Virus record (IMG/VR): IMGVR_UViG_3300030329_006583
Span: 62,001-126,000 of that record
Strand: one strand, 5' to 3'
DNA length: 64,000 nucleotides
Shown: positions 1 to 64,000 of the stretch, one piece after another
How positions within the stretch are numbered: position 1 is the first letter of the stretch
Layout of the letters: every line of letters begins with the position of its first letter
The notes under the pieces: generated by a model
Databases searched by the model: none
The model's input: the letters and a program-made list of their open reading frames with translations, nothing else
Told to the model about the DNA's origin: nothing
Made by a program: the position numbers and the translations under genes

Positions 1-944
1 TCACAGATCACATTTGAAAATGGGCCCGAAGGTTTAGATGACATACGATTGGCAATTTGGTGCGCAAATTTTCCATTAAGCTGCCCATAATGCACAACAC
101 GAGAAAACGTTTCTTCCTCTGCCAAATAGTCGCCGTTTTCAGGATCCCAAATTTTGACATTAGGATTTGACATAGCTGCATTAGTGGCATTATCAACAAA
201 TGCAGCAGTTGTTTCTAACTCATCGTTGGCCAAAGTATGCTCTTTATCTGACGTTTTAAGATCAGCTACTAAATCTTCCAGGCCGGTTTTGGGATCACCT
301 GCTTCACCTAGCAAATACTTTATTTCACCACCCATAACCGCCAATTCAATCAATTCTTGTGCCGCGTTATTATCTTGCAATGCAAAAGAAGTATAAGGAA
401 CACCGGAATAACCTAATTTTGAAAAATATGATTCATCAACCAAGGTATCAAAATTGGCACGTATAAGTGCCTCCATTGACTCAACGGTAATTTGAGCGGG
501 TTCATTAGGCATAGGTAAAAAATCAATACTAAGATCTTGAGCCGGTGTGCCAAAATTGAATAACACAAATCTAGGAACAAATGAAAGAAAATCCACTAGA
601 TTAATAATGGGTTCACCATTTTCCGGAATAAGGTAACCGGAGAAATCAAGCACCGTATCACCACCGGATAAACCCAGTGCTTCCTGTAACGCCAGTGATT
701 TTGGTGTTCCATCAAATAAACCGGAATCATTTTCACATTCATCCTCTGTATGTTTATTATAAAACCACTCTGCACTAAATCCTTTTGGTTTAGGTATCTC
801 TAGGACATTAAGAGGAATTCCGGGAAATGAAGTTGCATTTATATAATCTTCATTTACATATCCGTCAGCAACTGCATCCGGGCCTATAAAGCCTGCCTTG
901 ATACCCGCCAATACGGCCGCTGCTACTTTTGGAGGTGTTGTCAT
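1..944 (-). CDS. Hypothetical (probably virion-associated) protein, truncated by the left window edge; not in the ORF track
   Basis: ATG at 942-944 directly follows the TAA of the 2250-aa gene (TAAATG). The frame reads MTTPPKVAAAVLAGIKAGFIGPDAVADG... and stays open to the window edge. Confidence 0.8.
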   Translation of the reverse strand, partial: MTTPPKVAAAVLAGIKAGFIGPDAVADGYVNEDYINATSFPGIPLNVLEIPKPKGFSAEWFYNKHTEDECENDSGLFDGTPKSLALQEALGLSGGDTVLDFSGYLIPENGEPIINLVDFLSFVPRFVLFNFGTPAQDLSIDFLPMPNEPAQITVESMEALIRANFDTLVDESYFSKLGYSGVPYTSFALQDNNAAQELIELAVMGGEIKYLLGEAGDPKTGLEDLVADLKTSDKEHTLANDELETTAAFVDNATNAAMSNPNVKIWDPENGDYLAEEETFSRVVHYGQLNGKFAHQIANRMSSKPSGPFSNVIC

Positions 945-3900
945 TTATATACCCCACATCGGGTTTTGGTGTATTTGTTCCACTTTATCTTTTTCCACCA
1001 ATGATATTGTTACAAAATATTGATCCGCTAAAAGATTGTCTTGACCAGCCCCAAATTGTGAATGTTTATAAACATATATAGTCTCATCCGGATAAATTGA
1101 TTCATATGCGCTAACCGCTATTGTGTCATCAATTAATACATTTTTTACATTTTCAATTATACCATCAGTCACATAGGATGTAATTACATCCGGATCATTT
1201 TGGGACTCACGAATTATAAATCTATCTACATCCACGGGAATAGCAAACACCCTATCAAATATCTTCATTGAAGTGGCTTGAGAAAATAGGTTGGTGGATT
1301 GAAAAGCAGCAGATGAAAGCATTAACTTAATATTGTCAAATTTCGCAGTAGTGAGATTCGTTGCCGGGCCTAAAACATTGTGATTTGCCAATTTAACCGG
1401 ATGCAATAATTTTGATTTATCAACTACACTGTTCCATTCTGGGGATACCCCTGGATATTCAGGATCTGCGTTGCTGCCTGCACCTTTGTGATTCTCACCG
1501 GCCAGTGCGGCAGGTATACTGGGTATATATACAGCTGTTGAGAATGGGTGTGCCATTAATGTAGAGGGAAAAATTTCACCGGTGGACACCATATTTGCAA
1601 AATCCTTCGGGGTACCTTGTTCACCAGGTGCCGGAAGTGCATTACCTTTTGCAACCTGCGTCAAAAATGCCACTGCATCAGTTGTCACATTTAAACCGTT
1701 TGAAAAATCATCATATGCATGTGTATATGTCATCTCATCCAATTCCATACCATACATCGAACGATAATACCTACCAAGTAATTCACTTACAATGTGATTT
1801 TTTAACAGTGATTGTTTATTGGTAGAACTCAACATATCCCAATATTGCTGAAACAAGAAATCCTTTTGATACATTGAAGTACCGGTTGGATTATTAAGTA
1901 AATTATTCCCCAAACCTGTTCCTGATACCCCACCAAAGTTATTGACAAAGTTAGGGGATCCACCTGCAAATGTGAAATCCGACGTCGGTTGTGTCATCGG
2001 CACAGTCAGGTAACGTGTAAATCTTGTATTTTCTAATATTTCATCAAAATTCTTGGGGGATAAAGCTGTAACGCCACCTGTAGGGGTGTCAAACCATTTA
2101 ATCGCAGGTAATTGACTATCAATTAAAAACATGTTCATATCAAACAAATAAACCAAAGGTTCAAACACCAAAGACGATCTTGCATGATCTTTACGATGAA
2201 CCTGTACTTGTACGATGGTTGAATTTGATCTCCGATAAGGTATTTCCTTAAAATCAATATCAGTTGCATCTATGTTTTGTTGCGTCCTTTGTAGCGAGCT
2301 CAACATGCCCGCGGGGATTCCTATACACATCACACGTAAATTTGCAGACTCCTTACCTTGAAAAGCCGGGAATAATCCGTTTTCACCAAACATGTTTCGT
2401 AATAATTTAAGATCAATATCATAAGGAGAATACCCAGCCCAATCACCATAATTAAGAACAGAACCCGGAGGTAACATGCCTGGTCGTACTGCGATTGATT
2501 CAAGTTCCCGGGTTCTCTTGCAAATCAAATTTGCTTGATGTGTGGTAATAGCTGCAAATTTAGATACATAATACCGGTGAAGCTCTGGGTGTGATGTTTT
2601 TAAAGTTTGTAGTGAAAGTTTTAAATTACCACCACCGGCTTCGGGGGTTGACGGAAATAAGCCTACTTCCCCACCAATAAAATCACCTGATACATTTGCA
2701 CCATTTAGTTCCGGAACACCCGTTGTGATCTGGGTATTAAAATTATTTGCAGCCGCATCAATGTTGTTGGCGTATGATTTAAGCAATGAAGTGGTGTATT
2801 TAATGAATGCATTTTCCCTCCTTGCCATCCGGTAAACGTCAGATAACGCATCCCATCCTGATAAAGTTGCATTTTGTAATACAGTATTAATCAATTCATT
2901 TCTTTCATATTTGTGTGTCGTGACAATTATTGGCTTGCCGTCATTGAGTTGATATTCCTCGCCATCCATGGTGTAATTATCAAAATTTTTATAAACCAAA
3001 GGATCTAGCGTAGATGTAGGGTATAAAAATTCAAACCAATCTGAATCCTGCAATTGGTTTTGGAAAAAACTTGCTATTGTAGATGGTGCAAAACTATCTT
3101 TTTTCATCCCTAAAATATCAATGTAGCTTTGTGCATCCATATCAAAAGCCTCAGATTGCTTGGGATCTTCTAGGTATGATAACATGAGTTTCATGTATAT
3201 AGCCAATTGCCTATTAACCTCAGTTTGAGCACGGACGGTTGTAACACCAGCGGCGCCTTGATATGAATCAATTACAATTAAATTGGCACCAATATATTGT
3301 GGTGCAGAGGATGCAAATCCACCTTCCTCATAAAAATTCTCATCATAATTTTGAAATAACTGAACACCTGCACCACCTTCAAAATAATCCCAATAACTCG
3401 TTCCAGGCCAAAACCCAGATACCCACTTTTTCATATAATCGGGATCAGCCTCAGGGGGTTGCAAATTATTTGCCGATAAGTAAGCAGCTTCCGCATCATA
3501 CTCATATGTGGTTGAAGCCTGCCCTTGCCCTTCAACATATACGGCGGGTACATAATTGCCCCCTAATTCAGTAAAAGTCCATGATGATGCCCCACCCAAT
3601 GATGGAACAAATGCAGAACCTGCTTCAAAAGCAAACTGGCCTTGTAACCTAGGGGATCCGAACACATCTTCCCAGGTTAGCGGTTGCCAAAAATTCCCGT
3701 ATTTTTTAATCATCTTATCTTGAAATTCATACAAAGCCGCGAGGTTGCCGTCCCATTCCTCCCCCCAGTATTCATATGGACCACCGGTTTTGTCGTTAAA
3801 ATTGTCATCATTCAACCACCCTTGATTTGGTACATAACCAAAATGTTCGTTGGTATCCGGTGTCAATGACCAGAGACACAAGTATGCAGATGCTTTTGAA

Positions 3901-6900
3901 GTAAGCCATGTCACCCACATCTCATACACAAACGCAGCCAAGGTATCTTCATCTAAACCATTATATATCGTTAAAATGGCACCGGTACCCTGTAACGATT
4001 GCGGTAAATTGCCGGCGGCGACGTTGGTTCCTTCAGGTGTTAATACGGAGTTACCTTTGTTTTTACGACTTAAATATGTGTATTTATCATCATTTTTACT
4101 AGCAACGTGATGTGCCTTGTCCTCTAACTCATCAAGATGTCTCCACATATTGTAACCAAAAGATCCGTAATCAAAAGGTGCAGAAGTATTCACTCCATCA
4201 AATGGCATTTGAAATCCTAACGCGCTTTTTAGCGATTCCTTTATCCAATTTATCCAATCCAGCGAAGCCCCCAAAAGAGGTTCATTTGTGGGCCAATCAC
4301 CCGGTTGCATTTGGTGGAAAAATGATTTCCAGGCCACATCAACCCCGCGGGTAGGTAGATCAAAATGTTCCCAAAACAACGGGCTTTGTGCCTTGCCAGG
4401 TGTAGGAGTAAACCCATCTCCAAATTGGATACCTTCCACTGGCTGATCGGGATCTGCGGTTATTTTTGTTGTCATTACCAAATTGTAATTGGCGTTAACA
4501 TTGGGTATGTTTGTGTTTTCCCCATATGTTTTTTGGGGGTATTTTTCCCCTGCGTGATACCCTAAAAGTGGACTCTTGTCTGCCCCACCTGCACCCATTG
4601 CACCCTTTAAAGGAGGGTGCATGGCATCGGTACCCATGGGTGGTGTTTCGCCCAATCCGGCAGCCCAATCTTCACCAACCCAAGTTGGAGCTGTATTTGC
4701 AACAGGTTCAAAATCAGCCGACATTAAATCATTGCCTATCATCTCAGCAACAGCTTTTGAAATATCATACAATAAATTCTCAACAGCTGCTTCAAATTCA
4801 CCACCAATAATTACATAATCTTGGCCCAAAGGATTAATATAAGCATCATCGATGTCACCATCTACATCATTTTGAGATGCCGCAACAATAATTGGCGTAT
4901 TGGAGTTCATTACCCCATATCCGGCACCGCTGGCTTGTGGAACACCATATCCCAACATATTTTTCTCTTGATCAAAATTAATGTTCTGTGCCGTTAAGGT
5001 GATATCTTCGGTACCGAAAATAAAAGGTGACGCATTATCCGGTGCATCAAATAATTCCTTCCTGAATTTAAGTGTTGCAAATCTCCATAACGTAAATATT
5101 TTATGAATAATATCAGGATGTTGATTTTCATGTTTGGCAATATTCAGGATTGCCAATAGAATCAAATTATCTTTTCGCACCCCTTCTACACTACTACCCC
5201 AATATAATTTACCTTCATTAATGATATTATTAGGTAAAACCTGATGTGCATTTGGCCACAGGACAGTATCACTAAAATGAAATAATTCCACACCCGTATC
5301 AGAATAACCTGGTACCGGGAGCCACCCACCGGGGAAATCATTGGGATCCGGCTTATGGGCACCAAACAACCATTCTGTCTGATCCATGTGACTACGATCA
5401 GAAATTGTGAACAAAAAATTGCTGCAATGCCTTAAAAATGGGCGTAATGTGTCGGTTGCAGAATTCACTCCATGGGTATGTTTGGAACCGTCTGGCTGAT
5501 CCCCGAATTTAAAACCAAAACCGGACGCGATATTAAGAACTTGATCTGATAAGTCGGCGGTGGTTTTCAGTTCTCCAACAAAATTTTGATAACGATCAAA
5601 TTCTAATAATGGCCTATCGTTTACCGGTGCAAACAATGGTTTGAAAAATATATCATTGGCAGCACCCGCAGGAGAAACCGGTGCTGCGGCGCCCCATGTA
5701 CTTGGGCGTGTTTCAAATGGGAGATATTTGCCATAATTACCAACCCCTCCAGGGTATTGTGAATCCACAATGTTACAAAAACTCATCAAAGTAAAAATAG
5801 GAGCTTTTGCTAGCATGTGCATCTCATCACCAGATGCTGTACCTCCCACAGTACCATATGTTAAGCCATTAGCGGCCAACAATAGTGAATGTGGGTTTTC
5901 TGAAAACATGTTGAATTCATTTGGCACACCCAATACCCTGGAAAATGGCTTATCATCTGTCAAAAAACGACCTTGGATATTGAATGACATTTGGTTGCCT
6001 GCGTCCAAAGATACTAGATTTGCAATTCCGGCAGATACAGAAAATTCACGTGACAATGCCATATTCAACAAAAATAATCGTTGTCTCACCTTATTACCGG
6101 CGGGTAGCATTGCCTGAAATTCATCCCAACCTGTTTTCCAATTTATAAGAACCGGAGAAGGTGATTTTTTATAAGAGAACTTTTCCAGTGAAAAAGAATG
6201 AGTGCCTTGAGGTGACATATGAGGATTAAGCCGATAATTTTCAATTAAATCAGACATACCTTCAATAGCCATGGGATTGATTCCCTCAAATTCAGTTCTC
6301 CACCCTGAATCTACACCTGCACCATAAAGTGGCGACAGTGGCGAATGTAATTTCATTGCACCATACATGTCGTGAACCAATTGTGCATAAACCTTGGTGC
6401 CCGGAAATGTTTTGAATGTTTCTTTTGGAAAACTTAAAAACGTTTCAAATATATTGCTGGGGGTAAAGGCTGATGTACTAAAAACCTCTGCGGGAATAAA
6501 ATTTGATTTATCATGACCGTCATATTTGGCCATTATATCTTCTTTCCACGTGTTGGTCCCGTTCTCGGCAGCGCCGGTCCACCCGCGTAAATTGGTGAGA
6601 TCCAATATGTCTTCAAGCCATATTATCCATGCCGTCAGGTATTGGGTCATCAAGGCCCAGTTTTTAGTTGCAGGTAATAACTTATTTTTAAAACCCCCTT
6701 CCAACTGATCTATGGTTATCTCATCCACACCCACAAATTCAATTTCATCACCGGTAATCTTGCATTTTTTTAATTTTTCATAACATTTCATCATGATATC
6801 GTATTTCAACTTACTTTGTTGCATACGATATTGCAATAATTCACGATAAGTTCGACGAGTGGGATTTTTGTTTTTCTCCAAAGATTGATCGTACGCCGCT

Positions 6901-7697
6901 TGGGATTGCGGATGGTTCATACTCAAATCTTCCAATGAAAGAAAATCCAATGACGCTATTATTTCCACTCGTGGACTAATGAATGGATTGGGTTTAGAAG
7001 GCATGCTCGAGCCAAACCCGGGTGGCGCGGCATCCCCTCCTGGCGGGGCATCCCCTCCTGGTGGGGGTTGGAAGGTGGTATCAGAAGGTATGTAATCCAA
7101 TATCGAGGTATCATTCCCGCTGTCAAAAGTTATGGCATCCTGGCTACCCGGAAGAGGTTGGGGATGAGACTTAAATCCATCAGTACCATAATTCCAAAAT
7201 TGAGTGATTTTGTTTTTACCCACTGCCGACGAATAAGGATCGGGTTTATCGGCAAAATCTTCATATGAATTATACATACCTGGAGTTGATGGGGAAATAT
7301 TGCCACCAGGTAACGGTGCATCAGGTTCCTTCTCCATGAATTCTTGCCAGGGTTGTGACGTCACTTTAGCTACCATAGAACCATTAGTTAATGTAGCCCG
7401 CTTGGAACCGTCTTGTTGCATATGCATAGGTGAAGCAGTTTTAAAGGCATTTGCTTCATTATCATCCGGTAACATGCTGGTTTCTGATTTATTAATCAAA
7501 GAACCATCCGTATCATTCCCTAGCCCAGGTGGGGTTAATTTCTCGTTGTATTGTTTGGTAACTGCCTGAGCCACCGTTTGCTCTTTGTCATCTATTCTTA
7601 ATTGAGCATCCAGTTCTAAATTAGCATCCGGTAATTCACTATTTGCCACCGGTTGCATATTAAATTTAACGTTTTGAAAAGAATTATCAGTTGCCAT
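945..7697 (-). CDS. Very large hypothetical protein (2250 aa), probably virion-associated
   Basis: Long uninterrupted ORF in the structural-gene block; no catalytic motif recognised. Confidence 0.75.
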   Translation of the reverse strand: MATDNSFQNVKFNMQPVANSELPDANLELDAQLRIDDKEQTVAQAVTKQYNEKLTPPGLGNDTDGSLINKSETSMLPDDNEANAFKTASPMHMQQDGSKRATLTNGSMVAKVTSQPWQEFMEKEPDAPLPGGNISPSTPGMYNSYEDFADKPDPYSSAVGKNKITQFWNYGTDGFKSHPQPLPGSQDAITFDSGNDTSILDYIPSDTTFQPPPGGDAPPGGDAAPPGFGSSMPSKPNPFISPRVEIIASLDFLSLEDLSMNHPQSQAAYDQSLEKNKNPTRRTYRELLQYRMQQSKLKYDIMMKCYEKLKKCKITGDEIEFVGVDEITIDQLEGGFKNKLLPATKNWALMTQYLTAWIIWLEDILDLTNLRGWTGAAENGTNTWKEDIMAKYDGHDKSNFIPAEVFSTSAFTPSNIFETFLSFPKETFKTFPGTKVYAQLVHDMYGAMKLHSPLSPLYGAGVDSGWRTEFEGINPMAIEGMSDLIENYRLNPHMSPQGTHSFSLEKFSYKKSPSPVLINWKTGWDEFQAMLPAGNKVRQRLFLLNMALSREFSVSAGIANLVSLDAGNQMSFNIQGRFLTDDKPFSRVLGVPNEFNMFSENPHSLLLAANGLTYGTVGGTASGDEMHMLAKAPIFTLMSFCNIVDSQYPGGVGNYGKYLPFETRPSTWGAAAPVSPAGAANDIFFKPLFAPVNDRPLLEFDRYQNFVGELKTTADLSDQVLNIASGFGFKFGDQPDGSKHTHGVNSATDTLRPFLRHCSNFLFTISDRSHMDQTEWLFGAHKPDPNDFPGGWLPVPGYSDTGVELFHFSDTVLWPNAHQVLPNNIINEGKLYWGSSVEGVRKDNLILLAILNIAKHENQHPDIIHKIFTLWRFATLKFRKELFDAPDNASPFIFGTEDITLTAQNINFDQEKNMLGYGVPQASGAGYGVMNSNTPIIVAASQNDVDGDIDDAYINPLGQDYVIIGGEFEAAVENLLYDISKAVAEMIGNDLMSADFEPVANTAPTWVGEDWAAGLGETPPMGTDAMHPPLKGAMGAGGADKSPLLGYHAGEKYPQKTYGENTNIPNVNANYNLVMTTKITADPDQPVEGIQFGDGFTPTPGKAQSPLFWEHFDLPTRGVDVAWKSFFHQMQPGDWPTNEPLLGASLDWINWIKESLKSALGFQMPFDGVNTSAPFDYGSFGYNMWRHLDELEDKAHHVASKNDDKYTYLSRKNKGNSVLTPEGTNVAAGNLPQSLQGTGAILTIYNGLDEDTLAAFVYEMWVTWLTSKASAYLCLWSLTPDTNEHFGYVPNQGWLNDDNFNDKTGGPYEYWGEEWDGNLAALYEFQDKMIKKYGNFWQPLTWEDVFGSPRLQGQFAFEAGSAFVPSLGGASSWTFTELGGNYVPAVYVEGQGQASTTYEYDAEAAYLSANNLQPPEADPDYMKKWVSGFWPGTSYWDYFEGGAGVQLFQNYDENFYEEGGFASSAPQYIGANLIVIDSYQGAAGVTTVRAQTEVNRQLAIYMKLMLSYLEDPKQSEAFDMDAQSYIDILGMKKDSFAPSTIASFFQNQLQDSDWFEFLYPTSTLDPLVYKNFDNYTMDGEEYQLNDGKPIIVTTHKYERNELINTVLQNATLSGWDALSDVYRMARRENAFIKYTTSLLKSYANNIDAAANNFNTQITTGVPELNGANVSGDFIGGEVGLFPSTPEAGGGNLKLSLQTLKTSHPELHRYYVSKFAAITTHQANLICKRTRELESIAVRPGMLPPGSVLNYGDWAGYSPYDIDLKLLRNMFGENGLFPAFQGKESANLRVMCIGIPAGMLSSLQRTQQNIDATDIDFKEIPYRRSNSTIVQVQVHRKDHARSSLVFEPLVYLFDMNMFLIDSQLPAIKWFDTPTGGVTALSPKNFDEILENTRFTRYLTVPMTQPTSDFTFAGGSPNFVNNFGGVSGTGLGNNLLNNPTGTSMYQKDFLFQQYWDMLSSTNKQSLLKNHIVSELLGRYYRSMYGMELDEMTYTHAYDDFSNGLNVTTDAVAFLTQVAKGNALPAPGEQGTPKDFANMVSTGEIFPSTLMAHPFSTAVYIPSIPAALAGENHKGAGSNADPEYPGVSPEWNSVVDKSKLLHPVKLANHNVLGPATNLTTAKFDNIKLMLSSAAFQSTNLFSQATSMKIFDRVFAIPVDVDRFIIRESQNDPDVITSYVTDGIIENVKNVLIDDTIAVSAYESIYPDETIYVYKHSQFGAGQDNLLADQYFVTISLVEKDKVEQIHQNPMWGI
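7029..7061. repeat. Short tandem duplication (GGCATCCCCTCCTGG x2, 18-bp period) encoding a PPGGDA linker
   Basis: Copies at 7029-7043 and 7047-7061; the protein reads PPPGGDAPPGGDAAPP. Confidence 0.85.
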
Positions 7698-7712
7698 GTA
7701 AACTACCGTTCA

Positions 7713-10517
7713 TTAAAATGTTCTATTGTATCCCTGGGTTGTTGCCAATAAATCAGGTTTTCTAGAATTGCCTTCTGTAACATTATCCAAATACCCAAGA
7801 TTTGCATTAATATCCACTGTCACACCTTGTGATTCATTGCTCATCATATAATTGTTAAAACACAATCGCACCGTATATTTCCTTTGCCCAACCAAACCTG
7901 ATAATTTAGTATCCACAAATTTATATTTTCCAATACCTTTTAAGAGGTGAACAACACCAACAACAGCCTTAGTACCCTGGTATTCAGCCAACACCTGAAC
8001 GTGATCAATATTGTCTGTATTTCCCACAAGATCCCAAGAAATTGTAACCAAACGAGTCAACCCTTGTGTTGAAGCAACAACATTTTTTATTTCCACCGGT
8101 TGTACCGGAATTTCAATATCTTTAATAATCTGATATGTAGTTTCACCCTCTAAAAAAGTTTGCTCTATGTTTTTAGAATCCTCCGTGTCATCAAAAAATT
8201 CTGATTCCATTGGTAAGGTGGCACTTTGTAATGTTTTTTTACTAAGAAATTTTGAACGCAAGGTTTTATATTTATTGAGGGTAAGCTGATCTTTCACCTC
8301 AGTGGGTGCATCAATTAACATATCAAAAATAGATGCCTTTAACAGAGTTATCACGTAACGATAGCGATGTCCAGGCTTTAAATTCGGTGCCCGATATTTA
8401 CTAACCTCAAAACTTTCTCCGGCATCAGTTGATTTATTTAATCCCAATTTTTTGTCATTAGTTACCCCATCCAAAAATTTTCCCAATGGTTGAGCACCAA
8501 AATTAATTGAAGTGCCCGTCGTTAAATTTATCCGGTCAATTTTTACGCGTAACAATGATTGAAATTTACCTTTATTTTTTTCAATATCACCCACAAAACT
8601 AGATAAAGCCTCATTTTCTTTAATGACACGTACTATTTCTTGGTACCCTTCCTTTAGGAAACCTGCCTCGGTTTCAAACTGTACCTTCGATGTTTTACCA
8701 ATTGTTGTAACCTTTGGTTCACTTACACTCAAACTTAACCCTTCATCTAAAAACACATTATGTGTATAATAAGCCACATTTGGTGCCCTATATAGACTTC
8801 CATCTTTAGCACTAAACACCAACGTATATCGATATGTGTGACCATGAATTAAATTGTTATGCATAAATGTTTTATTGTTTGCCATGGAATCCAAGATTTC
8901 AAAACCATAAGGCGAAGTGGTATCCTTTCCAACTAATGTCTCCCGACTAAGCAAACCTAATGTAAAATTGCGAGGCTCACTTTTTGGTAGTGCCGCACTA
9001 ACATCATCTGCCATCATATAACATCTGGTTGCAGGAGAACTTATGTTATGTGCTTCTACCTGAACCTCTGTTTGTGACACACGCTGGGTGGTTATAACGC
9101 AATGTCCAATTGTTGTTATATCATAAGCAGGAACCGCGGTATCATAAACATAACTTTTTGTTTTTGCTGTTCCAACAACCACTGCTGAGCTAAATGATTG
9201 ACTAAAATTACCATGTGTATCCTCGGCAATTGCCCGATATATTACAGTGGTACCCGGTTTGTTGTTATCTGTTAATACACCGTTGGTGGGAAAAGCCAAT
9301 GGCACTTTTTTTACAAATTTATAACCACCCACCCCGGTTCCATTAAAGTAGTTCATCAAATTAATGGTTTTTTTATAAATGCTGACAGATGTTGCACGGG
9401 TATCCGTTTGATTGAACGTTAATTTAACAACACCCCTTCGTAACACAGATGATTGTAATTCTGGTTTTTCCAAAACAAAATTTTGCGATATAGCACCAAT
9501 ATTTAAAGAATGAGGTAACGTAATTGTATCCTTTACCACACCGTCATCATCCAATACTTCAAAGGTAAAATAAATAACTTCCGGTGACATTTGATCCGGA
9601 TAATTTATGGTGATAGGTAATTTAAATGTAGTAAAAGTAAGCCCTAGATTTCGAGTAACCAAGGTTTGTTCCATGGTATCAGCAGCACCCATAGAATCCC
9701 GGGCAATTAATACACCATAATATGATTTAGACCCAATAGGTAATAATGATGTTAAATAAGGATCTACATCAATATTGTCTTTGGGCATCCTCATAATGGA
9801 ATCTTTCACATTGGAATAAAATGAAGGCATAAATTGATGTGAATTATACATATGATGAGGTATAATACGACCCATTCTCGCCTGAACCGGATCTACCGGA
9901 AATGCATACGAAACAGCAGAAGCGGGATCCAATCCATCTAATACAGAATATAAAGCCAATCCCCTATTTCCGGATTGGGGGATAAAATTACTTCTACCAC
10001 CCCCGATATAAGATACTGTTTGAACTACATGTGTTTTGGAGTCTTTTTTAGCGCTCATCATGGTTGCATTTTTATCCACAATTTGCGTTACCATCGCCTG
10101 TTGCATAAAAGGATTTCTTATGTCAACGCCATCTTTTTCATATTGAGAACATTCAAGTGAAGAAACATTTGATAATAAACTACAATTTACCTCACCTACC
10201 TCTGTATTCTTTTTTTGTTTTCCAGAGCGTAAAAATTCATTTGCCCTTTTTTTAATCACTTTTGCCAATTGACGTTTAGATACAGATTTTATATTAGACT
10301 GGCGTGAATTACTAGGGTTTGTAAGGTGAGCCTTTACTTTAATAAAATAAGCAGAATTTTTTACTGCCTCTCTAATATTAACTGAAAATGTTAATTCATA
10401 AACATTGCGATAACCTGCAACCTCTCTGGATTTTGTCATGACAATTTCTGTCACAAAAGATTCAGGAATATTTAAAATATTTCCCCTTTCACCAATATTT
10501 CCGCTTATTATTGACAT
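7713..10517 (-). CDS. Hypothetical structural protein (934 aa), beta-sandwich/FN3-like segments
   Basis: Long ORF with repeated FN3-like ends (LIHGHTYRYTLV, LKPGHRYRYVITL, VTISWD...RKYTVRL); lies in the virion block. Confidence 0.6.
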   Translation of the reverse strand: MSIISGNIGERGNILNIPESFVTEIVMTKSREVAGYRNVYELTFSVNIREAVKNSAYFIKVKAHLTNPSNSRQSNIKSVSKRQLAKVIKKRANEFLRSGKQKKNTEVGEVNCSLLSNVSSLECSQYEKDGVDIRNPFMQQAMVTQIVDKNATMMSAKKDSKTHVVQTVSYIGGGRSNFIPQSGNRGLALYSVLDGLDPASAVSYAFPVDPVQARMGRIIPHHMYNSHQFMPSFYSNVKDSIMRMPKDNIDVDPYLTSLLPIGSKSYYGVLIARDSMGAADTMEQTLVTRNLGLTFTTFKLPITINYPDQMSPEVIYFTFEVLDDDGVVKDTITLPHSLNIGAISQNFVLEKPELQSSVLRRGVVKLTFNQTDTRATSVSIYKKTINLMNYFNGTGVGGYKFVKKVPLAFPTNGVLTDNNKPGTTVIYRAIAEDTHGNFSQSFSSAVVVGTAKTKSYVYDTAVPAYDITTIGHCVITTQRVSQTEVQVEAHNISSPATRCYMMADDVSAALPKSEPRNFTLGLLSRETLVGKDTTSPYGFEILDSMANNKTFMHNNLIHGHTYRYTLVFSAKDGSLYRAPNVAYYTHNVFLDEGLSLSVSEPKVTTIGKTSKVQFETEAGFLKEGYQEIVRVIKENEALSSFVGDIEKNKGKFQSLLRVKIDRINLTTGTSINFGAQPLGKFLDGVTNDKKLGLNKSTDAGESFEVSKYRAPNLKPGHRYRYVITLLKASIFDMLIDAPTEVKDQLTLNKYKTLRSKFLSKKTLQSATLPMESEFFDDTEDSKNIEQTFLEGETTYQIIKDIEIPVQPVEIKNVVASTQGLTRLVTISWDLVGNTDNIDHVQVLAEYQGTKAVVGVVHLLKGIGKYKFVDTKLSGLVGQRKYTVRLCFNNYMMSNESQGVTVDINANLGYLDNVTEGNSRKPDLLATTQGYNRTF

Positions 10518-10518
10518 C

Positions 10519-12066
10519 TTACTCAGAACCTAATAAAAATTTATTATTGGGATTAATTAAATATTCATCAAATATTTCGGCACCCGTTGCTGCATTTCCT
10601 ACTGAACTATTCAAAATCATTGTAAAAATATTCGCAAATCTTAAAGAAACTGCGCCAGTATTATCTTTATCCTGATACATTTTTCCTACATAAAACAAAC
10701 GCTGTTGATTCCCATTGGGATTACCATCCGATAATTCCCCTGCATCAATTACAGCTAATTTATTTATTTCCGCCTTATCCCTAGGGAATTCAAATATTTG
10801 CATAATTAAATTATTGTTTTTTGAAGTCTCGGGAAATGTCACCAAATTACCTATAATTTGTTTATTGCTTTTGGGATTATCGCCGGCTTTTGCTTTAAGC
10901 CTATCAATTACTTGGCTCAATTTTGTCTCACGCTGTTGGTATTTTGTTGCCGCCTCTGCAGGCCATTGCCACTGATAACACAAACGTGCCGCTGCAAAAT
11001 CTTTTTCATTTAAGCCTTGAACACCCAATGCCACTGCACCTATTTTATCCAATTCTGTTGCAATATCACCTTCCTTATAAGGTGTGATTCCTCCGCCAGT
11101 ATATTGTTTCACCTCATCGGGAGCATGAAATCCATCTTTAAAAAGAGATACATTTTCCAGAACACCGTTGGGTAAGCCGTCAATTTTAAAAGCACCATTA
11201 GGTAAAAAGTGTTCCAAAATGCCTAACATAACCACTAAGCCTAGACCATCCAAAAGACCGAGATCATCACTGTCAAGCAGTTTTACCACAGCGGCAGGTA
11301 ATCCCATAAACTCAGACATTTTTTTCATTGCTTGTTTGAAATCCATTTCCGGTAATTTCAAACCTGTCACTATGAAAGGTAGGATACGTGCCATTTGTGC
11401 ACCGGGTGGGAGTTTGTTAATGGGTGGCAAATACAGGAAATTCGGAACATGGGTAAATCGATGATCCTCCCAAACCCTGGGCAGCGTACTTCTTTCTAAC
11501 GTTTGTGGTACATCAGGTGAAGCCGAAGATTCATCTGTGACTGCTTTGGGTTCTGGGAGTGTATCAAAATTAATACTTCCTGTGCTGATTATAAACTTAT
11601 TATTGATGGCAAACGGATCAATGCTGGCCAAAAATCGCTGTGACTGATAATTCCCTTCCAGCCCTTTTATAAATTCATTTGGCATGCCCCCATTCAGTGG
11701 GTTAATGTTAACGCCTGTTGGAAATGCCCCAGTAAGGGAGAATTTATTTAATAAATTCGGCAACAATTCAAAAATACTACCTGAATATAATATGGGCGGT
11801 GCCTTAAGTGCTGTGATTAATCCATTGTGATCTGTTTCAATACACAACGTATCCTGAAACCTTTGCATGGCTTCAAAATAAATACGATCCCCTGCATCAC
11901 CCGCAACATCAGAAGCGGTTGGCGCCAACGCACTATCATAAAATGCATGTCGGTCGGTAAATGTAACATACCTAAATTGCATATGACCGGATGCGGCCTG
12001 GAATCTGCCGGGGGTGGTGATCAATGTATCCATCACCCTTTGTTTACTATTTAATATACCTGCCAT
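10519..12066 (-). CDS. Putative baseplate/tail-collar-type structural protein
   Basis: Likely start MAGILNSK at 12066; the track start at 12120 overlaps a terminator. The N-terminus DTLITTPGR...FRYVTFTD resembles tail-fibre/collar attachment N-termini. Confidence 0.55.
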   Translation of the reverse strand: MAGILNSKQRVMDTLITTPGRFQAASGHMQFRYVTFTDRHAFYDSALAPTASDVAGDAGDRIYFEAMQRFQDTLCIETDHNGLITALKAPPILYSGSIFELLPNLLNKFSLTGAFPTGVNINPLNGGMPNEFIKGLEGNYQSQRFLASIDPFAINNKFIISTGSINFDTLPEPKAVTDESSASPDVPQTLERSTLPRVWEDHRFTHVPNFLYLPPINKLPPGAQMARILPFIVTGLKLPEMDFKQAMKKMSEFMGLPAAVVKLLDSDDLGLLDGLGLVVMLGILEHFLPNGAFKIDGLPNGVLENVSLFKDGFHAPDEVKQYTGGGITPYKEGDIATELDKIGAVALGVQGLNEKDFAAARLCYQWQWPAEAATKYQQRETKLSQVIDRLKAKAGDNPKSNKQIIGNLVTFPETSKNNNLIMQIFEFPRDKAEINKLAVIDAGELSDGNPNGNQQRLFYVGKMYQDKDNTGAVSLRFANIFTMILNSSVGNAATGAEIFDEYLINPNNKFLLGSE

Positions 12067-12118
12067 AAGATTAATTATCCACCTTAAATATTTTACCGCA
12101 TTATTGTAAATAAGAAAC

Positions 12119-12150
12119 AAAAAAAAGGTGGGCGACCGAAGCCGCCCACC
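12119..12150 (-). terminator. Rho-independent terminator with a C(UUCG)G tetraloop, downstream of the 924-aa fibre gene
   Basis: Minus strand reads GGTGGGCGGC-TTCG-GTCGCCCACC followed by T8. Confidence 0.92.
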
Positions 12151-12181
12151 CGCTATGGAAACCCAACTATTCTACTAACAT

Positions 12182-14956
12182 TTAGTTAGTGGAAAGAGGG
12201 GGAGGTCCATTCATACCAGCATCACGACCGGTCGGATCAATCTCAGTCATATTTAACTGAAACCACCTTCCGTTGGTGTTGTTACGAATAGTAAGCATGG
12301 ACTCTTCCTCGACGATTGTCCAGTTACCACGGCTATTTGCAAGGTGAAGGTCACCTGTGTAGATGTTACCAAACCTCAATGCCGCCGTACCTAGGTCTAC
12401 ACCTAAATCACTACTAGGCTGGATTGAAGCAGCAGTAACACTAACATCATTGCTACCAGCATCTATCACAATATCAGCGGCTTCACCTCGAAGTGCAATA
12501 GTGGAATTACCACTATCTTCACCGATCCGAATGGTACGTGTACCGTTTGTACCGATGTTGATGTTTTGGTTAACATCATCACCACCCAAGGTAATTGTGC
12601 CACCGGATGATTCAAGCGCTATATTGCTTGAGGCATCAACCTCGAATGTGGTAACATTTGCAACACTTAATGCCCTTGCATCAGACACTGCAATAATGTT
12701 AGAACCACCTTCTTGGAGATTTAAACCACCAGCACCATTAACTGTCAATGCACCAGCAGATGTTGACCAAGTCGCAGCAGCAGCAGAAGTAAGCGTAAGC
12801 GCACCTGCAGAACTGGACCAAGTTGAAGCAGCACCAGCTGTCAATGTGATTGCCCCTGAAGGGGTAACAGACAATGACGTCATACCTGTTTCAGAAACAG
12901 CACCAGATCCATCAAACTCCCATGTACCTGTGTCATCACCAAGTGAAGCACCACTAGCACCTGTCACAGACATTGTACCAGCAGCCGAAGTTACATTAAC
13001 ATTACCAGCGGCGGCATCAATGGAAATTCCACCAGATGAAGTATCAAGTGTAATAGCACCAGATGCGTCCAGATCGAATGTTGATGAATCAACATCAAGT
13101 GCAACATCTGCAGCAGTACCAATTGAAATGCTATCAGCGGAGTCAATTGTCAATGCACCTGTAGCATCAATGTCCAGTGTTGTACCGGTATCCATGTTGA
13201 TACTACCAACATCGAAGTGTATACCACCAGCAGCATCTGTAGTCTTGAATGCAAATGCGTTAGCACTTCCAACAGAACCTGTAAACTGCAATTTACCACC
13301 ATTACTACGCATGAGCGCACCATTATCGGCTTCTATATGAACACCACCAGCACCTTGAGCACTGTAAAGCTTCACTGCAGGCCATGAACTCCTGGAACCT
13401 GACATAACGTTCCACCCTGATGATCGTGTGTACACGTTTCCACTAGCACAATTGACATCAAAGTCACCGCTGGAAAGATCAACATCCATCTCTGCAGCAT
13501 CTGCATCAATTTTACCGTTGGCGCTCAGGTGAATACCACCAGAAGTACCATTGGCGACTAGTTGAACCGCCTGGTTGTCATCCTCACCACCGACCAGTTG
13601 AACCGATCCGGCGCCGTTAGTCAAGACAATGTCTTTTCCTACACCACCCTGGGCACCCAGGTATATACCACCAGCAGAACCGATGTCAACTGCACGAGCC
13701 TGAGCATTAGCACCAGTCAAAGCCAGCTTTGTACCCGCACGGACTGCGAGCCATTGGCCGGAGTTATTGACATAGTTAGCTGCATCTCCAAAGGTGAGCT
13801 TGTTAGTGCTATTGAGTGTCAGACCTGTTCCGTCAGTATGAGTCAGAGTTGTATCAGAATCAGCACCAAAACTAAGGACAGCTGAATCAGAGAGAAGCTT
13901 GACATCATTACCAAGAACTGCATCTTTAACAACACTCAAACCACCGTCAGTCTGAAGTGAACCATCTGTTATAGAAGTGGCATCAGTTGCATCATCAACA
14001 ATAACCCGACCACCAAAATAACCTTGTTTTACAACACTCAAACCACCATCAGTTTGAAGTGAACCATCTGTTGTAGAACTGGCTTGTGTTGCATCATCAA
14101 CGATGACTCTTCCATCGGCGGTAAGTTGACCGGCAGACGTAATAGTAACACCGGAAGAACCGGCTCCGCCAGCAACATCAAAATCGCCATTGTCTTCAAC
14201 GCGGAAGACCTCCGTGCCATCATACTGCTTAAATACAAAATCATCAGAATCAACCTTGAGTTGCATAATGATCTCGCCAGCGGTTCCATCCATGTCAAGT
14301 GCCAATTGGGCTACACCACCGTCTTCGAATGAAATGTCACCAGAATCGGAATCAATTTTGACTGAATTGGCAGCATCCAGTTCAATATTTCCATCAGAAA
14401 CAAGATCCAAAATACCGTCAGCAGACTGATAAATGTACGTACCGGTATCACCAAAGTTAAGTTTAGCGTCAGTTGTCGAAGCACCGATTGTCACATCACC
14501 TGTGCTATCATTGTAAGTTAAATCAGCAGCACCACCAAAATCACCGTCATTATTGTATTGAACTTGTGTGTTTGAGCCTTTAGCATCACGATGGTCTGAA
14601 CCTGATTGTAGGCGAACACCATCCCAATAAAGATGACTTCCAACATTATAAAGCTTGTCGGTTGTATTACTGGGGGCGCTCATTTGCTCAAGGTTAAACG
14701 CACCGGATGCCACCAAGTCGCCACCGAAACAAGCAACACCAAAAGCATGCTCGCCAGCTTCCTTACCTTTACCGTCAATATTACCGGAAACGAAAAGAAG
14801 CACATCCTGACCGGGAAGGGCCGGGAATGCTGTTGCAGCGGCGGACTTTTTTCCACCTGGTCTAGCCACGATAAACGATCCTGTTAAACCTACATTATGT
14901 TGGCCATTACCTGCATTAGAAGCAGACATCTGGCTAAGTATTAATCCATTTGCCAA
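12182..14956 (-). CDS. Long tail fibre / fibre-like virion protein (924 aa), TTG start
   Basis: Rich in G/S/T/A/D with beta-type repeats. Contains the GSNTQVQYNNDGDFGG fibre motif and a C-terminal RFGNIYTGDLHL..RGNWTIVEE domain. AGGAG lies 7 nt before the TTG. Confidence 0.8.
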   Translation of the reverse strand: MANGLILSQMSASNAGNGQHNVGLTGSFIVARPGGKKSAAATAFPALPGQDVLLFVSGNIDGKGKEAGEHAFGVACFGGDLVASGAFNLEQMSAPSNTTDKLYNVGSHLYWDGVRLQSGSDHRDAKGSNTQVQYNNDGDFGGAADLTYNDSTGDVTIGASTTDAKLNFGDTGTYIYQSADGILDLVSDGNIELDAANSVKIDSDSGDISFEDGGVAQLALDMDGTAGEIIMQLKVDSDDFVFKQYDGTEVFRVEDNGDFDVAGGAGSSGVTITSAGQLTADGRVIVDDATQASSTTDGSLQTDGGLSVVKQGYFGGRVIVDDATDATSITDGSLQTDGGLSVVKDAVLGNDVKLLSDSAVLSFGADSDTTLTHTDGTGLTLNSTNKLTFGDAANYVNNSGQWLAVRAGTKLALTGANAQARAVDIGSAGGIYLGAQGGVGKDIVLTNGAGSVQLVGGEDDNQAVQLVANGTSGGIHLSANGKIDADAAEMDVDLSSGDFDVNCASGNVYTRSSGWNVMSGSRSSWPAVKLYSAQGAGGVHIEADNGALMRSNGGKLQFTGSVGSANAFAFKTTDAAGGIHFDVGSINMDTGTTLDIDATGALTIDSADSISIGTAADVALDVDSSTFDLDASGAITLDTSSGGISIDAAAGNVNVTSAAGTMSVTGASGASLGDDTGTWEFDGSGAVSETGMTSLSVTPSGAITLTAGAASTWSSSAGALTLTSAAAATWSTSAGALTVNGAGGLNLQEGGSNIIAVSDARALSVANVTTFEVDASSNIALESSGGTITLGGDDVNQNINIGTNGTRTIRIGEDSGNSTIALRGEAADIVIDAGSNDVSVTAASIQPSSDLGVDLGTAALRFGNIYTGDLHLANSRGNWTIVEEESMLTIRNNTNGRWFQLNMTEIDPTGRDAGMNGPPPLSTN
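13925..14113 (-). repeat. Intragenic tandem repeat with a 102-bp (34-aa) period in the fibre gene
   Basis: GRVIVDDATQASSTTDGSLQTDGGLSVVK and GRVIVDDATDATSITDGSLQTDGGLSVVK. Confidence 0.9.
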
Positions 14957-15200
14957 GAGATTTCTCCTAAGAATCCAAAAATGCGCTAGGATTCAAATAA
15001 AGAGTTAAAAAAAAAGAAGAGCGTAAATTCACATTAAAAACGTTTGCGCAGACGACAAATAACATGAAATTACGATCTAATTATTAGTGCAAATACAAAA
15101 AAACTAGAGTATTTTTGCAAGACACAAAATTTTAAAATTTAAAATATTTTGCTATTTGAAATAGGGTGAATTTTATATTTCTGGCGGGTCAAAAAAAAAA

Positions 15201-16853
15201 TTAATCTTTTATTTCTTCAAGAACAAATTTGTAATGTTTACCATTTTTATTGTTTTTAATGGTAAGGTACTCTTCTTCCTCAACAATTGTCCAATCACCT
15301 CTTTCATTTCGTAAATGAAGGTCACCGGTGTATACGTTGGCAAAACGATTGGTGGAACTCCCTAAATCAACAGTGGAATCTAGGCCCGGGATTATTGATC
15401 CGCTCATTACTAAATCCCCACCAAAAACAGAGGTTCCTTTTATGGTCGAGTCTTTAGAACCAATGGCTCCTGAAACAAAGAAACTAATGTCAGATGCCTC
15501 CTTGGGTTGCATTGCACCTGCAGCCATCCTGCTACCAGATAGAAAAATTACCTGCCTGTTACCGGCCCCATAATGGTCACGCAGTCGCATTATTTCTTCT
15601 ACAGAGGTACCATTAAACACATCAAACTTTAAATCATTAGTGCTTCCATCATGTGATATAGCAGCCCCCACAGTTCCACCTGAACCCGCAAATTCTAATG
15701 TAGAGCTCTCTGAGTTATTATTTCTTTGAAGCCTGATTGTTGGGCTTGAGTCTTTTGCATGCACCAATGTGCTAGGGTTATTAAGACCAATACCAATCCT
15801 GTCTGTATCACCTTTCACATACAATGTGTTATCGTCTCCAAGCGTTCGCACTTGAAAATCAACATCACCGCCATCCCCAATCTTTACGATATCCTGCCCA
15901 GCTTCAGATACGGTAATAAGCTGTTCGCCCCCTACTGTAATTCCAATTGCATCATCAGCAAACTGTATAAATGTGTCACTATCGCCGATGTGTTTGATGT
16001 ACTCTGCAACCTCTACATCCCCTAGAACCCCAAAAGATCCTGTAATTCCAACATTTCCGGAAAATTGTGATCCGGTCAAGGTGGCCACAACTCCATCGTT
16101 AATGTTGAGTGTGACATCCCCACTGGTTCCGCCACCGGTAAGACCAACCCCAGCGGTTACACCGGTAATATCGCCCACCGTGCCGTCATTAATAATTGTA
16201 ACCTGACCATTGGAACCGGTTGATATACCAATCCCTGCGCCGGCAATGAGGTATGATGTTCCATCAACAAGGTGGGTCAATGATCCAGACAGTCCTTGAT
16301 CAAATTTTACGACGCCAGTAAACGTAGAACCAGATATAGTTGCCACCACGTTATTATCAATATTTAGGGTAACATCACCACTAGTGCCCCCACCTATTAA
16401 GCCTGTACCGGCAGTTACCCCGGTGATGTCGCCATCTAGTGTTCTAACGGTAATTGATCGCGATGCAGAGTCGCCCACCAATGTAACATTAGCACCCGCC
16501 TTAAGGGAAAATGTTTTATTTGAAGAATCAAACGATATAGCAGAATCGCCGCTAACACTACCACCATCTGCAGTAAGTGAAATTCTATTAATACCATCAC
16601 CCACACCAGAAGTTCCAGAAAGTAATGGAATTCCAGAAAATGTCAATACACCATTTTCATTATATAATTTGTTTAAAATTTCCGGGGGGGCGCTGTGAGG
16701 TTGGAACACAACACCACGACCTGGCATATTAGGATCCTTTAAACCAATTTGAAAATCAGCCTGAGAAATTATTCGCCTAACTTCTTGATTTTTGGAATCT
16801 TTTAATACCAGAAAAGTTTGTTTTAGCGTTTTGTTTTTATCCTGTATTGCCAT
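15201..16853 (-). CDS. Tail fibre-like virion protein (550 aa)
   Basis: GDITGVTAGxGLxGGGTSGDVTLNI occurs twice, and there is a RIGIGLNNP fibre motif. It has the same C-terminal YTGDLHL domain as the 924-aa protein. Confidence 0.8.
   Translation of the reverse strand: MAIQDKNKTLKQTFLVLKDSKNQEVRRIISQADFQIGLKDPNMPGRGVVFQPHSAPPEILNKLYNENGVLTFSGIPLLSGTSGVGDGINRISLTADGGSVSGDSAISFDSSNKTFSLKAGANVTLVGDSASRSITVRTLDGDITGVTAGTGLIGGGTSGDVTLNIDNNVVATISGSTFTGVVKFDQGLSGSLTHLVDGTSYLIAGAGIGISTGSNGQVTIINDGTVGDITGVTAGVGLTGGGTSGDVTLNINDGVVATLTGSQFSGNVGITGSFGVLGDVEVAEYIKHIGDSDTFIQFADDAIGITVGGEQLITVSEAGQDIVKIGDGGDVDFQVRTLGDDNTLYVKGDTDRIGIGLNNPSTLVHAKDSSPTIRLQRNNNSESSTLEFAGSGGTVGAAISHDGSTNDLKFDVFNGTSVEEIMRLRDHYGAGNRQVIFLSGSRMAAGAMQPKEASDISFFVSGAIGSKDSTIKGTSVFGGDLVMSGSIIPGLDSTVDLGSSTNRFANVYTGDLHLRNERGDWTIVEEEEYLTIKNNKNGKHYKFVLEEIKD
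16056..16433 (-). repeat. Duplicated ~40-aa module in the 550-aa fibre
   Basis: GDITGVTAGTGLIGGGTSGDVTLNIDNNVVATISGSTFTG and GDITGVTAGVGLTGGGTSGDVTLNINDGVVATLTGSQFSG. Confidence 0.85.
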
Positions 16854-16870
16854 TGCATAATCAACCTATA

Positions 16871-19576
16871 TCATAGTTCGTCTATTTCCGTTATAACTAT
16901 AGACGTTTTCAAATATGGATCATCATTTCTATCAACTGCAATTCCGTCAAAATAAGGTAAGGAAGATGTAGAGTGCGGGCTTAGATTTTGGGATATTGTA
17001 TCCATGGCATCAATTAAATCGTTATCATTATTTACAAATTTTATATCTATCGCCGGCTCCATTACCTTAACTAGTGCATCGATAGAATTGTTGTAAAATG
17101 CAGTATATTGTCTTTGTTCTAACCTATCCCTAAATTGACCGTATCTATCGTAGCGATACACCGCAGAGTTATAAAGAGGATCAATATTAATCAAACCATA
17201 CCTTAATGCATGGGCACCACTAAATTTTTCATCATCAATGACCTGTGTTCTTGTGGCCATTGTTCCTCCAGATAATTTTTTGGTTAAGAATTGTTCATTA
17301 TTAATCCCGACCTGAAATATAAATCTTCTTACATCTTTGGGTTCTGTTAAAATCTCAATCTGTGTATCACCAACAGAACCACTCAGTACCACAAAACCGT
17401 CATCAGAAAGAACACGTGTTGGATTTCCAACATACGGAAATGGCAAAGACCTGTATCCTTTCCATGTAGTTGTATCTCCATCTTGGGAAATTTCAAGGGC
17501 TCCTGAGAAATAATAGGCATTAACGTTAATTCTCTTAAATTGCCTTTGGCTGAAAATTGTACCACTCATCGCTAATCTACCAAAATAATTTTGTAAATTT
17601 GGCATCAATGAATCATAATATATCTCATTACTATCGATTATTTTTACGCCTTTAAGTAATGATCCTGTTGTGCCTTGCGTTCCCTCAGTGCACCGACCAA
17701 CAACGCCCCTAGTTCCCGCAGAAAGTTTTCCATCATACACTTCGTCAATATAGGTGCCTCTATACGTGTAAAAAGGTTCATTCTGGTATTGATCAACAGT
17801 ATCATAATTACCTAATGCCTCATGAATGGCGTCTGATGTTAGAGGCTGGTTTGTTTGACCGATGGTTGGGTAATTATCACAAACAATGGTTCCAAACATC
17901 GTTATTTTGCTCGGTCCTTTGGACATTACGTTGCGAAAAGTCTGAGCAAAGCCCGCTTCTGTGGCAGGATCACCGGTGGCTTTGTTCAAGGCAGGACATT
18001 GTTGGTTTGCCATCCCTATCACTAATTTGTCTGTTGGCATTAAAATATAGGGTGAATAACTCCTTAGGCTTCCATAGGGTTGGATGTATTGTTGATTTGG
18101 GTATACAGTGGAAGGAAATTTAAATGCGCTACCACTAGTTATTCCACCTACCACGCTGGCTTGAAAACTCCTTCCTGAAGCATTGGCAAACATATCACGG
18201 CCACCATCCGGATTGCCAAAATATGTCATATCATAATTTGCGCTGTCATATAATCGATCACGAGTAAATGTTCCCACCAATGCATTAGGATAAATTCCCG
18301 GGGTAACTGCAATCATTGGCAACTTAAATGTTCCCGTAACACCTGCATTGGTTCCGGTTAACACTAGGTTTTTTCGTTGATAACGACTTAATTGGTGCAC
18401 AGGAGCTGACGATTTACCGAAGGTACCGTATGTGATAACCTCTTTTTCCCTGTTGACAGTGTAAGGTCCATTAAAATTATCGTAATATTCATCTGTTTCA
18501 AGATCAAAATATATCTGTTTACCCGTATATACCTGCCTGTCTACCGGGGTTTCAAATTGATTTAAAATAAAGAATGCACCAGCTTGCGCAAATTTACCGT
18601 CATCTAATGCATCAATTGAAAATGTATTAACACTACCGGTCCATTCAAATGTTATTCTTTCAACCATAAATGGGTGATTAATATAATCTGACATATGCAG
18701 CAATTGAGAACCGGTGGCATCAAATTTTGAAGCCAACGGAAAACCGGCAAAATTTGAAGGAGCACCAGATGCCCTACCGGTTTTTTTAGGCACTTCACCC
18801 GTCAGGGCATTATCGGCTATGCCATTAGGAAATGCAATATAAGAAGACGATCTAACTGTGTTTGACCTATTTAAAAAATCAACATTACTACCGGTTGTAA
18901 GATCACCGATAATCTCCCATTGTTTTTGTTTCCAGTTAAAATATGCAATACCAGAATTAATTCCTGCCGCCAATCCCAATGCAGAATTTGCATATGGCGA
19001 ACTATGTGCCGATGTACCGGTGCTGAAATATATGTCGGTGTCGGTGGCAGGATTGAGTTCTATAACAATCTGTCTTTTATCTTTTAAAGGTGAACTAAAC
19101 CCAAAACCCATTGCAGGTTGTGGTCCACGCAAGGTATAAAACGACGATGTTGCGTTTAAATTAACCCGAGAATCATCATATGGTTTTAATGATTGTGAAG
19201 ATAAATTATTTGTTGTTAAACGAAACATTTTATCTGATACACCGGCAACAATACCGCGTGAAACAAAAATGCTGCCCGTGGTATTAGGATTGGCTATGCC
19301 GATAGAATAACCCTCTTTATTTTCAACAGAGGATGACCCAAAAATATAATCCGGTGGTAACATCAAAGGATATGACATTCCAACGGGTGATTGTGAATTA
19401 TTGGGAACTGATGCTGAAAACATCAAGGTAAGAGTATCATCAAAGATAGATGGTGTTTGCTTTACATAATCCTGATCACCGGTTCTTTTCAGTGCAGGAT
19501 ATGTTCCCATCGCCTCATCTTGCAACCTTAATTGCACACGGGGTGGTAATCCTAAAAATGGTCTTTTATTGCTCAC
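16871..19576 (-). CDS. Hypothetical virion structural protein (901 aa), rich in [ST]G[ST]
   Basis: Long ORF with GTG start after GGGAG; lies between baseplate and fibre genes. Confidence 0.7.
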   Translation of the reverse strand: MSNKRPFLGLPPRVQLRLQDEAMGTYPALKRTGDQDYVKQTPSIFDDTLTLMFSASVPNNSQSPVGMSYPLMLPPDYIFGSSSVENKEGYSIGIANPNTTGSIFVSRGIVAGVSDKMFRLTTNNLSSQSLKPYDDSRVNLNATSSFYTLRGPQPAMGFGFSSPLKDKRQIVIELNPATDTDIYFSTGTSAHSSPYANSALGLAAGINSGIAYFNWKQKQWEIIGDLTTGSNVDFLNRSNTVRSSSYIAFPNGIADNALTGEVPKKTGRASGAPSNFAGFPLASKFDATGSQLLHMSDYINHPFMVERITFEWTGSVNTFSIDALDDGKFAQAGAFFILNQFETPVDRQVYTGKQIYFDLETDEYYDNFNGPYTVNREKEVITYGTFGKSSAPVHQLSRYQRKNLVLTGTNAGVTGTFKLPMIAVTPGIYPNALVGTFTRDRLYDSANYDMTYFGNPDGGRDMFANASGRSFQASVVGGITSGSAFKFPSTVYPNQQYIQPYGSLRSYSPYILMPTDKLVIGMANQQCPALNKATGDPATEAGFAQTFRNVMSKGPSKITMFGTIVCDNYPTIGQTNQPLTSDAIHEALGNYDTVDQYQNEPFYTYRGTYIDEVYDGKLSAGTRGVVGRCTEGTQGTTGSLLKGVKIIDSNEIYYDSLMPNLQNYFGRLAMSGTIFSQRQFKRINVNAYYFSGALEISQDGDTTTWKGYRSLPFPYVGNPTRVLSDDGFVVLSGSVGDTQIEILTEPKDVRRFIFQVGINNEQFLTKKLSGGTMATRTQVIDDEKFSGAHALRYGLINIDPLYNSAVYRYDRYGQFRDRLEQRQYTAFYNNSIDALVKVMEPAIDIKFVNNDNDLIDAMDTISQNLSPHSTSSLPYFDGIAVDRNDDPYLKTSIVITEIDEL

Positions 19577-19594
19577 GACGCTATGCTCCCCATT

Positions 19595-20749
19595 TTATTT
19601 CTTTAAACCCCCATATACTATAGAATCAGTGCCCATATTCCAACCTGTATGATATGAAATTGCATATTCAAATCCGGATGTGGTACCATATACGTTCTTA
19701 TCAAACATTGATAAAACAGCAGACCCAGTGGCATTAAAAAGTATATTTTTAAATTCTGAGTCATTTTCAAGATTATTTGTCAACCCCCTCCCTTCAGAGG
19801 AAAATATAGAAGAAATACGAGCCTCTATATAACTTTCATCAGCAAAGGGTTTAATCTGGCTGGAGGTAATTACTGTTTTAACAATTCTATTTGTTGCCCC
19901 TGCAGGTAGAAATATAGGTAAATCTGTAATATTTTGTACCGGCGGATTTAAATTATCTGTGGGAATGTCTATATTAAATGCGGCAATTTCCCAATTTATA
20001 TTATAAGTTATCCATTGATCAGGTGTAAAAGACGGGTATTTCAATCTTCCAAACGAACCCGATGTATACCTTAAAACACGTCGATCATTAAATGGAGATA
20101 TTGGTTCACTATAATGCCTTCTCCCATTACCTGGTACCTCTTGTTCTTGAACAATGAATATATTAGGTCTTTGATTTATTGTGACAGGACTAGAATAATC
20201 AAGTGGCTCATTACTCAAATCTGCCTGCATAGATTCACGTTTATCATATGAAAGAGGTACCGTAAAATCAATCTTTTTACGAATGGGAAAAACCTCCACA
20301 ATACCGTTTAATTGCCCTAATGCAACATTTGATTGGCATCTATCTAGTGGTGATAAACTAGCAGTGATTGAAACATCATTAAGTAAAAATGCATTAGACC
20401 CCGAAGGATTTGTATTGATGGAATTTTTATCCACAAACATTATTCCATCGCCAATATTTCTTTCGAGTGTCGTTTGACCAAACATCAATTCTTCATATTC
20501 GTGATTAATGATAACATGATATCCTGGTCGTACCCCAATATTTTCACTACCTATTCCAGCCTGGGAGTCGTTAAAAGATATGCCTAATTCGCCATGGCTA
20601 CCCGACAGTGCCAAGCGTGACATTGGGCCCATTGATAAATGGGGAAGCAATGACATAAAATTATATTTTAATTTATTTGCACTAATCCCTTGCCTAAATG
20701 AAGACATGGTACCTGATAGTGTGATGCTGCTTCTTTTAGTACTCGCCAT
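19595..20749 (-). CDS. Hypothetical virion structural protein (384 aa)
   Basis: ORF tightly packed in the structural operon; contains SGS/TGS motifs. Confidence 0.7.
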   Translation of the reverse strand: MASTKRSSITLSGTMSSFRQGISANKLKYNFMSLLPHLSMGPMSRLALSGSHGELGISFNDSQAGIGSENIGVRPGYHVIINHEYEELMFGQTTLERNIGDGIMFVDKNSINTNPSGSNAFLLNDVSITASLSPLDRCQSNVALGQLNGIVEVFPIRKKIDFTVPLSYDKRESMQADLSNEPLDYSSPVTINQRPNIFIVQEQEVPGNGRRHYSEPISPFNDRRVLRYTSGSFGRLKYPSFTPDQWITYNINWEIAAFNIDIPTDNLNPPVQNITDLPIFLPAGATNRIVKTVITSSQIKPFADESYIEARISSIFSSEGRGLTNNLENDSEFKNILFNATGSAVLSMFDKNVYGTTSGFEYAISYHTGWNMGTDSIVYGGLKK

Positions 20750-20757
20750 TACCTTTC

Positions 20758-23700
20758 CTATGAACTATTGGGAACAATTGTTATAACCCATGTATTTTCT
20801 GTGTCAGATATTTCCACAAAATTTTCATACACCTTTTGAGGTGCAGCACCGGGACCAACATCCTCATAACCTACAACTTTATCTTTCACGCGTAACCTAG
20901 GTGGCACAAATATATCTGCCCAATCATATCTAAATTTTGCCCTCTCCAACATGTGTGATTCAATAGTAAATTGCACACCTAAAAAGTCTGTCTTTCGCGG
21001 TAGTAATCTTTCAATGATTATACCAATGGAATCATCAAACCACCGATAAAATTCAAAAAACTCTTTAATTTTAATTCGAGACGTCAATCTATTAAAATAA
21101 ATGTCTCTTAAATTCTCTAATGTAGGATATTCATCTGCAAACAAGTATTCCGTATTGCCTATAATGTTGTTCCATTCATCAAGAGTTGAAAACATGTTTA
21201 TTATATCTTCATTTAAAGCCTGAACAAATGAATTTTCTACAATAAAACGCGTGTCATCCTGTGGTTCTTCGCTTCTTAAGACATTGTATGTCGGTGTTGC
21301 AGAGGCATTATTCTCTATTTCATCTGCCCGATTAGAAAAACTTCTTATCCTCACTTTGTTTTCAGCGCTTCTTTCATCAAATTTTGGATCAATATATGAA
21401 TAATCAAACCTCTGTGAACGAAACGCCAACCTGTTGGGTTCAAAGCCGGTACCCGACATTGCGTACATTACTTTGGTACCATGGCCGTCCTCTGTAGAAG
21501 GACGCCAAGGAACGCCGCGGCACCCGCTAGCAAAATTCTGGCTATAATCAAATAAAACCACGTTGCCGCCGGCGGAGGCAGACTTTATTAATTGATCACC
21601 GCTAACATCCAATCTTAACCTTTCAAATGATCCGGTGGGAGTGGTGGTAAAGTTAAAGTTGACAAAAGGATTATTAACCCCTAGTGATTTAGGATTCCTG
21701 GTGCGCTCCTTAAATTCTGCATCTGTTAAAGCCTTGCTCCAGAATCGGATTTGAGAAACTTCACCGCTAAACCTAGTTTGGCGTGAAAGAGAGGGCACCA
21801 CGGGATCGTCTTGATTTAAATACAATCCCCTAGCATCTACATATAGGCTTTGGCTTCCGATGGTAATAAACGATCCCGAAGTATTACTATCATATTTTTT
21901 ACTTAATGCATCTCTTTCAGGATTTAATGATGCATATTTATCTGTCCATGGCAAAAACAATGTTGAGCTCATGTGATATTCGGTAATGCTTCCATAACTT
22001 TGCTTTGCAGCCTTAAGAAAATACGAAGAAGATATTACCGATCCAATTTCTTCACCGCACCTTCTCCCCCAACCGATTTTCCAGGTGTTACCATCAAAAA
22101 TATTTACACCTGTTAACACCATTTCCAGTGTAGGCATTTGTATAGAGCCAGGTGCAGCTGTGTCAATCCTGCCTGGGCGACCAAACAAAAACAAAGATGA
22201 TGTGGTCACATTTCCCACTTGACCCACGGTACCTGAAATTGCTATTAAATTAAACATAACACCGTGTTGACCACTTAAATTACTATTTGTGCCGGTTACA
22301 TTAAGCCTCATTAAACTCTGGGTTGCAAAATGAGTTGAGCTAGTAGGGATACTGGTAACGTCAAACCTATATAATGCTTCATATGTAAAAGAACCAGACG
22401 TAAACAATCCATCGTCAGGATTTCGAGAGATACCGTGTAAAAAAGTATTATGTGAAACATTTGGGCCACCAGATGGTGCATATTCATATGAACGCACCAT
22501 AGGCCCTTGAGGGGAAGGCATACCGACTTCAACCCTGGAAGCTGAAAGAAATGGGGAAATAATGAATGGCACATTAGGATGTACGCCCAGTGTATCTGTC
22601 GTAGCTGCAGTGGGGTTGGGTGCCAACGTTGCAGAATAATTAAGCATTCCTAAATGATCTGTTTTTAAACGCCGACTATCCTGTATTTTTGTTGATTTTG
22701 GACCACCGAATTCTCTAATTCTAAAATTATTATCCGGATTTAAACCAATAGATCTTATTAGCGCCTTGATTGAATGCACTGTGCCTTTACTGGTTATAAT
22801 TTCTTGAATATTGGTTAAAACTCTGCGCCATAATTCATTTTGCACATACCGTAATCCAAATTGACTATATGAAGGATCTGCCAATAAATTTTCACCATCC
22901 AAATATTGCTTCAATCCTGCATTAGAATAAAAACTCGGTAGCTGAAACCCATAATGATTTCCTAAAAATGTCAAAAACTGATCTGCGATTGTATTGTCTT
23001 TATCGTAATCCACACTCAACAAATCTGAAAAGTGATCTGTATACATTTTTAATTCATCAAAATATTTTCCCCACATTAACATCATTAATGACATTAATTG
23101 TGAAGATCCTAATTTTCCGCCCCCTGGAAAACTAATAGAACCTGTAGAATAAGGTTTGTCTAATTCACCCTTTATTGTAGAAAAACCTTCTGTAAATTGA
23201 GATTCCATCAAATAATGCGGTGGTATTAATTTTGTAATGAGGTTTGGATTATTTGCGTCATAAACACTGGCAGAAAGTAATAAATTTTTATTTAAATTCA
23301 TTACATTATCAACATAAGGAAAGAGTATCGGATTTAATTCAGCTCTTTCGTTTTTAATGGGCATTTTACCGGTTAAACCTATAACCTTTTCTACCTCACG
23401 TAAAGAACTAGTAAAATTAGTAATTGTTGAATGTAACGATTTTCCTGAACTATCTAAAACTAAATTATTGTTAGAATATGAACCACTAGGCTCATTAAAC
23501 TTAAAATATAATCTTAAATCTGGTGAAGAATAGACGTTTTTATAAAGAAATTCTTTTTGTTTAGTTTTTTCAATTACTGTATTATAAAGACGAAATTCAT
23601 CAATTGCACCTGACAATGTTTGTTTGGGTATAAAGTATTCTGGTTCCAGTGTAGTTGCATTTGTACCTGATATTACCAAACTTCCCGAACCTATAATAAA

Positions 23701-24600
23701 ATCACTGGCAATGAATTTAAAATCACCAAATGTGCCGGCGCTGCGAGATTTCGAGAACAATGTACCTGTTTTGTACATTTTAATGTCAGCCAATGTAGGC
23801 ATAGAAAAATTATCATAAACAACACTAACATAATTGAATCTACCTTTTTGTATTTGCATACTCGCAGATAAAACACCTGTAGAATCAGCAGAACTTCCGG
23901 AACTTATTACAAAAAATAGATCACATGTCTCAGTTGAACTAGAATCTGCAAGACCCAGCGTCAGGTGATTGCTGGCATCATAATATTTTTGTGCTATTAT
24001 TTGATTATCGTTTACTTGTGGTGGTACAAATACTGTCATTTCAAATGTAAGTGAATCATTTAAATTAGGACCAATAACAACATCACCCGTTTTGTCTTTG
24101 GATAATGCAGGATATAGGTTACCCGCCGAATCTTTAACACTTATATATGTTCCTAAATCTTTAGAAAATCCATTGGCCGGTGTTTCATCCACCATAGTGC
24201 CTGAAAAGTGTAAAAAGCCTCTATATTTTGGGAATCTATCGTAGATGTATTTTTCATAGCCTGTAAGTTCATCAAAAAATGCCTCAAATTCCTTTTTATT
24301 CCCATCAAATGGAAATTCATTAATTATTTTATCAAATGATACATTCACCTTTGATTCAGCTGAATTAAAAAATGTATGATTTTCAAAATTCACCCAATTA
24401 ATCGGAAGTTGTTGAGTTGATTTCATACCTTGTCGCCAGTGTGTAAGATATCTAAACGAACTGGTAGAATCCACATTAGTGTCTATAAAATTTTGCGATG
24501 AATCCAAAGCGGTTGGTGCAGATTCATAAAGTATTTTTTGTAACGTTGTTGGGGAAAATAACGACGTTTTTTTAAATAAGGAATCTTCGTTATTTGCCAT
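20758..24600 (-). CDS. Baseplate wedge-type protein (gp7/P2 gpI-like core) with LamG/concanavalin-like domains (1280 aa)
   Basis: LamG-type ends (LSGAIDEFRLYN; FSGEVSQIRFWSKALT) and a wedge-type segment ELWRRVLTNIQEIITSKGTVHSIKALIRSIGL..IREFGG. It follows the baseplate J-like gene. Confidence 0.65.
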   Translation of the reverse strand: MANNEDSLFKKTSLFSPTTLQKILYESAPTALDSSQNFIDTNVDSTSSFRYLTHWRQGMKSTQQLPINWVNFENHTFFNSAESKVNVSFDKIINEFPFDGNKKEFEAFFDELTGYEKYIYDRFPKYRGFLHFSGTMVDETPANGFSKDLGTYISVKDSAGNLYPALSKDKTGDVVIGPNLNDSLTFEMTVFVPPQVNDNQIIAQKYYDASNHLTLGLADSSSTETCDLFFVISSGSSADSTGVLSASMQIQKGRFNYVSVVYDNFSMPTLADIKMYKTGTLFSKSRSAGTFGDFKFIASDFIIGSGSLVISGTNATTLEPEYFIPKQTLSGAIDEFRLYNTVIEKTKQKEFLYKNVYSSPDLRLYFKFNEPSGSYSNNNLVLDSSGKSLHSTITNFTSSLREVEKVIGLTGKMPIKNERAELNPILFPYVDNVMNLNKNLLLSASVYDANNPNLITKLIPPHYLMESQFTEGFSTIKGELDKPYSTGSISFPGGGKLGSSQLMSLMMLMWGKYFDELKMYTDHFSDLLSVDYDKDNTIADQFLTFLGNHYGFQLPSFYSNAGLKQYLDGENLLADPSYSQFGLRYVQNELWRRVLTNIQEIITSKGTVHSIKALIRSIGLNPDNNFRIREFGGPKSTKIQDSRRLKTDHLGMLNYSATLAPNPTAATTDTLGVHPNVPFIISPFLSASRVEVGMPSPQGPMVRSYEYAPSGGPNVSHNTFLHGISRNPDDGLFTSGSFTYEALYRFDVTSIPTSSTHFATQSLMRLNVTGTNSNLSGQHGVMFNLIAISGTVGQVGNVTTSSLFLFGRPGRIDTAAPGSIQMPTLEMVLTGVNIFDGNTWKIGWGRRCGEEIGSVISSSYFLKAAKQSYGSITEYHMSSTLFLPWTDKYASLNPERDALSKKYDSNTSGSFITIGSQSLYVDARGLYLNQDDPVVPSLSRQTRFSGEVSQIRFWSKALTDAEFKERTRNPKSLGVNNPFVNFNFTTTPTGSFERLRLDVSGDQLIKSASAGGNVVLFDYSQNFASGCRGVPWRPSTEDGHGTKVMYAMSGTGFEPNRLAFRSQRFDYSYIDPKFDERSAENKVRIRSFSNRADEIENNASATPTYNVLRSEEPQDDTRFIVENSFVQALNEDIINMFSTLDEWNNIIGNTEYLFADEYPTLENLRDIYFNRLTSRIKIKEFFEFYRWFDDSIGIIIERLLPRKTDFLGVQFTIESHMLERAKFRYDWADIFVPPRLRVKDKVVGYEDVGPGAAPQKVYENFVEISDTENTWVITIVPNSS

Positions 24601-24602
24601 AA

Positions 24603-26189
24603 TTAATTAACCTTGAAACTAGTGTTAAGCGCCTGACTTATAACATTTCCCCCGGCTTCTTTATGAAGAAATTCAATTGTATAAATTCCACCTTTAGGTA
24701 AATCCATTGTCATTTCAAAATACATGCCTTCCGAATCAGATGATAATTTAGTCCCATTATTTTCTGTTTCAAATGGGATATATATTTCGCCGCTATTCAT
24801 ATCCTTTACACGATAATAAACATCACTCATAAAAATACTTTCAAGACTATAAGGTAGCCTTTTTGCTTTATAGACTGCATTAAAATCCCTCACAAAGACC
24901 CTGAACAAGGCTTTTTCATGTTGTTTATATTCGTTTTTTGAATTAGTTATAATAAAATTTAAATCCATGGGATTAACATTAAATGCCACCCTGTTAATTC
25001 TATCAATTTTAAGGCTACCGGTATAATAACCAACAGTTCCATCTGCAGAGCTCCAATATTCATCAAATGTAATTGAACCACTACGGGTAATCATTTCTGC
25101 CAGCGTGGTACCCCATGATACAAAATTGGAATCATCAGATGGAATGGCAAATGAAGCAGAATAAACCCCTGTCACATAATTAATAAAATCTGCGCCGCCT
25201 GCATGGGCTACGCGGGTGCCGGCTTGGTGTTGTGAAGCATTTGCGGTAAAACTAAACGATCCGGTTCGTAATGTCAACAACATACAATTAGCACCAGTCA
25301 CCTCAGTAAGGGCTGAACCTGAAACAATATTTGCCGGTAGGCCACGATGGAAATTCTTTAAAAATAAAGAACCACTTAGATCAAAATAAAATGATTTGTG
25401 ATGATCTATGACTGTATCATCCCATATCACATCCAACCTTGGCCTTAATTTTGCATTCCTAACATGGCGTGAGGCAAATCTTTTAACAAAACGTGTTTTG
25501 GTATCTTCTTCTTGGGAACCTGTGAATGAAAGCCGAAATCCGTGATCAGGTAAAATGCCTGCCAATGTTGCTGAGACAATTTTTGTCACGTCCATTGTAA
25601 GATTTTCAGTGCCTAATTCAAAATTCTGCGAAACCCCCAAGGCCTGCATCCCTTGTCCATCATTTAGGTTTCCAGAAATTATTATATCAATATTGGCCGG
25701 ATACCCATCGGCCGCTGTGGAATCAATATTCCCTTGTGCATTAGCCCCTGATAGGTGCCATTTGTTTAACGTACTGCCAATAAAAGAAGAAGTCAAGAAA
25801 TTAGCAGCGCCGAGATCATTATATGATGCCACATTCCTACCAATTCCTTCCTCAAAACTTTGAGAAAGTGGAAATAGCATTACATTAAAATTGGTTGGAG
25901 TAAGTTGTCCACCCATTATATCATATAGGTTTAAATTACATTTAAATTTAGAACTATTGATATTGAGCGTCTGATTCATGTGTTCCCTAATTCTAGAATA
26001 ATCAAACTTAATCAATAATCGGGTTAGCTCATTAGGTTTGTCAGTACCAGTAATCACAGATTCATTATATAAACGATATAAATCAAGTGTTGATGCATAT
26101 CCTACATTGGCATTAGATGCACTAAAATTATTATCAATGATTTTATTGGTTATGTAAGTATCCTTGCTGGCGCTTAATATAAGATACAT
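24603..26189 (-). CDS. Baseplate-associated structural protein with DNRLRE-like N-terminal domain (528 aa)
   Basis: ASKDTYI...TRLLIKFD...DVTKIV...HGFRL...FASR...RPRLDVIW pattern. Confidence 0.55.
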   Translation of the reverse strand: MYLILSASKDTYITNKIIDNNFSASNANVGYASTLDLYRLYNESVITGTDKPNELTRLLIKFDYSRIREHMNQTLNINSSKFKCNLNLYDIMGGQLTPTNFNVMLFPLSQSFEEGIGRNVASYNDLGAANFLTSSFIGSTLNKWHLSGANAQGNIDSTAADGYPANIDIIISGNLNDGQGMQALGVSQNFELGTENLTMDVTKIVSATLAGILPDHGFRLSFTGSQEEDTKTRFVKRFASRHVRNAKLRPRLDVIWDDTVIDHHKSFYFDLSGSLFLKNFHRGLPANIVSGSALTEVTGANCMLLTLRTGSFSFTANASQHQAGTRVAHAGGADFINYVTGVYSASFAIPSDDSNFVSWGTTLAEMITRSGSITFDEYWSSADGTVGYYTGSLKIDRINRVAFNVNPMDLNFIITNSKNEYKQHEKALFRVFVRDFNAVYKAKRLPYSLESIFMSDVYYRVKDMNSGEIYIPFETENNGTKLSSDSEGMYFEMTMDLPKGGIYTIEFLHKEAGGNVISQALNTSFKVN

Positions 26190-26202
26190 TTAAATTTTCC
26201 CC

Positions 26203-28053
26203 TTAAGCCGATGTTCCCAAAATATCAAAATCAGGAAATTTTAATTGAAAAATGCTTCCCGCCGGAGGGACTATCATTCCTCTCACCTCCAAATTTCTGG
26301 GGGTGAATGTCACATTATCATAATTTCGCCCATCTATTATACCATAACGTGCCGTTATGCGTGGTAATTCAACCATTGATATTACACCCTGGGTATTAAC
26401 AATTATATTCACAATATCAGATAAAACTATGGGTTGATTAATTTGAAAATTATCAACTGTAAGAATTCCCTTTAATCTTTTTGCAACTTGTTGGATCACC
26501 AATTGTTTGTTGGCGCTTGGATTTGACACAATTGAAAATGAAACTGCAAAATTTAAAACCCTTGCGTCTAAAATATCCATTGCATCTGACACTAGTCTAA
26601 ATTCATTCAAATACGTACTTAAATTCTTTTTTAAGGCATCTGTAGCCGGTACCAAATGATGTTGTTGGTTTTTACAAATAACATGCAAATTTGCTGCCAA
26701 CATATTATTTGGGTTAGATGAAATTGCCGCACGATAAACCCTGCCAAATGTGGTAGGCAACGTGTAAATCCTGGCCAGCGTATCAGCCTTGCTAACCATA
26801 CGAGATTGCATTTGTCTTGCCTGCGGTATTTGTGCCCTTAGTTCTTCCAACGTGGGGGCGGGTAAACCGCCGACTGCATTTGTTTCATTGTTGGCACTAA
26901 CAGAATTTTTAACTTGCTCACCGATAACGGGATCTACAATATTTTTAAAAGTAAACCCAAGTTGAACAATTGTGTTAATTGCGCCGGGATCTGCATTATG
27001 ACTTAAACCACCACCATGCCGGTACTTGATTCTAAGCGTTGTGTTTTTAGGAGAAAATCCCAATGTTTGGCTCTTAAGTAGCGAATTGGGATCAATAACA
27101 AATCTTGAAAAGGTTTTTTTACCAAATAATGGAAGCGCTAACTCACTGGGATCTGGAATAATATCATCATCCAATGTATCTGCATCTCCTCCCCCAAACA
27201 CCAATTTTGTGGTCCTATCAAGCGGGTCTGTAAGCACCATAAACCTTCTGGGGGCAGGAATTATTTCCATTTGTTGCTTTACAATCTCACCATCTTTACC
27301 AATTGTAGGAGAGCCGCCATACACCACATCCTGACTCAGTGAATTCACCTCATAATACTGGTTTAAATTTGAATCCACAACTGAAATAACTTCTGTAATA
27401 TTAGGGTGAGGTAAAGGTATTCTCCTAAATGGAACATGTGAATTTGGTATATTAATAGTGTAAATAGATTCATTACCAGAAACACATGTTCCAACCAAAC
27501 TCAACGTATATGACATAGGCAATCCATTACTGTCTACTGTCAAAACCTGACTTGTGGCCTTAACATCCCCGAAAGGATCTTTTTTTCGAAAATCCAATTC
27601 ATCCACCAGATTAAAAATAATACCATTATTGGCGCTAATACGTGTACCTATTTCAATAACAGGCAAAGCATCCTCCATGGGACGCTTTTGACCATCCGGA
27701 GCTGTTTCTGCGGGCACAATTATACTAAATGTAACGTCCGCACTTGCGGGTGAGGCACCCGCGATAGGAACCCCGGCTGAACGCAGGTGCCTTACTACAT
27801 TGCTGGGTTCAACGGCCGTTAATGCGTTTAATTCATTGAATTGGTGATCCAAATAGAAAGACAATGAATCACCCACAAAAGCGGCCATATCCAAAAAGAG
27901 CCCGCCTACACTTCCTTCTGAGAAATCCTTGATTTTATCTGGGAAGTATGTTTTTGCATAACTCAATAATTCCGCCCTAAAACCATCGAAGTCCTTTGAG
28001 AGATAATTTCTCTCTTTTTCTTTTTTAACCTTTTTCTGAATATCTTGAGCCAT
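26203..28053 (-). CDS. Baseplate wedge subunit, gp6 / baseplate J-like
   Basis: N-terminus YLSKDFDGFRAELLSYAKTYFPDKIKDFSEGSVGGLFLDMAAFVGDSLSFYLDHQFNE; also AVGG..APTLEELR..Q.RMVSKAD and FQINQPI. Adjacent to the gp25-like gene. Confidence 0.88.
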   Translation of the reverse strand: MAQDIQKKVKKEKERNYLSKDFDGFRAELLSYAKTYFPDKIKDFSEGSVGGLFLDMAAFVGDSLSFYLDHQFNELNALTAVEPSNVVRHLRSAGVPIAGASPASADVTFSIIVPAETAPDGQKRPMEDALPVIEIGTRISANNGIIFNLVDELDFRKKDPFGDVKATSQVLTVDSNGLPMSYTLSLVGTCVSGNESIYTINIPNSHVPFRRIPLPHPNITEVISVVDSNLNQYYEVNSLSQDVVYGGSPTIGKDGEIVKQQMEIIPAPRRFMVLTDPLDRTTKLVFGGGDADTLDDDIIPDPSELALPLFGKKTFSRFVIDPNSLLKSQTLGFSPKNTTLRIKYRHGGGLSHNADPGAINTIVQLGFTFKNIVDPVIGEQVKNSVSANNETNAVGGLPAPTLEELRAQIPQARQMQSRMVSKADTLARIYTLPTTFGRVYRAAISSNPNNMLAANLHVICKNQQHHLVPATDALKKNLSTYLNEFRLVSDAMDILDARVLNFAVSFSIVSNPSANKQLVIQQVAKRLKGILTVDNFQINQPIVLSDIVNIIVNTQGVISMVELPRITARYGIIDGRNYDNVTFTPRNLEVRGMIVPPAGSIFQLKFPDFDILGTSA

Positions 28054-28056
28054 CTC

Positions 28057-28542
28057 TTATCCCGCAATAAAAAGCACTATTTCAATTGCTCTATTAAATG
28101 AATTCAATAATGGTAAATCATATGTTACCAATATAGAAATTTTTGCAACGTGTTCATTGTCATCGTATAAAGTTTTAGGAACAAAATCTATCAAATTAAC
28201 ATAAGGCATAAAATCACTACATGCCTGTGTGATTCTTGACATTGCCTCAACGTCTGCATTTTCTGTACCTAACTCAAATGTAAGTTCCCTTAAATTTGCA
28301 CCATAATTATACATACATACTCTTTCGCCTTTATTCGTCAGCAAAAGATTCCTAAAATTATCAGCTACTTGATTTGCCAAATCTTTATTCATGGCAAACA
28401 AACCTTCGTAATCATAACCAAATTGCAGAGGTGTTTTTATCCCAACAGGTATCTCAACACCTTGGGTATTCTTAAGTTGTTGTTTTTGCCCTACTGACAA
28501 CCCAACACTTTTAAAATTATATTTTTTAAAGTTCTCTGCCAT
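28057..28542 (-). CDS. Baseplate wedge subunit gp25/GPW-like (sheath initiator)
   Basis: NFRNLLLTNKGERVCMYNYGANL and FMPYVNL, typical of the GPW/gp25 family. Confidence 0.9.
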   Translation of the reverse strand: MAENFKKYNFKSVGLSVGQKQQLKNTQGVEIPVGIKTPLQFGYDYEGLFAMNKDLANQVADNFRNLLLTNKGERVCMYNYGANLRELTFELGTENADVEAMSRITQACSDFMPYVNLIDFVPKTLYDDNEHVAKISILVTYDLPLLNSFNRAIEIVLFIAG

Positions 28543-28651
28543 TATTGTCCTTTAAATAGACTACATTTTAAATATGACGTAAAAAAAAACATCATACATA
28601 ATTAGCCAAAGAAATAATAAACAAAATTATTGTTAAAGGAAAATAAAGGTG

Positions 28652-28939
28652 TTATTCTTTTTTTTGACGAATGGCCTTGGGTATCACATCCCACCTTCCG
28701 TCAGGGCATCGCTTACCATAGGCAAATATCATCGCAGGAAATGCACAACCACATTTACTACAACTGCGCCACTTTCTATTTTTGTTAAAAAAAGTTTTTT
28801 CCTTCATGTATGGACATGTCATACACGCTTGAAAACGCTCATCTAGATAATTTTGTAAGGCAGGGGTAGGTTTCCTTGTTTGAAGCATACCGGACATCAG
28901 GTAATTAAGCCAACCATCTTTAATGTCACCTAAGCTCAT
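28652..28939 (-). CDS. Small Cys-rich putative metal-binding protein
   Basis: RFQACMTCP...CSKCGC...CPDGRW pattern. Confidence 0.7.
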   Translation of the reverse strand: MSLGDIKDGWLNYLMSGMLQTRKPTPALQNYLDERFQACMTCPYMKEKTFFNKNRKWRSCSKCGCAFPAMIFAYGKRCPDGRWDVIPKAIRQKKE

Positions 28940-29499
28940 TACGGTTCCTCTGTCCCCCCTTCTCCCTCTTCTTCCTTCTTTTCGTCTATTTCTTCTTGTG
29001 TAAAAGGTTGTGGGGGTAATACACTGAGGATGAGATCAATTAAACAGGAACTTAAATTAATTGCAGCATCGAATGTAAGTCCCCAACCCACCAATATCTC
29101 CGGTAATGCAATTGTAATATCAAAATCAGGATCCAATGATAATTCCATCAATTCCAAAGGTAAAGTAAATAGCTTCAACACAAAATCTATCCCAAAATCA
29201 AAATTGGGAATGGGCAACCCCGGAAGTTCAACATCAATCCCGGGGGGGAATTCAAAAGCAATGCTGGGTAATTGAAAATCAATGTCAATGAATAAATCAA
29301 GGGGAAAAGCCGGTGGAATCTTAGCCTGAAGCTTAAGAAGAAAATCAAGTTCTAATGCAAATTCCGGGATGGGTATTGATAATCCCGCCCGAAAAGGATC
29401 CAAGTATAGATCAATGCTAGCTGTAAACATATCCAACATTAATTCTAATTGCGGATTGTATTTGCAATCAAAATTTTCTGATGGTGTTACTTCTGCCAT
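28939..29499 (-). CDS. Acidic Pro/Ile/Leu-rich hypothetical protein (186 aa)
   Basis: Translationally coupled ORF between the spike-like and Cys-rich genes. Confidence 0.65.
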   Translation of the reverse strand: MAEVTPSENFDCKYNPQLELMLDMFTASIDLYLDPFRAGLSIPIPEFALELDFLLKLQAKIPPAFPLDLFIDIDFQLPSIAFEFPPGIDVELPGLPIPNFDFGIDFVLKLFTLPLELMELSLDPDFDITIALPEILVGWGLTFDAAINLSSCLIDLILSVLPPQPFTQEEIDEKKEEEGEGGTEEP

Positions 29500-29508
29500 T
29501 TCACAATC

Positions 29509-31047
29509 CTACTTGGTGTATGTGGTGGTGCTCAATGCTGCCTTAAGTGCGTCTACAAGGGTGGTGTTGATGGATTCAATGGTACCAACCACCGGTGCAC
29601 CCAAATTACCGAATGTATTGGTATACAAGGCATTGTGAAGCTCACCAACATATACCTCAAATGCATCAACAACAGCTTGTCCATGGAGCACGGGTTGTGA
29701 CTCAACCCCTGCACTATTCTCGCCTAGATAAATCTTTCCAGCGTCCATTGCTATTTTACCATTGGAAAGCATGTTAATCTCACACTTATTCTCACCTTCT
29801 TTAACCAAACGTATGCTGCCACCTTCCCTTGCGATGATGCGCGCTTCGTCAGATTTTAATATTACATAAGGGGCGTCGTCCACTGTGGTGGCATCTGCGT
29901 TAACGTATGTCAACCCAAAATTAGTATCACCACTAGTTTTCATTGAAACATAGATTCTAGATAAATCTGATGTAAAATCCGGATCTCCTTCAGCTGGGTT
30001 AATCAAACGATTGCTAATTGGATCTTCCTGTGCATTAGGAACATTTCCAAAGTTAACCGGATTTTTGTTAGTTTCCTTAAATTCCCACGCATTATTTGTT
30101 TCAAGTTGTTTTGTGCCGTCGACTTGCCCTCGACCAACGACCAAATCAATGGTACCTCTATTATATGGTTCGCGGGGTTGGAAAGGATTTTCATCCAGGT
30201 TGCGCCCATAACCGGTGTCATCCGGTAAATCTGCCACCGGAGATATATCTTCTACCCAGTTTCCTGCTGGTGTTTCACCCTTTGTATCTTTAAAAGCGTT
30301 GCTAATATTCCCAGTACCTGCATCATTTGCCTTGTCTGTTTTAGGTGAAAAATCCTTTGTATATCCCCTGTCCATTCCCAGGCAAATCATTGCATTATTA
30401 GAACCCTGTAATACCAAATCGCCAGGCCTTTTAGTAAAACGAGGCACAGATTCAAATGCAATTGCCTTGTTACCGAGTGAACCGGTGTAAATTTCTTGAT
30501 ATGCATGCAATGGAGTTAAGGTCCAGTTGCTTTTGGAATCGGCCCCATTAGGAAAGCCGGGAACTGAAGGTGTATCTTCCATTACATCAGAAGAATCAAG
30601 TAGAGCCCGATCAAAATGCGTAAAATTAATGTCATCCACATAATTTGGGCCTGTAATTCTACACATCCAATACATAAGATCGGATTCTTCACCAGGAAAA
30701 GGATCTATTAACCATACCATTTCACCCGGATTTAATGGCATGCATAAATGAGGTGGAAAAAATGGGTAACACAAAAATAACGATGATTCACTAATGCCCT
30801 TGCCTGCAGAAACTAATTGCACAACAATTGAATTTCTGGGGGCTGAATTTATAAATTCCTGATTTTTACATCTATTATGTAAATTTTCAAGATATTCGGC
30901 CGGCAAAGAAGACAAATCATTGAAAACCTCAATAACTACACCGGCCACAAGGGTAGGGTTTATTTTAGCATTGCTACCTAAGTCAAGCAAACCAGGATCT
31001 TGATCATCAGCACTGCCTCCTCGTAACACATAATCAGCAAAATTCAT
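29509..31047 (-). CDS. Baseplate hub / central spike gp5-like protein
   Basis: OB-fold-like N-terminus (CYPFFPPHLCMPLNPGEMVW...MYWM), RPGDLVLQGSNNAMI, and a beta-rich C-terminus. Located upstream of gp25/gp6. Confidence 0.6.
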   Translation of the reverse strand: MNFADYVLRGGSADDQDPGLLDLGSNAKINPTLVAGVVIEVFNDLSSLPAEYLENLHNRCKNQEFINSAPRNSIVVQLVSAGKGISESSLFLCYPFFPPHLCMPLNPGEMVWLIDPFPGEESDLMYWMCRITGPNYVDDINFTHFDRALLDSSDVMEDTPSVPGFPNGADSKSNWTLTPLHAYQEIYTGSLGNKAIAFESVPRFTKRPGDLVLQGSNNAMICLGMDRGYTKDFSPKTDKANDAGTGNISNAFKDTKGETPAGNWVEDISPVADLPDDTGYGRNLDENPFQPREPYNRGTIDLVVGRGQVDGTKQLETNNAWEFKETNKNPVNFGNVPNAQEDPISNRLINPAEGDPDFTSDLSRIYVSMKTSGDTNFGLTYVNADATTVDDAPYVILKSDEARIIAREGGSIRLVKEGENKCEINMLSNGKIAMDAGKIYLGENSAGVESQPVLHGQAVVDAFEVYVGELHNALYTNTFGNLGAPVVGTIESINTTLVDALKAALSTTTYTK

Positions 31048-31053
31048 AACAAA

Positions 31054-31422
31054 TCATCCACCTATTTGGTTAAATAAATCATCAGGATCAATTTGTTGTG
31101 CCTTTTCTTCGGATTTTGCTATTAATTCAGCCAACCTGAGAATCTGTTCATTTGATTTACACATTCTTTCTATATATTTTGTTAATGTGGATCCCAATGT
31201 TACATGTTCGGCTGTACCTGTTTGCATTTGCTGAAAGGCATCAGTAAATAACATTCCTGCATTTTCACGATCCATAACGGCATTGTGATATATTTCTTTC
31301 CAGAGGATTTTTTTCTTATCATCTATGGAATTTATATTATCTAATAATTCATTAAAATCCTCAACTTTCTCAGTTGTTGTTTTTAACTTATCCATGGCAT
31401 TAGATATTTTCTCTTCACTCAT
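31054..31422 (-). CDS. Helical hypothetical protein (122 aa)
   Basis: Coupled ORF (1-nt overlap with the sigma gene) with coiled-coil character. Confidence 0.7.
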   Translation of the reverse strand: MSEEKISNAMDKLKTTTEKVEDFNELLDNINSIDDKKKILWKEIYHNAVMDRENAGMLFTDAFQQMQTGTAEHVTLGSTLTKYIERMCKSNEQILRLAELIAKSEEKAQQIDPDDLFNQIGG

Positions 31423-32147
31423 TACAATACCCCTGAATTTAATTTTTCTTTAACAATATTTTTATAATGTTTTCTAATAGATGACATTGCAACAGATAAT
31501 TGTTTTGGATTTAAACCCGAAATCTCCCTAACATATATAAAAACCGCGCGTTTGTTTAGAAAATCCAAATCATCAACTCTCTCAAATACTGTGATAATTG
31601 CATTAATACATATTTTTTCTTTGCTTCCTGTTACTTTCTTTTTAACCTTTTGTATTGTGTCAAGTATTTCATTTCTAGCATTGGCATTAATTAATAGTTC
31701 ATCAGGAGAGGGCACAAAATCAAAATTTGATAAACATCTTTTATCACCCGCAGACATGCCGTTAATGTCATCTAAGCTTACGTTTTTAATTGCCAACTTT
31801 TTATTTTTTCTGGAATTCATGATCAACCAATTTTTGGCTACCACGTTAAAATACGAAAATGCCTTTGTTCCCCTATCTGGTTTCCATTTATCGATTGTTT
31901 CATATAAAAATGTAACACAATCGCTTTTTAATGAATGGTAATCATCTTGTGGGCCCAAAAATCCATACACAAAAATTAAATTTTCAGCCAACTTATCAAA
32001 TGCAACATATATTTTATCAACATAGATTTTTTTTCTCTCTTCTTCATCTGTACTTTGTTGATATAACTCTATATTTTCCTGTGTTTCTTTATCAAAATAA
32101 AGTCTACCACCTGATTTACGTCGCCTGATCTTCTTTTTTCCCTTCAT
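31422..32147 (-). CDS. Phage sigma factor, sigma70 region 2-containing (gp55-like late sigma)
   Basis: DCVTFLYETIDKWKPDRGTKAFSYFNVVAKNWL matches sigma region 2.2-2.4 (..DKFDPxRG.KFSTY..). It has a basic N-terminus and sits directly upstream of the structural operon. Confidence 0.75.
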   Translation of the reverse strand: MKGKKKIRRRKSGGRLYFDKETQENIELYQQSTDEEERKKIYVDKIYVAFDKLAENLIFVYGFLGPQDDYHSLKSDCVTFLYETIDKWKPDRGTKAFSYFNVVAKNWLIMNSRKNKKLAIKNVSLDDINGMSAGDKRCLSNFDFVPSPDELLINANARNEILDTIQKVKKKVTGSKEKICINAIITVFERVDDLDFLNKRAVFIYVREISGLNPKQLSVAMSSIRKHYKNIVKEKLNSGVL

Positions 32148-32461
32148 ACTTCATCCTCTTCACTCACCATGGTTACGGCATCATCAACTTCTTCAACTTG
32201 AGTAAGGGCTGTGGCAATTTGCAATATGGAATCACGCGTTAAATCTATATCATTTAACACACGCCTAATTTCCGGACTATCATAAAATAAAGGTATATTC
32301 ATCACATCTGTAATACTAGCATATCTTTCATCAAGAACATCCAGTGATTGTTCAATGGTATCTTGAACATTAAGAATAATTATGCCAAATTTATAAACAT
32401 AATACAAACTTATACACAAACCTCCAATTGCCAATACCAATAAAGCAATGAGCCACCACAT
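32144..32461 (-). CDS. Small membrane-anchored protein
   Basis: Hydrophobic N-terminal helix MWWLIALLVLAIGGLCISLYYVY followed by a coiled region. Confidence 0.7.
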   Translation of the reverse strand: MWWLIALLVLAIGGLCISLYYVYKFGIIILNVQDTIEQSLDVLDERYASITDVMNIPLFYDSPEIRRVLNDIDLTRDSILQIATALTQVEEVDDAVTMVSEEDEV

Positions 32462-32463
32462 TC

Positions 32464-33627
32464 TTACATGTACCTCCCAAGTGCCTCATTGTACTTTGCG
32501 TTTATAGCATTTTGTGTATGGGTTTTCAACAATTTTTCCCTTAATTCTTGAGCCCATTTTTGAGGCATATAAGGTGATTTTCGAAATTTTTGTAATCTCG
32601 ATATTGCATTGGCCTCGTCAAATTCCGCCCAACTAGAACCTTGCATGAATATCTGGTTATCTGTACGAGATTGTGGAATATTTTCCAACCTATAACTCAC
32701 AGGAATGAATTTTCCTAAATTTAAAAAATCTAGATGGCCCGACCAATTGGTGGCAATAATAGGTAATCCGCTGGCAGCTGCCTCCAATAAAGGTAATCCA
32801 AATCCTTCACCACGCGTTAATGAAACCAAACATTTTATTTTAGGGTGACGGTGCAATGAAGCAATTTCAGAAGAAGAATATCTTCCGTGTAATAAATGCA
32901 CTTTTGGATATTCACCGATCCGCACTTCACTTATAACCTGCCTAACTGTTTTTTCCGTGATGCTTTTGTCTATTGTTGTATTTCTACCGGAATTGGTTTT
33001 TAATACAATGCCAACATTTGGATCATCTTTAAAAATATGGCACATTAAACGTAAGGTATTGAATAAATTTTTACGATCGGTCTCAGGCGAATGTCCCGTA
33101 AATTGACCAAATAACAAAAAATTAAAATCTGTTTCAAAATCCAAATTAGACTCTGGAATGTTTTCTTCCACAATTTCATCATAAAAACATTCAGGGACTA
33201 CTGTAATTGGTGTAGTGCAATGACCCGAATTTAATAATACATTTTTTGTAAAAGTAGATGGCACTATCACATGTTGCATATTATTGCAATTCATAACCCA
33301 CTGTGGATTACACCTATCTGTTTCTACCACTGCAGATATCCCGATATTCACCGTTGCCAAATTTGGATCCCACTCATTAGGAAGTTGCACCTGCAAAGAA
33401 ACATCAAATTTATGATTTGTTAAATCATTGCTTCTCTTCATTATCTCGCCAACCAATCCACCCTCAAAATCCGGATTAATCATCCATGGTGTAATCCCCC
33501 AGGGAACCAATTGACAATAAACATCAATATCCGGCCTTGTCAATAGCCAACGAAAAATCTGCCTTGAATGGGTGCCGTATCCTGAATATGTTAGTAGAGG
33601 TGCTCTTAATAAAACTTGCTTTTTCAT
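32464..33627 (-). CDS. Glycosyltransferase, GT4-like (GT-B)
   Basis: SGYG N-terminal motif, DRKNL, and RGEGFGLPLLEAAASGLPIIATNWSGHLDF (ExFG-x4-E). Confidence 0.9.
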   Translation of the reverse strand: MKKQVLLRAPLLTYSGYGTHSRQIFRWLLTRPDIDVYCQLVPWGITPWMINPDFEGGLVGEIMKRSNDLTNHKFDVSLQVQLPNEWDPNLATVNIGISAVVETDRCNPQWVMNCNNMQHVIVPSTFTKNVLLNSGHCTTPITVVPECFYDEIVEENIPESNLDFETDFNFLLFGQFTGHSPETDRKNLFNTLRLMCHIFKDDPNVGIVLKTNSGRNTTIDKSITEKTVRQVISEVRIGEYPKVHLLHGRYSSSEIASLHRHPKIKCLVSLTRGEGFGLPLLEAAASGLPIIATNWSGHLDFLNLGKFIPVSYRLENIPQSRTDNQIFMQGSSWAEFDEANAISRLQKFRKSPYMPQKWAQELREKLLKTHTQNAINAKYNEALGRYM

Positions 33628-33633
33628 ATTTTT

Positions 33634-34890
33634 CTATATTGTTATCTTGGTGTTAAAAGAATAAGTGTCCCTCCAATTCTCTATCGTGGACTTAAGTGTT
33701 TCATGCCATAAATCTATGGTGGTATCATGTGAAAATTCTTCTAGCACATATTTCCTGGCTTTTTGACCTAATTTTTCCCTACCTTCATCACCTAACTCAT
33801 ACATTTTCATTAATGCATCAGCAATTTCTTGTGCGCTGCAATAATCTTCGTAAATGTAAGGTACAGTTTGTGAACCAACCAACGACTTTAAACTAATGTC
33901 AAGTGCAAATCCATTTTCGGAATCATCTCTATGATCCACAACCTGGCGAGTTAAACCGCCTGTTTTAGCAGCAATGATAGGAGTACCGGTTTGCATGGCT
34001 TCCAACGTAGGTAAACCAAATCCCTCTGCATAACTGACATTAATACAACAATCTGAAATGTTATGAAGGGCATTCATTTGATCAAAATCAACTCTATCTG
34101 TTGAAAAAATAACAACATCTTTTAAATTAAGGTGTTCAGTTATCACCATTAAATTGGGGCCTTCCGGATCAGCGGGATCTGTGTGCATTATTAAATTGAC
34201 TTTTCTATGACCGTATTTTTTTTCAAGCTCATCAACAAACAAAGACCATGCCCACAATAAATCACCGGGACGCTTTCGGCGCGCATTTCTATTAACCCAC
34301 AAGCATGTAAAATAATCATGCCTTTCAGGCCCTATTAATTGATTTTTCCAATAAGATTTTTGTTGTGAATTTAATGGCTTAAATATATTTTCAGGTAATG
34401 AATGAGGAATAAAATTACTTTTTTCCGGAAATAATTCAGAGCACATTTCATATGTTAAATGTGAATGACAATTAATTAAATCAGTCGCTTCATATAATAC
34501 TTTATTGTACTCCGGGGTGGGCCTATTATCCCACACATGCCACCACACAATGGGACAGTGCTGGTGAATTTCATCCTCCATTTCAAATAACCAGATAAAA
34601 AATCTGGGATCTGTAAAAAGAAATATTGCATCTGGGCGCTCTGTTGCTAATGTTTGTCTCAATAAATCCGGATTACCAAACCCATCAATTGGTTTGATAA
34701 TAAAATCCGGATTAACTTCAATAACATCATAATTTGCATGTTTAATCGCGGCGCCGAATTGTCTAAATGACCATTCCCCAGGATATTTTCTTTGTAAACC
34801 CTCTATCAGGTGACGACTTTGTACCCCGACACCAGAAGTACATAAAGCGTGATCAGATAGCATTAATATCTTTTTCTTCTTTATTTCCAT
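33634..34890 (-). CDS. Glycosyltransferase, GT4-like (GT-B)
   Basis: NRNARRK and AEGFGLPTLEAMQTGTPII. Confidence 0.9.
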   Translation of the reverse strand: MEIKKKKILMLSDHALCTSGVGVQSRHLIEGLQRKYPGEWSFRQFGAAIKHANYDVIEVNPDFIIKPIDGFGNPDLLRQTLATERPDAIFLFTDPRFFIWLFEMEDEIHQHCPIVWWHVWDNRPTPEYNKVLYEATDLINCHSHLTYEMCSELFPEKSNFIPHSLPENIFKPLNSQQKSYWKNQLIGPERHDYFTCLWVNRNARRKRPGDLLWAWSLFVDELEKKYGHRKVNLIMHTDPADPEGPNLMVITEHLNLKDVVIFSTDRVDFDQMNALHNISDCCINVSYAEGFGLPTLEAMQTGTPIIAAKTGGLTRQVVDHRDDSENGFALDISLKSLVGSQTVPYIYEDYCSAQEIADALMKMYELGDEGREKLGQKARKYVLEEFSHDTTIDLWHETLKSTIENWRDTYSFNTKITI

Positions 34891-35015
34891 AGTGTTAAAT
34901 TAATCCACTAAGGTGTTTTGTAATTACTTGAACATAACACCTTTTAAAGTTAGTTTTCAATTGAAATATTATATTCTTATTCTAATATCGTAAATTCAAT
35001 CACGTGAACACTATG

Positions 35016-35873
35016 TTAAATAATGGCTCTCCCAACCATCTCTTTCCAGTCTTCGTTTTTTCTAACTTCATCATTTTTTTGTTGTACAGAAGTTAATACA
35101 GTCGAATTTACGTCATTTTGCTGCATCTCATGAATCATTGCTGCCAAATCTTTGGGGAAACAATGACCCCCAAAACCAAAATCGCCATCAGGACCAGGAA
35201 CAGAAAAATGTGAAGTTCCAATTCTTTTATCATAAAGTGCATATTCCACCACTTTATCATAATCTACACCAATTGCCTCACAATATTGGTACATCTCATT
35301 TGCAAAACTAACCTTTGTTGAAAGGAAACAATTAATAAAATATTTAACCGTTTCTGCATGTGCAGCCGATGTTTTTACAATGGGAATCATTGGAAATGCC
35401 TTTCTAAACATAGACTTAATACGAGTAGAGGCTGGGCGATCGGCACCAATAATAATACGTGTTTGATTTTTAAAATCATCAAATGAATTTGCTTCAGTTA
35501 AAAATTCCGGACTAAAAGCCACTGTGATATTAGAGGCATTAATATTAAGCCTGTCTGTGGTACCAGGAGGAACTGTTGATTTAATAATGGCAATACGATT
35601 TTTGTAATTATTTGTGCCACATATCTCATCAATATCATTAATTACACTTTCCACAATACCGGTATGACACATACCGGTTGAAGCCATAGGTGTAGGCAAA
35701 CAAACAAATATGATCTCTGTATTTTTTACCACATCAACTAATGACTCACAATTTCTTAATTCGGGATTTAAATCAAAAGTATGTACATCATAATAACCTT
35801 TGAACCCTTCCCGAATTGCAGAACCCACAAACCCCTGTCCAATCACGCCTATTTTCATCTTGTTTTCCATCAC
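35016..35873 (-). CDS. UDP-glucose/GDP-mannose dehydrogenase family, short form
   Basis: IGVIGQGFVG, CLPTP, IKSTVPPG, PEFL and catalytic GFGGHCFPKD. At 285 aa it lacks the C-terminal domain. Confidence 0.9.
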   Translation of the reverse strand: MMENKMKIGVIGQGFVGSAIREGFKGYYDVHTFDLNPELRNCESLVDVVKNTEIIFVCLPTPMASTGMCHTGIVESVINDIDEICGTNNYKNRIAIIKSTVPPGTTDRLNINASNITVAFSPEFLTEANSFDDFKNQTRIIIGADRPASTRIKSMFRKAFPMIPIVKTSAAHAETVKYFINCFLSTKVSFANEMYQYCEAIGVDYDKVVEYALYDKRIGTSHFSVPGPDGDFGFGGHCFPKDLAAMIHEMQQNDVNSTVLTSVQQKNDEVRKNEDWKEMVGRAII

Positions 35874-35879
35874 TTCTCC

Positions 35880-36707
35880 TTAAATACAATGTTCTGTATT
35901 TGCATATTCACAAAAACGGCATGCATCCCTATTTTTAAAATACAGGCCTTTCCTTACCGAAGAAACCATGTTTCTTACCATTTTTGTAGCTTTTTCTATT
36001 GCCTTTGGTCCTGCTGATATTTGAAAAAATTCACAAACATTACCTGGGGTACCGCCACGCTTTAAAAGAATAAAACCAGTACCTACATCTTTTAAAGGAA
36101 TATTATTCTTAGTTGCCCAATAGTGTTTATAAAGGATAATTTGTGCAAGTGTTAAATTATCTTGTTTTTTTCTTCTGTCCCAGCCATAAGATTTAGCTGT
36201 TTTCCAATCCAGTATCCAATATTTGTATGTGCCGTTTTTACGAGGCACTTTTATAACAACGTCTATAAATCCTTTAAAATTTATATCTTTTCCTTCAACG
36301 TTTTCATATAACATTTCCTCCGCTGATACTAATTCCCAATTGGGAAACGTTTTATCAAGAAAGGCAGGAACATCATTCCACATATTCTCTGCCCATGTAC
36401 ACCATGTTTCCAGGGGTTCATATTTATACCAGCCAGGTTGATTTTTAACCCATTCAGGATCGTCAAATCCATGTTCTTCCCAAGCATCCTTGATGCCTTG
36501 AATCAATTTTTCTTTTGGGATAATTCTAGAATTTAGATAACTTTCACAACCTTCATGTACAGCTGTCCCAAAATCTAGGTAGGGAGAGGGTTTTGAAAGA
36601 TCTATTTTGTCTATATGTTGTAACTTATGCCTATAAGAACATTCCTTCCAACCCCTAACTTCAGAGTAGGAAATATGTTCCTTTCCGGTGGGAAAATTAA
36701 TAATCAT
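35880..36707 (-). CDS. PD-(D/E)XK nuclease, Cas4/AddB-like with a four-Cys cluster
   Basis: ISYS..C, FGTAVH, GFID, DWKT, QxxxY and C-terminal CRFCEY..C. Confidence 0.88.
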   Translation of the reverse strand: MIINFPTGKEHISYSEVRGWKECSYRHKLQHIDKIDLSKPSPYLDFGTAVHEGCESYLNSRIIPKEKLIQGIKDAWEEHGFDDPEWVKNQPGWYKYEPLETWCTWAENMWNDVPAFLDKTFPNWELVSAEEMLYENVEGKDINFKGFIDVVIKVPRKNGTYKYWILDWKTAKSYGWDRRKKQDNLTLAQIILYKHYWATKNNIPLKDVGTGFILLKRGGTPGNVCEFFQISAGPKAIEKATKMVRNMVSSVRKGLYFKNRDACRFCEYANTEHCI

Positions 36708-36736
36708 AAAGTTAATATAAAAACTTTTTCATTTTT

Positions 36737-37600
36737 TTACAAATTTTTATTTTTCCAATTAGCAACATAATCAGGAAGATTTATTTGTGGTACCCAATCA
36801 GTTGCCAAAGTGGTTTCCTTAATATCGGCCAAAGTAATTTCAGCCTCACCTGGACGCTTGGGAATATAGGTTATATTATCGCCAAAAAATCTGGCAACTT
36901 CGTTAATCGAATAATTGGTACCTGTCCCCAATTGAAAAACATCACCATCCCACCGATCCTCTGAAAGTGCTATTAATCCCAACACAATATCACTTACGTG
37001 AGTAAAATCACGTCTTTGCTCTCCGGAGCCAGTTACAGTCAAAGGCTCAGATTTTTTTGTTTGGTTCTCAAATATACCAATCACGGTAGCATAAGGGCCT
37101 ACCTTGGGCTGCCTGTACCCATATACATTGAAAAACCTAGCAACCACTGTGGATAGACCATAAACCTTGCTATAAAGCTCACAGGTTTGTTCTCCGGTGT
37201 ATTTTGCAAAAGCGTAAGGATTTAGCATAGGACCACCAAAAGCAGAACTGCTTCCCGCATAAATCAATTTTGCATTTGATCTTCGACAAAATTCTAAAAC
37301 GTGTGAAGTTCCCATAATATCTATTGACAAATATTTTAATGGATCTTTAAAACTGGGTTGAATCCTTGCCAATGCGGCTAAGTGATATACTACGTCAAAC
37401 ACTTCATTTACATATTTATAGGAATTTAAATTCCTAACATCATCAATCCAATATTCAACATTATCCCTCATATATGCCCTGCTGCTGGATTCAGAGCACA
37501 AATTATCCATCACAACAATTTCATTATTTGAATTTGATGCCAATTCATCTACTAAATGTGATCCAACAAAACCTAAACCACCTGTTACCAAAATTCTCAT
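36737..37600 (-). CDS. NAD-dependent epimerase/dehydratase (extended SDR)
   Basis: TGGLGFVG, HLAA, YAFAK (YxxxK), RFFNVYG and GEQRRDFTHV. Confidence 0.92.
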   Translation of the reverse strand: MRILVTGGLGFVGSHLVDELASNSNNEIVVMDNLCSESSSRAYMRDNVEYWIDDVRNLNSYKYVNEVFDVVYHLAALARIQPSFKDPLKYLSIDIMGTSHVLEFCRRSNAKLIYAGSSSAFGGPMLNPYAFAKYTGEQTCELYSKVYGLSTVVARFFNVYGYRQPKVGPYATVIGIFENQTKKSEPLTVTGSGEQRRDFTHVSDIVLGLIALSEDRWDGDVFQLGTGTNYSINEVARFFGDNITYIPKRPGEAEITLADIKETTLATDWVPQINLPDYVANWKNKNL

Positions 37601-37648
37601 TTAAAATCCCTTATTCAAATATATTAATATTTAAAATTCACATATTGA

Positions 37649-38233
37649 TTATAACCAATCTATGAATTGTTGTACAGAAACTAAATTCAAGTAATTTTGG
37701 CGATTTTCCACCAAATCATCCCATTGAAGATCAGTATATGTTTTATTGATTTTAATAGGTGATTGATTTTTCCTAACTCGTATTACACCGCATCCTTGGT
37801 CAATATTTACCGTTATCATGTCTAAACTTGGTTCTTGCCTATAATGAACACATGCCTTCCAGCAATCGCCGTTGGCACCATCTTTAAATTGCCTAAATTC
37901 CTGTAATGGATTGCAATCATGCATAAGAATTGTGCCACCGTCATTCAATATATTAAGTGAATTTTCTATGTCCTTATATACCTGCTCAGCATGGTGTAAT
38001 CCATCAATGAAAATAATATCAAATTTATCATTGTATTTTTCAAAATATTCATCACTAGTCATCCGGTGTTGTCCACCCATATTAGGATCAACACCCACCT
38101 TTTTATCGCAATTAATTTTATCAAAACAAGAAGCTGAATGGTTTACACCTATCTCCAGATAGGTTTTGTATTGAAAAATTTCAATACAGTGATTAATTAA
38201 TTGGTCTCTAGAATTATACAACATTGTTTTCAC
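37649..38233 (-). CDS. Class I SAM-dependent methyltransferase (Methyltransf_24-like)
   Basis: YLEIGV, GVDP, FDIIFIDGLH and GGTILMHD. Confidence 0.85.
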   Translation of the reverse strand: MKTMLYNSRDQLINHCIEIFQYKTYLEIGVNHSASCFDKINCDKKVGVDPNMGGQHRMTSDEYFEKYNDKFDIIFIDGLHHAEQVYKDIENSLNILNDGGTILMHDCNPLQEFRQFKDGANGDCWKACVHYRQEPSLDMITVNIDQGCGVIRVRKNQSPIKINKTYTDLQWDDLVENRQNYLNLVSVQQFIDWL

Positions 38234-38237
38234 CTAC

Positions 38238-38744
38238 TCAAGGAGTTATTTCCCAATCACTTAAATGATACATGCATATTTGATCATACCATTTGCCTTC
38301 ACGCAGCAAAGATTTCAATAATTTTCCCTCTACCTTAAATCCCAAGTATTTATATACCCTTTGGCCTATATGGTTATATTCAACAGTCGTAAGACCAGTT
38401 CTTTTTAGTTTTAAAGTATCATAGCAAAAATTAAGCATTAACCTCCACATTGGTTTGGAATAACCTTTTCCCCGGTGGGTAATGTGAATATCTGCACCAA
38501 GTACACAATTCAAATTATTATGATCAATCTTGTAAAATTTACAAAAACCCACCTTTTCACCATTTACGCAAAATATTTTCCTAATTTCTGTTTTTCCATC
38601 AATGGTACCCCACCATTTCATGTGATCATTAAGGGTGATAGGGGTTGGGTTTGTAAGATTTTTTAATACCAAAGGATCATTATGCAATTCCACCAACCAA
38701 TGATGATCATCATCTGTTACGTCTCTCATTGTATATAAATTCAT
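38238..38744 (-). CDS. GNAT N-acetyltransferase (PseH/RimJ-like)
   Basis: HRGKGYS, N..GQRVYKYLGFKVEG. The likely start is the ATG at 38744, just after the upstream stop. Confidence 0.85.
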   Translation of the reverse strand: MNLYTMRDVTDDDHHWLVELHNDPLVLKNLTNPTPITLNDHMKWWGTIDGKTEIRKIFCVNGEKVGFCKFYKIDHNNLNCVLGADIHITHRGKGYSKPMWRLMLNFCYDTLKLKRTGLTTVEYNHIGQRVYKYLGFKVEGKLLKSLLREGKWYDQICMYHLSDWEITP

Positions 38745-38745
38745 C

Positions 38746-39624
38746 TTATTTTCCCTCAAGATAATATTCACATGCCTCATAAAAATAAATGGAATGTGGG
38801 TTATCCCTAAATTTATGCCTTAATGATCCTCGTTGGTGACACAAAAACGGGGTTCCATCTGGAAATTGATATTCTTCGTTATATTGTTTTACGCCTAAAG
38901 GTAAATCACTTGGATGTGCCGGTGGGCATAAGACCTTTATGTCATGACCTGTGGGGGTTACACCCAAAAGAGGACTTCCGTTAATGAAGGTAAAATAAGG
39001 AATATTTCTCTCTATACAATAAGGCGCAATTTGCCACCCGCTATCCCTATGCAAAGAATAACCGATCGGTAAATTAAAAACAGATGAAAGCTCTTCAGAA
39101 TCTATAGGTAAAGGGGAATCAAGAAATACATCCAATCTTAATTGTGAAAAATCATAGTTTGGTGAAAGAGCAAACCAGGTACAGCTAGGACTATTTTTTG
39201 CAGTTTGAATCCTTCCTTCTCCTGCACAAGGCTGCCCAATATCTTCATAAGTGGTTGCAATTATGCCATATGAATTATCTTCCATCATTTTCTGAACCTT
39301 GGTATCCCATCCCTTATAAACAATAACTGTATCAGTATCTGCAAAAATATTTAAGCATTGGGGGTTCATTTTTTTTAATGCATAATGCAATCCATCAACA
39401 TGATAACTTGATGCATTTTTTTGATCAATATTAACCACGTGGGCGGCACTTAATTGTAGTTCGTTTTTAACGGAATCCACAACACTTTGCGGGGTGTTTA
39501 AAAAATAACCACAAAATTCCAAAGAATTTGTTCCGCTACTGGTGTCACGATAATTAGAAACCAAATAACGATAATAGTCCATGGAATTATTATCTATGAC
39601 AGAATGTATTTGAATAGCTTTCAT
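38746..39624 (-). CDS. Putative GT-A glycosyltransferase
   Basis: H..GL...IFADTDT (DxD) and RDSGW; lies inside the glycan island. Confidence 0.5.
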   Translation of the reverse strand: MKAIQIHSVIDNNSMDYYRYLVSNYRDTSSGTNSLEFCGYFLNTPQSVVDSVKNELQLSAAHVVNIDQKNASSYHVDGLHYALKKMNPQCLNIFADTDTVIVYKGWDTKVQKMMEDNSYGIIATTYEDIGQPCAGEGRIQTAKNSPSCTWFALSPNYDFSQLRLDVFLDSPLPIDSEELSSVFNLPIGYSLHRDSGWQIAPYCIERNIPYFTFINGSPLLGVTPTGHDIKVLCPPAHPSDLPLGVKQYNEEYQFPDGTPFLCHQRGSLRHKFRDNPHSIYFYEACEYYLEGK

Positions 39625-39627
39625 TTC

Positions 39628-40566
39628 TCAACCTTTTGTAATAATTTCGGCTATCTTTTTAACACTAGACCAATGATCTGTTGCTTTAATATACGAAATA
39701 GATTCCTTTATTTCATTATGAACCTGATCCAGTGTTTTGTTATGTATTTCTTCTATGATATCCGGAATTTCATCCATACATTCAAAAGTTTGAATCAATG
39801 AAATGTTATCAATCCCGTAGTGCTGCATACCATCCCTTTTATTTGTGACAGCATAACATCCCATAGCCGCAATTTCAATATCTTTTGTCCATGGGTAACC
39901 AAACCACATATCCCATTGTTTACCTTCAATAATAAAAGGTGGGTTATGCATATTATGCAAAAAGATTTTAGATAATCTCATAGACTCTAAAAAACCTTCA
40001 TGATTTTTTCTAGGAAGAAATTCCACATCAACTTTCATAGATTTTAAATTTTCAAAAAATTTCTTTCTATGGGATTTCATTCCTCCCATAAAAACAACGT
40101 CATATTTTCGCTGATTCCATGGAATATAGTTTTTGCATAATTCTGGTAAAATGCCCATAGTAACAGACATTCCGGGAAGTCCTCTATCACGAATAAAATT
40201 GGTCCAAAATTCCGTTGTATTGACAAATGTAATTACATTTAATTTTTCATTAATGTCATAATATGAACCTTCATAAGGTCCATCGGTAATAAAAGCTTCC
40301 CAGGGATCTTGTTCGTAAATAATTACAGGATGATTATTTAAATAATCTTTGATCAAACCTAAATTTTGTACCAATGTTCGCAGCCTTAATGAAGATATTA
40401 CCATATCAAATTTATGCAATTCACCCTTTATTTTATTTCTTTTAATATCATCCAAAGTAATATATGTGGTATTGAAATGCCGTCCTAAAGAAATTTGAAA
40501 TTGCCTATTGTAAGGAACCCCGGCAACATATTGATGAGAATCTATAATGGATAAAACATTTGACAT
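39628..40566 (-). CDS. Putative GT-B glycosyltransferase (CgeB/YkvP-like)
   Basis: QDPW, RKYDVVFMG..HRKKF, SKIFLH and EIAAMGC. Confidence 0.65.
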   Translation of the reverse strand: MSNVLSIIDSHQYVAGVPYNRQFQISLGRHFNTTYITLDDIKRNKIKGELHKFDMVISSLRLRTLVQNLGLIKDYLNNHPVIIYEQDPWEAFITDGPYEGSYYDINEKLNVITFVNTTEFWTNFIRDRGLPGMSVTMGILPELCKNYIPWNQRKYDVVFMGGMKSHRKKFFENLKSMKVDVEFLPRKNHEGFLESMRLSKIFLHNMHNPPFIIEGKQWDMWFGYPWTKDIEIAAMGCYAVTNKRDGMQHYGIDNISLIQTFECMDEIPDIIEEIHNKTLDQVHNEIKESISYIKATDHWSSVKKIAEIITKG

Positions 40567-40577
40567 AAATTATTATA

Positions 40578-41243
40578 CTACCTCTTTTTTATAAACTCAA
40601 TCTTTTTAAAAAGTAATTTACCTTCGGAATCTTCTAAAAACACATTTGGATAAGGATCTTCTCGACACCTTATCATATTATACAAATCACGCGTAGAAAG
40701 TGTTAACAATTTATCCGGGGTCAGTTCACTATCACTTGGTTTGAGTCTTTTACACTTTATATGTGGCACATTTAAATCCTGTGCAACTGAAATGTGATTA
40801 GGATATGTGTCTAAAAATTCCAAAAGTAACTTCAATCCCTGGTACCTTAATTCCAAAAATATTTCAGTAATACCCTTTTCAAGGTTTAAATCACACTTGC
40901 TAATTATATTACCTTCATCATAGTTTTCATTTAATTCAAATAAACTCAGTTTTGTTTTAGTGAGACCATCCAGTATTTGATTTTGAATAGGTGATCCACC
41001 GGCATAATTGGGTAAATCTGAGGGGTGTAAACCTACAACGGTGTTTTGGCTGAGGATTTTGGGGGTTATATACCAACTCCACCCGGCTAAAATTATAATG
41101 TAATTTTCACTTTCTTTGACGCAATTACTTAAGGATTCTGGTGATGTAACATGAATAATGCAATGTTCTGTGTTATTACATAAATCATTTAGCAAATCTA
41201 TTGCCCAACTTCTATAACCACAAAAAATAATATTTAATGCCAT
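40578..41243 (-). CDS. Formyltransferase (Fmt/sugar N-formyltransferase family)
   Basis: HPSDLPNYAGGSPIQNQI, YDEGNII and IRCREDPYPN. Likely start MALNII at 41243. Confidence 0.85.
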   Translation of the reverse strand: MALNIIFCGYRSWAIDLLNDLCNNTEHCIIHVTSPESLSNCVKESENYIIILAGWSWYITPKILSQNTVVGLHPSDLPNYAGGSPIQNQILDGLTKTKLSLFELNENYDEGNIISKCDLNLEKGITEIFLELRYQGLKLLLEFLDTYPNHISVAQDLNVPHIKCKRLKPSDSELTPDKLLTLSTRDLYNMIRCREDPYPNVFLEDSEGKLLFKKIEFIKKR

Positions 41244-41247
41244 TATT

Positions 41248-41934
41248 TCATGCCTCAAAAGGATGATTGGTGTACCACCAATGATTGTGCGTTAAAAGAT
41301 ATATGGATCCTCTTGTTTGAATAACATTTTCCGGCGAATCATTTCTCCAACACAGGTGAGGATTTAATCCTTCATTAACGTATGTTGTTGATTTTAAAAT
41401 ACGGGAATCATACGTCTCATATTGTAAACCCATATCACTGATTTGCTTCCAATTTTTTTCTACATAAGGTAAAGAATTATAGACGTAATTAATATCACGA
41501 TGACATGCAATTCCCTTAATATCAAAAAAACAATTCAATAAATTAAATTCCGCATTCAATACGCGTAACGGCTCAACATTATTTATCATTGCATATTCCA
41601 AAAAATTACTATGCAACCCTATTTCACATCCTTTTTCTTCGGCATTTTTTAACATTGAGAAAACAGGATAATCCATCACATTATAATTTGATCCAGCCAC
41701 ACGTGCATATATACTAGATACAACACCACACTTTATTTCGATGTCTATCATCTGTTGGAGTGTTAAAGGTTTAAGATCAACATCATGCCTTAAAATAAAA
41801 TGTCCTTTGTCGGGACATCCACCTTTTATGAATTCATCAACTGTACAAAAAACATAACCATTACCCAAAGCCAGCTCGATAATACTTTGATAATAATCCA
41901 TGCTAAATTTATTGTGAGAATCAATATTTTTCAT
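41248..41934 (-). CDS. Polysaccharide deacetylase-like (NodB fold, WbmS-like)
   Basis: ILRHDVD, EIGLH, ACHR and YLLTHNHWW. Confidence 0.75.
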   Translation of the reverse strand: MKNIDSHNKFSMDYYQSIIELALGNGYVFCTVDEFIKGGCPDKGHFILRHDVDLKPLTLQQMIDIEIKCGVVSSIYARVAGSNYNVMDYPVFSMLKNAEEKGCEIGLHSNFLEYAMINNVEPLRVLNAEFNLLNCFFDIKGIACHRDINYVYNSLPYVEKNWKQISDMGLQYETYDSRILKSTTYVNEGLNPHLCWRNDSPENVIQTRGSIYLLTHNHWWYTNHPFEA

Positions 41935-42782
41935 TTTATTCCTTCTAGTAGGGATTTTACCATAATTTCATACGCAGGAATAGAAAGCTGAGATTGTAAA
42001 TCGGTGGTGGATGACAATATTCTACTTATTTTTTTAGAATGAAATATGGGTTCAATGTCTAATTTTAAATCCATTACGGTATTTAAATTTTGTAATAATT
42101 CATATTTGGAAATAAAATCATCACAGTGAATATGATAAACACCTTCATTCCATAATTTATTATTCACTATCTTTATAATCGCATCGGCAGCAGCAGGGGC
42201 TGTTAAGCCATTCCAATAATGATTTTTATAACCCTTTATTTTCTTTCCTTTATTGGATTTTGCCCACTCCAATAAACCTAATTTTCTAGCACTATTTAAT
42301 TCATTACCTATTATGCTCATACGAAGAGTCATTGCATGTTTAGGTTCACCCCATAATTTTGTTTTTCCATAAAGATCATCGGGAAAAGGCACCTCTCTTT
42401 CATCCAGTGTTTGATTATTTTCACCGAAAACGCAATCAGTACTAATGTGAATTAATTTACTTGTGGTTTTTGATATATGTTCCTGCAGTTTTTGTGGAAA
42501 CACTGTATTAACAATAACACAATTTTTTTCATATTGTTCTTCACAGAGCCTTTGTTTAATAATACCAATGCAATTTATCACATAATCATATTTTTCAATT
42601 TCCAAAGAAGTTATATCATCATCAAATACATCAAAATATACTTCGTTAGGATTTAATGAGTCCTTAAGTCTAGATGTGCCATAAACATCATGATTTGAAC
42701 GTTCAAATATTTTAAAAACCTGATGTCCTAACATCCCGTTTTTTCCAAGCACCAATATTTTTAAAGAATCCTTCATTATCAC
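41931..42782 (-). CDS. dTDP-4-dehydrorhamnose reductase-like (RmlD-family NDP-4-keto-sugar reductase)
   Basis: LGKNGMLG, INCIG, HISTDCVF and YGKTK..GE. Confidence 0.88.
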   Translation of the reverse strand: MIMKDSLKILVLGKNGMLGHQVFKIFERSNHDVYGTSRLKDSLNPNEVYFDVFDDDITSLEIEKYDYVINCIGIIKQRLCEEQYEKNCVIVNTVFPQKLQEHISKTTSKLIHISTDCVFGENNQTLDEREVPFPDDLYGKTKLWGEPKHAMTLRMSIIGNELNSARKLGLLEWAKSNKGKKIKGYKNHYWNGLTAPAAADAIIKIVNNKLWNEGVYHIHCDDFISKYELLQNLNTVMDLKLDIEPIFHSKKISRILSSTTDLQSQLSIPAYEIMVKSLLEGIK

Positions 42783-42784
42783 TT

Positions 42785-43531
42785 TTAAGATGTTTTTAAT
42801 TTTTCTAAAAATTTTTCCACATTTTGAACCGCAATATTGTAATGATTTATAAATTTTTCATCATTATAACTAAAATTTTTATGGTCCATAAAATTAGAAG
42901 CCATCATTGCCCCAATTAGTACATAACCCCTCTTTGTATCTTGGTGTGTCTGCCACAAATTGAAAACCTTTTGTAATATTTCACCTTGATTTTTTAAGCG
43001 CCTATGTAAACCAAAATGAAAAGCCTGTACATTTGTAGAATAATGACAGTGTTTAGCAGCAGGAATTAATTGTTTTGGGACATTAAATCCATTTATAATT
43101 TTTTTATGATTTGTATCTACCCTATCACAATATAATTCGGAATTTGGCGGATTAAAAACAACCGTTGGTTTAAAACAATTGAGGCCGGCAATCAGATCAC
43201 CGGTAAAATAATCATCTATTAACACCTGCATCCCTGTAACTTCATCATCACCAAACATGATATCACATATTTCACTTAATATGTTTTCCCTTATTAAAAC
43301 TGTATCACCGTCTATTTTTACGATTAAATCAAATTCATTTTTTCTTTTTTCAAACGTGCCCCACAATAAATTGTGTGCCTCTAGTTCAGTTTTATCTTCT
43401 ATAATAAAATGTTCTATATTCACGCCTGTTTGTGAATTAATTGCATTCAAACATTCGGTAATATCTCCTTCACCACATGTCATAGTGCCAACTAATATTT
43501 TCGGTAAATTACCCATTCTTTTGCATCTCAC
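42785..43531 (-). CDS. Putative GT2-like glycosyltransferase
   Basis: CLNAINSQ and KIDGDTVL (DxD); island context. Confidence 0.6.
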   Translation of the reverse strand: MRCKRMGNLPKILVGTMTCGEGDITECLNAINSQTGVNIEHFIIEDKTELEAHNLLWGTFEKRKNEFDLIVKIDGDTVLIRENILSEICDIMFGDDEVTGMQVLIDDYFTGDLIAGLNCFKPTVVFNPPNSELYCDRVDTNHKKIINGFNVPKQLIPAAKHCHYSTNVQAFHFGLHRRLKNQGEILQKVFNLWQTHQDTKRGYVLIGAMMASNFMDHKNFSYNDEKFINHYNIAVQNVEKFLEKLKTS

Positions 43532-44268
43532 TATATCTGTTTTTTAAGCTTACCATCATCATATCCCTCCATTTTTAAAAAAACCTTTTTTCCTTCCAAC
43601 ATTATATAAGGGGCTGGCATATCATCAAAAGTAAGAGATTTTATTTTTCTTAAAAACAATTTTGAATCAACTAATATATCAATTTCATGATTTAAATCTT
43701 TTTTACGATATGAATATTGTTTGGTTTCATAACATGGATAATCAATCTCATTTTTATTGATTAATTTCATGAAATTTTTCTTAAGAAGTTTAAATCCAAT
43801 GTCGTTAGATTTTAAAAATACATCTTCGGCTACATCATCATCATCAATTGCAAAAAAATCAGAATCAATTATTTTTCCTTCATCTATTTTTTCATCTATA
43901 AAATGCATTGTGCTTCCATGCACGCATTCATTGTGCATTAATGCCCATGTAGCACAATGCCTACCTTGGAATTTTAATTCATATGAATGATGAAAATTTA
44001 CTATTCCCATTTTTACTGCATCAATATCATTTTTTGGAATTTTTTTCCAATAGCCCAATGAAAACACAATATCTGAATTTTCAATTACATTCTCATAAGT
44101 TCCAAGATTTATATCTAAATCTTTTACCAATTCTTCATTATTAGTGTGCACATAAGATAATTCAAAATTCTTTATTTTGCTAGTATTTACTATCCATACC
44201 AGATAATCAAGAAATAAATTCTGCCTACCGTTAAACAGAATTCCACACCGTACATTCATCATTAACAA
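43531..44268 (-). CDS. Second formyltransferase (NDP-amino-sugar N-formyltransferase-like)
   Basis: VNFHHS..FQGRH..WAL..HGSTMHFIDEKIDEGKII. Confidence 0.85.
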   Translation of the reverse strand: MLMMNVRCGILFNGRQNLFLDYLVWIVNTSKIKNFELSYVHTNNEELVKDLDINLGTYENVIENSDIVFSLGYWKKIPKNDIDAVKMGIVNFHHSYELKFQGRHCATWALMHNECVHGSTMHFIDEKIDEGKIIDSDFFAIDDDDVAEDVFLKSNDIGFKLLKKNFMKLINKNEIDYPCYETKQYSYRKKDLNHEIDILVDSKLFLRKIKSLTFDDMPAPYIMLEGKKVFLKMEGYDDGKLKKQI

Positions 44269-45398
44269 CTCTCACATAATGTTAGTAAGGTATTGGCAAT
44301 ATGCACAATATCATTTGATTCCAACCACCAACCACAAGGTAAGGATATCTGGTGTTTATTGAAATATTCTGTTTGCGGTAAATCTTTTTTACTGCCTTTA
44401 AAACACGTATAATTATGATTAGGAATATGAACCAAACCTGCGTTAATACCAACATTATTTAATTTTTCAAGTAATATATCCCGATCAATTGATTCATCAA
44501 TAATGCATGTATAAACCCAAAATGAGGGCTCTGAATTCTCGGGGTATTGTAGGGGCATTACTAACTGTGAATTCTCAAATTGTGTTGCGTATATACCTGC
44601 ATTACGACGATGTGAATTAATGATTTTATCTAAATGTGGTATTTGTGTCAAACCTAATGCAGCAGCAAGGTTATTCATATTGAATTTATAACCATTTTCT
44701 TCAATATCCCATTCCCATCTTTGGCCTTTCCATTCACCCTCTGTGGTTTTTGTTGAATCCCTGTCTAAACCAAACCATTTAAGCTTTTTTGCTTTTTGAT
44801 AATCGTCATAATTTTTAACAACCAATGCGCCTCCATCACCGGTGGTGATGTGTTTAATTGCTTGAAAACTATAACACGTAAAATCTGCATAATGACTTAT
44901 GTCTTGATTTTCATATGTAGTCCCCAAAGAGTGTGCGGCATCTAGTATTAACTTAATATTGTATTTTTTGCATATAACATTTAGTGATGTCATATCACAA
45001 GGTAGGCCGGCCCAATTCACGCATAATATGGCCTTTGTTTTATCATTAATTAATTTCTCCACCTCACCTGGATCTATATTTCCGGTATTGAAATTAATAT
45101 CGGCCCACACCGGTTGTGCACCCAACTGCATAATTGGCATATTTGTGGCTACACATGTCATAGCCGTTGTTATCACTTCATCACCACGGGTTACACCGGC
45201 TGCGTGAAGTGCCATGGTGAGACTGCTTGTGCAACTATTAGTGAGAACAACTTGTGAAGTACCAAAATAATCCGCTAGTTTGCTTTGAAACTGCAATACT
45301 TTTTCACCTTCATTAATAAACCCACTCTCTAGCACATCCTTAAATTGTTTTAATGCTTCATCAATATCTACATGTACCTTAAACAAAGGGTAAGACAT
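44262..45398 (-). CDS. DegT/DnrJ/EryC1/StrS PLP-dependent sugar aminotransferase
   Basis: NSCTSSL, DAAHSLG, SFQAIKHITTGDGG (PLP lysine) and GYKFNM. Confidence 0.95.
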   Translation of the reverse strand: MSYPLFKVHVDIDEALKQFKDVLESGFINEGEKVLQFQSKLADYFGTSQVVLTNSCTSSLTMALHAAGVTRGDEVITTAMTCVATNMPIMQLGAQPVWADINFNTGNIDPGEVEKLINDKTKAILCVNWAGLPCDMTSLNVICKKYNIKLILDAAHSLGTTYENQDISHYADFTCYSFQAIKHITTGDGGALVVKNYDDYQKAKKLKWFGLDRDSTKTTEGEWKGQRWEWDIEENGYKFNMNNLAAALGLTQIPHLDKIINSHRRNAGIYATQFENSQLVMPLQYPENSEPSFWVYTCIIDESIDRDILLEKLNNVGINAGLVHIPNHNYTCFKGSKKDLPQTEYFNKHQISLPCGWWLESNDIVHIANTLLTLCESC

Positions 45399-46378
45399 TA
45401 TTTTTCCCCTTCTTTTGTTAACAAGCCCAAAGATATTAAATACTCCTCAAGCTCATCACTACCTATCACATCATCAGCACTAGTATAGCTAAAGGGTGGG
45501 CGGGTGGAATCTATTTCTTTATGAGAAGGATTAATTACATAATGTGTACCGGTATCACGCGTTCTTAATGATTCAGGTTCACAGATTAATGCTTCATGCA
45601 TTTTTTCACCAGGACGAATACCAATAGTTTTAACTTCTTTTCCTGATCTACGCCCAAATATTTTGGCTAAATCATAAATTCTCATGGCTTTTAGGCGAGG
45701 AATCCATATTTCTCCTGAGATTGCATTTTTAATAGCATGTAAAATAAGATCAACAGATTCATCCAAGGTCATAATAAATCTGGTCATATCTTTATGCGTT
45801 AAAGTAATTGATTCTGCATGAGAAGCTTGGTGATTAAACAAAGGAATAATGCTGCCTCGGGACGTCAAAACATTACCATACCTAACACAGATAAAACGTG
45901 GGTGGTTACCATAAAAAAACTCACGACTCACTGTCATTTTTTCCGAAACAGCTTTACACATACCATACGTATTTAATGGTTCACAAGCCTTATCAGTGCT
46001 AACCATAAGCACTGTATCAATTGCTAAATTTTTATAATTTTTTTCCACTGCCTTGACAATATTTTGAATTCCTGTGATATTTGTCAATATGCTTTCATTG
46101 GGTGTAAGCTCACATGTATCAACCTGTTTGAGAGCAGCTGCCATAATAATGATATCCGGATCTGTTTTAAGAATTACTTCTTCCACCCTATCATAATCCC
46201 TGATATCTCCAACATGAAACATTAAACCTGGTGGGTTGGAATATTCTGTTCTAATTTTCCAGTGTTTAGCTTCGTCACGAGAAAATATATGTAATGAATT
46301 ATTATCAACTAAGCGAGAAATCAAAGCCTTGCCTAGAGAACCAGAACCACCAAATATTAAACACTTTTTATCTTTCAT
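45398..46378 (-). CDS. UDP-N-acetylglucosamine 4,6-dehydratase (PseB/CapE/FnlA-like)
   Basis: GGSGSLG, SRDEAK, AAALKQV, STDKA, YGMCK, RYGNVLTSRGS, MTRF and GIRPGEKMHE. Confidence 0.93.
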   Translation of the reverse strand: MKDKKCLIFGGSGSLGKALISRLVDNNSLHIFSRDEAKHWKIRTEYSNPPGLMFHVGDIRDYDRVEEVILKTDPDIIIMAAALKQVDTCELTPNESILTNITGIQNIVKAVEKNYKNLAIDTVLMVSTDKACEPLNTYGMCKAVSEKMTVSREFFYGNHPRFICVRYGNVLTSRGSIIPLFNHQASHAESITLTHKDMTRFIMTLDESVDLILHAIKNAISGEIWIPRLKAMRIYDLAKIFGRRSGKEVKTIGIRPGEKMHEALICEPESLRTRDTGTHYVINPSHKEIDSTRPPFSYTSADDVIGSDELEEYLISLGLLTKEGEK

Positions 46379-46391
46379 TTCAATACCATCA

Positions 46392-47255
46392 TTATTTTAA
46401 TTTAGTTACCACAAATTCATTAGGCGGCACAATATTTAAGGAACCACGTGTGGGTAGATACCCAGCGTCACTTAATATTTGTTTTGTTTGATTACCAAAT
46501 AAAGAACCGCTTAACGTATCACCATCATTACCTAGACTCGTAAAAACACCACCATCAATACAACCACATAATTGATAATATTGATAAAATTTAGCCTGAA
46601 ATTGAAGCTCGGTAAAACTATCCAACATTGATAATTCATCAAAAACCAATTTCATAGTTTCCATTCTATTTAAACAACAAATTAAAGAAACAAAATTATT
46701 CAAATACACAAAGGGAATATCTGTTTTTTGAAAAAAAACTTTCTCTTTAGTAAAATAATTGGTTTGCCTTACCCATGCATGAGTCCTGGATTTTTCAGTA
46801 TGTATATCTTTATCGTATAAATGGCATTCCGACACGCTAAATTCTTGACACCTTACCGAACCAACTAAATCACATACATCTAAAAATTGTTCTGCATATG
46901 ATAGTTTTTCAATATCATAATAAACACAATCAGATTCAATGGGATAAATGTATTTGAATTTTTTTCCCATTATTTCTACATGATTATCAACTGCCCATTT
47001 AATAGCACTCCAATAACCTACATTAATATTAGATTTATAAACGTTTCTAAAATTATCTTTTAAAAATTTTAAAGTATTAGCGTAAGTAGAATCATTATCA
47101 AAAACAAGGATATTATCACGATAAACTTCTAGAAACTGGGTGTCTTGTAAACTCTTTACTGTTTTTTCCAAGCAAACGTGACGGGTTTCTTCCTTGCTAC
47201 ATGTTACCAAAACATATAACGTATCATGTGTTAATTTTTCTACATTCGTTTTCAT
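46392..47255 (-). CDS. Putative GT2-like glycosyltransferase
   Basis: VFDNDST, NVGYW and IESDC. Confidence 0.6.
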   Translation of the reverse strand: MKTNVEKLTHDTLYVLVTCSKEETRHVCLEKTVKSLQDTQFLEVYRDNILVFDNDSTYANTLKFLKDNFRNVYKSNINVGYWSAIKWAVDNHVEIMGKKFKYIYPIESDCVYYDIEKLSYAEQFLDVCDLVGSVRCQEFSVSECHLYDKDIHTEKSRTHAWVRQTNYFTKEKVFFQKTDIPFVYLNNFVSLICCLNRMETMKLVFDELSMLDSFTELQFQAKFYQYYQLCGCIDGGVFTSLGNDGDTLSGSLFGNQTKQILSDAGYLPTRGSLNIVPPNEFVVTKLK

Positions 47256-47260
47256 AAAAA

Positions 47261-48349
47261 TTAATGCATTTTCTTATATGTAGAAAGTGCAGATGCTATT
47301 ACCTGATCCATATCATAATATTTGTAACTTGCCAACCTTCCACCAAAAATAAAATTAGGGAAAGCTGCTTTTTCTTTATTATATTGATGATATCGCTCAT
47401 TGTTCACTTCGTCGTTCACCGGATAGTATGGAATTGAATTTTTGTTACACTTTACCGGGGTTTCGTATGTTACAACAGTTTTGGGTGAATTAGATTTCTC
47501 AAAATGTTTATGTTCAATAGTTCTTGTCCATGGCACCTCATCCCCTGTCCAATTAATCACCGGTGAACCTTGGTAGTTTTCTAAATCCATTACATTGTGT
47601 TGAAAATCTAAAGTACGATATTCTAATTCACCATGCTTGTAATCAAAAAATTCGTCTATTTTACCGGTATATACAACCTTATGGGCTTTCTTATTCCATT
47701 CATCCTTGTTTTCAAAATAATTCACGCCACACTTAACTTCCACCCCTTTTAACAATTCCTCGAATATCTTGGTATAACCACCAACCGGGATGCCACAGTA
47801 CTTATCATTAAAATAACTGTTGTCATACGTTAACCTAAATGGGAGACGTTTAATAATAAATGAAGGTAAATCTCGTGGTTCTCGCATCCACTGTTTTTTA
47901 GTATATCCGTAGATTAATTTTTCATATACATCGGTGCCCAATTGGGAAATTGCATATTCCTCAATATTTGTAGGGGATTCACAGTGAATTGAGGTTTCCT
48001 CTATTTTGTTTAATGCATCCTGAGGTGTGGTTGTGTTCCACAGTTGATGGAATGTCCACATATTAAAAGGGAGCGAATATAATTCACCTTTAAAATTGGC
48101 TACCGGGGAGTATGTAAATTGTTTAAATTCTGTAAACTTATTAACAAATTCCCATATTTTATCGCTATTTGTATGAAAAATATGAGGGCCATAATAATGT
48201 ACGTTAATCCCCTCCATGTTTTTAGTGTAACTATTTCCACCTATGTGTGTTCTCTTATCAATTACCAAACAGCTTTTTCCATCTTGTTTGGCTTGATAGG
48301 CAAAAACAGATCCAAAAAAACCGGCACCAACAATTAAATAATCATACAT
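47261..48349 (-). CDS. glf: UDP-galactopyranose mutase
   Basis: IVGAGFFG, HIGGN, HYYGPHIFHT, YTKKQW, PYYP and GRLASYKYYDMDQVI. Confidence 0.96.
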   Translation of the reverse strand: MYDYLIVGAGFFGSVFAYQAKQDGKSCLVIDKRTHIGGNSYTKNMEGINVHYYGPHIFHTNSDKIWEFVNKFTEFKQFTYSPVANFKGELYSLPFNMWTFHQLWNTTTPQDALNKIEETSIHCESPTNIEEYAISQLGTDVYEKLIYGYTKKQWMREPRDLPSFIIKRLPFRLTYDNSYFNDKYCGIPVGGYTKIFEELLKGVEVKCGVNYFENKDEWNKKAHKVVYTGKIDEFFDYKHGELEYRTLDFQHNVMDLENYQGSPVINWTGDEVPWTRTIEHKHFEKSNSPKTVVTYETPVKCNKNSIPYYPVNDEVNNERYHQYNKEKAAFPNFIFGGRLASYKYYDMDQVIASALSTYKKMH

Positions 48350-48352
48350 AAA

Positions 48353-49501
48353 TCACTTCAAATTCGTAATAAACGTTTCCCAATTTTTCCAATATTCCTC
48401 ATGATGAATACGTTGGGATATTTCATTCATTCCATTAACAAGATGGGAAACTAAATCTGGATTATTTTCAAGTTCATATAATGCTTGTGCCGCCTCCTTG
48501 GCATTTGTAACATGAATAGAATTCTTCCCATGAACCAAAAGACCGTTCGAATGGGTTGCATCAACGTAATCCTTCAATACCACAACCGGGGTGCATGCAA
48601 ATCTGGCATATGCCTCAACCCCACCGGCCCAATCATAACCCTTGAAATGCACAACTGCCTTAAGACCTTGAAATTTTTGAGCTGCCTGGCGTGGACTCAG
48701 GGTGGTGTAATTACCGGTGGGGCCCGATCCATCATATCTTATATCTGCCCCTTGCCTCCTAATATTTCCACCATAATTCACCGCTTGGATATTATGTGGT
48801 TTTAAATATTGGTTCATTTGATTAAACAAGGCAAATTCATTGGGATGACGCACATGAAAATTATGATTAAATGAGGCAAAACCTTTTCTATTTTCTGATG
48901 CAATAATTCCTCCCACACCTAAAATATCAAACTCTACTTGATTTCTATAAAAATTTATATTATTTCTATCGTTATACTCTTTATCATAATTGGCCGGTAA
49001 CATTCTGCATATATTATGGCAATCATTCGATCTTAAAGGACTAAAATGATCAAAGGTTGATGATACCCATTTTGCATTGGGAAATTTTTGTTTTGCAAAA
49101 TTTTTATATATGTCAAAAGAACCTATAACGTGATCGGTCGTGTGAAACAAATCAATTTTAATATCTTCTTTATCAAAATCAACCAAACTACATGTGATAT
49201 TTTCTTCAGTTAAAGGGGTTAATCTGTTTTGTTTCAATAAAAATTGATCTTCACCGTAAATCAATAAATCCTGATTTTGGGAATCAAATTTATAATATTC
49301 AAAATTTGTAATCCCGGGATTATGTGTCGATCTATGCAATAAAACTGGCCATAGAGGTGACATATCCCACGATAACCCACCGGTACCGGGGAATGGATAA
49401 AACACATTATGTCCTAAACGTGCATAATGATAAATCAATCCTGAAAGACCACCCCTGGAGCCGCGATCTAAAATACACACATTTAATTTATTCATTATCA
49501 A
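48353..49501 (-). CDS. Putative divergent GT-B glycosyltransferase
   Basis: C-terminal GT-B-like pattern (HFKGYDWAGGVEAYARFACTPVV...LVHGKNSI); island context. Confidence 0.45.
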   Translation of the reverse strand: MIMNKLNVCILDRGSRGGLSGLIYHYARLGHNVFYPFPGTGGLSWDMSPLWPVLLHRSTHNPGITNFEYYKFDSQNQDLLIYGEDQFLLKQNRLTPLTEENITCSLVDFDKEDIKIDLFHTTDHVIGSFDIYKNFAKQKFPNAKWVSSTFDHFSPLRSNDCHNICRMLPANYDKEYNDRNNINFYRNQVEFDILGVGGIIASENRKGFASFNHNFHVRHPNEFALFNQMNQYLKPHNIQAVNYGGNIRRQGADIRYDGSGPTGNYTTLSPRQAAQKFQGLKAVVHFKGYDWAGGVEAYARFACTPVVVLKDYVDATHSNGLLVHGKNSIHVTNAKEAAQALYELENNPDLVSHLVNGMNEISQRIHHEEYWKNWETFITNLK

Positions 49502-51140
49502 GAACCTTTTTTAATAGAATTTCATATTGTGGAAAATATAATGCATCAATATCAGTATTTAAAAAACAATTAATCGCATGTTGTGGTGTTTCACATATAG
49601 GTTCCCTATCATTAAAACTAGTGTTGAGTATAATAGGCACACCGGAATGTGTATGCCATTTTTTTAAAAACCCATAGTACCATGCATTGTCATTTTCCGT
49701 TACAGTTTGCAATCTAGCACTTCCATCAAAATGAACGACTGCTGGTACCTTATCCTTCATTTCATCTTTAAACATCAATACAAATTGCATGTACGCGCTT
49801 TCGATAGGATTTTTAAACCAATTTTGTGCCTCTTCATACAAGATTGACGGAGCAAAAGGTCGATACCATTGGCGATGTTTAACTTTCGCATTTACCCTAT
49901 CTTTCATTTCTTTTCGGCGAGGATCTGCTAAAATGCTTCTATTCCCTAATGCCCTACGACCTGATTCTGAACCTTCATTAAAAATTGAAACAATGCCTCC
50001 TGACTTTAAAAGGTTTATCACATCTTCATCATTTGATTTATTTATTTCAATATCTGTGGGTAAATTTTGTAATGCAGCATCTACATCCTCTTTTTTCCAC
50101 TCTTCACCAAGATAGGGTGAAAGATTATCATTCCATTGAACGCGCGGATTTCCTAAATGATGATGCCATACCCATTGTGCTGCACCTAATGACAAACCGC
50201 CATCGTACGGTACCGCTGGAATATAAACACCATCTATACGATCCGGAAACCAACTTTTTATTTTTCCAGCTATCACAGAGTTTAATGAAACACCGCCGGC
50301 CAAACATATGTTTTTGCAATGTGGCGACGCATTTAAGGCAAATTCAATAAATTCCTTCACCAATCTCTCTGTGGCGCTTTGTAAACCTGCCGCTAAATCA
50401 AATTTATCTTGTTCAGATCTATCGGCTATTTCAGACCATTTATTCAGATATGGGTGAACAGGATCCTTTCCTTTTACATACGCACCCTTAGGTTGATTTG
50501 GAGGTTTAAATCCCGCAGACAACACATCCGTTGTAAGCATTTTATAAAAATCATCATGATATTTTGTAGGATCACCAGGTGCTGCCATGGCCATCACAGA
50601 ACCCTCTTGTCCCCCTAGGGGCCACCCATTCTGTAATTTAAATATATAACGTGTTACCCGAGTCCAAACTCCGCCTATGTTAATTTGATGAGTTGGAAAT
50701 TTTCTAATACCGGTTAATTGTGTATCACTGCCATACCACAACGTTGTTGCTGTTTCACCACCATTATCATCTTCCACACCACCCCCATCCAAGGTTATAA
50801 CAATTGCATCATTAAATTTACTTGAATAAAATGCATGTGCTGCATGTGCTTGATGATGGGAAATAAAAAAGAACTTACCACCATTTTTTTCCGCCAATTC
50901 TTTTGCGGTATTAAAAGATACTTGATGTTGTGAAGTCTTTGAAGTTGGATAAACGGTGGCAAAATTAACTATATCTTCAATATCATCATCATTCAACCTA
51001 TCAAACATAAATTTAATAGAATCAGTTTGTGGAGATTTTTCACGATTGTATCTTTCATATTCTGCGTGAATGGTTGGTATACCATTCTCTAATATACAAA
51101 AAGAGCTATCGTGTCCTGACCATATTCCTGCTATTTTCAT
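49488..51140 (-). CDS. Carbamoyltransferase (NodU/CmcH/TobZ family)
   Basis: HDSS, ERYNREK, HHQAHA, DGGG, AGGVSLN, GRRALGNRSILADPR, VKHRQWYRPFAP, VHFDGSARLQTV and LNTSFN. Confidence 0.95.
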   Translation of the reverse strand: MKIAGIWSGHDSSFCILENGIPTIHAEYERYNREKSPQTDSIKFMFDRLNDDDIEDIVNFATVYPTSKTSQHQVSFNTAKELAEKNGGKFFFISHHQAHAAHAFYSSKFNDAIVITLDGGGVEDDNGGETATTLWYGSDTQLTGIRKFPTHQINIGGVWTRVTRYIFKLQNGWPLGGQEGSVMAMAAPGDPTKYHDDFYKMLTTDVLSAGFKPPNQPKGAYVKGKDPVHPYLNKWSEIADRSEQDKFDLAAGLQSATERLVKEFIEFALNASPHCKNICLAGGVSLNSVIAGKIKSWFPDRIDGVYIPAVPYDGGLSLGAAQWVWHHHLGNPRVQWNDNLSPYLGEEWKKEDVDAALQNLPTDIEINKSNDEDVINLLKSGGIVSIFNEGSESGRRALGNRSILADPRRKEMKDRVNAKVKHRQWYRPFAPSILYEEAQNWFKNPIESAYMQFVLMFKDEMKDKVPAVVHFDGSARLQTVTENDNAWYYGFLKKWHTHSGVPIILNTSFNDREPICETPQHAINCFLNTDIDALYFPQYEILLKKVLDNE

Positions 51141-51142
51141 TT

Positions 51143-52165
51143 TTATTCCTCCAACCAATCCTGTATGTGTTCAGGCTGTGTGTCCTCTATGTCACTAACA
51201 TCTGCAGCTGAATTATCAAAATAATGTGCAGGACCTTCACTTTTAATTAAATCCTTACTATATTTTACCTGATCTCCATCATGTGTTTTGGCATAATCCC
51301 AGCCCAATGGAAAACAAACATCAACAAAAGATAAAGGCGAAGCATCGTTTGCCTCATCAATTAAAAATGGGGCCGGATTGACTTCATAATACAAACCACC
51401 AGCCCCGTCACTGGGTGGTGTATAGTGACCCAACCTTTTATCGCCTCTCACAACTGCATGCATTCCTCGAGGATCATTCCAGATGGATGCAACAGATGGT
51501 ATATGTGGATGTAATGGGATTAATTTTTCTAATCCAATTGCCTCTTTGGCTTTTTTGTCCATATAATCCTCAGCGGAAGTAAATCCATCGTGTGTTAACT
51601 CCATCCCTGAATCTACAGGGTAATTGCCTATCTCTTTAAACAATTTCGGAGAATACAAACCTGTTGTATTTAAATGAACATTAATCCTTTTCCAATATTT
51701 CCTTTTAGTGAGTGGTGATTGCAATAACCTGGTATTTAAATCTATGTCATTTTTTACAGTAACCCTTCTCACTGCATGAATAGACATATGATATAATTCC
51801 AAATTATGAAAATCTTTCACGGTTTCTAGAAAAACAGTGGAATTAATGATTTGGGTATCATCCTGAAAAAAGCATAGTACATTACAATCTTCAGGAACGT
51901 GCTTTAATATTTCATTTTTTCCTTTCCATTCATCTTGGGCCGGATCCCTTTCTGTCCTTAATATCAATTTGTCGATTTCTGCATGATTTTCTAAAATATT
52001 TAAAAGATCTGGTTCTGTGGATCCATTATCCACATAAATTACATTAATATTAATGTCATTTGCAGGATTTTCTTTTACTGCCTTAATACTTTGCAAAAGG
52101 GCCAACGAATAATATTTTCTATTGCATCCCGTGATCCCAATTGTTAAATTAACGTTTTCACTCAT
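51143..52165 (-). CDS. GT2-family glycosyltransferase
   Basis: YVDNGSTE, FFQDD and SAED. Likely start MSENV at 52165. Confidence 0.75.
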   Translation of the reverse strand: MSENVNLTIGITGCNRKYYSLALLQSIKAVKENPANDININVIYVDNGSTEPDLLNILENHAEIDKLILRTERDPAQDEWKGKNEILKHVPEDCNVLCFFQDDTQIINSTVFLETVKDFHNLELYHMSIHAVRRVTVKNDIDLNTRLLQSPLTKRKYWKRINVHLNTTGLYSPKLFKEIGNYPVDSGMELTHDGFTSAEDYMDKKAKEAIGLEKLIPLHPHIPSVASIWNDPRGMHAVVRGDKRLGHYTPPSDGAGGLYYEVNPAPFLIDEANDASPLSFVDVCFPLGWDYAKTHDGDQVKYSKDLIKSEGPAHYFDNSAADVSDIEDTQPEHIQDWLEE

Positions 52166-52166
52166 T

Positions 52167-52538
52167 TTAATCACCCTTTAAAATACGATAACTGTCACTA
52201 TCGAAATGTTGTGTTGAAAATTCAAATAGCTCCGTATCTTCAAGTGCTATCATCCTATGTCTTAAACCCCGGTAGACATGAAAGTTATCTCCCGGGCCTA
52301 AAATCACTTCTGACGCTGAATCAATATCGTCTGAATCTGAATATATTACGCGTAACTTACCAGATTGAACATAGAAAACCTCGTCTTTTAATTTGTGATA
52401 ATGCCACGAACACATCTTACCTTTCACAAAATATAATAGTTTTCCGCAGTATTCTTCACAATTAACAATCCATTTTTCAAATCCCCATCCCTTGGGCACA
52501 AATTTGATAATATGATTGGTATTAATATCGTTCTTCAT
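52167..52538 (-). CDS. Cupin (sugar isomerase/epimerase-like)
   Basis: KGWGFE..SWHYH..KDEVFYV..G.RH cupin metal motif. Confidence 0.85.
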   Translation of the reverse strand: MKNDINTNHIIKFVPKGWGFEKWIVNCEEYCGKLLYFVKGKMCSWHYHKLKDEVFYVQSGKLRVIYSDSDDIDSASEVILGPGDNFHVYRGLRHRMIALEDTELFEFSTQHFDSDSYRILKGD

Positions 52539-53298
52539 ACTCTTTCCTACTCAATTGATAAGTACCAGATTTTGTAACACTTAGGGAGGCACATTTGTTT
52601 GCGCATTTAACAGAATCTATTAAATCACCAGTTTCCAACCATCTACACACCATAGTTGATAAAAAAACATCACCGGCGCCACATACATCATGTACATCAA
52701 CAGTGTCAGTTGAGTAAATTTTATCCCTATATAATGCGCCACGTGAACCTAAGGTAACAACCAAATCTGTGTCACCAGAGAGATTAATGCAATTATTAAA
52801 TTCTTTTTCATTTATTTTAACAATACAATTTTCAAAAATTGACATGTCATGTTTCTTGGTGTCAACAAATACCTGGGTATTATAGTGTGACACTATATAC
52901 CGAATTAATTCCTTGGTTATATAACCTTTGTCATAATCTGATATTACAATGGCATCATATGATTCATTGGGCAATGATGATGTCTGTAGTGGCACAATAT
53001 GCCCTTCTATGTCATGACGCATAATTTGATAATTTGTTTTTTTATCAATAAACCTAATTTTTTTAATCTGTTGTTTATCATTGCAAAGGTAATTTATTTC
53101 ACCTACCAGTATATTTTTAAAATTTTGATAAACATTTGCGGACATCCCGTGTTTATGTTCTTTGGTAATTTGAGTTAAAATAGGTACCGGTGCCTCAGGA
53201 CTCAACCTATTACATTCTCCATATACATATTCATCGATGCATGCATCACCGATCAACAATATTTTGTATTGTTTTTGTTGTTGAGTATCCTTTAACAT
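52522..53298 (-). CDS. PfkB-family kinase, HldE/RfaE domain I-like (heptose-7-phosphate kinase)
   Basis: IGDACIDEY..RLSPEAPVP, ISDYDKG and DVCGAGDVF. Confidence 0.9.
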   Translation of the reverse strand: MLKDTQQQKQYKILLIGDACIDEYVYGECNRLSPEAPVPILTQITKEHKHGMSANVYQNFKNILVGEINYLCNDKQQIKKIRFIDKKTNYQIMRHDIEGHIVPLQTSSLPNESYDAIVISDYDKGYITKELIRYIVSHYNTQVFVDTKKHDMSIFENCIVKINEKEFNNCINLSGDTDLVVTLGSRGALYRDKIYSTDTVDVHDVCGAGDVFLSTMVCRWLETGDLIDSVKCANKCASLSVTKSGTYQLSRKEYEERY

Positions 53299-53638
53299 AT
53301 TCAAAAATTTTTACCTCACATATATCATTACCAACTACATTTTCTACCTGATAATCTCCTCCCTTCACAATTATATCAGGTTTTATAGATTTGATTAAAA
53401 GATAGGGTGTCTCTTCTTCGAAGATTATTACTTCATCAACACATGATAATTCTAACAATAATGCCCTTCTGTCATCTTCACAATATACGGGTCTTTTATC
53501 ACCTTTTAATTTCTTAACACTAGAATCACTATTTAAACCAACGATTACCTTATCACCAATCTCCTTACAATATTTTAACAATTCGAGATGACCTCTATGA
53601 AACACATCAAAACAACCATTTGTGAAAATAACTTTCAT
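53246..53638 (-). CDS. Heptose-1-phosphate nucleotidyltransferase, HldE/RfaE domain II-like
   Basis: FTNGCFDVFHRGH, GLNSDSSVKKLKG..RP, KGGDY and GYSTT. Confidence 0.92.
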   Translation of the reverse strand: MKVIFTNGCFDVFHRGHLELLKYCKEIGDKVIVGLNSDSSVKKLKGDKRPVYCEDDRRALLLELSCVDEVIIFEEETPYLLIKSIKPDIIVKGGDYQVENVVGNDICEVKIFEYVKGYSTTKTIQNIVDR

Positions 53639-54459
53639 ATATTGCCTTTTATTGCTTCAACTATTTCATTTAAATCATGATATTGGGCATCATTATTACA
53701 TTGTTTACAGGCGATTTTTAATCCACATGGACCATGGGTAGATATTATTATGTTTTTATTTTGTGGATACTGTACCATCCTCTTATCTTGATAACCGGTA
53801 ATTATTACAACAGATTGTGTATTAAATGCTGTTGCACCATGAACCAGGCCACCTTCTGAAGATACAAATAATTTTGACTTGCCAATTATTCCACACGCAA
53901 TCCTAAAACTTTCTGTAAATGTAAGATCTACACAATTTTTTAGTTTTTTTGGACTGGTACCTACCTGTACAACTTGTATTTCCTTTGAAATTTCATCAAC
54001 TATATTTTGCCATTTTTCAAAAGGGTATTCCCTATTTGGCGTGTAATCATGATTAGAAAATGGTTCTATTGTCACAAAATCTTTTTCCAAGTTGGTGATT
54101 GCCGCTTGTACTAGTTTTTCTTCTGATTCATCTAAGAAAATATCACACTTAAGTTCTGGGTTTTCAATCCCATAAACTTCACAAACCTGTTGTATAATAT
54201 GCTTTTCAAATCTATGAAATGCCTTATTAGGTGTATCCTGTTTACAATAATTCGATGCAGGATTGTTTAATTGAAGTGGCACACAATTCTCATTTTGTGC
54301 ATTTTCAGGCTGCCAAATGTGAGGATTATTATAAAATATTACAGACTGCACCGGTTTGATGGTCTGACCATGTTGTTCAAATGGGAAAGATTTAAGCCCG
54401 GATCTTTTATATATTTCTCTTGCGGCAGCTGTCCACGTCAAGTATCCACCTAAACCCAT
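53635..54459 (-). CDS. GT9-like (ADP-heptose-type) glycosyltransferase
   Basis: GLGG N-terminus, REYPFEKWQ, VQVG, SKLFVSSEGGLVHGA and a C-terminal Cys cluster. Adjacent to the HldE-like genes. Confidence 0.75.
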   Translation of the reverse strand: MGLGGYLTWTAAAREIYKRSGLKSFPFEQHGQTIKPVQSVIFYNNPHIWQPENAQNENCVPLQLNNPASNYCKQDTPNKAFHRFEKHIIQQVCEVYGIENPELKCDIFLDESEEKLVQAAITNLEKDFVTIEPFSNHDYTPNREYPFEKWQNIVDEISKEIQVVQVGTSPKKLKNCVDLTFTESFRIACGIIGKSKLFVSSEGGLVHGATAFNTQSVVIITGYQDKRMVQYPQNKNIIISTHGPCGLKIACKQCNNDAQYHDLNEIVEAIKGNI

Positions 54460-55373
54460 TAATGTCCTCCCTCTAAAACCCTCATATACATCTGTGCCAC
54501 TTTCTTTATGTCCAGGTATGAATTATCAATTTCTAATTTTGGGAGCTCTAGGGAAGGTATTAGAATCTCGTAGGGATTATCATAATCAGTCAATTCGAAA
54601 TTATATAGGTTGTTTTCTTCTATGACTATCCCATTTTTTCTTACAATTTCCTTTGTTCCCCCAGAGCTAGAACAAATAACCGGGCAACCTTGAGAAAGGG
54701 ATTCTACCACAACATTTGGACAATGATCCAACCATGCCAAATGTATCATCCAATCCGCGGCTGAAAACATCTGCAAACATGCATCATGAGATATTGAACC
54801 GGTATAAAAAACATCATCATGATTGACCGGACAGTCCGGACTAGATCCCATCACCACCAAACAGGAGCTTGGGTATTTTTCTTTAAGCTTAAAAAATATT
54901 TCCATATTTTCTTTAAGTCTTTTTTGCCTATGCCAGTTTGCAGAACAAACAAACATATGTTTATATGCATTACGGATATTTAAAATCTCAGGTATATCAA
55001 CATTCACCCTTCTGAGTTCTATGCCGTTATGAATAACAACACCTCTTCTTTCCCCCCAATGGTGACATGTCATTTTTTTATCAAATTCAGACTGCCAAAT
55101 AACATAATCACAATTATCATATGCTAACTTTATTCCTTGGTTATGTGTTTTAAATTGGTCTGGTTTAAACCATATACCATCTAATCGCTGAACCTTCATG
55201 GCGTCCAATTTTAATGGTGTTGCCGGCTCAATAAAAATTAAAACAGAATCATAATCATGATTATAACCTACAATTTCATTTCCCATATTAACTAATTCAC
55301 CAGCCAATCTATGCGCAAAAGAATTAGGTCCACTAGTGGAGGAAAAATTGACATTTGAAAAATGAATCTTCAT
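54459..55373 (-). CDS. Glycosyltransferase, GT4-like
   Basis: SGPNSF, QRLDG, VIHNG and DHCPNVVVESLSQGCPVI. Confidence 0.88.
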   Translation of the reverse strand: MKIHFSNVNFSSTSGPNSFAHRLAGELVNMGNEIVGYNHDYDSVLIFIEPATPLKLDAMKVQRLDGIWFKPDQFKTHNQGIKLAYDNCDYVIWQSEFDKKMTCHHWGERRGVVIHNGIELRRVNVDIPEILNIRNAYKHMFVCSANWHRQKRLKENMEIFFKLKEKYPSSCLVVMGSSPDCPVNHDDVFYTGSISHDACLQMFSAADWMIHLAWLDHCPNVVVESLSQGCPVICSSSGGTKEIVRKNGIVIEENNLYNFELTDYDNPYEILIPSLELPKLEIDNSYLDIKKVAQMYMRVLEGGH

Positions 55374-55388
55374 ATATACATTTTAAAT

Positions 55389-56312
55389 TTAATTTTGATA
55401 AAGTTCATTTAGTGTAGAGAACAATTGTGTCATACATTCTTCCCAAGATATAGGAACATAAAGATTTTGAAAATGACTATCATTAAGAATTAATTCTTCA
55501 AGTTCAGTAAATCCACCAAAAACCTTACTTTGTTTTAAGCCAGCATCGGCAAATTCAATAGCACCACCGCCCTCTGCATGTACATATGTAGGCAATCCCA
55601 GCGCCAGAGATTCCAGGATATGATTAGGACCCGGATCAAATCTTGAACCACTAACATATATGTCATGCTTTAATAATTCGTGTGCCAATTCAATACCCGA
55701 TAATGGCGAAATACAATGAGTGTTTTTAAAAGAATTACGATGACGGCCCACATATGTAAATTCTATATCATCCCTTTTTCCCGCCAAATAATCTAAAAAA
55801 TCATATACATCAAATCCCTTGAGGATGTTATTAGACCAATGATGGGTCACTATTTTTAATTTATCAGAATTTGACTTTGTGTTTTTTCTTAGTTTCAAAT
55901 ATGCAGAATTCACACCATTATGCTGAACAGATGTGCTAGGGCATGCCCAGCCTTTTGCACCGAAATATTCCTCCATCCATTTTGAAACAAATATTGTGTG
56001 ATCGATCATTTGGCTACACTGAAGCAGCATTATATCCATATGCTCGGTGTTTTTTCTTGCATCACATTCATTAATTCTCTGAACTAACTTGCAATTTGGA
56101 TTGTGCAACTTATATTGGGAGGCGTCATTAATATTAAATCCCCCCGAATCGCTACGAGGATCCATAAGAAAAATAAGATCTATATTGGTATGTCCTAGGT
56201 TGGTGACAATCTCAATGGAATTAAGATTACAAAAATCAAAAAATCCCTTAACAAAATGATTACCTCCACCCCATGGGCCAGGACGAGGAGAACGATTGAT
56301 TGCAATTTTCAT
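55389..56312 (-). CDS. Glycosyltransferase, GT4-like
   Basis: PWGGGNHF, KGFD and SRFDPGPNHILESLALGLP. Confidence 0.85.
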   Translation of the reverse strand: MKIAINRSPRPGPWGGGNHFVKGFFDFCNLNSIEIVTNLGHTNIDLIFLMDPRSDSGGFNINDASQYKLHNPNCKLVQRINECDARKNTEHMDIMLLQCSQMIDHTIFVSKWMEEYFGAKGWACPSTSVQHNGVNSAYLKLRKNTKSNSDKLKIVTHHWSNNILKGFDVYDFLDYLAGKRDDIEFTYVGRHRNSFKNTHCISPLSGIELAHELLKHDIYVSGSRFDPGPNHILESLALGLPTYVHAEGGGAIEFADAGLKQSKVFGGFTELEELILNDSHFQNLYVPISWEECMTQLFSTLNELYQN

Positions 56313-57031
56313 GATATAAATCCCCGGCTTCTTAGATAATCACCTTCACTTTTCTGAAACTTTGCATCATCGGTTTGAAATGTTTCGGGTTTCATGTCAA
56401 TTGTGTAATGGTAGGTAACTATGGGTTCATAATGCCAATTTCCTGCTGCTTGATGTAACACTGGGAGATATATTGTTTGATCACCAATTCGTTTAAAATA
56501 CTCCCCATCTTCACCACGAAAATTTGCATCTTTTACGTTTTCAATAAGTGATTTTCGAAATGTTTTTAAATGTGATGATACCCATGGATGTTCATAAGGA
56601 TTGGCAGTTTTAGGTAGTGGTGCTGATATATTGTGATTAGAAAATGACCATCTATGTGCAGTCCATAATGCACCAACATTTAAGGTATTATAATGATGAT
56701 TAATAATAGTCAATGCATCACAATCACACAACCAATCATCGCCATCCAATCTGCAGATAATATCATTTGATTCTGTTTCCTTGAGTCCTTCAACAATATT
56801 TTTAATTTCCCAATGTTTTTCTGTGTTAACAGTTAAGCTTATTTTATCATCACCAAAACCAAATTGTCTTTTGAAATTATCTATTACTTCAGGGGTGCCA
56901 TCAGTTGACATGTCATCCCTAATTATGATTTTCCAATTATTATGTGTTTGAAAACCCACTGAAAAAAGGCTTCGGGTAATTGTTGATGCAGCATTGAACG
57001 CCGGCATAATAAAAACAAAACGATTATTCAC
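56309..57031 (-). CDS. GT2-family glycosyltransferase
   Basis: IMPAFNA, DDMSTDGT and LDGDDWL. Confidence 0.9.
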   Translation of the reverse strand: MNNRFVFIMPAFNAASTITRSLFSVGFQTHNNWKIIIRDDMSTDGTPEVIDNFKRQFGFGDDKISLTVNTEKHWEIKNIVEGLKETESNDIICRLDGDDWLCDCDALTIINHHYNTLNVGALWTAHRWSFSNHNISAPLPKTANPYEHPWVSSHLKTFRKSLIENVKDANFRGEDGEYFKRIGDQTIYLPVLHQAAGNWHYEPIVTYHYTIDMKPETFQTDDAKFQKSEGDYLRSRGFIS

Positions 57032-58961
57032 CTAAATATTCCTTAATACATGTTGGATGTGATATATCAAGTTCCAGGTGTTGTGTTGGTTTAGAGAAAT
57101 CTACTCTTTCATGAAAAACCCATCCCCCCATCTTTTCTTTTAATTCTTGGGCCAGGTTATCAATTTCTTCTTCAGTAACATCTTTCCACGCTTTATCAAA
57201 AAACATGTTATTTTCAGGAATGTCTTCTTGTGTAATGTTATAAAGGCTAAGCCAGTGTTTTGACCAATAGTTTTTATACGTTCTTATTTTTCTTCCCAAA
57301 TCAAACCAAGAATAATGATGAACAGAGGGTAATAATTCTATGTTTCTACCAAACCATTCCTGATATTTTTCAAATGCTTCCTTATTTCCTGCCATGGCGT
57401 GAATCCTTAGGTTATGTGCATCTGTATGATAAAAAGATGCATGTGCTATTACTTCACCGGTATCATTATCAATATAATCACAACCATCTGTACCCATTGC
57501 TGCGTACAAATTATTGTCTTCATCATATTTTCTAAAATTAGCAGGAATTCCATGAGTAATGTGATTTTTATTTCTAGAAATTCTCCACTTCCATGGAGTT
57601 ACATCCATTCTCACCTTTTCTTCAGAACCCCAATATTCCACAACTGGAAGACACACTAAATCTACTTGTGTAGGAAATGATTTAATCAAATTAAATATTT
57701 TTTCATAATCATTTTCATGCACTACTTCATCGGAATCCTGTTGCCAACAAAAATCTCCGTTGCACAAAGATCTCGCGTGTGCCTTCTGTGTACCATCAAA
57801 AACTGCATGTCTGGGGTGATTCCAATCTTTTTCATTTTTGAATACTTTCAATCTCTCTTCTGTTTTTGACCATTCCTCTAGTTTTTCCCAGGTGCCATCA
57901 GTTGAACCACCGTCAACCACTATCACTTCATCACAAAAACCCAACATCGATGTAATAGAGGCTTCATAAGGATATTTTTGAGAAATACAATCTTTCGTTG
58001 TAGTATAACCAGAAAGGCTAGGTCTCCAATCCATTGAGTGTTTAATTCCTTTCCAAAACGTTTCTCGAGCGGCATACAAATAAGCCTCGGTATCGAATGC
58101 ATCATCTGTATTAAACCATATTTCATCCTTATGCTGAACATTATCATTTAAGTGAAGTTTGCAACCTAACATTTTCGCTTCTATCACCATTCTTGGGCAT
58201 GTATCACCCCCAGCTGGCAAATAAACAAAGCCTTCGGCTTGTGCCAATCTCTCTAGTACTTCTTCATAAGGTAAATTCCATACTACTTCATAATCTTTAT
58301 TGTTTTCCTTGCACCATTGTTCTGCAGATTCTGCACCTTTAACCCAGCTCGTAGAACCCAATACAATCCAACCCTTTCTTTCATGGGATGAATATTTTTC
58401 ATTTAATAATTTAACAGTAAGAAAAAAATTATGATCAAAAACAGAACTTAATACTGTATTATTTTTTTCCTCAAGAAATGGAAATACTTTAAAATATATT
58501 TCTTGCTGTTTTTCTGACATCCACCAAAGAGATTGTGCCCCATAATAAAATGCAGATATCATTTTTCCATGCATTTCATTGTGACAGTTACACATATGTG
58601 ACTCGGCGGCATAATGCTTGTCTGGTGAACGGTACTTACAATACTTGTAATCATATTCTAAAATAGAATAATTTAAATTTCCAACAATGCTGGGAATTAA
58701 ATTCATATCCATATTGGAAAAGTTACCAAATACCCAATATTTTTCATATCCGGATTCTAGAATTTCCAACGTTAAATCTTTACTTTTTAGTTTAAAAATA
58801 TCAAAAGGACATGAGGTTATTAATGCATCAGATGTAAGTTCAGCACCCCCACAATATTCTTCAGCAAACATGTCTGAAACAAAGATTATTTCTGTGTTTT
58901 CCGGAATTTCAATAGCAGTTGAATTCGATGATGTGTTAAATGGACTACTAGAACCAAACAT
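57024..58961 (-). CDS. Bifunctional glycosyltransferase: N-terminal GT-B fused to C-terminal GT2
   Basis: GGAEL..KG..DTCPRMVIEAKMLGC (GT-B), then VVDGGSTDGT..QDSDE (GT-A). GGAGG precedes the ATG at 58961. Confidence 0.85.
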   Translation of the reverse strand: MFGSSSPFNTSSNSTAIEIPENTEIIFVSDMFAEEYCGGAELTSDALITSCPFDIFKLKSKDLTLEILESGYEKYWVFGNFSNMDMNLIPSIVGNLNYSILEYDYKYCKYRSPDKHYAAESHMCNCHNEMHGKMISAFYYGAQSLWWMSEKQQEIYFKVFPFLEEKNNTVLSSVFDHNFFLTVKLLNEKYSSHERKGWIVLGSTSWVKGAESAEQWCKENNKDYEVVWNLPYEEVLERLAQAEGFVYLPAGGDTCPRMVIEAKMLGCKLHLNDNVQHKDEIWFNTDDAFDTEAYLYAARETFWKGIKHSMDWRPSLSGYTTTKDCISQKYPYEASITSMLGFCDEVIVVDGGSTDGTWEKLEEWSKTEERLKVFKNEKDWNHPRHAVFDGTQKAHARSLCNGDFCWQQDSDEVVHENDYEKIFNLIKSFPTQVDLVCLPVVEYWGSEEKVRMDVTPWKWRISRNKNHITHGIPANFRKYDEDNNLYAAMGTDGCDYIDNDTGEVIAHASFYHTDAHNLRIHAMAGNKEAFEKYQEWFGRNIELLPSVHHYSWFDLGRKIRTYKNYWSKHWLSLYNITQEDIPENNMFFDKAWKDVTEEEIDNLAQELKEKMGGWVFHERVDFSKPTQHLELDISHPTCIKEYLGE

Positions 58962-59050
58962 ATACCCATACCTCCAGAGCTTAAGCAAATTTATTTCAAA
59001 TTATTCTGAATGTATATTATACAAAACTAATTACTGTAGTATTTTATTTT

Positions 59051-59140
59051 TGCTAGATCTGGATCCCTGAATATCTGAATATCTGATTATATTCAATTAG
59101 ATCTATTAATCTGATCAGTATTTAAATTAGATCTTTATAG
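59051..59140. repeat. GATC-palindrome-rich AT-rich intergenic element (possible origin or methylation-regulated site)
   Basis: GATC at 59056, 59062, 59100, 59113 and 59130. AATTAGATCT at 59095 and 59125. Tandem GAATATCT x2 at 59069-59084. Confidence 0.6.
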
Positions 59141-59142
59141 TA

Positions 59143-60441
59143 TTACAATATACTAGTAGCTAGAGAAGCAATTTCAGATCTGTGCCCATTTATTAAATGT
59201 ACATGACCGGTTAACATAGATTCTTTGAATTTTTGTACCACAATTGTTAGGCCATTAGATCTTTTATCAATGTAAGGTGTATCCACTTGATCTGTATCAC
59301 CCAATAAAACTATTTTAGAACCTTTACCGATTCTGGTAATTATTGTTTTTAGTTCATGAATGGTGGCATTTTGTGCTTCATCAACAATTACAAATGAATC
59401 ATTAAATGTTCTTCCTCTAATATATGACAGAGGGGAAATTTCTATTTCACCCTTTTGACGCATACTTTCAAAATACGATATATCGTTAAATGCGTGTCTA
59501 AAATTATCTATTAATGGTGCCATCCATGGTGCCATTTTTTCATCAACATCACCAGGTAAATAACCTAAATCCCTACCTACCGGTTCAATTGATCGTGTAA
59601 CTACTATTCTTTTATATTTTTTTTTAAATAAACCTGATAGTGCACTCATGAGTGTAATAAATGTTTTACCAGATCCTGCAATTCCAGTAATTGTGACTAG
59701 CTGTATATTGGGATTATTTAATAATCCGACTGCAAATGCTTGTTCTTTGTTTTTAGGTTCAATCCCTAAATCACTGTTAAAAGAAGCCAATCGATTTTTT
59801 TTAATATATCCGTTTTCATATATGCCTAATAAAGATTTGCCAAGCGGCGATTTTCCAATAATAAATTGATTTTCAAATACTTTTTCATCACCATTATATT
59901 GTATTTTTCCATGTTCGAAAAACAGATCAACATCACTATCAGAAAGTTCCAGCTGTATTTTACCTGAATATGCTGTATCTGCAGATAATTCTAGATGATC
60001 CTTCCAATAGTCTTCACCAATTAATCCTAATGCATCACATTTAACACGAAGGTTTATGTCTTTTGTAACAACTTTAACAGGGGTATTTTTAAATTCTAAG
60101 GCTAATTTAAGTGCACTACCCAATATTTGATTGTCGGCTAATTCTATGTCCAAACCATCAGGGATATTATTTCTAGAGTACTTGGTTTCAATTCTAATGG
60201 TCTGATCAGATTCCGGAATAGTTACGGCCTTATCCAATCGCCCAATGTCTCTAAGGCTATCTAGATAGCGATTGACATACCTGGCAGATTCACCTAATAA
60301 ACCAGGCTTATTTTTAAATTTGTCTAATTCATCTAAAACGGGAAGTGGAAGAACCACGTCATTTCCGGGGAATGAATGAATAGCTGTCATATCATAAAGA
60401 AGAACACTAGTGTCAACCACTAATACTTTTCTAGAGCTCAT
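59143..60441 (-). CDS. phoH: PIN-domain PhoH-family ATPase (PhoH2/YlaK type)
   Basis: PIN motifs VVDTSVLL, ELD, DNQI and TKDINLR; Walker A GIAGSGKT; LGYLPG, YIRGRTF, DEAQN, TRIG and GDTDQ. Likely start at 60441. Confidence 0.93.
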   Translation of the reverse strand: MSSRKVLVVDTSVLLYDMTAIHSFPGNDVVLPLPVLDELDKFKNKPGLLGESARYVNRYLDSLRDIGRLDKAVTIPESDQTIRIETKYSRNNIPDGLDIELADNQILGSALKLALEFKNTPVKVVTKDINLRVKCDALGLIGEDYWKDHLELSADTAYSGKIQLELSDSDVDLFFEHGKIQYNGDEKVFENQFIIGKSPLGKSLLGIYENGYIKKNRLASFNSDLGIEPKNKEQAFAVGLLNNPNIQLVTITGIAGSGKTFITLMSALSGLFKKKYKRIVVTRSIEPVGRDLGYLPGDVDEKMAPWMAPLIDNFRHAFNDISYFESMRQKGEIEISPLSYIRGRTFNDSFVIVDEAQNATIHELKTIITRIGKGSKIVLLGDTDQVDTPYIDKRSNGLTIVVQKFKESMLTGHVHLINGHRSEIASLATSIL

Positions 60442-60496
60442 GCAATTTCCTTTCGTGTACATTTAACGTATACACAATATTGTTCTTAATATAAAT

Positions 60497-60808
60497 ATGG
60501 AAACGTTTAATATGAAGCATAAAATAAATTTAATGAATTTATCAAATGGGGAAAAAGAAAAGATTGATTGTGATAGTACGTGTTATGAAATTTGCAAAAA
60601 TTATGATGTAGAGTGTAATCAAACACTTTGCAATTATTGGATTAACGATAATAAAAACAATAATTGTGTATTTCTTAGTGCTAATAACGGTGCTAAAACA
60701 TTACAACAGATTGGTGACATATTTGGCATTACAAGAATGCGCATATGCCAAATTGAAAAAAATGCCTTGAAAAAGCTTTGTAAAAAAAGTAAAAAATACG
60801 GGTATTAA
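60497..60808 (+). CDS. Stand-alone sigma70 region-4 HTH protein with Cys-rich N-terminus
   Basis: KTLQQIGDIFGITRMRICQIEKNALKKL matches sigma region 4.2; six Cys precede it. It is the only credible plus-strand gene. Confidence 0.85.
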   Translation: METFNMKHKINLMNLSNGEKEKIDCDSTCYEICKNYDVECNQTLCNYWINDNKNNNCVFLSANNGAKTLQQIGDIFGITRMRICQIEKNALKKLCKKSKKYGY

Positions 60809-61884
60809 ATACCACCCAACAAAGTAATTGCAACCAATCCGGGAATTCCTTCTTTTACGTAAACACCTGAAAATAGTGTGTTTGTTCTTCCGCCAACATA
60901 AGAAAATGCCGATTCCAGTCTTTTGCTCACCATTGGATCACCTGCCATTTCACTATTTGCAATCAATAACAAAACACCGGTCTCTGTGTTGCCTGTTGGT
61001 CCGGGACAAGGGGAAGATTTAAGAGAACCTTGGAATACACTAGCACCTAAATCAGATTTTGAAACATCCCTAATAACAGTACTCCCAATTACCATTCTAC
61101 CATTAACACCCAAGCATTTTTCTAAATCCTTTGAATCAAATGTTTGAATAGGTGATGGTTCATCTGCTAATTTAAAAACCTGACTCAATAATTTTGCAAA
61201 GTTTTTATTAGCAGCTGGGAACATATTTAACATCCCAACCTTTCCTCTTAGAAGTTGTAACTGTTTTTCATTATCAATTACAATATGAGGATAATCGCAG
61301 ACATCTTCTAGAACAGATTTATAATTTGTTGAAATTGTGGGATTTAATAATTCTTGTGCAGTAGGTTTTGAAACAACATAAACCACTTTACCAGAAGCCT
61401 CTGACGATGAAAGGTATCTACTAATAGAGCCATGTAATTCGGCACATGCACTCCCGGTACCGCCACCACCACCGGCTAATACAAATACCCAATCCACTTT
61501 CCCTATTTTGGATCTTAATGCATCTTCAACCATGGTACTATTATTGCGTAATACCTCTTTCCCCAAAACAATATCTTTTCCGACCCCATCTGCACCAGGG
61601 ATTACTAACACATGCTGATCTTCTACGCCGGTAGGTAAATCCTTGAGTGTGGTGTTAACAAGCAATGTTTTATTAAACCCTAGATCCATAAATGCTTTTG
61701 CTAATTTTCCACCACCACCACCAACTCCGATAAAAGCGCAATTAATGGCACTAGTAAATGTATTTTCCGGAAGAAGCTGATCATCCGCAATGGGTTCATC
61801 ATCATATGCTTCCACAAAATCAAATTCATCCATCACATCTGGTGGATTGATATAATCGTCATCCTGTTTTTTCTTTTTGCTCAC
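60805..61884 (-). CDS. FtsZ/tubulin-superfamily GTPase (phage tubulin-like)
   Basis: FIGVGGGGGK, NTT..DL, GVGKD, AGGGGGTGS signature, IDNEK and T7-like FDSKD. GTG start at 61884, 6 nt after AAGGAG. Confidence 0.9.
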   Translation of the reverse strand: MSKKKKQDDDYINPPDVMDEFDFVEAYDDEPIADDQLLPENTFTSAINCAFIGVGGGGGKLAKAFMDLGFNKTLLVNTTLKDLPTGVEDQHVLVIPGADGVGKDIVLGKEVLRNNSTMVEDALRSKIGKVDWVFVLAGGGGGTGSACAELHGSISRYLSSSEASGKVVYVVSKPTAQELLNPTISTNYKSVLEDVCDYPHIVIDNEKQLQLLRGKVGMLNMFPAANKNFAKLLSQVFKLADEPSPIQTFDSKDLEKCLGVNGRMVIGSTVIRDVSKSDLGASVFQGSLKSSPCPGPTGNTETGVLLLIANSEMAGDPMVSKRLESAFSYVGGRTNTLFSGVYVKEGIPGLVAITLLGGI

Positions 61885-62006
61885 GATACGCTCCTTCTTA
61901 TTTTTGAGTGGAAGATTATAATTAGTCATAGATTTTACTACTGTTGACGGCATATGTCCCTTATTCCACCTTCATATATATACGGTAATTCCTTAAATTA
62001 ATTAAG

Positions 62007-62405
62007 TGGAGACGCCGGGAATCGAACCCGGGTCCTAAATACCTCCAACATCATGTCATTCACAAGGTTAGCCATTTTACTCTAAACCGGCAAAGTAACT
62101 CGAATTATCCCATCCCATATCGAGTATCTGGGATCCACCTGTATAAAAAGGTAATCACTTATTTCTAACTGAAAACCTTTTTTACCACCAGGGTAACCAT
62201 TCAGCCCTATTTACTCGAAGGCCAATCGAGTTTTGCTGGTCTTAGTTAAAAAGGCTCCCAGCAGCCTCGGATTAAGCAGCTAGTGCGTAATCGTTGTAAG
62301 TGTCAGTGTTGGCACTTATTAAGTTCAGCGTTTTTACAGAGACCTTCGCTGCCCTCTGCCTTGCACATAATGGTTTTGATACTCAGTCGAAACCTTTACA
62401 TCCCC
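62007..62405 (-). ncRNA. ssrA: tmRNA, one-piece, 399 nt; tag (A)ANTDTYNDYALAA
   Basis: 5' end GGGGATGTAAAGGTTTCGAC and 3' end GGACCCGGGTTCGATTCCCGGCGTCTCCA. The acceptor stem has G3:U70 and discriminator A. Tag ORF at 62313-62272 follows AATAAGT. CCA is not encoded. Confidence 0.96.
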
Positions 62406-62420
62406 AATATTAATTTAAAT

Positions 62421-62606
62421 CTATTTTCTAGATTTTTCTTCACTAATTGTTAATTTTACCAGATCTTGAGCTTCCTTTTTCAATAATCTTAAACCCTTTC
62501 TAGCTCTTACACCGGCTGATGCATTTCCACTAGCATTTTTATGTACGTCTAACTCAAGACTCTCTACCAATACCTTTATTTCGTTCCACTTATCAATGAT
62601 TGACAT
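62421..62606 (-). CDS. Histone H1-like (Hc1-family) small DNA-binding protein
   Basis: LVESLELDVHK..GNASAGVRARKGL matches the Hc1 core GNKAAGxRARK. AGGAG SD present. Confidence 0.8.
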   Translation of the reverse strand: MSIIDKWNEIKVLVESLELDVHKNASGNASAGVRARKGLRLLKKEAQDLVKLTISEEKSRK

Positions 62607-62616
62607 AATTTTCTCC

Positions 62617-62832
62617 TTAAATTATAATATTAGAATCATTTTGATTCTGCGCTTCTGTGATATCATCCATGAATTGCTGACAACATTGCGAAATTTCCGT
62701 GAGTGCATTATTATCTTCTAATTCTAATGATAACAAATAACAAATTTTTAAAATCTGTTGTTGTGTAACACCATAATCAAGTATGGTTTTTACAATTTCT
62801 CTGCTCACTATTGATTTTTCTATTGCGTCCAT
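62617..62832 (-). CDS. Hypothetical protein (71 aa)
   Basis: ORF tightly packed in the operon. Confidence 0.7.
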   Translation of the reverse strand: MDAIEKSIVSREIVKTILDYGVTQQQILKICYLLSLELEDNNALTEISQCCQQFMDDITEAQNQNDSNIII

Positions 62833-62842
62833 ATTTTACGTT

Positions 62843-63307
62843 TTACTCCACCGCCCTTCTATCTATAAATGATTCTATCTTAAATTTATCTTCTTTTTCA
62901 AAAACCAACATTTTACCGGTGATTTCATTTTCAACGTCATCTTTTGTCAAAACTACAAAAGATCCCCATCTTTTATTATCTATAATAAATTTAACATTTT
63001 CATAAGTGGGCAAATCACATTTATACGATTCTAGAATTTCAACTACACCTTTATCCAAAGTATATTTTATATCAATAATGGAGGATTGTGATTTTAAATC
63101 ATCCTTCCCAGCCATAATATGAGATTTACAAATATCAAATATTTTATGTATCACCCCACAATTATTACATGTAACATATTTTGGAATGACTGTATCACTA
63201 TCATCAATAATAGAAAACACAACGAATTTATGATATGCAAAATTCTCTTTATTCCTAAACTGAGGTAATACACAATGACATTCAATTATGTGTTTAATCC
63301 CATCCAT
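62843..63307 (-). CDS. Hypothetical Zn-ribbon-like protein (154 aa)
   Basis: CHC and CNNCGVIH..C motifs. Confidence 0.7.
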   Translation of the reverse strand: MDGIKHIIECHCVLPQFRNKENFAYHKFVVFSIIDDSDTVIPKYVTCNNCGVIHKIFDICKSHIMAGKDDLKSQSSIIDIKYTLDKGVVEILESYKCDLPTYENVKFIIDNKRWGSFVVLTKDDVENEITGKMLVFEKEDKFKIESFIDRRAVE

Positions 63308-63316
63308 GTTTTTATT

Positions 63317-63523
63317 TTATTGCTTTTTAACTACAGATAACACATTATTTGATCCACGATCAAACGACATATTGACACTATTTGTCACTGTATTTAATAA
63401 TGATTTTAATTCTTCTTTTGTTAATGTTGATCTGTATGTTTCTACCACTGAATTATTAATTTGAGAAACAACAAAATCCCTTAATTCATATAATTTTCTG
63501 CCAAGTTCACTTTCTAAACTCAT
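63317..63523 (-). CDS. Hypothetical protein (68 aa)
   Basis: GGAGG precedes the ATG at 63523 (MSLESELG...). Confidence 0.65.
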   Translation of the reverse strand: MSLESELGRKLYELRDFVVSQINNSVVETYRSTLTKEELKSLLNTVTNSVNMSFDRGSNNVLSVVKKQ

Positions 63524-63534
63524 ATCCACCCTCC

Positions 63535-63556
63535 ATGGAAAATATATGGAAAATAT
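63535..63556. repeat. Perfect 11-bp tandem repeat ATGGAAAATAT x2 upstream of the SD
   Basis: Copies at 63535-63545 and 63546-63556. Confidence 0.75.
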
Positions 63557-63606
63557 ATTCCTCACGTAACACTAGTTAAATTGAAGTATGAAATTTGTAT
63601 AAATAA

Positions 63607-64000
63607 TTATTTCGTGTATTTATCGGCAACGGTAGCAGATGCCCATGAATCAGGTTTTAAAAGATAATTAAATCCCATTCCTAATGCATAATTCGCTAAT
63701 GATTTTGCATATTTTGCACTTTTATGAATGATATTTTGATTGGCATCAATATGAATTGTGATTTTTTTTCCGGTTTCCGTTTTAATCGAATTTGCAATAT
63801 GAATAGATCTTTCTACTTCTTCAAATAATCTAGCTTGTAGATTGTTGTAATGGTGCCTAGGTTTTTGAGATTTATTGACGAAATATACCCCACCATTACC
63901 AGGCCATGTCAAACAAATGGCTGTAACATATGTAATATTTTCTTTAACAACATGAGAATCTGAACCTACATGAATTTCAACAGGATTTAAATTTTTTATT
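63607..64000 (-). CDS. RNase H-like YkuK (DUF458) family protein, 5'-truncated by the window edge
   Basis: Frame open to the edge: EIHVGSDSH..YVTAIC..GGVYF..RLFEEVERS..IHID..KPDSWASATVADK. Confidence 0.88.
   Translation of the reverse strand, partial: IKNLNPVEIHVGSDSHVVKENITYVTAICLTWPGNGGVYFVNKSQKPRHHYNNLQARLFEEVERSIHIANSIKTETGKKITIHIDANQNIIHKSAKYAKSLANYALGMGFNYLLKPDSWASATVADKYTK

What the first reader, a model, noticed from the sequence alone, without database searches (positions are those of the whole stretch)
12182..26189. [S/T]-G-[S/T] tripeptide enriched only in a subset of baseplate and fibre proteins: candidate O-glycosylation sequon
Seen (approximate manual counts): about 7 in the 528-aa protein, 13 in the 1280-aa, 5 in the 384-aa and 11 in the 901-aa, plus many SAS/TSS variants and further copies in both fibres. 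By contrast there are about 2 in the 2250-aa protein, about 1 in the 934-aa, and none noticed in the 616-aa gp6-like protein. Composition alone predicts roughly 1 in the 528-aa protein. The motifs are dispersed through apparently different folds (LamG, DNRLRE-like, fibre) rather than forming tandem repeats, and they are often preceded by a hydrophobic residue (LSGS, FTGS, YTGS, VSGS). Established: Ser-Gly contexts are acceptors for proteoglycan xylosylation and for autotransporter heptosylation. Inference: these are acceptor sites for the neighbouring glycan island, giving a glycan coat on the host-facing end of the virion.
Basis: partly seen in the sequence, partly recalled or inferred. Interest (0 to 1): 0.82.

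Follow-up and report, generated by a model that had tools for sequence, protein, structure and literature searches.

The report
Conserved Ser/Thr-Gly-Ser/Thr motif in phage tail proteins
Five unrelated outer-baseplate and fibre proteins of a marine jumbo phage carry about 4.4 times more Ser/Thr-Gly-Ser/Thr tripeptides than chance predicts, at positions conserved across a large phage group that always encodes its own sugar-transferring enzymes, so these may be sugar-attachment sites, though nothing here proves it.

Summary
In the five enriched proteins [ST]G[ST] occurs 44 times against 9.9 expected (Poisson p = 1.6e-15). SGS and TGS are the two most over-represented of all 8000 tripeptides. Codons vary, so selection acts on the protein.

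The four main families share no detectable homology. The motif sits in mixed predicted contexts: strand starts and ends, a hairpin turn, helix caps. Most of the excess comes from near-invariant columns. In 120 homologues of the 528-aa protein the flanking residues change almost only between S and T, and the glycine is 93-99% conserved. The adjacent gp6-like protein in the same phages is at background (0.74x).

T4 and TJE1 show no enrichment and lambda only about 1.7x overall. Distant relatives do: Flavobacterium phage immuto, Microcystis phage Mel-JY01 and, more weakly, Rhodothermus phage RM378. Each also carries the orthologous pair of soluble GT4 glycosyltransferases, or in RM378 one GT4 plus a degenerate second copy.

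The glycosylation reading is therefore not refuted, and it is the best single explanation (about 0.38). It remains unproven. No relative lacking glycosyltransferases was found, sites do not turn over, and in distant relatives the GT4 pair sits among replication genes, which fits DNA glycosylation instead.

The parts
24603..26189 (-). 528-aa peripheral baseplate protein. It has a DNRLRE/CBM96-like N-terminal domain followed by Ig/FN3-like beta-sandwiches, and 7 motifs: TGT47, TGS223, SGS272, SGS290, TGS309, SGS370, TGS390.
   Evidence: 7 against 1.1 expected. Across 120 homologues the mean is 7.75 against 1.45 expected, and six sites are held in 95-119 of 120 sequences. AlphaFold2 model pLDDT 86.4. 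DNRLRE match E=1.4e-5, below the family cut-off.
20758..24600 (-). 1280-aa baseplate protein with a LamG_3 domain (aa 182-344) and 13 motifs.
   Evidence: 13 against 2.9 expected. LamG_3 domain found by Pfam. Sites 133, 305, 735 and 989 are conserved in 5 of 5 syntenic orthologues at 42-50% identity. From my own knowledge, site 372 (NEPSGS...DSSG) resembles the usual N-terminal signature of LamG_3 domains.
19595..20749 (-). 384-aa baseplate protein with 5 motifs.
   Evidence: 5 against 0.9 expected. This family diverges fast (19-30% identity). Three sites are kept in 3 of 5 orthologues.
16871..19576 (-). 901-aa baseplate or fibre-attachment protein with 11 motifs.
   Evidence: 11 against 2.1 expected. 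Of 39 homologues, 37 are enriched 1.9-5.4x and two are below 2x. There are 12 conserved motif columns with composition T57/S22, G83, S61/T20 percent. Five of the only seven hydroxyl positions conserved at 90% or more lie in motifs (Fisher p=7e-4). AlphaFold2 model pLDDT 67, good over residues 160-560.
15201..16853 (-). 550-aa tail fibre with 8 motifs, 4 of them in an internal repeat.
   Evidence: 8 against 2.8 expected, p=0.0065. Matches phrog_38058, tail fibre. Sequence contexts.
12182..14956 (-). Distal fibre of about 915-924 aa. The likely start is the ATG at 14929. It carries 7 motifs but is not enriched.
   Evidence: 7 against 5.2 expected, p=0.26. Gly is 14% and GC 46%. Start codon seen.
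26203..28053 (-). gp6-like inner baseplate wedge protein. It serves as an internal negative control, with 0 motifs.
   Evidence: Matches Baseplate_J and phrog_6. Across 120 homologues the count is 80 against 108 expected, or 0.74x, which is within the range of control tripeptides.
32464..34890 (-). Two paralogous soluble GT4 glycosyltransferases (418 aa and 387 aa) directly upstream of the baseplate operon. They are the candidate initiating enzymes.
   Evidence: Both match Glycos_transf_1. Both keep the EX7E motif, and it is conserved in orthologues. The pair is conserved in all marine relatives and in immuto and Mel-JY01; RM378 has one GT4 plus a second copy that lacks the second Glu. No membrane-spanning segments.
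35016..58988 (-). Glycan island. Sugar-nucleotide genes: UDP-glucose dehydrogenase-like, epimerases/dehydratases, DegT aminotransferase, PseB-like dehydratase, two formyltransferases, GNAT acetyltransferase, methyltransferase, UDP-galactopyranose mutase, carbamoyltransferase, and a PfkB kinase with a cytidylyltransferase-like partner. Transferases: GT9-like, GT4 and several GT2. A PD-(D/E)XK nuclease is embedded at 35880-36707.
   Evidence: Pfam results. None of the encoded proteins has a membrane-spanning-like segment, so there is no flippase, polymerase, ligase or polyprenyl-phosphate priming transferase.

Best explanation
[ST]-G-[ST], most often T/S-G-S followed by a hydrophobic residue, is a short linear motif under strong purifying selection in the outer baseplate and fibre proteins of a large clade of aquatic myoviruses. 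The most likely function is as an O-glycosylation acceptor site.

Proposed mechanism, all steps inferred: the conserved pair of soluble GT4 enzymes adds the first sugar in the host cytoplasm to one or both hydroxyls of the motif on tail proteins. The strain-variable sugar island then supplies and extends unusual sugars. The result is a glycan coat on the host-facing end of the virion.

Shown here: the enrichment, its specificity to certain proteins, its conservation, the soluble glycosyltransferase and sugar-nucleotide gene set, and the co-occurrence of the two across the clade.

Not shown: that any of these proteins is glycosylated, which enzyme would act, or which residue would accept the sugar.
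For: 1. The enrichment is extreme and specific. The count is 44 against 9.9, SGS and TGS are the top two of 8000 tripeptides, and both flanks are required.

2. Selection acts on the protein, because the codons are diverse.

3. The four main families share no homology (hhalign probability below 1%). The sites occupy different predicted contexts: after a strand into a helix cap (223), strand start (272), two-residue hairpin turn (309), helix C-cap into a strand (370) and mid-strand (390). A single structural idiom does not explain this easily. A trans-acting reader of a linear motif does.

4. Conservation is specific to the hydroxyl. In 120 homologues of the 528-aa protein the flanks swap almost only between S and T, for example S81/T38, S87/T33 and T66/S40. 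N, D and A are rare. In the 901-aa family, 5 of 7 conserved hydroxyl positions are motif residues.

5. The effect is specific to the clade. T4 baseplate and fibre proteins are at expectation, lambda is about 1.7x overall and TJE1 shows none. Marine relatives, immuto, Mel-JY01 and, more weakly, RM378 do show it, in the tail genes examined (whole-genome scan for RM378 only).

6. Among 50,697 phage genomes, the best matches to the window's GT4 are exactly the phages that share this baseplate.

7. The island encodes only soluble proteins, so the acceptor is a cytoplasmic macromolecule.

8. The neighbouring gp6-like protein in the same phages is at background, 0.74x against 5.4x.

9. One lineage (loci L009/L011) lost most sites in three of the four proteins at similar overall identity. 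It also lacks sugar genes next to its GT4 pair. This is a single case.
Against: There is no direct evidence of glycosylation.

Most of the excess sits in near-invariant columns inside the most conserved sequence blocks. Outside those columns the motif is only 1.44x expected, and about 1x among close relatives. This is unlike a density-selected glycan shield.

Gly and both hydroxyls are about equally conserved, with a positional preference for T first and S third. That could equally reflect a structural requirement.

Other proteins in the window do not avoid the motif (19 against 15.3). The gp6-like family does not either. The tripeptide alone therefore cannot be the whole recognition signal.

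In Mel-JY01, RM378 and L011 the GT4 pair and its PD-(D/E)XK neighbour lie among replication and nucleotide-metabolism genes.

The co-occurrence with glycosyltransferases is a clade-wide trait, so it amounts to one evolutionary event rather than independent replication.

From my own knowledge, at least one site (aa 372 of the 1280-aa protein) matches a common LamG_3 signature, which shows the tripeptide can be purely structural.

The GT4s show only generic GT4 similarity to solved structures (MshA, BshA, TreT and chlorovirus B736L).
Confidence: 0.38

Rival explanations
1. A purely structural idiom. The tripeptide would be a preferred way for this clade's beta-sandwich tail proteins to begin or end strands and make tight turns. 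Gly would provide backbone freedom or tight packing on the core side, and Ser/Thr would cap the backbone. The glycosyltransferases would be unrelated.
For: Sites are fixed and lie in the most conserved blocks, with no turnover. Hydrophobic residues flank the motif. DSSP places sites at strand boundaries, in a hairpin and at helix caps, where Gly and Ser/Thr are common in any protein. From my own knowledge one site matches a LamG_3 signature. Lambda tail proteins show a mild excess of about 2x without any glycosyltransferase.
Against: The structural contexts are heterogeneous, so this is not one structural element. The families are non-homologous. T4's beta-rich baseplate and fibre proteins show no excess. 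Asn and Asp, the usual alternatives in capping and turn motifs, are almost excluded at the flanks. A universal structural rule would not be confined to one clade, or to only some tail proteins of the same virion: the 2250-aa and 934-aa proteins (not enriched) and gp6 (background in 120 homologues).
Confidence: 0.3
2. The motif is a recognition or contact element for a shared protein partner rather than for an enzyme. The partner could be a tail-assembly chaperone, or the motif could be a recurring inter-subunit contact in the baseplate periphery.
For: The same short motif occurs in several non-homologous proteins that assemble together. It is strictly conserved in position, and proteins outside the module do not avoid it.
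Against: No candidate chaperone was identified. Having 5-13 copies per protein spread over many domains is unusual for a docking motif. Nothing in the tools speaks to interfaces.
Confidence: 0.1
3. The motif is real, but the sugar genes serve another target. They might glycosylate phage DNA to evade restriction, or feed the host's surface polysaccharide pathways. If the motif hydroxyls are modified at all, the modification would be something else, such as phosphorylation.
For: A PD-(D/E)XK nuclease followed by the GT4 pair is conserved, and in Mel-JY01, RM378 and L011 it lies with PolB, clamp loader, ribonucleotide reductase, IMPDH or Prim-Pol genes. The GT4s match Pfam 'GT4-conflict'. The moraphage paper (PMC12619734) lists DNA glucosylation, serotype conversion and virion glycosylation as open possibilities for that lineage's four core glycosyltransferase groups.
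Against: No hydroxymethylase or other base-modification gene lies in the window, though only 64 of 267 kb was seen. No protein kinase lies in the window. This rival explains the glycosyltransferases but leaves the motif unexplained.
Confidence: 0.15

Closest known systems
Mycobacteriophage virion glycosylation (Freeman et al. 2023, cited in PMC12619734; the paper itself could not be opened)
   Same: Phage-encoded glycosyltransferases lie next to structural genes. Cytoplasmic O-glycosylation of virion proteins is the proposed outcome.
   Different: As summarised in PMC12619734, the glycans there sit on the C-termini of capsid and tail-tube subunits. Here the candidate sites are internal tripeptides in baseplate and fibre proteins of myoviruses that infect Bacteroidota and cyanobacteria. 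A large sugar-nucleotide island is also present, and no biochemical evidence exists.
HMW1 adhesin and the HMW1C/NGT cytoplasmic glycosyltransferase (from my own knowledge)
   Same: A soluble cytoplasmic enzyme decorates dozens of short sequons on a large beta-rich surface protein before assembly or export.
   Different: That system is N-linked at N-X-S/T and uses a GT41 enzyme. No GT41 is present here, and the motif is hydroxyl-Gly-hydroxyl.
Serine-rich repeat adhesins glycosylated by the GtfA/GtfB pair (from my own knowledge)
   Same: Two adjacent GT4-fold proteins act on Ser/Thr separated by a small residue (S-A/V/E-S).
   Different: Both phage GT4s keep the catalytic EX7E motif, whereas GtfB is non-catalytic. 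The acceptor sites are dispersed in folded domains, not in long tandem repeats. Similarity to GtfA is marginal (E=0.0038 in NCBIfam, 0.095 in PDB). There is no accessory Sec system.
Moraphages, a lineage of aquatic jumbo phages of Bacteroidota (PMC12619734)
   Same: These are aquatic phages of up to about 300 kb, with Bacteroidota-type relatives, gp6, gp25 and PhoH as core genes, and four core glycosyltransferase orthogroups of unknown role.
   Different: Whether this contig belongs to that lineage was not tested. The paper does not report any motif in tail proteins.
Bacteroidota general O-glycosylation sequon D-(S/T)-(A/I/L/V/M/T) (from my own knowledge)
   Same: It is a three-residue O-glycosylation sequon used in the likely host phylum.
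   Different: The motif is different, and that system is periplasmic and built on a lipid carrier. The phage island has no membrane components.

Membership tests
Protein O-glycosylation sequon (generic) | The motif is over-represented in target proteins after composition correction. | tested here: met
   44 against 9.9 expected. SGS and TGS are the top two of 8000 tripeptides.
Protein O-glycosylation sequon (generic) | The acceptor hydroxyls are solvent-exposed. | tested here: inconclusive
   Only DSSP strings were available, not coordinates. Reading the sequence around in-strand sites places the hydroxyls in register with polar residues and Gly in register with hydrophobic residues, which suggests exposure.
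Protein O-glycosylation sequon (generic) | A glycan is attached at the motif, shown by mass spectrometry or staining. | not testable with these tools
   This needs virions of immuto, Mel-JY01 or RM378, or recombinant co-expression.
Protein O-glycosylation sequon (generic) | Motif density co-varies with presence of the transferase across independent lineages. | tested here: inconclusive
   All clade members carry a GT4 orthologue. T4 and lambda, which show little or no enrichment, were not among the tblastn hits to this GT4; TJE1 has only a remote GT4 homologue and shows no enrichment. No independent gain or loss was found. One lineage with fewer sites also has fewer nearby sugar genes.
GtfA/GtfB with serine-rich repeat proteins | A pair of adjacent GT4-fold proteins, one of them catalytically dead. 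| tested here: not met
   The pair is present, but both copies keep EX7E across orthologues, except the second copy in RM378.
GtfA/GtfB with serine-rich repeat proteins | Specific sequence similarity to GtfA. | tested here: not met
   Only marginal hits: TIGR02918 at E=0.0038 with 16 bits against a cut-off of 575, and PDB entry 5e9t at E=0.095.
Autotransporter heptosylation (TibC/Aah type) | A dedicated protein heptosyltransferase together with an ADP-heptose supply. | tested here: inconclusive
   A GT9-like protein scores exactly at the Pfam threshold (22 bits). A PfkB kinase and a cytidylyltransferase-like gene are present. Membership of the TibC/Aah family specifically was not tested.
Proteoglycan xylosylation | A GT14 xylosyltransferase and acidic residues flanking Ser-Gly. 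| tested here: not met
   No GT14 domain appears in the window. The flanks are hydrophobic, not acidic.
LamG_3 domain signature | The motif lies in the conserved N-terminal strand of a LamG_3 domain. | tested here: inconclusive
   Pfam places a LamG_3 domain at aa 182-344 of the 1280-aa protein. From my own knowledge, the NEPSGS...DSSG stretch at 372 looks like the start of a second LamG-like unit. This could explain at most 1-5 of the 44 sites.

The most novel reading that the evidence does not exclude
A huge, abundant clade of aquatic myoviruses uses a defined tripeptide O-glycosylation sequon, T/S-G-S/T. More than 1300 homologues of the 528-aa protein turned up in metagenomes. A conserved, phage-encoded, cytoplasmic GT4 pair would read the sequon. 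Hypervariable sugar islands would then build strain-specific glycans on fixed sites of the outer baseplate and fibres. That would amount to a phage counterpart of O-antigen diversity, displayed on the virion's host-contact surface.
Probability: 0.3. Interest if true: 0.85.

Novelty: new variant of a known kind. Interest (0 to 1): 0.62.

Why it matters
Virion glycosylation in phages has so far been shown mainly for mycobacteriophage capsids and tail tubes, without a simple sequon. Suppose these tripeptides are acceptor sites. The many unexplained glycosyltransferase and sugar-nucleotide islands of marine jumbo phages would then have a concrete substrate. Sites could be predicted from sequence alone. 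Host recognition, defence evasion and particle stickiness in the ocean would involve phage-made glycans.

If the motif instead proves structural or an assembly signal, it is still a strikingly conserved, clade-specific feature of non-homologous tail proteins, and it needs an explanation.

Three cultured phages make the question directly testable: Flavobacterium phage immuto, Microcystis phage Mel-JY01 and Rhodothermus phage RM378.

Tried and rejected
- **DNA-level motif.** Rejected, because 38 different codon strings encode the 44 sites.
- **Shared domain ancestry.** Rejected at hhalign sensitivity. All pairs among the four families score below 1% probability, although the alignments held only 5 sequences each.
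- **Generic property of myovirus or phage tails.** Rejected. T4 shows none, lambda about 1.7x and TJE1 none.
- **Beta-solenoid rung motif,** suggested by the 18-20 residue spacing of sites 272, 290, 309 and 370, 390. Rejected. The confident AlphaFold2 model shows Ig/FN3-like sandwiches with the sites in different elements.
- **Selection against the motif in the neighbouring gp6-like protein,** as a sign of a promiscuous enzyme. Not supported. The ratio of 0.74x lies within the 0.06-1.69x spread of control tripeptides.
- **Turnover of sites as in viral glycan shields.** Not seen.
- **Close or annotated relatives.** There is no nucleotide match in GenBank phages and no tblastn hit for the 901-aa protein. 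The 528-aa and 1280-aa proteins hit only Mel-JY01, weakly.
- **Solved structures.** None exists for the 528-aa, 1280-aa or 901-aa proteins beyond inserted LamG/pentraxin domains.
- **Literature.** Searches for glycosylated phage baseplates, Mel-JY01 or RM378 glycosylation found nothing relevant. The Freeman 2023 paper could not be opened.

Full report
**Setting**

The window is part of IMG/VR contig IMGVR_UViG_3300030329_006583, which is 267 kb long. All genes are on the minus strand. In transcription order the window reads:
- a tubulin-like gene and a PIN-PhoH gene;
- a sugar island of about 24 kb (58988 down to 35016);
- two GT4 glycosyltransferases (34890-32464);
- small and unknown genes;
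- gp25-like (28542-28057) and gp6-like (28053-26203) baseplate genes;
- proteins of 528, 1280, 384 and 901 aa;
- two fibres;
- proteins of 533, 934 and 2250 aa.

**Check of the observation**

Against 2000 composition-preserving shuffles:

| Protein | Observed | Expected | p |
|---|---|---|---|
| 528 aa | 7 | 1.1 | <5e-4 |
| 1280 aa | 13 | 2.9 | <5e-4 |
| 384 aa | 5 | 0.9 | 5e-4 |
| 901 aa | 11 | 2.1 | <5e-4 |
| 550-aa fibre | 8 | 2.8 | 0.0065 |
| 924-aa fibre | 7 | 5.2 | not significant |
| 2250 aa | 2 | 3.3 | not significant |
| 934 aa | 1 | 1.7 | not significant |
| gp6-like | 0 | 0.7 | not significant |

- Pooled over the five enriched proteins the count is 44 against 9.9, p=1.6e-15.
- An unbiased scan puts SGS and TGS first and second of 8000 tripeptides, with SAS fourth.
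- Patterns with a hydroxyl residue on one side only are at expectation, so both flanks matter.
- Codons are diverse.
- Hydrophobic residues are over-represented directly before and after the motif, 55% against 33%.

**The enrichment is a clade property**

- The 901-aa protein has 39 homologues at 22-56% identity. Of these, 37 are enriched 1.9-5.4x and two are below 2x.
- Four marine metagenome relatives keep the gene order gp25, gp6, 528-like, 1280-like, 384-like, 901-like. They show the same contrast: gp6 has 0 motifs and the next genes are enriched.
- The gp6-like protein finds three more distant relatives at 29% identity: Flavobacterium phage immuto, Microcystis phage Mel-JY01 and an uncultured 484-kb phage.
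- In immuto and Mel-JY01 the genes downstream of gp6 are again enriched 3-9x.
- A whole-genome scan of Rhodothermus phage RM378 shows enrichment only in a block of seven hypothetical proteins at 64.8-76 kb, with 25 against 7.1 expected. Capsid, sheath and portal are at expectation.
- Controls: T4 baseplate and fibre proteins are at expectation. Lambda is about 1.7x overall. Tetrasphaera phage TJE1 shows none.

**How the excess is built**

- In the 901-aa family, 12 alignment columns carry most of the motifs. Their composition is T 57% and S 22% at the first position, G 83% in the middle, and S 61% and T 20% at the third.
- Examples are STGT (31 of 31), TTGSNVD (29 of 31), ATGSQLL (26 of 31) and TTGSLLRG (30 of 31).
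- Outside these columns the motif is only 1.44x expected, and about 1x among close relatives.
- Five of the seven hydroxyl positions conserved at 90% or more in this divergent family are motif residues.
- In 120 homologues of the 528-aa protein the mean is 7.75 motifs against 1.45 expected. Six sites are held in 95-119 of 120 sequences. Flanks swap almost only between S and T, and Gly is 93-99% conserved.
- Site 390 (YYTGSL) is still present in Mel-JY01 and immuto at about 25% identity.
- Over 120 homologues from this phage group, the gp6-like family has 80 motifs against 108 expected. That is within the spread of control tripeptides.

**Structure**

- The four families are not detectably homologous (hhalign probability below 1%).
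- The AlphaFold2 model of the 528-aa protein is confident (pLDDT 86, pTM 0.84). It consists of beta-sandwich domains of Ig/FN3 type. The N-terminal domain is DNRLRE/CBM96-like.
- Its sites fall in different elements:
  - 223 follows a strand and leads into a helix;
  - 272 opens a strand;
  - 290 ends a short strand;
  - 309-311 is a two-residue hairpin turn;
  - 370 closes a helix, with Gly before the next strand;
  - 390 is inside a strand.
- The 901-aa model is good only over residues 160-560. It shows the same mixture.
- Where sites lie in strands, reading the local sequence puts Gly in phase with hydrophobic residues and the two hydroxyls in phase with polar residues. Exposure is therefore likely but was not measured, because no coordinates were available.

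**The sugar genes**

- The island is real. No protein encoded between 32.4 and 59 kb has a membrane-spanning-like segment. It therefore lacks a flippase, polymerase, ligase and lipid-carrier priming enzyme, and the acceptor should be cytoplasmic.
- The two genes next to the baseplate operon are paralogous GT4 enzymes with intact EX7E motifs.
- Among 50,697 phage genomes their best matches are exactly Mel-JY01, immuto, the 484-kb phage and RM378.
- The arrangement PD-(D/E)XK nuclease followed by GT4 and GT4 recurs in every marine relative and in immuto and Mel-JY01; RM378 has a DNA polymerase I-like gene, a GT4 and a degenerate second copy.
- In Mel-JY01, RM378 and the marine relative L011 this block lies among replication and nucleotide-metabolism genes.
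- In L011 no further sugar genes flank it. That lineage has also lost most motif sites in three of the four proteins. This is one case only.
- The GT4s show only generic similarity to solved GT4 enzymes.

**Interpretation**

A clade-specific, hydroxyl-specific, position-conserved tripeptide in non-homologous proteins and in different structural contexts points to a trans-acting reader more than to a universal folding rule. The only candidate readers visible are the conserved soluble glycosyltransferases. A conserved initiating enzyme acting on conserved sites, with a variable island elaborating the glycan, would also explain why sites do not turn over.

I rank O-glycosylation first at about 0.38. 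The other explanations rank as follows:
- a structural idiom, about 0.30;
- the sugar genes serving DNA or host polysaccharide, with the motif unrelated, about 0.15;
- a protein-protein assembly signal, about 0.10.

Its cited precedent of xylosylation does not transfer directly. No GT14 is present and the flanks are hydrophobic rather than acidic. A GT9-like gene and an ADP-heptose branch do exist in the island.

**Literature**

A 2025 paper describes 'moraphages', aquatic jumbo phages of Bacteroidota with four core glycosyltransferase orthogroups of unknown role (PMC12619734). It reports no tail-protein motif. I found no paper describing this motif or glycosylated baseplates in these phages.

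Noticed in passing
window 32464-36707; also L007, L008, L011, L012, L015 (immuto), L016 (Mel-JY01), L017 (RM378): A PD-(D/E)XK nuclease followed by two paralogous GT4 genes is conserved across the marine relatives, immuto and Mel-JY01; RM378 has a DNA polymerase I-like gene, a GT4 and a degenerate copy. In several relatives the block lies in the replication and nucleotide module rather than beside the baseplate genes, which hints at a DNA-related role.
   Followed up: partly
window 35016-35873; L007 618-1475 and 2303-3172: A short UDP-glucose dehydrogenase-like protein of about 285 aa has the N-terminal and central domains only, with no C-terminal domain. It is conserved in relatives and duplicated in one of them.
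   Followed up: no
window 52522-54459: A PfkB-type kinase and a cytidylyltransferase-like gene, which together resemble a split HldE, overlap and sit next to a GT9-like heptosyltransferase. This looks like an ADP-heptose branch carried by a phage. The same kinase and transferase pair occurs in L012.
   Followed up: no
window 59143-61953: A PIN-PhoH fusion protein and a tubulin/FtsZ-like protein lie upstream of the sugar island.
   Followed up: no
window 12182-14956: The distal fibre gene has 46% GC against 36-39% in its neighbours, and 14% Gly. It is the only tail gene in the block that is not enriched for the motif. It may be a recently exchanged receptor-binding module.
   Followed up: partly
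window 14957-15200: An AT-rich 245-bp gap separates the two fibre genes, which are in different frames. The listed TTG start of the second fibre is probably wrong, and an ATG at 14929 is the likely start.
   Followed up: partly
window 15201-16853 (aa 162-195 and 248-275): The 550-aa fibre contains two copies of an internal repeat of about 86 aa (TLNI[DN]..VVA[TI]..[ST]GS.F.G.V). The repeat carries 4 of the fibre's 8 motifs.
   Followed up: no
L009/L011 (ENA ERZ27247425 k141_922525): This divergent relative keeps the GT4 pair. Upstream of it are Prim-Pol and IMPDH genes instead of a sugar island. It has lost most [ST]G[ST] sites in its 528-, 384- and 901-like proteins but keeps them in the 1280-like protein.
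   Followed up: partly
window 945-12120: The three large proteins downstream of the fibres (533, 934 and 2250 aa) have no Pfam or PHROG match and no motif enrichment. Their role in the virion, if any, is unknown.
   Followed up: no

What the first reader, a model, noticed from the sequence alone, without database searches (positions are those of the whole stretch)
32464..58961. 26.5-kb phage glycan island with no membrane or export machinery: candidate soluble virion-glycosylation system
Seen: 29 co-oriented, tightly coupled genes. About 13 are GT-like, including a GT-B/GT-A fusion. The rest are sugar-nucleotide enzymes (UDP-Glc dehydrogenase, SDR epimerase, Glf, 4,6-dehydratase, DegT, RmlD-like, HldE-like pair, cupin), tailoring enzymes and one nuclease. 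I see no Wzx/Wzy/Wzz, ABC exporter, polyprenyl-phosphate initiating transferase or multi-pass membrane protein. Established: cellular O-antigen/capsule loci and Gtr-type serotype converters need lipid carriers and membrane proteins, while some giant viruses glycosylate their own particle proteins with virus-encoded enzymes. Inference: the island builds a complex, decorated glycan on a cytoplasmic acceptor. The most plausible acceptors are the virion proteins encoded just downstream.
Basis: partly seen in the sequence, partly recalled or inferred. Interest (0 to 1): 0.88.

Follow-up and report, generated by a model that had tools for sequence, protein, structure and literature searches.

The report
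Membrane-free sugar island in marine jumbo phage
A 267-kb marine T4-like phage devotes a tenth of its genome to making unusual activated sugars and joining them with soluble enzymes, next to its tail genes and with no export machinery; this fits sugar-coating of its own particle, but that is not shown, and the gene set is a larger member of clusters already described in marine phages.

Summary
There are 29 minus-strand genes at 32464-58961. All named sugar-nucleotide and tailoring enzymes are confirmed. Nine glycosyltransferases are supported, one is probable and three are unresolved. None of the 29 proteins has a transmembrane segment.

New findings:
- The island is composite. A hypervariable 27-gene unit (g46 to g20) is followed, after a 125-bp gap, by two GT4 genes (g19, g18).
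- g19 and g18 are core genes in at least 108 IMG/VR contigs and are tightly packed with baseplate-proximal genes.
- Among 287 non-redundant island proteins from relatives, none is multi-pass.
- 68% of this genome, and the whole genome of a cultured relative (Flavobacterium phage immuto), show no flippase, polymerase, ABC exporter or polyprenyl transferase.
- Published nucleoside analysis of immuto DNA reported dA, dC, dT and fdPreQ1 only.

Virion glycosylation is my best reading (about 0.42) but is unproven. Core-LPS (LOS-type) remodelling also needs no dedicated membrane genes and remains a serious rival.

The same modules (HldE-like pair, cupin, carbamoyltransferase, epimerases, many transferases) are already described in jumbo cyanophages. 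I therefore rate it a new member of a known kind, with unknown target.

The parts
57024..58961 (-). g46: two-domain transferase with a GT-B-like (CgeB/GT4-like) N-terminal half and a GT-A/GT2 C-terminal half. It is the conserved first gene of the variable unit.
   Evidence: Pfam Glycos_transf_2 at residues 353-459. 46-67% identical in 6 relatives, with start at the conserved Met10. A g43-family HMM hits residues 217-278. AF2 pLDDT 73.5. Best PDB neighbours are the SunS/ThuS peptide S-glycosyltransferases, E 3e-9. A BFVD CgeB-like hit was also found.
56309..57031 (-). g45: GT2 glycosyltransferase.
   Evidence: Pfam PF00535, 61.8 bits. 43-73% identical in relatives next to g46.
55389..56312 (-). 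g44: GT-B (GT4-like) transferase with no direct Pfam hit.
   Evidence: Iterative HMM family reaches the Pfam-GT4 protein g43. Homologues found in L004, L005, L041, L099 and L112.
54459..55373 (-). g43: GT4 glycosyltransferase.
   Evidence: Pfam Glycos_transf_1, 46.2 bits.
53635..54459 (-). g42: GT9 (heptosyltransferase)-like protein; borderline assignment.
   Evidence: Pfam PF01075 at 22.0 bits, equal to the cut-off. NCBIfam heptosyltransferase I/II at about 1e-3. No PDB sequence hit.
52167..53638 (-). g41, g40, g39: HldE domain II-like nucleotidyltransferase, HldE domain I-like PfkB kinase, and a cupin. Together they form a candidate NDP-heptose-type cassette.
   Evidence: rfaE_dom_II at 162 bits (cut-off 181.5) and rfaE_dom_I at 131 bits. 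Cupin_2. The block is conserved in L003, and the cupin is 70-87% identical across relatives. The nucleotidyltransferase has homologues beside a carbamoyltransferase in cyanophages S-CAM1 and S-CAM3.
51143..52174 (-). g38: GT2-like transferase (weak).
   Evidence: Pfam PF00535 at 21.1 bits, below the cut-off. Iterative HMM family includes g45.
49488..51158 (-). g37: NodU/CmcH-type O-carbamoyltransferase.
   Evidence: Carbam_trans_C, 201 bits. Homologues in 136 phage records, mostly T4-like cyanophages and pelagiphage HTVC008M.
48353..49501 (-). g36: GT-B fold transferase belonging to a Pfam-less family found on jumbo-phage contigs.
   Evidence: 45 homologues, none with a Pfam domain, on contigs of up to 349 kb. 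AF2 pLDDT 92.5. Foldseek top hits are TreT, MshA, BshA, PglA and WaaG.
47261..48349 (-). g35: UDP-galactopyranose mutase (Glf).
   Evidence: Pfam GLF, 250.6 bits.
43531..46378 (-). g33, g32, g31: PseB-like UDP-GlcNAc 4,6-dehydratase, PseC-like aminotransferase, and a sugar N-formyltransferase-like protein. Predicted product: a 2-acetamido-4-acylamino-2,4,6-trideoxyhexose nucleotide.
   Evidence: PseB at 281 bits and PseC at 272 bits, both below their equivalog cut-offs; formyltransferase PRK06988/PRK07579. Pfam results.
46392..47255 (-). g34: unknown protein; GT-A suspected from DxD-like motifs only.
   Evidence: No Pfam or NCBIfam hit. hhalign 5.8% to the GT2 family.
42785..43531 (-). g30: probable GT-A transferase.
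   Evidence: No Pfam hit. hhalign 76% to the N-terminus of the g45 GT2 family.
40578..42782 (-). g29 (RmlD-like reductase), g28 (unknown) and g27 (formyltransferase-like).
   Evidence: g28 has two weak homologues in relatives.
38746..40566 (-). g26 and g25: unknown soluble proteins.
   Evidence: No Pfam, NCBIfam or PDB hits. g26 has only two distant homologues among 5.8 billion proteins.
36737..38780 (-). g24 (GNAT, PseH-like), g23 (Methyltransf_24) and g22 (SDR epimerase/dehydratase).
   Evidence: g22 homologues sit next to the nuclease in about 40 relatives.
35880..36707 (-). g21: PD-(D/E)XK nuclease. It is a conserved neighbour of the GT4 pair and is probably not a glycan enzyme.
   Evidence: Pfam PDDEXK_1, 73.8 bits. 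It precedes g19 in nearly all relatives, and also in Flavobacterium phage immuto and Microcystis phage Mel-JY01.
35016..35873 (-). g20: short NDP-sugar dehydrogenase lacking the C-terminal UDP-binding domain.
   Evidence: TIGR03026 at 200 bits, above the cut-off. Length is conserved at 279-300 aa in about 40 relatives.
32464..34890 (-). g19 and g18: core GT4 pair. They are the first genes of a tightly packed unit (g19 to g12) that runs into the baseplate genes.
   Evidence: Pfam Glycos_transf_1. g19 is 57-72% identical in at least 108 IMG/VR loci. The order g21-g19-g18-g17-g16-g15-g14...gp25-J is conserved. There is a 125-bp gap ahead of g19, and gaps of 9 bp or less down to g12.
28652..32461 (-). 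g17 (small protein with one TM segment) and g16, g15, g14, g13, g12: conserved unknown proteins packed with the GT4 pair, directly upstream of gp25-like g11.
945..28542 (-). Baseplate wedge (gp25-like g11, J/gp6-like g10), fibre-like g4 and g5, lectin-domain g8, and giant proteins.
   Evidence: PHROG and Pfam hits. No Ser/Thr-rich or collagen tracts.

Best explanation
The island is a self-contained cytoplasmic glycan factory of a marine T4-like jumbo phage.

Proposed steps:
1. Soluble enzymes make several activated sugars. These are UDP-galactofuranose (Glf); a PseB/PseC-type 4-amino-4,6-dideoxy-hexosamine that is then N-formylated or N-acetylated; a uronic-acid-type product (short dehydrogenase plus SDR); and an NDP-heptose-type sugar (cupin, kinase, nucleotidyltransferase).
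2. Nine to thirteen soluble transferases join these sugars stepwise.
3. O-carbamoyl and methyl groups are added.
4. The chain is built directly on a soluble acceptor rather than on a lipid carrier. The most likely acceptors are proteins of the phage's own particle (fibres, baseplate or capsid decoration), modified while virions assemble.
5. The two conserved GT4 enzymes (g19, g18), and probably g46/g45, lay down a conserved inner part on a conserved phage acceptor. The hypervariable middle of the island diversifies the outer part between related phages.

Shown: the enzyme families, their solubility, the clade-wide architecture and the genomic position.
Inferred: the sugar identities, the order of action, and above all the acceptor.
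For: 1. No TM segment in the 29 proteins. None of 287 non-redundant island proteins from about 70 relatives has two or more hydrophobic segments. No membrane family appears among the 25 commonest Pfam families of 148 of them.
2. No flippase, polymerase, ABC exporter or polyprenyl-phosphate transferase family, and no enzyme-like multi-pass protein, in 182 kb (68%) of this phage's own genome. The same holds for the complete annotated genome of the cultured relative Flavobacterium phage immuto.
3. Cellular variable glycan loci carry their own Wzx/Wzy or ABC genes because these track glycan structure (established knowledge). Their total absence from a hypervariable phage locus argues against a flippase-dependent lipid-linked route.
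4. Position: the island lies between PhoH (plus a fibre gene in L004, L005, L008 and L092) and the gp25/J baseplate genes. g19 and g18 are packed with conserved baseplate-proximal genes.
5. g19 is the best-conserved gene of the block (57-72% identity, against 39-57% for baseplate J). This points to a conserved, probably phage-encoded, acceptor.
6. The T4 late-promoter consensus TATAAATA lies within 80 nt upstream of the g19 homologue in 6 of 69 relatives (0.18 expected).
7. The g46 GT-A half is structurally closest to the soluble peptide glycosyltransferases SunS and ThuS. This is weak evidence.
8. DNA as acceptor is disfavoured. Immuto DNA gave dA, dC, dT and fdPreQ1 only (PMC10516641).
9. 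Precedents exist: mycobacteriophage capsid and tail-tube glycosylation (cited), and clade-specific rare-sugar pathways that glycosylate giant-virus fibrils (PMC10117803, PMC9614988).
Against: - There is no direct evidence of any glycoprotein, and no acceptor motif or Ser/Thr-rich tract in the downstream structural proteins.
- In phage immuto the homologous cluster lies 22 kb from the baseplate, after lysis and replication genes. Linkage to structural genes is therefore not universal.
- The HldE-like pair and the GT9-like protein are hallmarks of LPS inner-core synthesis. LOS-type assembly needs no dedicated membrane genes.
- 32% of the genome was not screened.
- Promoter and terminator scans were uninformative. 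The late-promoter signal comes from a related subclade, so the six cases are not independent.
- Published readings of equivalent cyanophage clusters favour host-surface change.
Confidence: 0.42

Rival explanations
1. Host envelope remodelling. The phage enzymes extend the host's lipid A-core on the inner face of the cytoplasmic membrane (LOS-type). Alternatively, they extend a host-initiated undecaprenyl-linked unit. The host's own MsbA/Lpt, or its Wzx and ligase, then carry the product to the cell surface. The changed surface would block superinfection, or stop progeny from sticking to debris.
For: - The HldE-like kinase and nucleotidyltransferase and the GT9-like protein are the classic ADP-heptose and heptosyltransferase set of the LPS inner core.
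- GT4, GT2 and GT9 transferases of core and O-unit assembly are soluble or peripheral in cells (established knowledge), so lack of TM proteins does not exclude this reading.
- The same modules in jumbo cyanophages are read this way (PMC7824862; PMC12801897).
- Variability between relatives (287 clusters from 488 proteins) resembles surface-antigen diversity.
- A conserved lipid A-Kdo acceptor could also explain the conserved core transferases.
Against: - Not one Wzx, Wzy, ABC or initiating gene was captured in more than 70 variable loci. Nor was one found in 68% of this genome or in the whole immuto genome. This is hard to reconcile with a flippase- or polymerase-dependent route, though not with the LOS route.
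- GmhA- and GmhB-type genes are absent from the island.
- The position inside late-type structural genes and the T4-late motif in a subclade would make surface change come too late to matter in a lytic cycle.
- No lysogeny genes were seen in the screened regions.
Confidence: 0.3
2. DNA hypermodification. The transferases attach sugars to modified bases of phage DNA to evade restriction. The conserved PD-(D/E)XK nuclease would remove unmodified DNA.
For: - Nuclease-GT-GT linkage is conserved from this clade to phages immuto and Mel-JY01.
- Virus-encoded transferases are known to decorate 5hmC DNA with diverse glycans (bioRxiv 10.1101/2023.12.21.572611).
Against: - Immuto DNA contains dA, dC, dT and fdPreQ1, with no glycosylated nucleoside reported.
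- No hydroxymethylase, TET/5mYOX or DpdA family appears in the Pfam lists for 68% of this genome; only MT-A70 and a weak dCMP deaminase hit were seen.
- Thirteen transferases plus carbamoyl, formyl and methyl tailoring go beyond the DNA glycans I know of (own knowledge, not checked here).
Confidence: 0.06
3. A soluble glycoside or oligosaccharide product that is not attached to any macromolecule, for example an aminoglycoside-like metabolite, a compatible solute or a signalling sugar. It would be made to manipulate the host or competitors.
For: - Carbamoyl-, formyl- and methyl-transferases, an aminotransferase, and the DHQ-synthase-like, radical SAM and sulfotransferase genes in relatives resemble natural-product tailoring.
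- Iyer et al. raised a secondary-metabolite reading for a second cyanophage cluster.
- No membrane step would be needed.
Against: - Nine to thirteen transferases imply a long chain rather than a small glycoside.
- There is no aglycone pathway or exporter.
- Conservation of two core transferases beside virion genes is unexplained by this reading.
Confidence: 0.08

Closest known systems
'LPS' / cell-wall synthesis and modification gene clusters of jumbo T4-like cyanophages (P-SSM2 15-gene cluster, S-SCSM1, S-SCSM2R with 13 transferases). Sources: PMC7824862 and PMC12801897.
   Same: - Marine T4-like myovirus context.
- Same parts list: NAD-dependent epimerases/dehydratases, cupin, PfkB sugar kinase, HIGH-type nucleotidyltransferase, several GT families, carbamoyltransferase and O-methyltransferases.
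- Direct homologues of g37 and g41 lie side by side in S-CAM1, S-CAM3 and P-TIM68.
- The target is untested in both cases.
   Different: - Larger here: 29 genes and 26.5 kb.
- Different phage lineage, with no DNA-level match to any isolate.
- Bipartite build, with a core GT4 pair conserved in more than 100 genomes plus a hypervariable middle.
- Inserted in the fibre/baseplate module.
- Clade-wide absence of membrane proteins is documented here but has not been examined for the cyanophage clusters. S-SCSM2R is even annotated with a PgaA-like exporter.
'Moraphages', an aquatic jumbo-phage lineage with predicted Bacteroidota hosts (PMC12619734).
   Same: - Genome size (200-307 kb) and aquatic origin.
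- PhoH, gp13, gp6, prohead protease and DNA polymerase I core genes.
- Hc1 histone-like protein, HSP20 and glutamine synthetase. All are found in this contig.
- That paper reports four core orthogroups of putative glycosyltransferases with no assigned target.
   Different: - Membership could not be tested, because no moraphage sequence was available.
- The paper does not describe the island, its variability or its lack of membrane components.
Autonomous virion glycosylation of giant viruses: Megavirinae fibrils and chlorovirus capsid (PMC10117803, PMC9614988, PMC8456856).
   Same: - Virus-encoded pathways for rare bacterial-type amino and deoxy sugars.
- Clade-specific gene clusters.
- Soluble multi-domain transferases. 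BFVD neighbours of g46 include mimivirid and klosneuvirus transferases.
   Different: - Those are eukaryotic viruses in which glycans on virion proteins were chemically demonstrated.
- Here nothing is demonstrated, and the host is a bacterium.
Mycobacteriophage virion glycosylation (Freeman et al. 2023, as cited).
   Same: Phage-encoded transferases modify the phage's own capsid and tail proteins in the cytoplasm.
   Different: - Those systems have one to a few transferases and use host sugar nucleotides.
- Their acceptors are C-terminal tails of capsid and tail-tube subunits.
- No comparable tract was seen in the structural proteins of this window.
Cellular O-antigen/capsule loci and Gtr serotype-conversion cassettes.
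   Same: Sugar-nucleotide genes plus GT2, GT4 and GT9 transferases, with hypervariability between relatives.
   Different: No initiating polyprenyl-phosphate transferase, Wzx, Wzy, Wzz, ABC exporter or GtrA/B/C-type membrane protein here or in the relatives.
Bacterial autotransporter heptosyltransferases (TibC/AAH; PMC4358343).
   Same: This is a precedent for soluble, cytoplasmic transfer of heptose from ADP-heptose onto a protein by a GT9-related enzyme. It shows that the heptose module need not mean LPS.
   Different: g42 is much shorter (274 aa) and showed no sequence match to TibC or to any PDB chain. The relation is conceptual only.

Membership tests
Wzx/Wzy- or ABC-dependent O-antigen/capsule locus | Initiating polyprenyl-phosphate sugar transferase (WecA/WbaP type) | tested here: not met
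   No such Pfam family and no multi-pass protein in the island, in relatives, or in 68% of the genome.
Wzx/Wzy- or ABC-dependent O-antigen/capsule locus | Flippase plus polymerase, or ABC exporter, plus chain-length regulator | tested here: not met
   Same calls. The multi-TM proteins found in relatives lie in the baseplate module. They are tape-measure-like hydrophobic repeat proteins without Pfam enzyme hits.
Wzx/Wzy- or ABC-dependent O-antigen/capsule locus | Sugar-nucleotide synthesis genes plus several transferases | tested here: met
Gtr-type serotype-conversion cassette | GtrA flippase, GtrB bactoprenol glucosyltransferase and a membrane GtrC | tested here: not met
   No membrane proteins. 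The GT2 proteins g45 and g46 lack TM segments.
Jumbo/T4-like marine phage glycan ('LPS/CWSM') clusters | T4-like myovirus genome | tested here: met
   gp25 and J in the window. Gp23, Portal_T4, gp13, gp19, S77 and T4_baseplate elsewhere on the contig.
Jumbo/T4-like marine phage glycan ('LPS/CWSM') clusters | Parts list of SDR epimerases, cupin, PfkB kinase, HIGH nucleotidyltransferase, multiple GT families and carbamoyltransferase (as described in PMC7824862) | tested here: met
   compared with the description read. Homologues in cyanophages are shown.
Jumbo/T4-like marine phage glycan ('LPS/CWSM') clusters | Product goes to the host surface (the reading proposed in the literature) | not testable with these tools
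   No experiment exists for any member.
Phage or giant-virus virion glycosylation system | Virus-encoded transferases linked to virion genes | tested here: met
   Island flanked by fibre and baseplate genes. The linkage is not kept in the distant relative immuto.
Phage or giant-virus virion glycosylation system | Glycan chemically shown on virion proteins | not testable with these tools
   Needs purified virions.
Phage or giant-virus virion glycosylation system | Recognisable acceptor tract (such as a Ser/Thr-rich tail) in structural proteins | tested here: inconclusive
   None found in g1-g17. The capsid and tail-tube proteins lie outside the window and were not examined.
DNA glycosylation (T4 / 5hmC-glycan type) | Pathway to a hydroxymethyl-pyrimidine or other acceptor base | tested here: not met
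   No such family in the Pfam lists for 68% of the genome. One third of the genome was not screened.
DNA glycosylation (T4 / 5hmC-glycan type) | Glycosylated nucleosides in virion DNA | tested here: inconclusive
   Not reported in the cultured relative immuto. Not testable for this phage.
Pseudaminic acid pathway (PseB, C, H, G, I, F) | PseB, PseC and PseH | tested here: inconclusive
   These are the best NCBIfam matches, but all fall below the equivalog cut-offs: 281 vs 408 bits, 272 vs 424 bits, and 45 vs 93 bits.
Pseudaminic acid pathway (PseB, C, H, G, I, F) | PseG hydrolase, PseI (NeuB) synthase and PseF CMP-transferase | tested here: not met
   None in the island. NeuB and CTP_transf_3 do occur in relatives' islands.
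ADP-heptose pathway (GmhA, HldE or HldA+HldC, GmhB) | Kinase and adenylyltransferase | tested here: inconclusive
   rfaE domains I and II are the best hits, at 131 vs 345 bits and 162 vs 181.5 bits.
ADP-heptose pathway (GmhA, HldE or HldA+HldC, GmhB) | SIS-type isomerase GmhA and HAD phosphatase GmhB | tested here: not met
   Absent from the island. The cupin g39 might replace the isomerase; this is inference only.

The most novel reading that the evidence does not exclude
A widespread lineage of marine jumbo phages (at least 108 contigs) coats its own virions with complex glycans made entirely by phage-encoded soluble enzymes. A conserved inner part is laid down by core GT4 enzymes. An outer part is diversified by a hypervariable 20-30-kb gene island. 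This would be a bacterial-virus counterpart of giant-virus autonomous glycosylation, with glycan 'serotypes' of phage particles.
Probability: 0.4. Interest if true: 0.82.

Novelty: new member of a known kind. Interest (0 to 1): 0.55.

Why it matters
Large sugar-gene clusters in marine jumbo phages have been known since P-SSM2, but their target has never been tested. The usual reading is host-surface change.

This locus gives the cleanest argument so far that the product may not pass through a lipid-linked export route at all. It is also a tractable case:
- a conserved pair of transferases that can serve as a marker gene;
- more than 100 natural variants of the island;
- two cultured relatives (Flavobacterium phage immuto, Microcystis phage Mel-JY01) in which virion glycoprotein, LPS and DNA tests can be run.

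If virions are glycosylated, that would affect how we think about several things. These include phage stability, adsorption, grazing and sinking in the ocean, recognition by host glycan-sensing defences, and the carbon cost of infection.

If host LPS is remodelled instead, this would be a large lytic-phage investment in superinfection exclusion.

Tried and rejected
- Sigma-70 promoter and intrinsic-terminator scans of 26-64 kb gave counts equal to shuffled controls, so they were uninformative.
- Nucleotide search against 50,697 phage records found only short Glf matches and no related isolate.
- The genome-contig scan with the DegT protein found only remote hits, so no host or donor clue was gained.
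- Single-sequence and small-profile searches of the PDB for g25, g26, g28, g36, g44, g46 and g42 found nothing significant.
- hhalign of the singletons g25, g26, g34, g36 and g28 against the island's own GT families was negative. g36 was only resolved by structure prediction.
- I first took g20 for a truncated pseudogene left by recombination. I rejected this because the short form is conserved in about 40 relatives and passes TIGR03026.
- I took the 310-380-aa multi-TM proteins in relatives as possible Wzy or ligase enzymes. I rejected this because they lie between g14 and gp25, are Ile/Leu/Glu-rich repeat proteins without enzyme hits, and resemble tape-measure or ejection proteins.
- I looked for flagellin-type (Maf) nonulosonic-acid transferases in a relative's cassette. 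The cassette turned out to be cytidylyltransferase + DegT + DHQ-synthase-like + SIS, with no Maf.
- A search for Ser/Thr-rich, collagen-like or repeat acceptor tracts in g1-g17 found none.
- The idea that the island's formyltransferases serve 7-deazaguanine DNA modification (DpdN-like) was set aside. No DpdA or Que genes were seen, and the formyltransferases sit beside the aminotransferase.

Full report
**Source and setting**

The window is positions 62001-126000 of IMGVR_UViG_3300030329_006583, a 267,118-bp contig. The same genome is present as a 267,145-bp contig in a Tara Oceans assembly (ERZ909129, run ERR594341).

Every long ORF is on the minus strand; one short plus-strand gene is noted below. 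GC content is 30-46%.

Genes downstream of the island (lower coordinates) are:
- a gp25-like and a J/gp6-like baseplate wedge;
- fibre-like proteins with a shared C-terminal module;
- a lectin-domain protein;
- giant proteins of up to 2250 aa.

Genes upstream are a PIN-PhoH fusion, a tubulin-like protein, a tmRNA and an RNase H-like protein.

Elsewhere the contig encodes T4-type Gp23, portal, gp13, gp19, prohead protease, sheath and terminase. It also encodes an Hc1 histone-like protein, HSP20 and glutamine synthetase. That combination matches the published description of 'moraphages', aquatic jumbo phages with predicted Bacteroidota hosts whose core genome holds four glycosyltransferase orthogroups (PMC12619734). 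I could not test membership directly.

**The observation**

There are 29 ORFs from 32464 to 58988.

Pfam and NCBIfam confirm every named enzyme:
- short NDP-sugar dehydrogenase, SDR epimerase and Glf;
- PseB-like 4,6-dehydratase, PseC-like aminotransferase and RmlD-like reductase;
- a split HldE-like kinase and nucleotidyltransferase, and a cupin;
- a methyltransferase, a GNAT, two formyltransferase-like proteins and a carbamoyltransferase;
- a PD-(D/E)XK nuclease.

The equivalog-level matches (PseB, PseC, PseH, rfaE domains) all fall below NCBI's cut-offs. The names therefore describe the reaction type, not orthology.

Transferase count:
- Five proteins pass Pfam (g18, g19, g43, g45, g46).
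- g42 sits exactly on the GT9 cut-off, and g38 is just under the GT2 cut-off.
- g44 and g38 are tied to g43 and g45 by iterative HMM searches in a pool of 1,687 proteins from relatives.
- g36 belongs to a Pfam-less family of 45 proteins found on contigs of up to 349 kb. It folds with pLDDT 92.5 into a GT-B enzyme; Foldseek hits include TreT, MshA, BshA, PglA and WaaG.
- g46 is a fusion. A g43-family HMM hits residues 217-278, a CgeB-like viral GT-B aligns, and the C-terminal half is GT-A.
- g30 is probably GT-A.
- g25, g26 and g34 remain unassigned.

A Kyte-Doolittle scan finds no TM segment in any of the 29 proteins. The nearest membrane protein is the 105-aa g17 just downstream.

**Architecture and relatives**

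Spacing divides the region into two units.
- g46 to g20 has no gap above 48 bp and is preceded by a 154-bp gap.
- After a 125-bp gap, g19, g18 and g17-g12 follow with gaps of 9 bp or less, and they end 109 bp before gp25-like g11.

The motif TATAATAT occurs four times on the coding strand. Two of these lie in exactly the two gaps ahead of g46 and g19.

Comparison with IMG/VR shows why the break matters.
- g19 has relatives in at least 108 viral contigs at 57-72% identity.
- Nearly all of them keep the order nuclease-g19-g18-g17-g16-g15-g14-...-gp25-J-g9.
- g19 is more conserved than the baseplate proteins beside it.
- Upstream of the nuclease the content changes from phage to phage. From 80 loci, 488 ORFs of 150 aa or more collapse only to 287 clusters at 50% identity.
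- A Pfam census of 148 of these gives epimerases, cytidylyltransferases, many methyltransferases, GT2, DegT, radical SAM, sulfotransferases, NeuB and DHQ-synthase-like enzymes.

At the other end, PhoH-g46-g45 is conserved in the closer relatives. In several of them a giant fibre-like gene sits between PhoH and g46.

The distance from PhoH to g19 varies widely:
- about 6 kb in L014, which lacks g46;
- about 9 kb in L092 and L098;
- 24 kb in this window;
- 28-34 kb in other relatives.

One is a hypervariable sugar locus. The other is a conserved GT4 pair that belongs with the baseplate-proximal genes.

**Membrane machinery**

None of the 287 non-redundant island proteins has two or more hydrophobic segments. 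Fifteen have one marginal stretch, mostly Rossmann-fold homologues.

I walked along the phage's own contig and covered record positions 9,504-191,658, which is 68% of the genome. The precomputed Pfam lists show no Polysacc_synt, Wzy, ABC2, Bac_transf or MraY-type family there. The only proteins over 200 aa with two or more hydrophobic segments are a 1625-aa tape-measure-like protein and proteins of 1140 aa and 563 aa with two segments each.

The multi-TM proteins of 310-380 aa seen in about 20 relatives lie between g14 and gp25. They are Ile/Leu/Glu-rich repeat proteins with no enzyme match.

**Cultured relatives**

Immuto and Mel-JY01 both keep a PD-(D/E)XK nuclease close upstream of the GT pair, which is followed by more sugar genes. 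In immuto these are GT2, WecE-type aminotransferases, a methyltransferase, a PglD-like 'pilin glycosylation protein' and an epimerase.

The complete immuto genome (242 features) has no annotated exporter or initiating transferase. Its only large multi-TM proteins are the tape measure and one 381-aa hypothetical protein.

In immuto the cluster is 22 kb from the baseplate, so linkage to virion genes is a feature of this clade and not of the whole family.

Immuto DNA has been analysed by LC-UV-MS. It contains dA, dC, dT and fdPreQ1 in place of dG, with no glycosylated nucleoside reported (PMC10516641).

**Interpretation**

Cellular variable glycan loci carry their own flippase and polymerase, or an ABC exporter, because these must fit the glycan (established knowledge). 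A phage locus that turns over its sugar genes this fast, yet never holds a membrane gene, is unlikely to feed a flippase-dependent route. That leaves two classes of acceptor: a soluble one (protein, DNA or small molecule), or lipid A-core, whose flipping by MsbA is tolerant of structure.

Four points favour virion protein:
- the position inside the fibre/baseplate module;
- the tight packing of the core GT4 pair with baseplate-proximal genes;
- a T4 late-promoter consensus ahead of the g19 homologue in 6 of 69 relatives, against 0.18 expected (these six are related, not independent);
- a weak structural resemblance of the g46 GT-A half to the peptide glycosyltransferases SunS and ThuS.

Precedents are mycobacteriophage virion glycosylation (cited) and the clade-specific rare-sugar pathways of giant viruses. 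The heptose module need not imply LPS, because TibC-type enzymes put heptose on proteins in the cytoplasm (PMC4358343).

Against this reading:
- nothing is shown chemically;
- no acceptor tract is visible;
- the HldE/GT9 signature fits LPS core;
- the literature on the nearest known clusters prefers host-surface change.

My estimates are: virion glycosylation 0.42, host envelope remodelling 0.30 (mostly the LOS route), free glycoside 0.08, DNA 0.06, and the remainder unknown.

**Novelty**

The parts list is almost word for word that given for jumbo cyanophage clusters in PMC7824862. S-SCSM2R was reported with 13 transferases. Homologues of g37 and g41 lie together in S-CAM1, S-CAM3 and P-TIM68. 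The thing itself is thus a new, larger member of a known kind in a little-studied lineage.

What is new here is the bipartite architecture, the scale of its variability, and the clade-wide and near genome-wide absence of membrane components. Together these make the virion reading testable in two cultured relatives.

Noticed in passing
window 62004-62405 (-): Phage-encoded tmRNA (Rfam RF00023, 128 bits, full length) with tag peptide ANTDTYNDYALAA.
   Followed up: partly
window 60805-61953 (-): Tubulin/FtsZ-family GTPase (Pfam 33.9 bits), 70-72% identical in relatives L004 and L005. It may be a PhuZ-like cytoskeletal protein in a phage that otherwise looks T4-like.
   Followed up: no
window 59143-60462 (-): PIN-domain/PhoH fusion, conserved at 47-66% identity in more than 25 IMG/VR contigs. 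It is a useful marker for the lineage.
   Followed up: partly
window 60497-60808 (+): The only plus-strand gene of the window. It is 103 aa and has a Sigma70_r4 hit in the precomputed Pfam table, so it is a possible small sigma or anti-sigma-like regulator.
   Followed up: no
window 35016-35873 (-) and about 40 relatives: NDP-sugar dehydrogenase lacking the C-terminal UDP-binding domain, conserved at 279-300 aa and usually next to the nuclease and an SDR. Full-length forms (375-397 aa) occur in L041 and L068.
   Followed up: partly
window 52167-52538 (-): The cupin g39 is 70-87% identical across relatives whose neighbouring genes are only 35-60% identical. It is either under unusually strong constraint or recently exchanged.
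   Followed up: no
window 12182-16853 (-): Fibre-like g4 and g5 share a 67-aa C-terminal module at 57% identity. g4 is a Gly/Ser/Thr/Ala/Asp-rich beta-helix-type protein and accounts for the local GC peak of 0.46.
   Followed up: partly
window 12121-12181 (-): Strong intrinsic-terminator-like hairpin (GGGTGGGCGGC...GCCCACC followed by a T run) between g4 and g3.
   Followed up: no
L129 1506-3670 (ENA contig record about 40.4-42.5 kb): A second small sugar cluster about 22 kb beyond PhoH: a cytidylyltransferase-like protein, Methyltransf_24 and a eukaryotic-type phosphomannomutase.
   Followed up: no
L127, L133, L134, L126 (same contig outside the window): Other genes on the contig: Hc1 histone-like protein, HSP20, glutamine synthetase, the PrkA/SpoVR/DUF444 trio, ribosomal protein S21, Acb5, MT-A70, malate synthase, and an intein plus HNH in ribonucleotide reductase.
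   Followed up: no
L014 12442-14475: A relative with almost no variable island carries a 677-aa collagen-repeat protein between PhoH and the core GT4 pair.
   Followed up: no
L086 1900-5329 (also L083, L099, L106): Recurrent cassette of cytidylyltransferase + DegT aminotransferase + DHQ-synthase-like enzyme + SIS-like protein, followed in L086 by an S-adenosylhomocysteine hydrolase next to the nuclease. It is possibly an amino-octulosonic or cyclitol-type sugar pathway.
   Followed up: partly
L115 6343-7485 (phage immuto gene 85): A 381-aa hypothetical protein with four hydrophobic segments lies two genes upstream of the nuclease-GT-GT cluster in the cultured relative. It has no Pfam hit and no similarity to proteins of this clade.
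   Followed up: partly

What the first reader, a model, noticed from the sequence alone, without database searches (positions are those of the whole stretch)
52167..54459. Heptose mini-operon (GT9, nucleotidyltransferase, kinase, cupin) lacking GmhA and GmhB
Seen: the HldE functions are split into two genes with the nucleotidyltransferase first. They are coupled to a GT9-like enzyme ending in a Cys cluster (HGPCGLKIACKQC) and to a cupin. No SIS-domain GmhA or HAD-family GmhB is in the window. Established: ADP-heptose is the donor for LPS-core GT9 enzymes and for Cys/iron-finger protein O-heptosyltransferases (Aah/TibC). Inference: this is phage-directed protein heptosylation. Alternatively it is a variant pathway in which the cupin replaces the isomerase or a different sugar is activated.
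Basis: partly seen in the sequence, partly recalled or inferred. Interest (0 to 1): 0.65.

Follow-up and report, generated by a model that had tools for sequence, protein, structure and literature searches.

The report
Marine phage heptose-activation gene cassette
A large marine phage carries a sugar-activating gene set for the seven-carbon sugar heptose, common in ocean cyanophages, in which a small metal-binding cupin protein probably replaces the usual first enzyme of the pathway; what the heptose is finally attached to is still unknown.

Summary
The four genes are real and sit where stated, all on the minus strand: a GT9-like transferase, an HldE-domain-II nucleotidyltransferase, an HldE-domain-I kinase and a cupin. 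They are not a private mini-operon. They lie inside a roughly 27 kb array of soluble sugar enzymes next to giant structural genes, in a 267 kb Tara Oceans viral contig.

The core order NT-kinase-(small HAD)-cupin is a widespread marine-virus cassette:
- 71 of 80 kinase-anchored viral loci carry the cupin.
- None of the 80 carries an SIS-type GmhA.
- The cassette has been annotated in cultured cyanophages since P-SSM2.

Most relatives have a 105-120 aa HAD phosphatase between kinase and cupin. Databases misname it "phosphoheptose isomerase". This phage encodes that HAD about 70 kb away, so "no GmhB" holds for the window but not for the genome.

The cupin travels with both HldE-type and HddA/HddC-type heptose kinases. 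Among specific sugar-enzyme families it matches only aldose-ketose isomerases.

The TibC-like protein-heptosylation reading is not supported. There is no beta-barrel, the Cys spacing differs, and glycine occupies the catalytic Asp position. Similar Cys clusters also come and go across this GT9-like family. The acceptor remains open.

The parts
53635..54459 (-). GT9-like glycosyltransferase, 274 aa. It has a reduced N-lobe with no beta-1 strand and starts MGLGG. It carries an H242/C245/C251/C254(/H261) metal knuckle. Donor-site motifs YTPNR and SEGGLVH are conserved.
   Evidence: PF01075 at cut-off. AF2 pLDDT 93.5. Foldseek and VIA top hits are all GT9. Invariant residues from A1. C-lobe alignment to WaaC/WaaF by hhalign.
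53246..53638 (-). HldE-domain-II-type sugar-1-phosphate nucleotidyltransferase (HldC-like), 130 aa, with an intact HRGH motif.
   Evidence: TIGR02199 E 7e-48, 162 bits against cut-off 181.5. PF01467. phrog_7878.
52522..53304 (-). HldE-domain-I-type PfkB kinase (HldA-like), 258-260 aa, with a DVCGAGD motif. Its start overlaps the end of the NT gene.
   Evidence: TIGR02198 E 3.7e-38, 131 bits against cut-off 345. PF00294. phrog_8133 E 1e-79. Invariant residues from A3.
52167..52538 (-). 123 aa single-domain metal cupin, equal to cyanophage T4-GC307 and phrog_7851 'cysteine dioxygenase'. It is the candidate sedoheptulose-7-P isomerase. Motif H46-x-H48-x2-K51-x-E53 plus H94.
   Evidence: Cupin_2. 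phrog_7851 E 6e-60. AF2 pLDDT 92.9. PDB sequence hits to L-ribose isomerase share HxHxxKxE. Lyx_isomer in 11 of 25 and MannoseP_isomer in 3 of 25 family members. Synteny.
54459..59000 (-). Upstream co-directional transferases that travel with the cassette: GT4 (54459-55373), a 307 aa GT-like protein (55389-56312), GT2 (56309-57031) and a 654 aa GT2-containing protein (57024-58988).
   Evidence: Pfam. phrog_2170 weak match. The same GT2-GT4-GT9 order in related viral loci.
49488..52174 (-). Downstream neighbours that travel with the cassette: a 343 aa GT2-like protein (51143-52174) and a NodU/CmcH-type carbamoyltransferase (49488-51158).
   Evidence: Pfam. Carbamoyltransferase follows the cupin in many related loci.
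32464..49501 (-). Rest of the soluble glycan island: UDP-galactopyranose mutase, PseB/FnlA-like dehydratase, DegT aminotransferase, two formyltransferases, SDRs, acetyl- and methyltransferases, an NDP-sugar dehydrogenase and two GT4s. No polytopic membrane protein.
   Evidence: NCBIfam. Precomputed Pfam. Hydropathy scan.

Best explanation
The four genes are the local copy of a widespread marine-virus cassette that makes a nucleotide-activated heptose without GmhA. [quoted passage not shown]

Proposed steps:
1. The cupin isomerises sedoheptulose-7-P to D-glycero-D-manno-heptose-7-P. This is phosphomannose-isomerase-type chemistry on a metal centre.
2. The PfkB kinase phosphorylates O1.
3. A small HAD-IIIA phosphatase removes the 7-phosphate. 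In this phage it is encoded about 70 kb away; in most relatives it lies between kinase and cupin.
4. The HldC-like enzyme adds the nucleotide.
5. The GT9-like enzyme encoded directly upstream uses the product as donor. It works with the neighbouring soluble GT2 and GT4 enzymes and the carbamoyltransferase of a 27 kb glycan island beside the giant structural genes.

What is shown: gene identities, intact catalytic motifs, conserved synteny, and absence of SIS GmhA. What is inferred: the cupin's reaction, the nucleotide, and the donor-acceptor pairing. The acceptor is not determined. It could be a host envelope glycan, a virion protein or DNA.
For: Heptose identity:
- The best NCBIfam hits for the NT and the kinase are the HldE domain models.
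- In relatives the cassette also carries an HldD-like SDR (TIGR02197, 207 bits).
- In one locus a true GmhB (NF006506, E 6e-40) sits in place of the small HAD.

Cassette conservation:
- GT9-anchored loci: 28 of 32 have NT and kinase, 25 have the cupin, 19 have the HAD.
- Kinase-anchored loci: 71 of 80 have the cupin, 49 the small HAD, and 0 an E. coli-GmhA-like gene.

Absence of SIS GmhA:
- No SIS_2 in this 267 kb record, in S-SM2, in Bellamy, or in a 100%-complete 190 kb relative.
- Among 50,697 phage records, all 31 cyanophage or marine records with the kinase also have the cupin, and none has a GmhA-like gene.

Link between cupin and the early heptose steps:
- The cupin-only phages Bellamy and SynMITS9220M01 place it between HddA-like (E 7e-83) and HddC-like genes, with the small HAD nearby. 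The cupin therefore accompanies two non-homologous heptose kinases, whose pathways share only the isomerase and phosphatase steps.
- Cellular genomes repeat the link: an HldE-like kinase directly upstream of the cupin (L105), and HAD-kinase-cupin in an archaeal MAG (L094).

Cupin chemistry:
- Metal ligands are conserved: H46 (Glu in two divergent members), H48, E53 and H94; K51 is invariant.
- The HxHxxKxE motif is shared with L-ribose isomerase.
- The only specific sugar families hit are Lyx_isomer and MannoseP_isomer.
- Fold hits include D-lyxose isomerases and the 110 aa T. kodakarensis phosphomannose isomerase.

The small HAD has a DxDxT motif and matches HAD-IIIA and TIGR01689 capsule phosphatase.
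Against: - There is no biochemical evidence for any step.
- The kinase scores far below the HldE equivalog cut-off (131 against 345 bits), so its substrate could differ.
- The top Foldseek hit of the cupin is the CapF cupin domain, a nucleotide-4-keto-sugar epimerase. E-values across cupin classes are nearly tied.
- In Binatia genomes the closest cellular cupins sit beside a true GDP-mannose 4,6-dehydratase and an SDR, not beside heptose genes. In Bellamy a Gmd-like and an RmlD-like gene are adjacent. Both contexts also fit an epimerase role.
- One cupin-bearing cellular genome does have an SIS_2 protein elsewhere.
- Host GmhA cannot be excluded, because the host is unknown.
- The record is about 78% complete, so a GmhA could lie in the missing part.
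- The GT9-like protein has Gly where GT9 enzymes have their catalytic Asp, so its activity is itself uncertain.
Confidence: 0.5

Rival explanations
1. The GT9-like enzyme is a TibC/Aah-type protein O-heptosyltransferase whose Cys cluster is an iron finger. It heptosylates phage (virion) or host proteins.
For: - The GT9 fold matches include TibC (Z 17.5).
- The metal knuckle lies between the last C-lobe strand and the C-terminal helices. By the range offsets of the VIA alignment this is roughly the region where the TibC iron finger is inserted.
- The N-lobe is reduced, as in TibC.
- All island enzymes are soluble and the island abuts giant structural genes, so cytoplasmic glycosylation of virion proteins is physically possible.
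Against: - There is no N-terminal beta-barrel; the alignment starts at TibC residue 106.
- The motif is H-x2-C-x5-C-x2-C, not C-x2-C-x15-C-x11-C.
- Gly occupies the position of catalytic Asp110.
- Similarity to the Veillonella GT9 and to WaaF is higher than to TibC.
- Cys clusters are gained and lost across the wider family: 70 of 150 have some form and 80 have none.
- No autotransporter-like beta-helix substrate was identified.
- Soluble GTs also act on lipid-linked acceptors; WaaC and WaaF are examples.
Confidence: 0.12
2. The cupin is not the isomerase. It modifies a nucleotide sugar (for example C3/C5 epimerisation of a 4-keto intermediate, like the CapF cupin domain or the Campylobacter heptose epimerases) or has another role. 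The phage relies on host GmhA for heptose-7-P.
For: - CapF is the top Foldseek hit.
- The Binatia cupins lie next to Gmd and an SDR.
- Bellamy has Gmd-like and RmlD-like genes beside the cupin.
- SDRs are often adjacent in cassette loci.
- One cupin-bearing cellular genome has an SIS_2 protein.
Against: - The conserved core NT-kinase-HAD-cupin contains no dehydratase.
- The adjacent SDR is HldD-like, and HldD needs no partner.
- Sequence-level hits are to aldose-ketose isomerases, not to RmlC, FdtA or CapF.
- The cupin follows two different kinase/NT types whose downstream chemistry differs.
- No GmhA-like gene occurs in any of the cyanophage records.
Confidence: 0.2
3. The cassette serves DNA hypermodification. 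Activated heptose is transferred to hydroxymethylated bases of the phage genome, as shown for a phage cluster that has a HAD/kinase, a cytidylyltransferase and a GT-B enzyme.
For: - A published phage gene cluster with a HAD/kinase, a cytidylyltransferase-type NT and a GT-B enzyme makes mono- and di-heptosyl-5hmC in E. coli (bioRxiv 10.1101/2023.12.21.572611).
- This genome has a thymidylate-synthase-family gene at G000:252647-253345 whose best phage hits include 'deoxyuridylate hydroxymethyltransferase'.
Against: - The GT here is GT9-like, not T4 beta-GT-like.
- No Tet/JBP gene was found, although that control search rang nowhere.
- The cassette sits in a polysaccharide-type island with Glf, a carbamoyltransferase and many GTs, about 137 kb from the TS-like gene.
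- The same cassette occurs in cyanomyoviruses, which are not known to carry hmC (own knowledge, not tested here).
Confidence: 0.06
4. A different sugar is activated. The divergent PfkB kinase and the NT act on another ketose- or aldose-phosphate made by the cupin, for example a hexose or octose analogue. The GT9-like enzyme transfers that sugar.
For: - The kinase is far below the HldE equivalog cut-off.
- The NT is slightly below its cut-off.
- The GT9-like enzyme is very divergent, at the Pfam cut-off and lacking the catalytic Asp.
Against: - The best hits of both enzymes are the heptose models, by wide margins over ribokinase and glycerol-3-P cytidylyltransferase.
- HldD-like, GmhB, HddA and HddC genes occur as interchangeable partners in relatives.
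Confidence: 0.1

Closest known systems
Bacterial ADP-L-glycero-beta-D-manno-heptose pathway (GmhA, HldE or HldA+HldC, GmhB, HldD)
   Same: Kinase and nucleotidyltransferase are homologous to the two HldE domains. The phosphatase is of HAD subfamily IIIA, like GmhB. Relatives carry an HldD-like SDR. The logic of kinase, then phosphatase, then NT is the same.
   Different: - There is no SIS-fold GmhA; a 123 aa metal cupin occupies that slot.
- The phosphatase is a minimal 105-120 aa HAD, about 60% the size of GmhB, and here it is unlinked.
- HldE is split, with the NT gene first.
- There is no clear HldD in this window.
Cyanophage 'LPS gene' clusters T4-GC 304-308 (P-SSM2, S-SM2, S-CAM1/3, S-SSM7, S-T4, P-TIM68)
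   Same: The same kinase, NT, cupin and small HAD families at 37-68% identity, in the same neighbourhood of glycosyltransferases and carbamoyltransferase. They are interpreted in the literature as host-surface modification genes (PMC1079782, PMC7029224).
   Different: - This contig is larger (267 kb or more), and no cultured phage record in the collection carries a recognised family for the GT9-like gene (no PHROG match).
- The HAD has been moved out of the cassette.
- Published annotations call the HAD 'phosphoheptose isomerase' and the cupin 'nucleotidyltransferase' or 'cysteine dioxygenase'. The sequence evidence here contradicts both names.
GT9 LPS heptosyltransferases WaaC/WaaF and Veillonella GT9 (PDB 3tov)
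   Same: GT-B fold with Z 16-21. Conserved donor-site motifs (T-x-x-R/K ... W/Y-P, and [DE]-x-G-L-x-H).
   Different: - 274 aa against about 320-350 aa.
- The first beta strand is missing.
- Gly sits at the catalytic Asp13 position.
- There is an extra H/C metal knuckle, plus conserved C72/H82/H87/C105 in the N-lobe.
- A lipid A-Kdo acceptor is unlikely for this N-lobe.
Autotransporter heptosyltransferases TibC/Aah (BAHT family)
   Same: GT9-related catalytic domain with a reduced N-lobe. A Cys-based metal site before the C-terminal helices; by alignment offsets this is about where TibC has its iron finger.
   Different: No beta-barrel domain. Different ligand set and spacing. No catalytic Asp. 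No evidence of a dodecamer. No closer in structure than the LPS enzymes.
Cupin aldose-ketose isomerases (D-lyxose/mannose isomerase, L-ribose isomerase, small archaeal phosphomannose isomerase, type II PMI cupin domain)
   Same: Single cupin barrel. Metal site of His, His, Glu and His. HxHxxKxE motif. Weak but recurrent profile matches. The proposed reaction is the C7 homologue of the PMI reaction.
   Different: Matches are below or at family cut-offs. The enzyme is smaller than D-lyxose isomerases. The substrate would be a heptulose phosphate. A distinct, highly conserved C-terminal E-F-S-T...D-x-D-S motif is present.

Membership tests
HldE domain II / HldC heptose-1-P adenylyltransferase | Match to TIGR02199 above its trusted cut-off, and the (H/T)xGH nucleotidyltransferase motif | tested here: inconclusive
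   162.1 bits against cut-off 181.5, E 7e-48, full-length match. The HRGH motif is present. Nucleotide and sugar specificity were not tested.
HldE domain I / HldA heptose-7-P kinase | Match to TIGR02198 above its cut-off, and the PfkB DxxGAGD catalytic motif | tested here: inconclusive
   131 bits against cut-off 345. This is still the best family by about 87 bits over ribokinase. DVCGAGD is invariant.
GmhA (SIS-fold sedoheptulose-7-P isomerase) | SIS domain (PF13580 / TIGR00441) | tested here: not met
   No match in the window or the 267 kb record. None in S-SM2, Bellamy or two related viral genomes. None in the 80 cassette loci.
GmhB (HAD-IIIA heptose-1,7-bisphosphate phosphatase) | HAD-IIIA fold with DxDxT, and a match to TIGR00213 or NF006506 | tested here: not met
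   Nothing in the window. The distal 117 aa HAD has DIDET but matches only PF25109 weakly (E 4.7e-4) and phrog_1238. A relative's small HAD matches TIGR01689 and HAD-IIIA. It is a functional analogue at best, not a GmhB family member.
GT9 (Pfam PF01075, WaaC/WaaF type) | GT-B fold closest to GT9 structures, and the donor-binding C-lobe motifs | tested here: met
   Z 16-21 to all GT9 structures, with the next fold class at 11.8. PF01075 at 22.0 bits, equal to the cut-off; most homologues carry it. YTPNR and SEGGLVH align to the WaaC/WaaF donor motifs.
GT9 (Pfam PF01075, WaaC/WaaF type) | Catalytic Asp in the N-terminal G-D loop (WaaC/WaaF D13) | tested here: not met
   Invariant G5 lies at that position by the offsets of three structural alignments (model 1 to WaaC 9, WaaF 9, TibC 106). 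Distant relatives keep G-D. This was inferred from range offsets, not from a residue-level superposition.
BAHT (TibC/Aah) protein heptosyltransferases | N-terminal beta-barrel domain (TibC residues 1-97) | tested here: not met
   The protein starts at the equivalent of TibC residue 106.
BAHT (TibC/Aah) protein heptosyltransferases | Four-Cys iron finger (C339, C342, C358, C370) | tested here: not met
   Here the motif is H242-x2-C245-x5-C251-x2-C254(-x6-H261). The identity of the metal was not testable.
BAHT (TibC/Aah) protein heptosyltransferases | Dodecameric ring and beta-hairpin thumb | not tested
   No oligomer prediction was run.
Cupin aldose-ketose isomerases (PF07385 Lyx_isomer / PF01050 MannoseP_isomer) | Profile match above cut-off, and a His/His/Glu/His metal site with the HxHxxKxE motif | tested here: inconclusive
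   The window protein itself has no match at E<=0.01. 11 of 25 family members match Lyx_isomer (best 3.4e-4) and 3 of 25 match MannoseP_isomer (best 6e-6). One cellular homologue reaches the Lyx_isomer cut-off. The metal-ligand positions and Lys are conserved.
Phage DNA-heptosylating clusters (5hmC hypermodification) | A GT-B of T4 beta-GT type next to a 5hmC-making enzyme (C5-MT + 5mYOX, or dCMP hydroxymethylase) | tested here: not met
   The GT is GT9-like. No Tet_JBP was found, although that search had no positive control. The TS-family gene lies about 137 kb away.

The most novel reading that the evidence does not exclude
The 123 aa cupin (phrog_7851, annotated 'cysteine dioxygenase') would be a previously unrecognised, GmhA-unrelated class of sedoheptulose-7-phosphate isomerase.

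Consequences if true:
- The cupin occurs in more than 5,000 90%-identity clusters. The kinase motif that anchors the cassette gave at least 598 pattern matches in IMG/VR. These widespread marine viruses would then carry a fully autonomous heptose pathway.
- The gene widely counted as the viral 'gmhA' AMG would actually be the pathway's phosphatase.

A further, less likely layer is that the Asp-less, metal-knuckle GT9-like enzyme puts the heptose on virion fibre proteins.
Probability: 0.45. Interest if true: 0.65.

Novelty: new variant of a known kind. Interest (0 to 1): 0.5.

Why it matters
Heptose nucleotides are building blocks of bacterial envelopes. The genes discussed here are among the commonest "auxiliary" genes of ocean viruses.

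- If the cupin is the isomerase, this would be a case of non-orthologous displacement in a textbook pathway.
- It would correct two entrenched misannotations. "Phosphoheptose isomerase" would be a HAD phosphatase. "Cysteine dioxygenase" or "nucleotidyltransferase" would be the isomerase.
- It would show that these phages can make activated heptose from a pentose-phosphate-pathway intermediate without host help.
- This fits their known rewiring of that pathway (own knowledge, not tested here).
- It would also change how viral "gmhA" counts in metagenomes should be read.
- The acceptor of the sugar (host surface, virion or DNA) is a separate open question with ecological weight, touching superinfection exclusion, grazing and host range.

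Tried and rejected
- PDB sequence searches with the GT9-like protein, alone or as a profile, gave only a marginal WaaF hit. The fold search was needed.
- hhalign of the family against E. coli WaaC/WaaF aligned the C-lobe but was unreliable for the N-lobe. The Gly-for-Asp statement therefore rests on structural range offsets.
- The promoter and terminator scan found no more sites than shuffled sequence (84 against 82.9; 10 against 9.0). It gives no operon boundaries.
- A GmhA-anchored search of viral contigs returned only host gmhA genes at the borders of predicted prophages. It could not test complementary distribution.
- The 'mannose-6-phosphate isomerase' reported in cyanophage S-SCSM1 (PMC9602691) is a different family. 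The cupin's tblastn at E<=1e-3 returned only 35 phage records, and none was S-SCSM1.
- Full-text paper searches for a cupin-type sedoheptulose isomerase in phages found nothing relevant.
- The idea that the Cys cluster marks a protein-heptosyltransferase was rejected after looking at 150 family representatives.
- The reads tools, the complex prediction and the atlas searches were not used, because none would decide the open points.


Full report
**Observation**

The window is bases 62001-126000 of a 267 kb linear viral record from a Tara Oceans metagenome. CheckV estimates it about 78% complete. Nearly all long ORFs are on the minus strand. At 52167-54459 there are four tightly packed or overlapping ORFs:
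- a 274 aa GT9-like protein (PF01075 at exactly its 22-bit cut-off);
- a 130 aa nucleotidyltransferase (TIGR02199 rfaE_dom_II, 162 bits, cut-off 181.5);
- a 258-260 aa PfkB kinase (TIGR02198 rfaE_dom_I, 131 bits, cut-off 345);
- a 123 aa cupin (Cupin_2, E 2.8e-10).

No SIS or GmhB-class HAD is found in the window or anywhere in the 267 kb.

**Context**

The four genes are not a free-standing operon. They lie in an unbroken co-directional array from about 32 to 59 kb. The array includes:
- GT2, GT4 and GT-like proteins;
- a NodU-type carbamoyltransferase;
- UDP-galactopyranose mutase;
- a PseB/FnlA-like dehydratase and a DegT aminotransferase;
- two formyltransferases and several SDRs;
- acetyl- and methyltransferases and an NDP-sugar dehydrogenase.

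None of these proteins has more than one hydrophobic segment. There is thus no flippase, polymerase or polytopic initiating transferase. Downstream (1-28 kb) are giant ORFs of 500-2250 aa. The layout matches the 'host recognition cluster' with glycosyltransferases and rfaE described for marine T4-like phages (PMC7029224).

**The cassette is common and already annotated**

GT9-anchored viral loci:
- 28 of 32 show GT9-NT-kinase.
- 25 also have the cupin.
- 19 have a 105-120 aa ORF between kinase and cupin.

Kinase-anchored loci (taken from at least 598 pattern matches):
- 71 of 80 have the cupin within 7 kb, usually adjacent.
- 49 have the small ORF.
- One has a true GmhB in its place (NF006506, E 6e-40).
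- None has a gene resembling E. coli GmhA.
- Only 4 have the GT9-like gene, so the transferase is an accessory of one sub-lineage.

In cultured phages the kinase and the cupin are each found in 35 records, essentially all cyanomyoviruses. These include P-SSM2, P-SSM5, S-CAM1, S-CAM3, S-SSM7, S-SM2, S-T4 and P-TIM68. All 31 cyanophage or marine-virus records that have the kinase also have the cupin. These are the T4-GC 304-308 'LPS genes' known since P-SSM2 (PMC1079782).

**The small ORF is a HAD phosphatase, and this phage has one**

The S-SM2 genes annotated 'phosphoheptose isomerase' (GC306) match only HAD_PNKP weakly. They carry DxDxT, T, K and DD motifs. A relative matches TIGR01689 capsule phosphatase and HAD-IIIA. 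The present genome encodes a 117 aa member at G000:C1:185301-185663. It has a DIDET motif, matches phrog_1238 at E 2e-22, and is 51% identical to SSM2_207. It lies about 70 kb from the cassette, near an endolysin and a second cytidylyltransferase-like gene.

So "no GmhB" is true of the window but not of the genome. The literature's viral 'gmhA' AMG of this type (for example PMC9238414) is by sequence the pathway's phosphatase.

**What the cupin most likely does**

Three lines of evidence point to the isomerase step.

1. *Pathway bookkeeping.* The conserved core has four genes for a four-step pathway. Kinase, phosphatase and NT are accounted for, and SIS GmhA is absent. It is missing from this record, from S-SM2, from Bellamy and from a 100%-complete 190 kb relative. 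It is also missing from all the cyanophage records.

2. *The cupin follows the early steps, not the late ones.*
   - In Bellamy and SynMITS9220M01 it sits between HddA-like (E 7e-83) and HddC-like genes, with the small HAD nearby. That is the GDP-alpha-heptose route. This route shares only the isomerase and phosphatase steps with the ADP-beta route.
   - In an uncultured bacterial genome an HldE-like kinase (306 bits) lies directly upstream of a 52%-identical cupin.
   - In an archaeal MAG the order is HAD-kinase-cupin.

3. *Chemistry.*
   - The metal ligands H46 (Glu in two divergent members), H48, E53 and H94 are conserved, and K51 is invariant.
   - The HxHxxKxE motif is shared with L-ribose isomerase.
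   - The only specific sugar-enzyme families hit by family members are D-lyxose isomerase (11 of 25) and PMI type II (3 of 25).
   - The fold search returns D-lyxose isomerases and the 110 aa T. kodakarensis phosphomannose isomerase among near-tied hits.
   - S7P to manno-heptose-7-P is the C7 homologue of the PMI reaction. That last point is established chemistry and my inference, not a result here.

**Evidence against the isomerase reading**

- The best Foldseek hit is the CapF cupin domain, a 4-keto-sugar epimerase.
- The closest cellular homologues, in Binatia, sit by a true Gmd and an SDR.
- Bellamy has Gmd-like and RmlD-like neighbours.
- One cupin-bearing genome has an SIS protein elsewhere.
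- The host's GmhA status is unknown.

I put the isomerase reading at about 0.5 and the epimerase-or-other reading at about 0.2.

**The GT9-like protein**

The AF2 model is confident, with pLDDT 93.5. VIA Z scores separate GT9 structures from everything else: 3tov 20.9, WaaF 18.4, TibC 17.5, WaaC 16.2, and the next fold at 11.8. Donor-site motifs align to WaaC and WaaF.

It is atypical in four ways:
- It is 274 aa and starts directly at the loop that follows beta-1 in other GT9 enzymes.
- By the offsets of three independent structural alignments, the invariant G5 falls on the catalytic Asp (WaaC/WaaF D13, TibC D110). More distant relatives keep G-D.
- H242, C245, C251 and C254 are invariant, and H261 is nearly so.
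- C72, H82, H87 and C105 are also invariant.

Against the TibC reading:
- There is no beta-barrel.
- The ligand spacing differs from C339, C342, C358 and C370.
- It is no closer structurally to TibC than to LPS enzymes.
- In 150 representatives of the 5,546-member wider family, the H-x2-C-x5-C-x2-C motif occurs in 40, other Cys patterns in 30, and none in 80.

The cluster therefore looks like a variable structural metal knuckle rather than a marker of protein substrates. The enzyme's acceptor, and given the missing Asp even its mechanism, remain open.

**Acceptor hypotheses**

- *Host-surface remodelling.* This is the standard reading in the literature (PMC1079782, PMC7029224, PMC9602691).
- *Virion-protein glycosylation.* It is physically possible, because all the enzymes are soluble and the island abuts structural genes. 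There is no positive evidence.
- *DNA hypermodification.* This is a real rival. A phage cluster with a HAD/kinase, a cytidylyltransferase and a GT-B enzyme was shown to make heptosyl-5hmC (bioRxiv 10.1101/2023.12.21.572611). This genome also has a thymidylate-synthase-family gene whose best phage matches include a 'deoxyuridylate hydroxymethyltransferase'. However, the GT here is not beta-GT-like, and the TS-like gene is about 137 kb away.

**Verdict**

- The gene set is a known cyanophage module.
- The new elements are three: the functional reassignment of cupin and HAD, the relocation of the HAD in this phage, and the unusual GT9-like subfamily.
- Everything mechanistic is inference from sequence, fold and synteny, and it is directly testable with ordinary enzymology and complementation.

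Noticed in passing
G000:C1:185301-185663 (outside the window; L007:1420-1773, minus strand): A 117 aa HAD phosphatase (DIDET motif, phrog_1238 'phosphoheptose isomerase') lies between an endolysin (PG-binding plus GH25-like) and an FKBP-type isomerase. A second cytidylyltransferase-like gene is two genes away. The database name 'phosphoheptose isomerase' for this family appears to be a misannotation.
   Followed up: yes
window 60805-61953 (-): A 382 aa tubulin/FtsZ-family protein (PF00091; TIGR00065, E 2.5e-11) lies just upstream of the glycan island. Such PhuZ/TubZ-like proteins are typical of jumbo phages.
   Followed up: no
window 59143-60462 (-) and 60497-60808 (+): A PhoH-family ATPase is fused to a PIN_4 domain. 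A small plus-strand ORF with a Sigma70_r4 match is one of very few plus-strand genes in the window.
   Followed up: no
G000:C1:252647-253345 (outside the window; L202): A thymidylate-synthase-family gene (PF00303, 124.6 bits). Its best matches in phage records include a 'deoxyuridylate hydroxymethyltransferase' and Bacillus phage G gp319. It may hint at base hypermodification.
   Followed up: partly
G000:C1 115249-115656, 149743-150204, 168697-169107, 183923-184402: The genome holds four paralogous cytidylyltransferase-like nucleotidyltransferases but only one kinase, one cupin and one small HAD.
   Followed up: partly
window 35880-36707 (-): A PD-(D/E)XK nuclease family protein (PF12705) is embedded in the middle of the sugar-enzyme array.
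   Followed up: no
window 53635-54459 (-), residues 72-105: Besides the C-terminal knuckle, C72, H82, H87 and C105 are invariant in 32 family members, and C93 is nearly so. This may be a second metal site in the reduced N-lobe. Geometry was not checked.
   Followed up: no
window 53246-53304: The NT and kinase ORFs overlap by about 50 nt. A comparable overlap recurs in most related loci, which suggests translational coupling of the split HldE functions.
   Followed up: partly
L023, L025, L044 (related viral or MAG loci): A variant cassette has a roughly 300 aa NT, a distant (25% identical) kinase and a 136-139 aa cupin with E-x-H in place of H-x-H. L044 carries both this cupin type and the canonical one.
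   Followed up: partly
L054 (Prochlorococcus sp. AG-409-P03 single-cell genome, 130 kb contig): A 65%-identical cupin lies next to a DegT aminotransferase, a radical-SAM/SPASM protein and a dCMP deaminase, with no heptose genes within 8 kb. This may be a genomic island or co-sorted phage DNA.
   Followed up: partly
window 945-28053 (-): A run of very large ORFs (2250, 934, 533, 924, 550, 901, 384, 1280, 528 and 616 aa), presumably fibre or baseplate-type structural proteins. They were not analysed.
   Followed up: no
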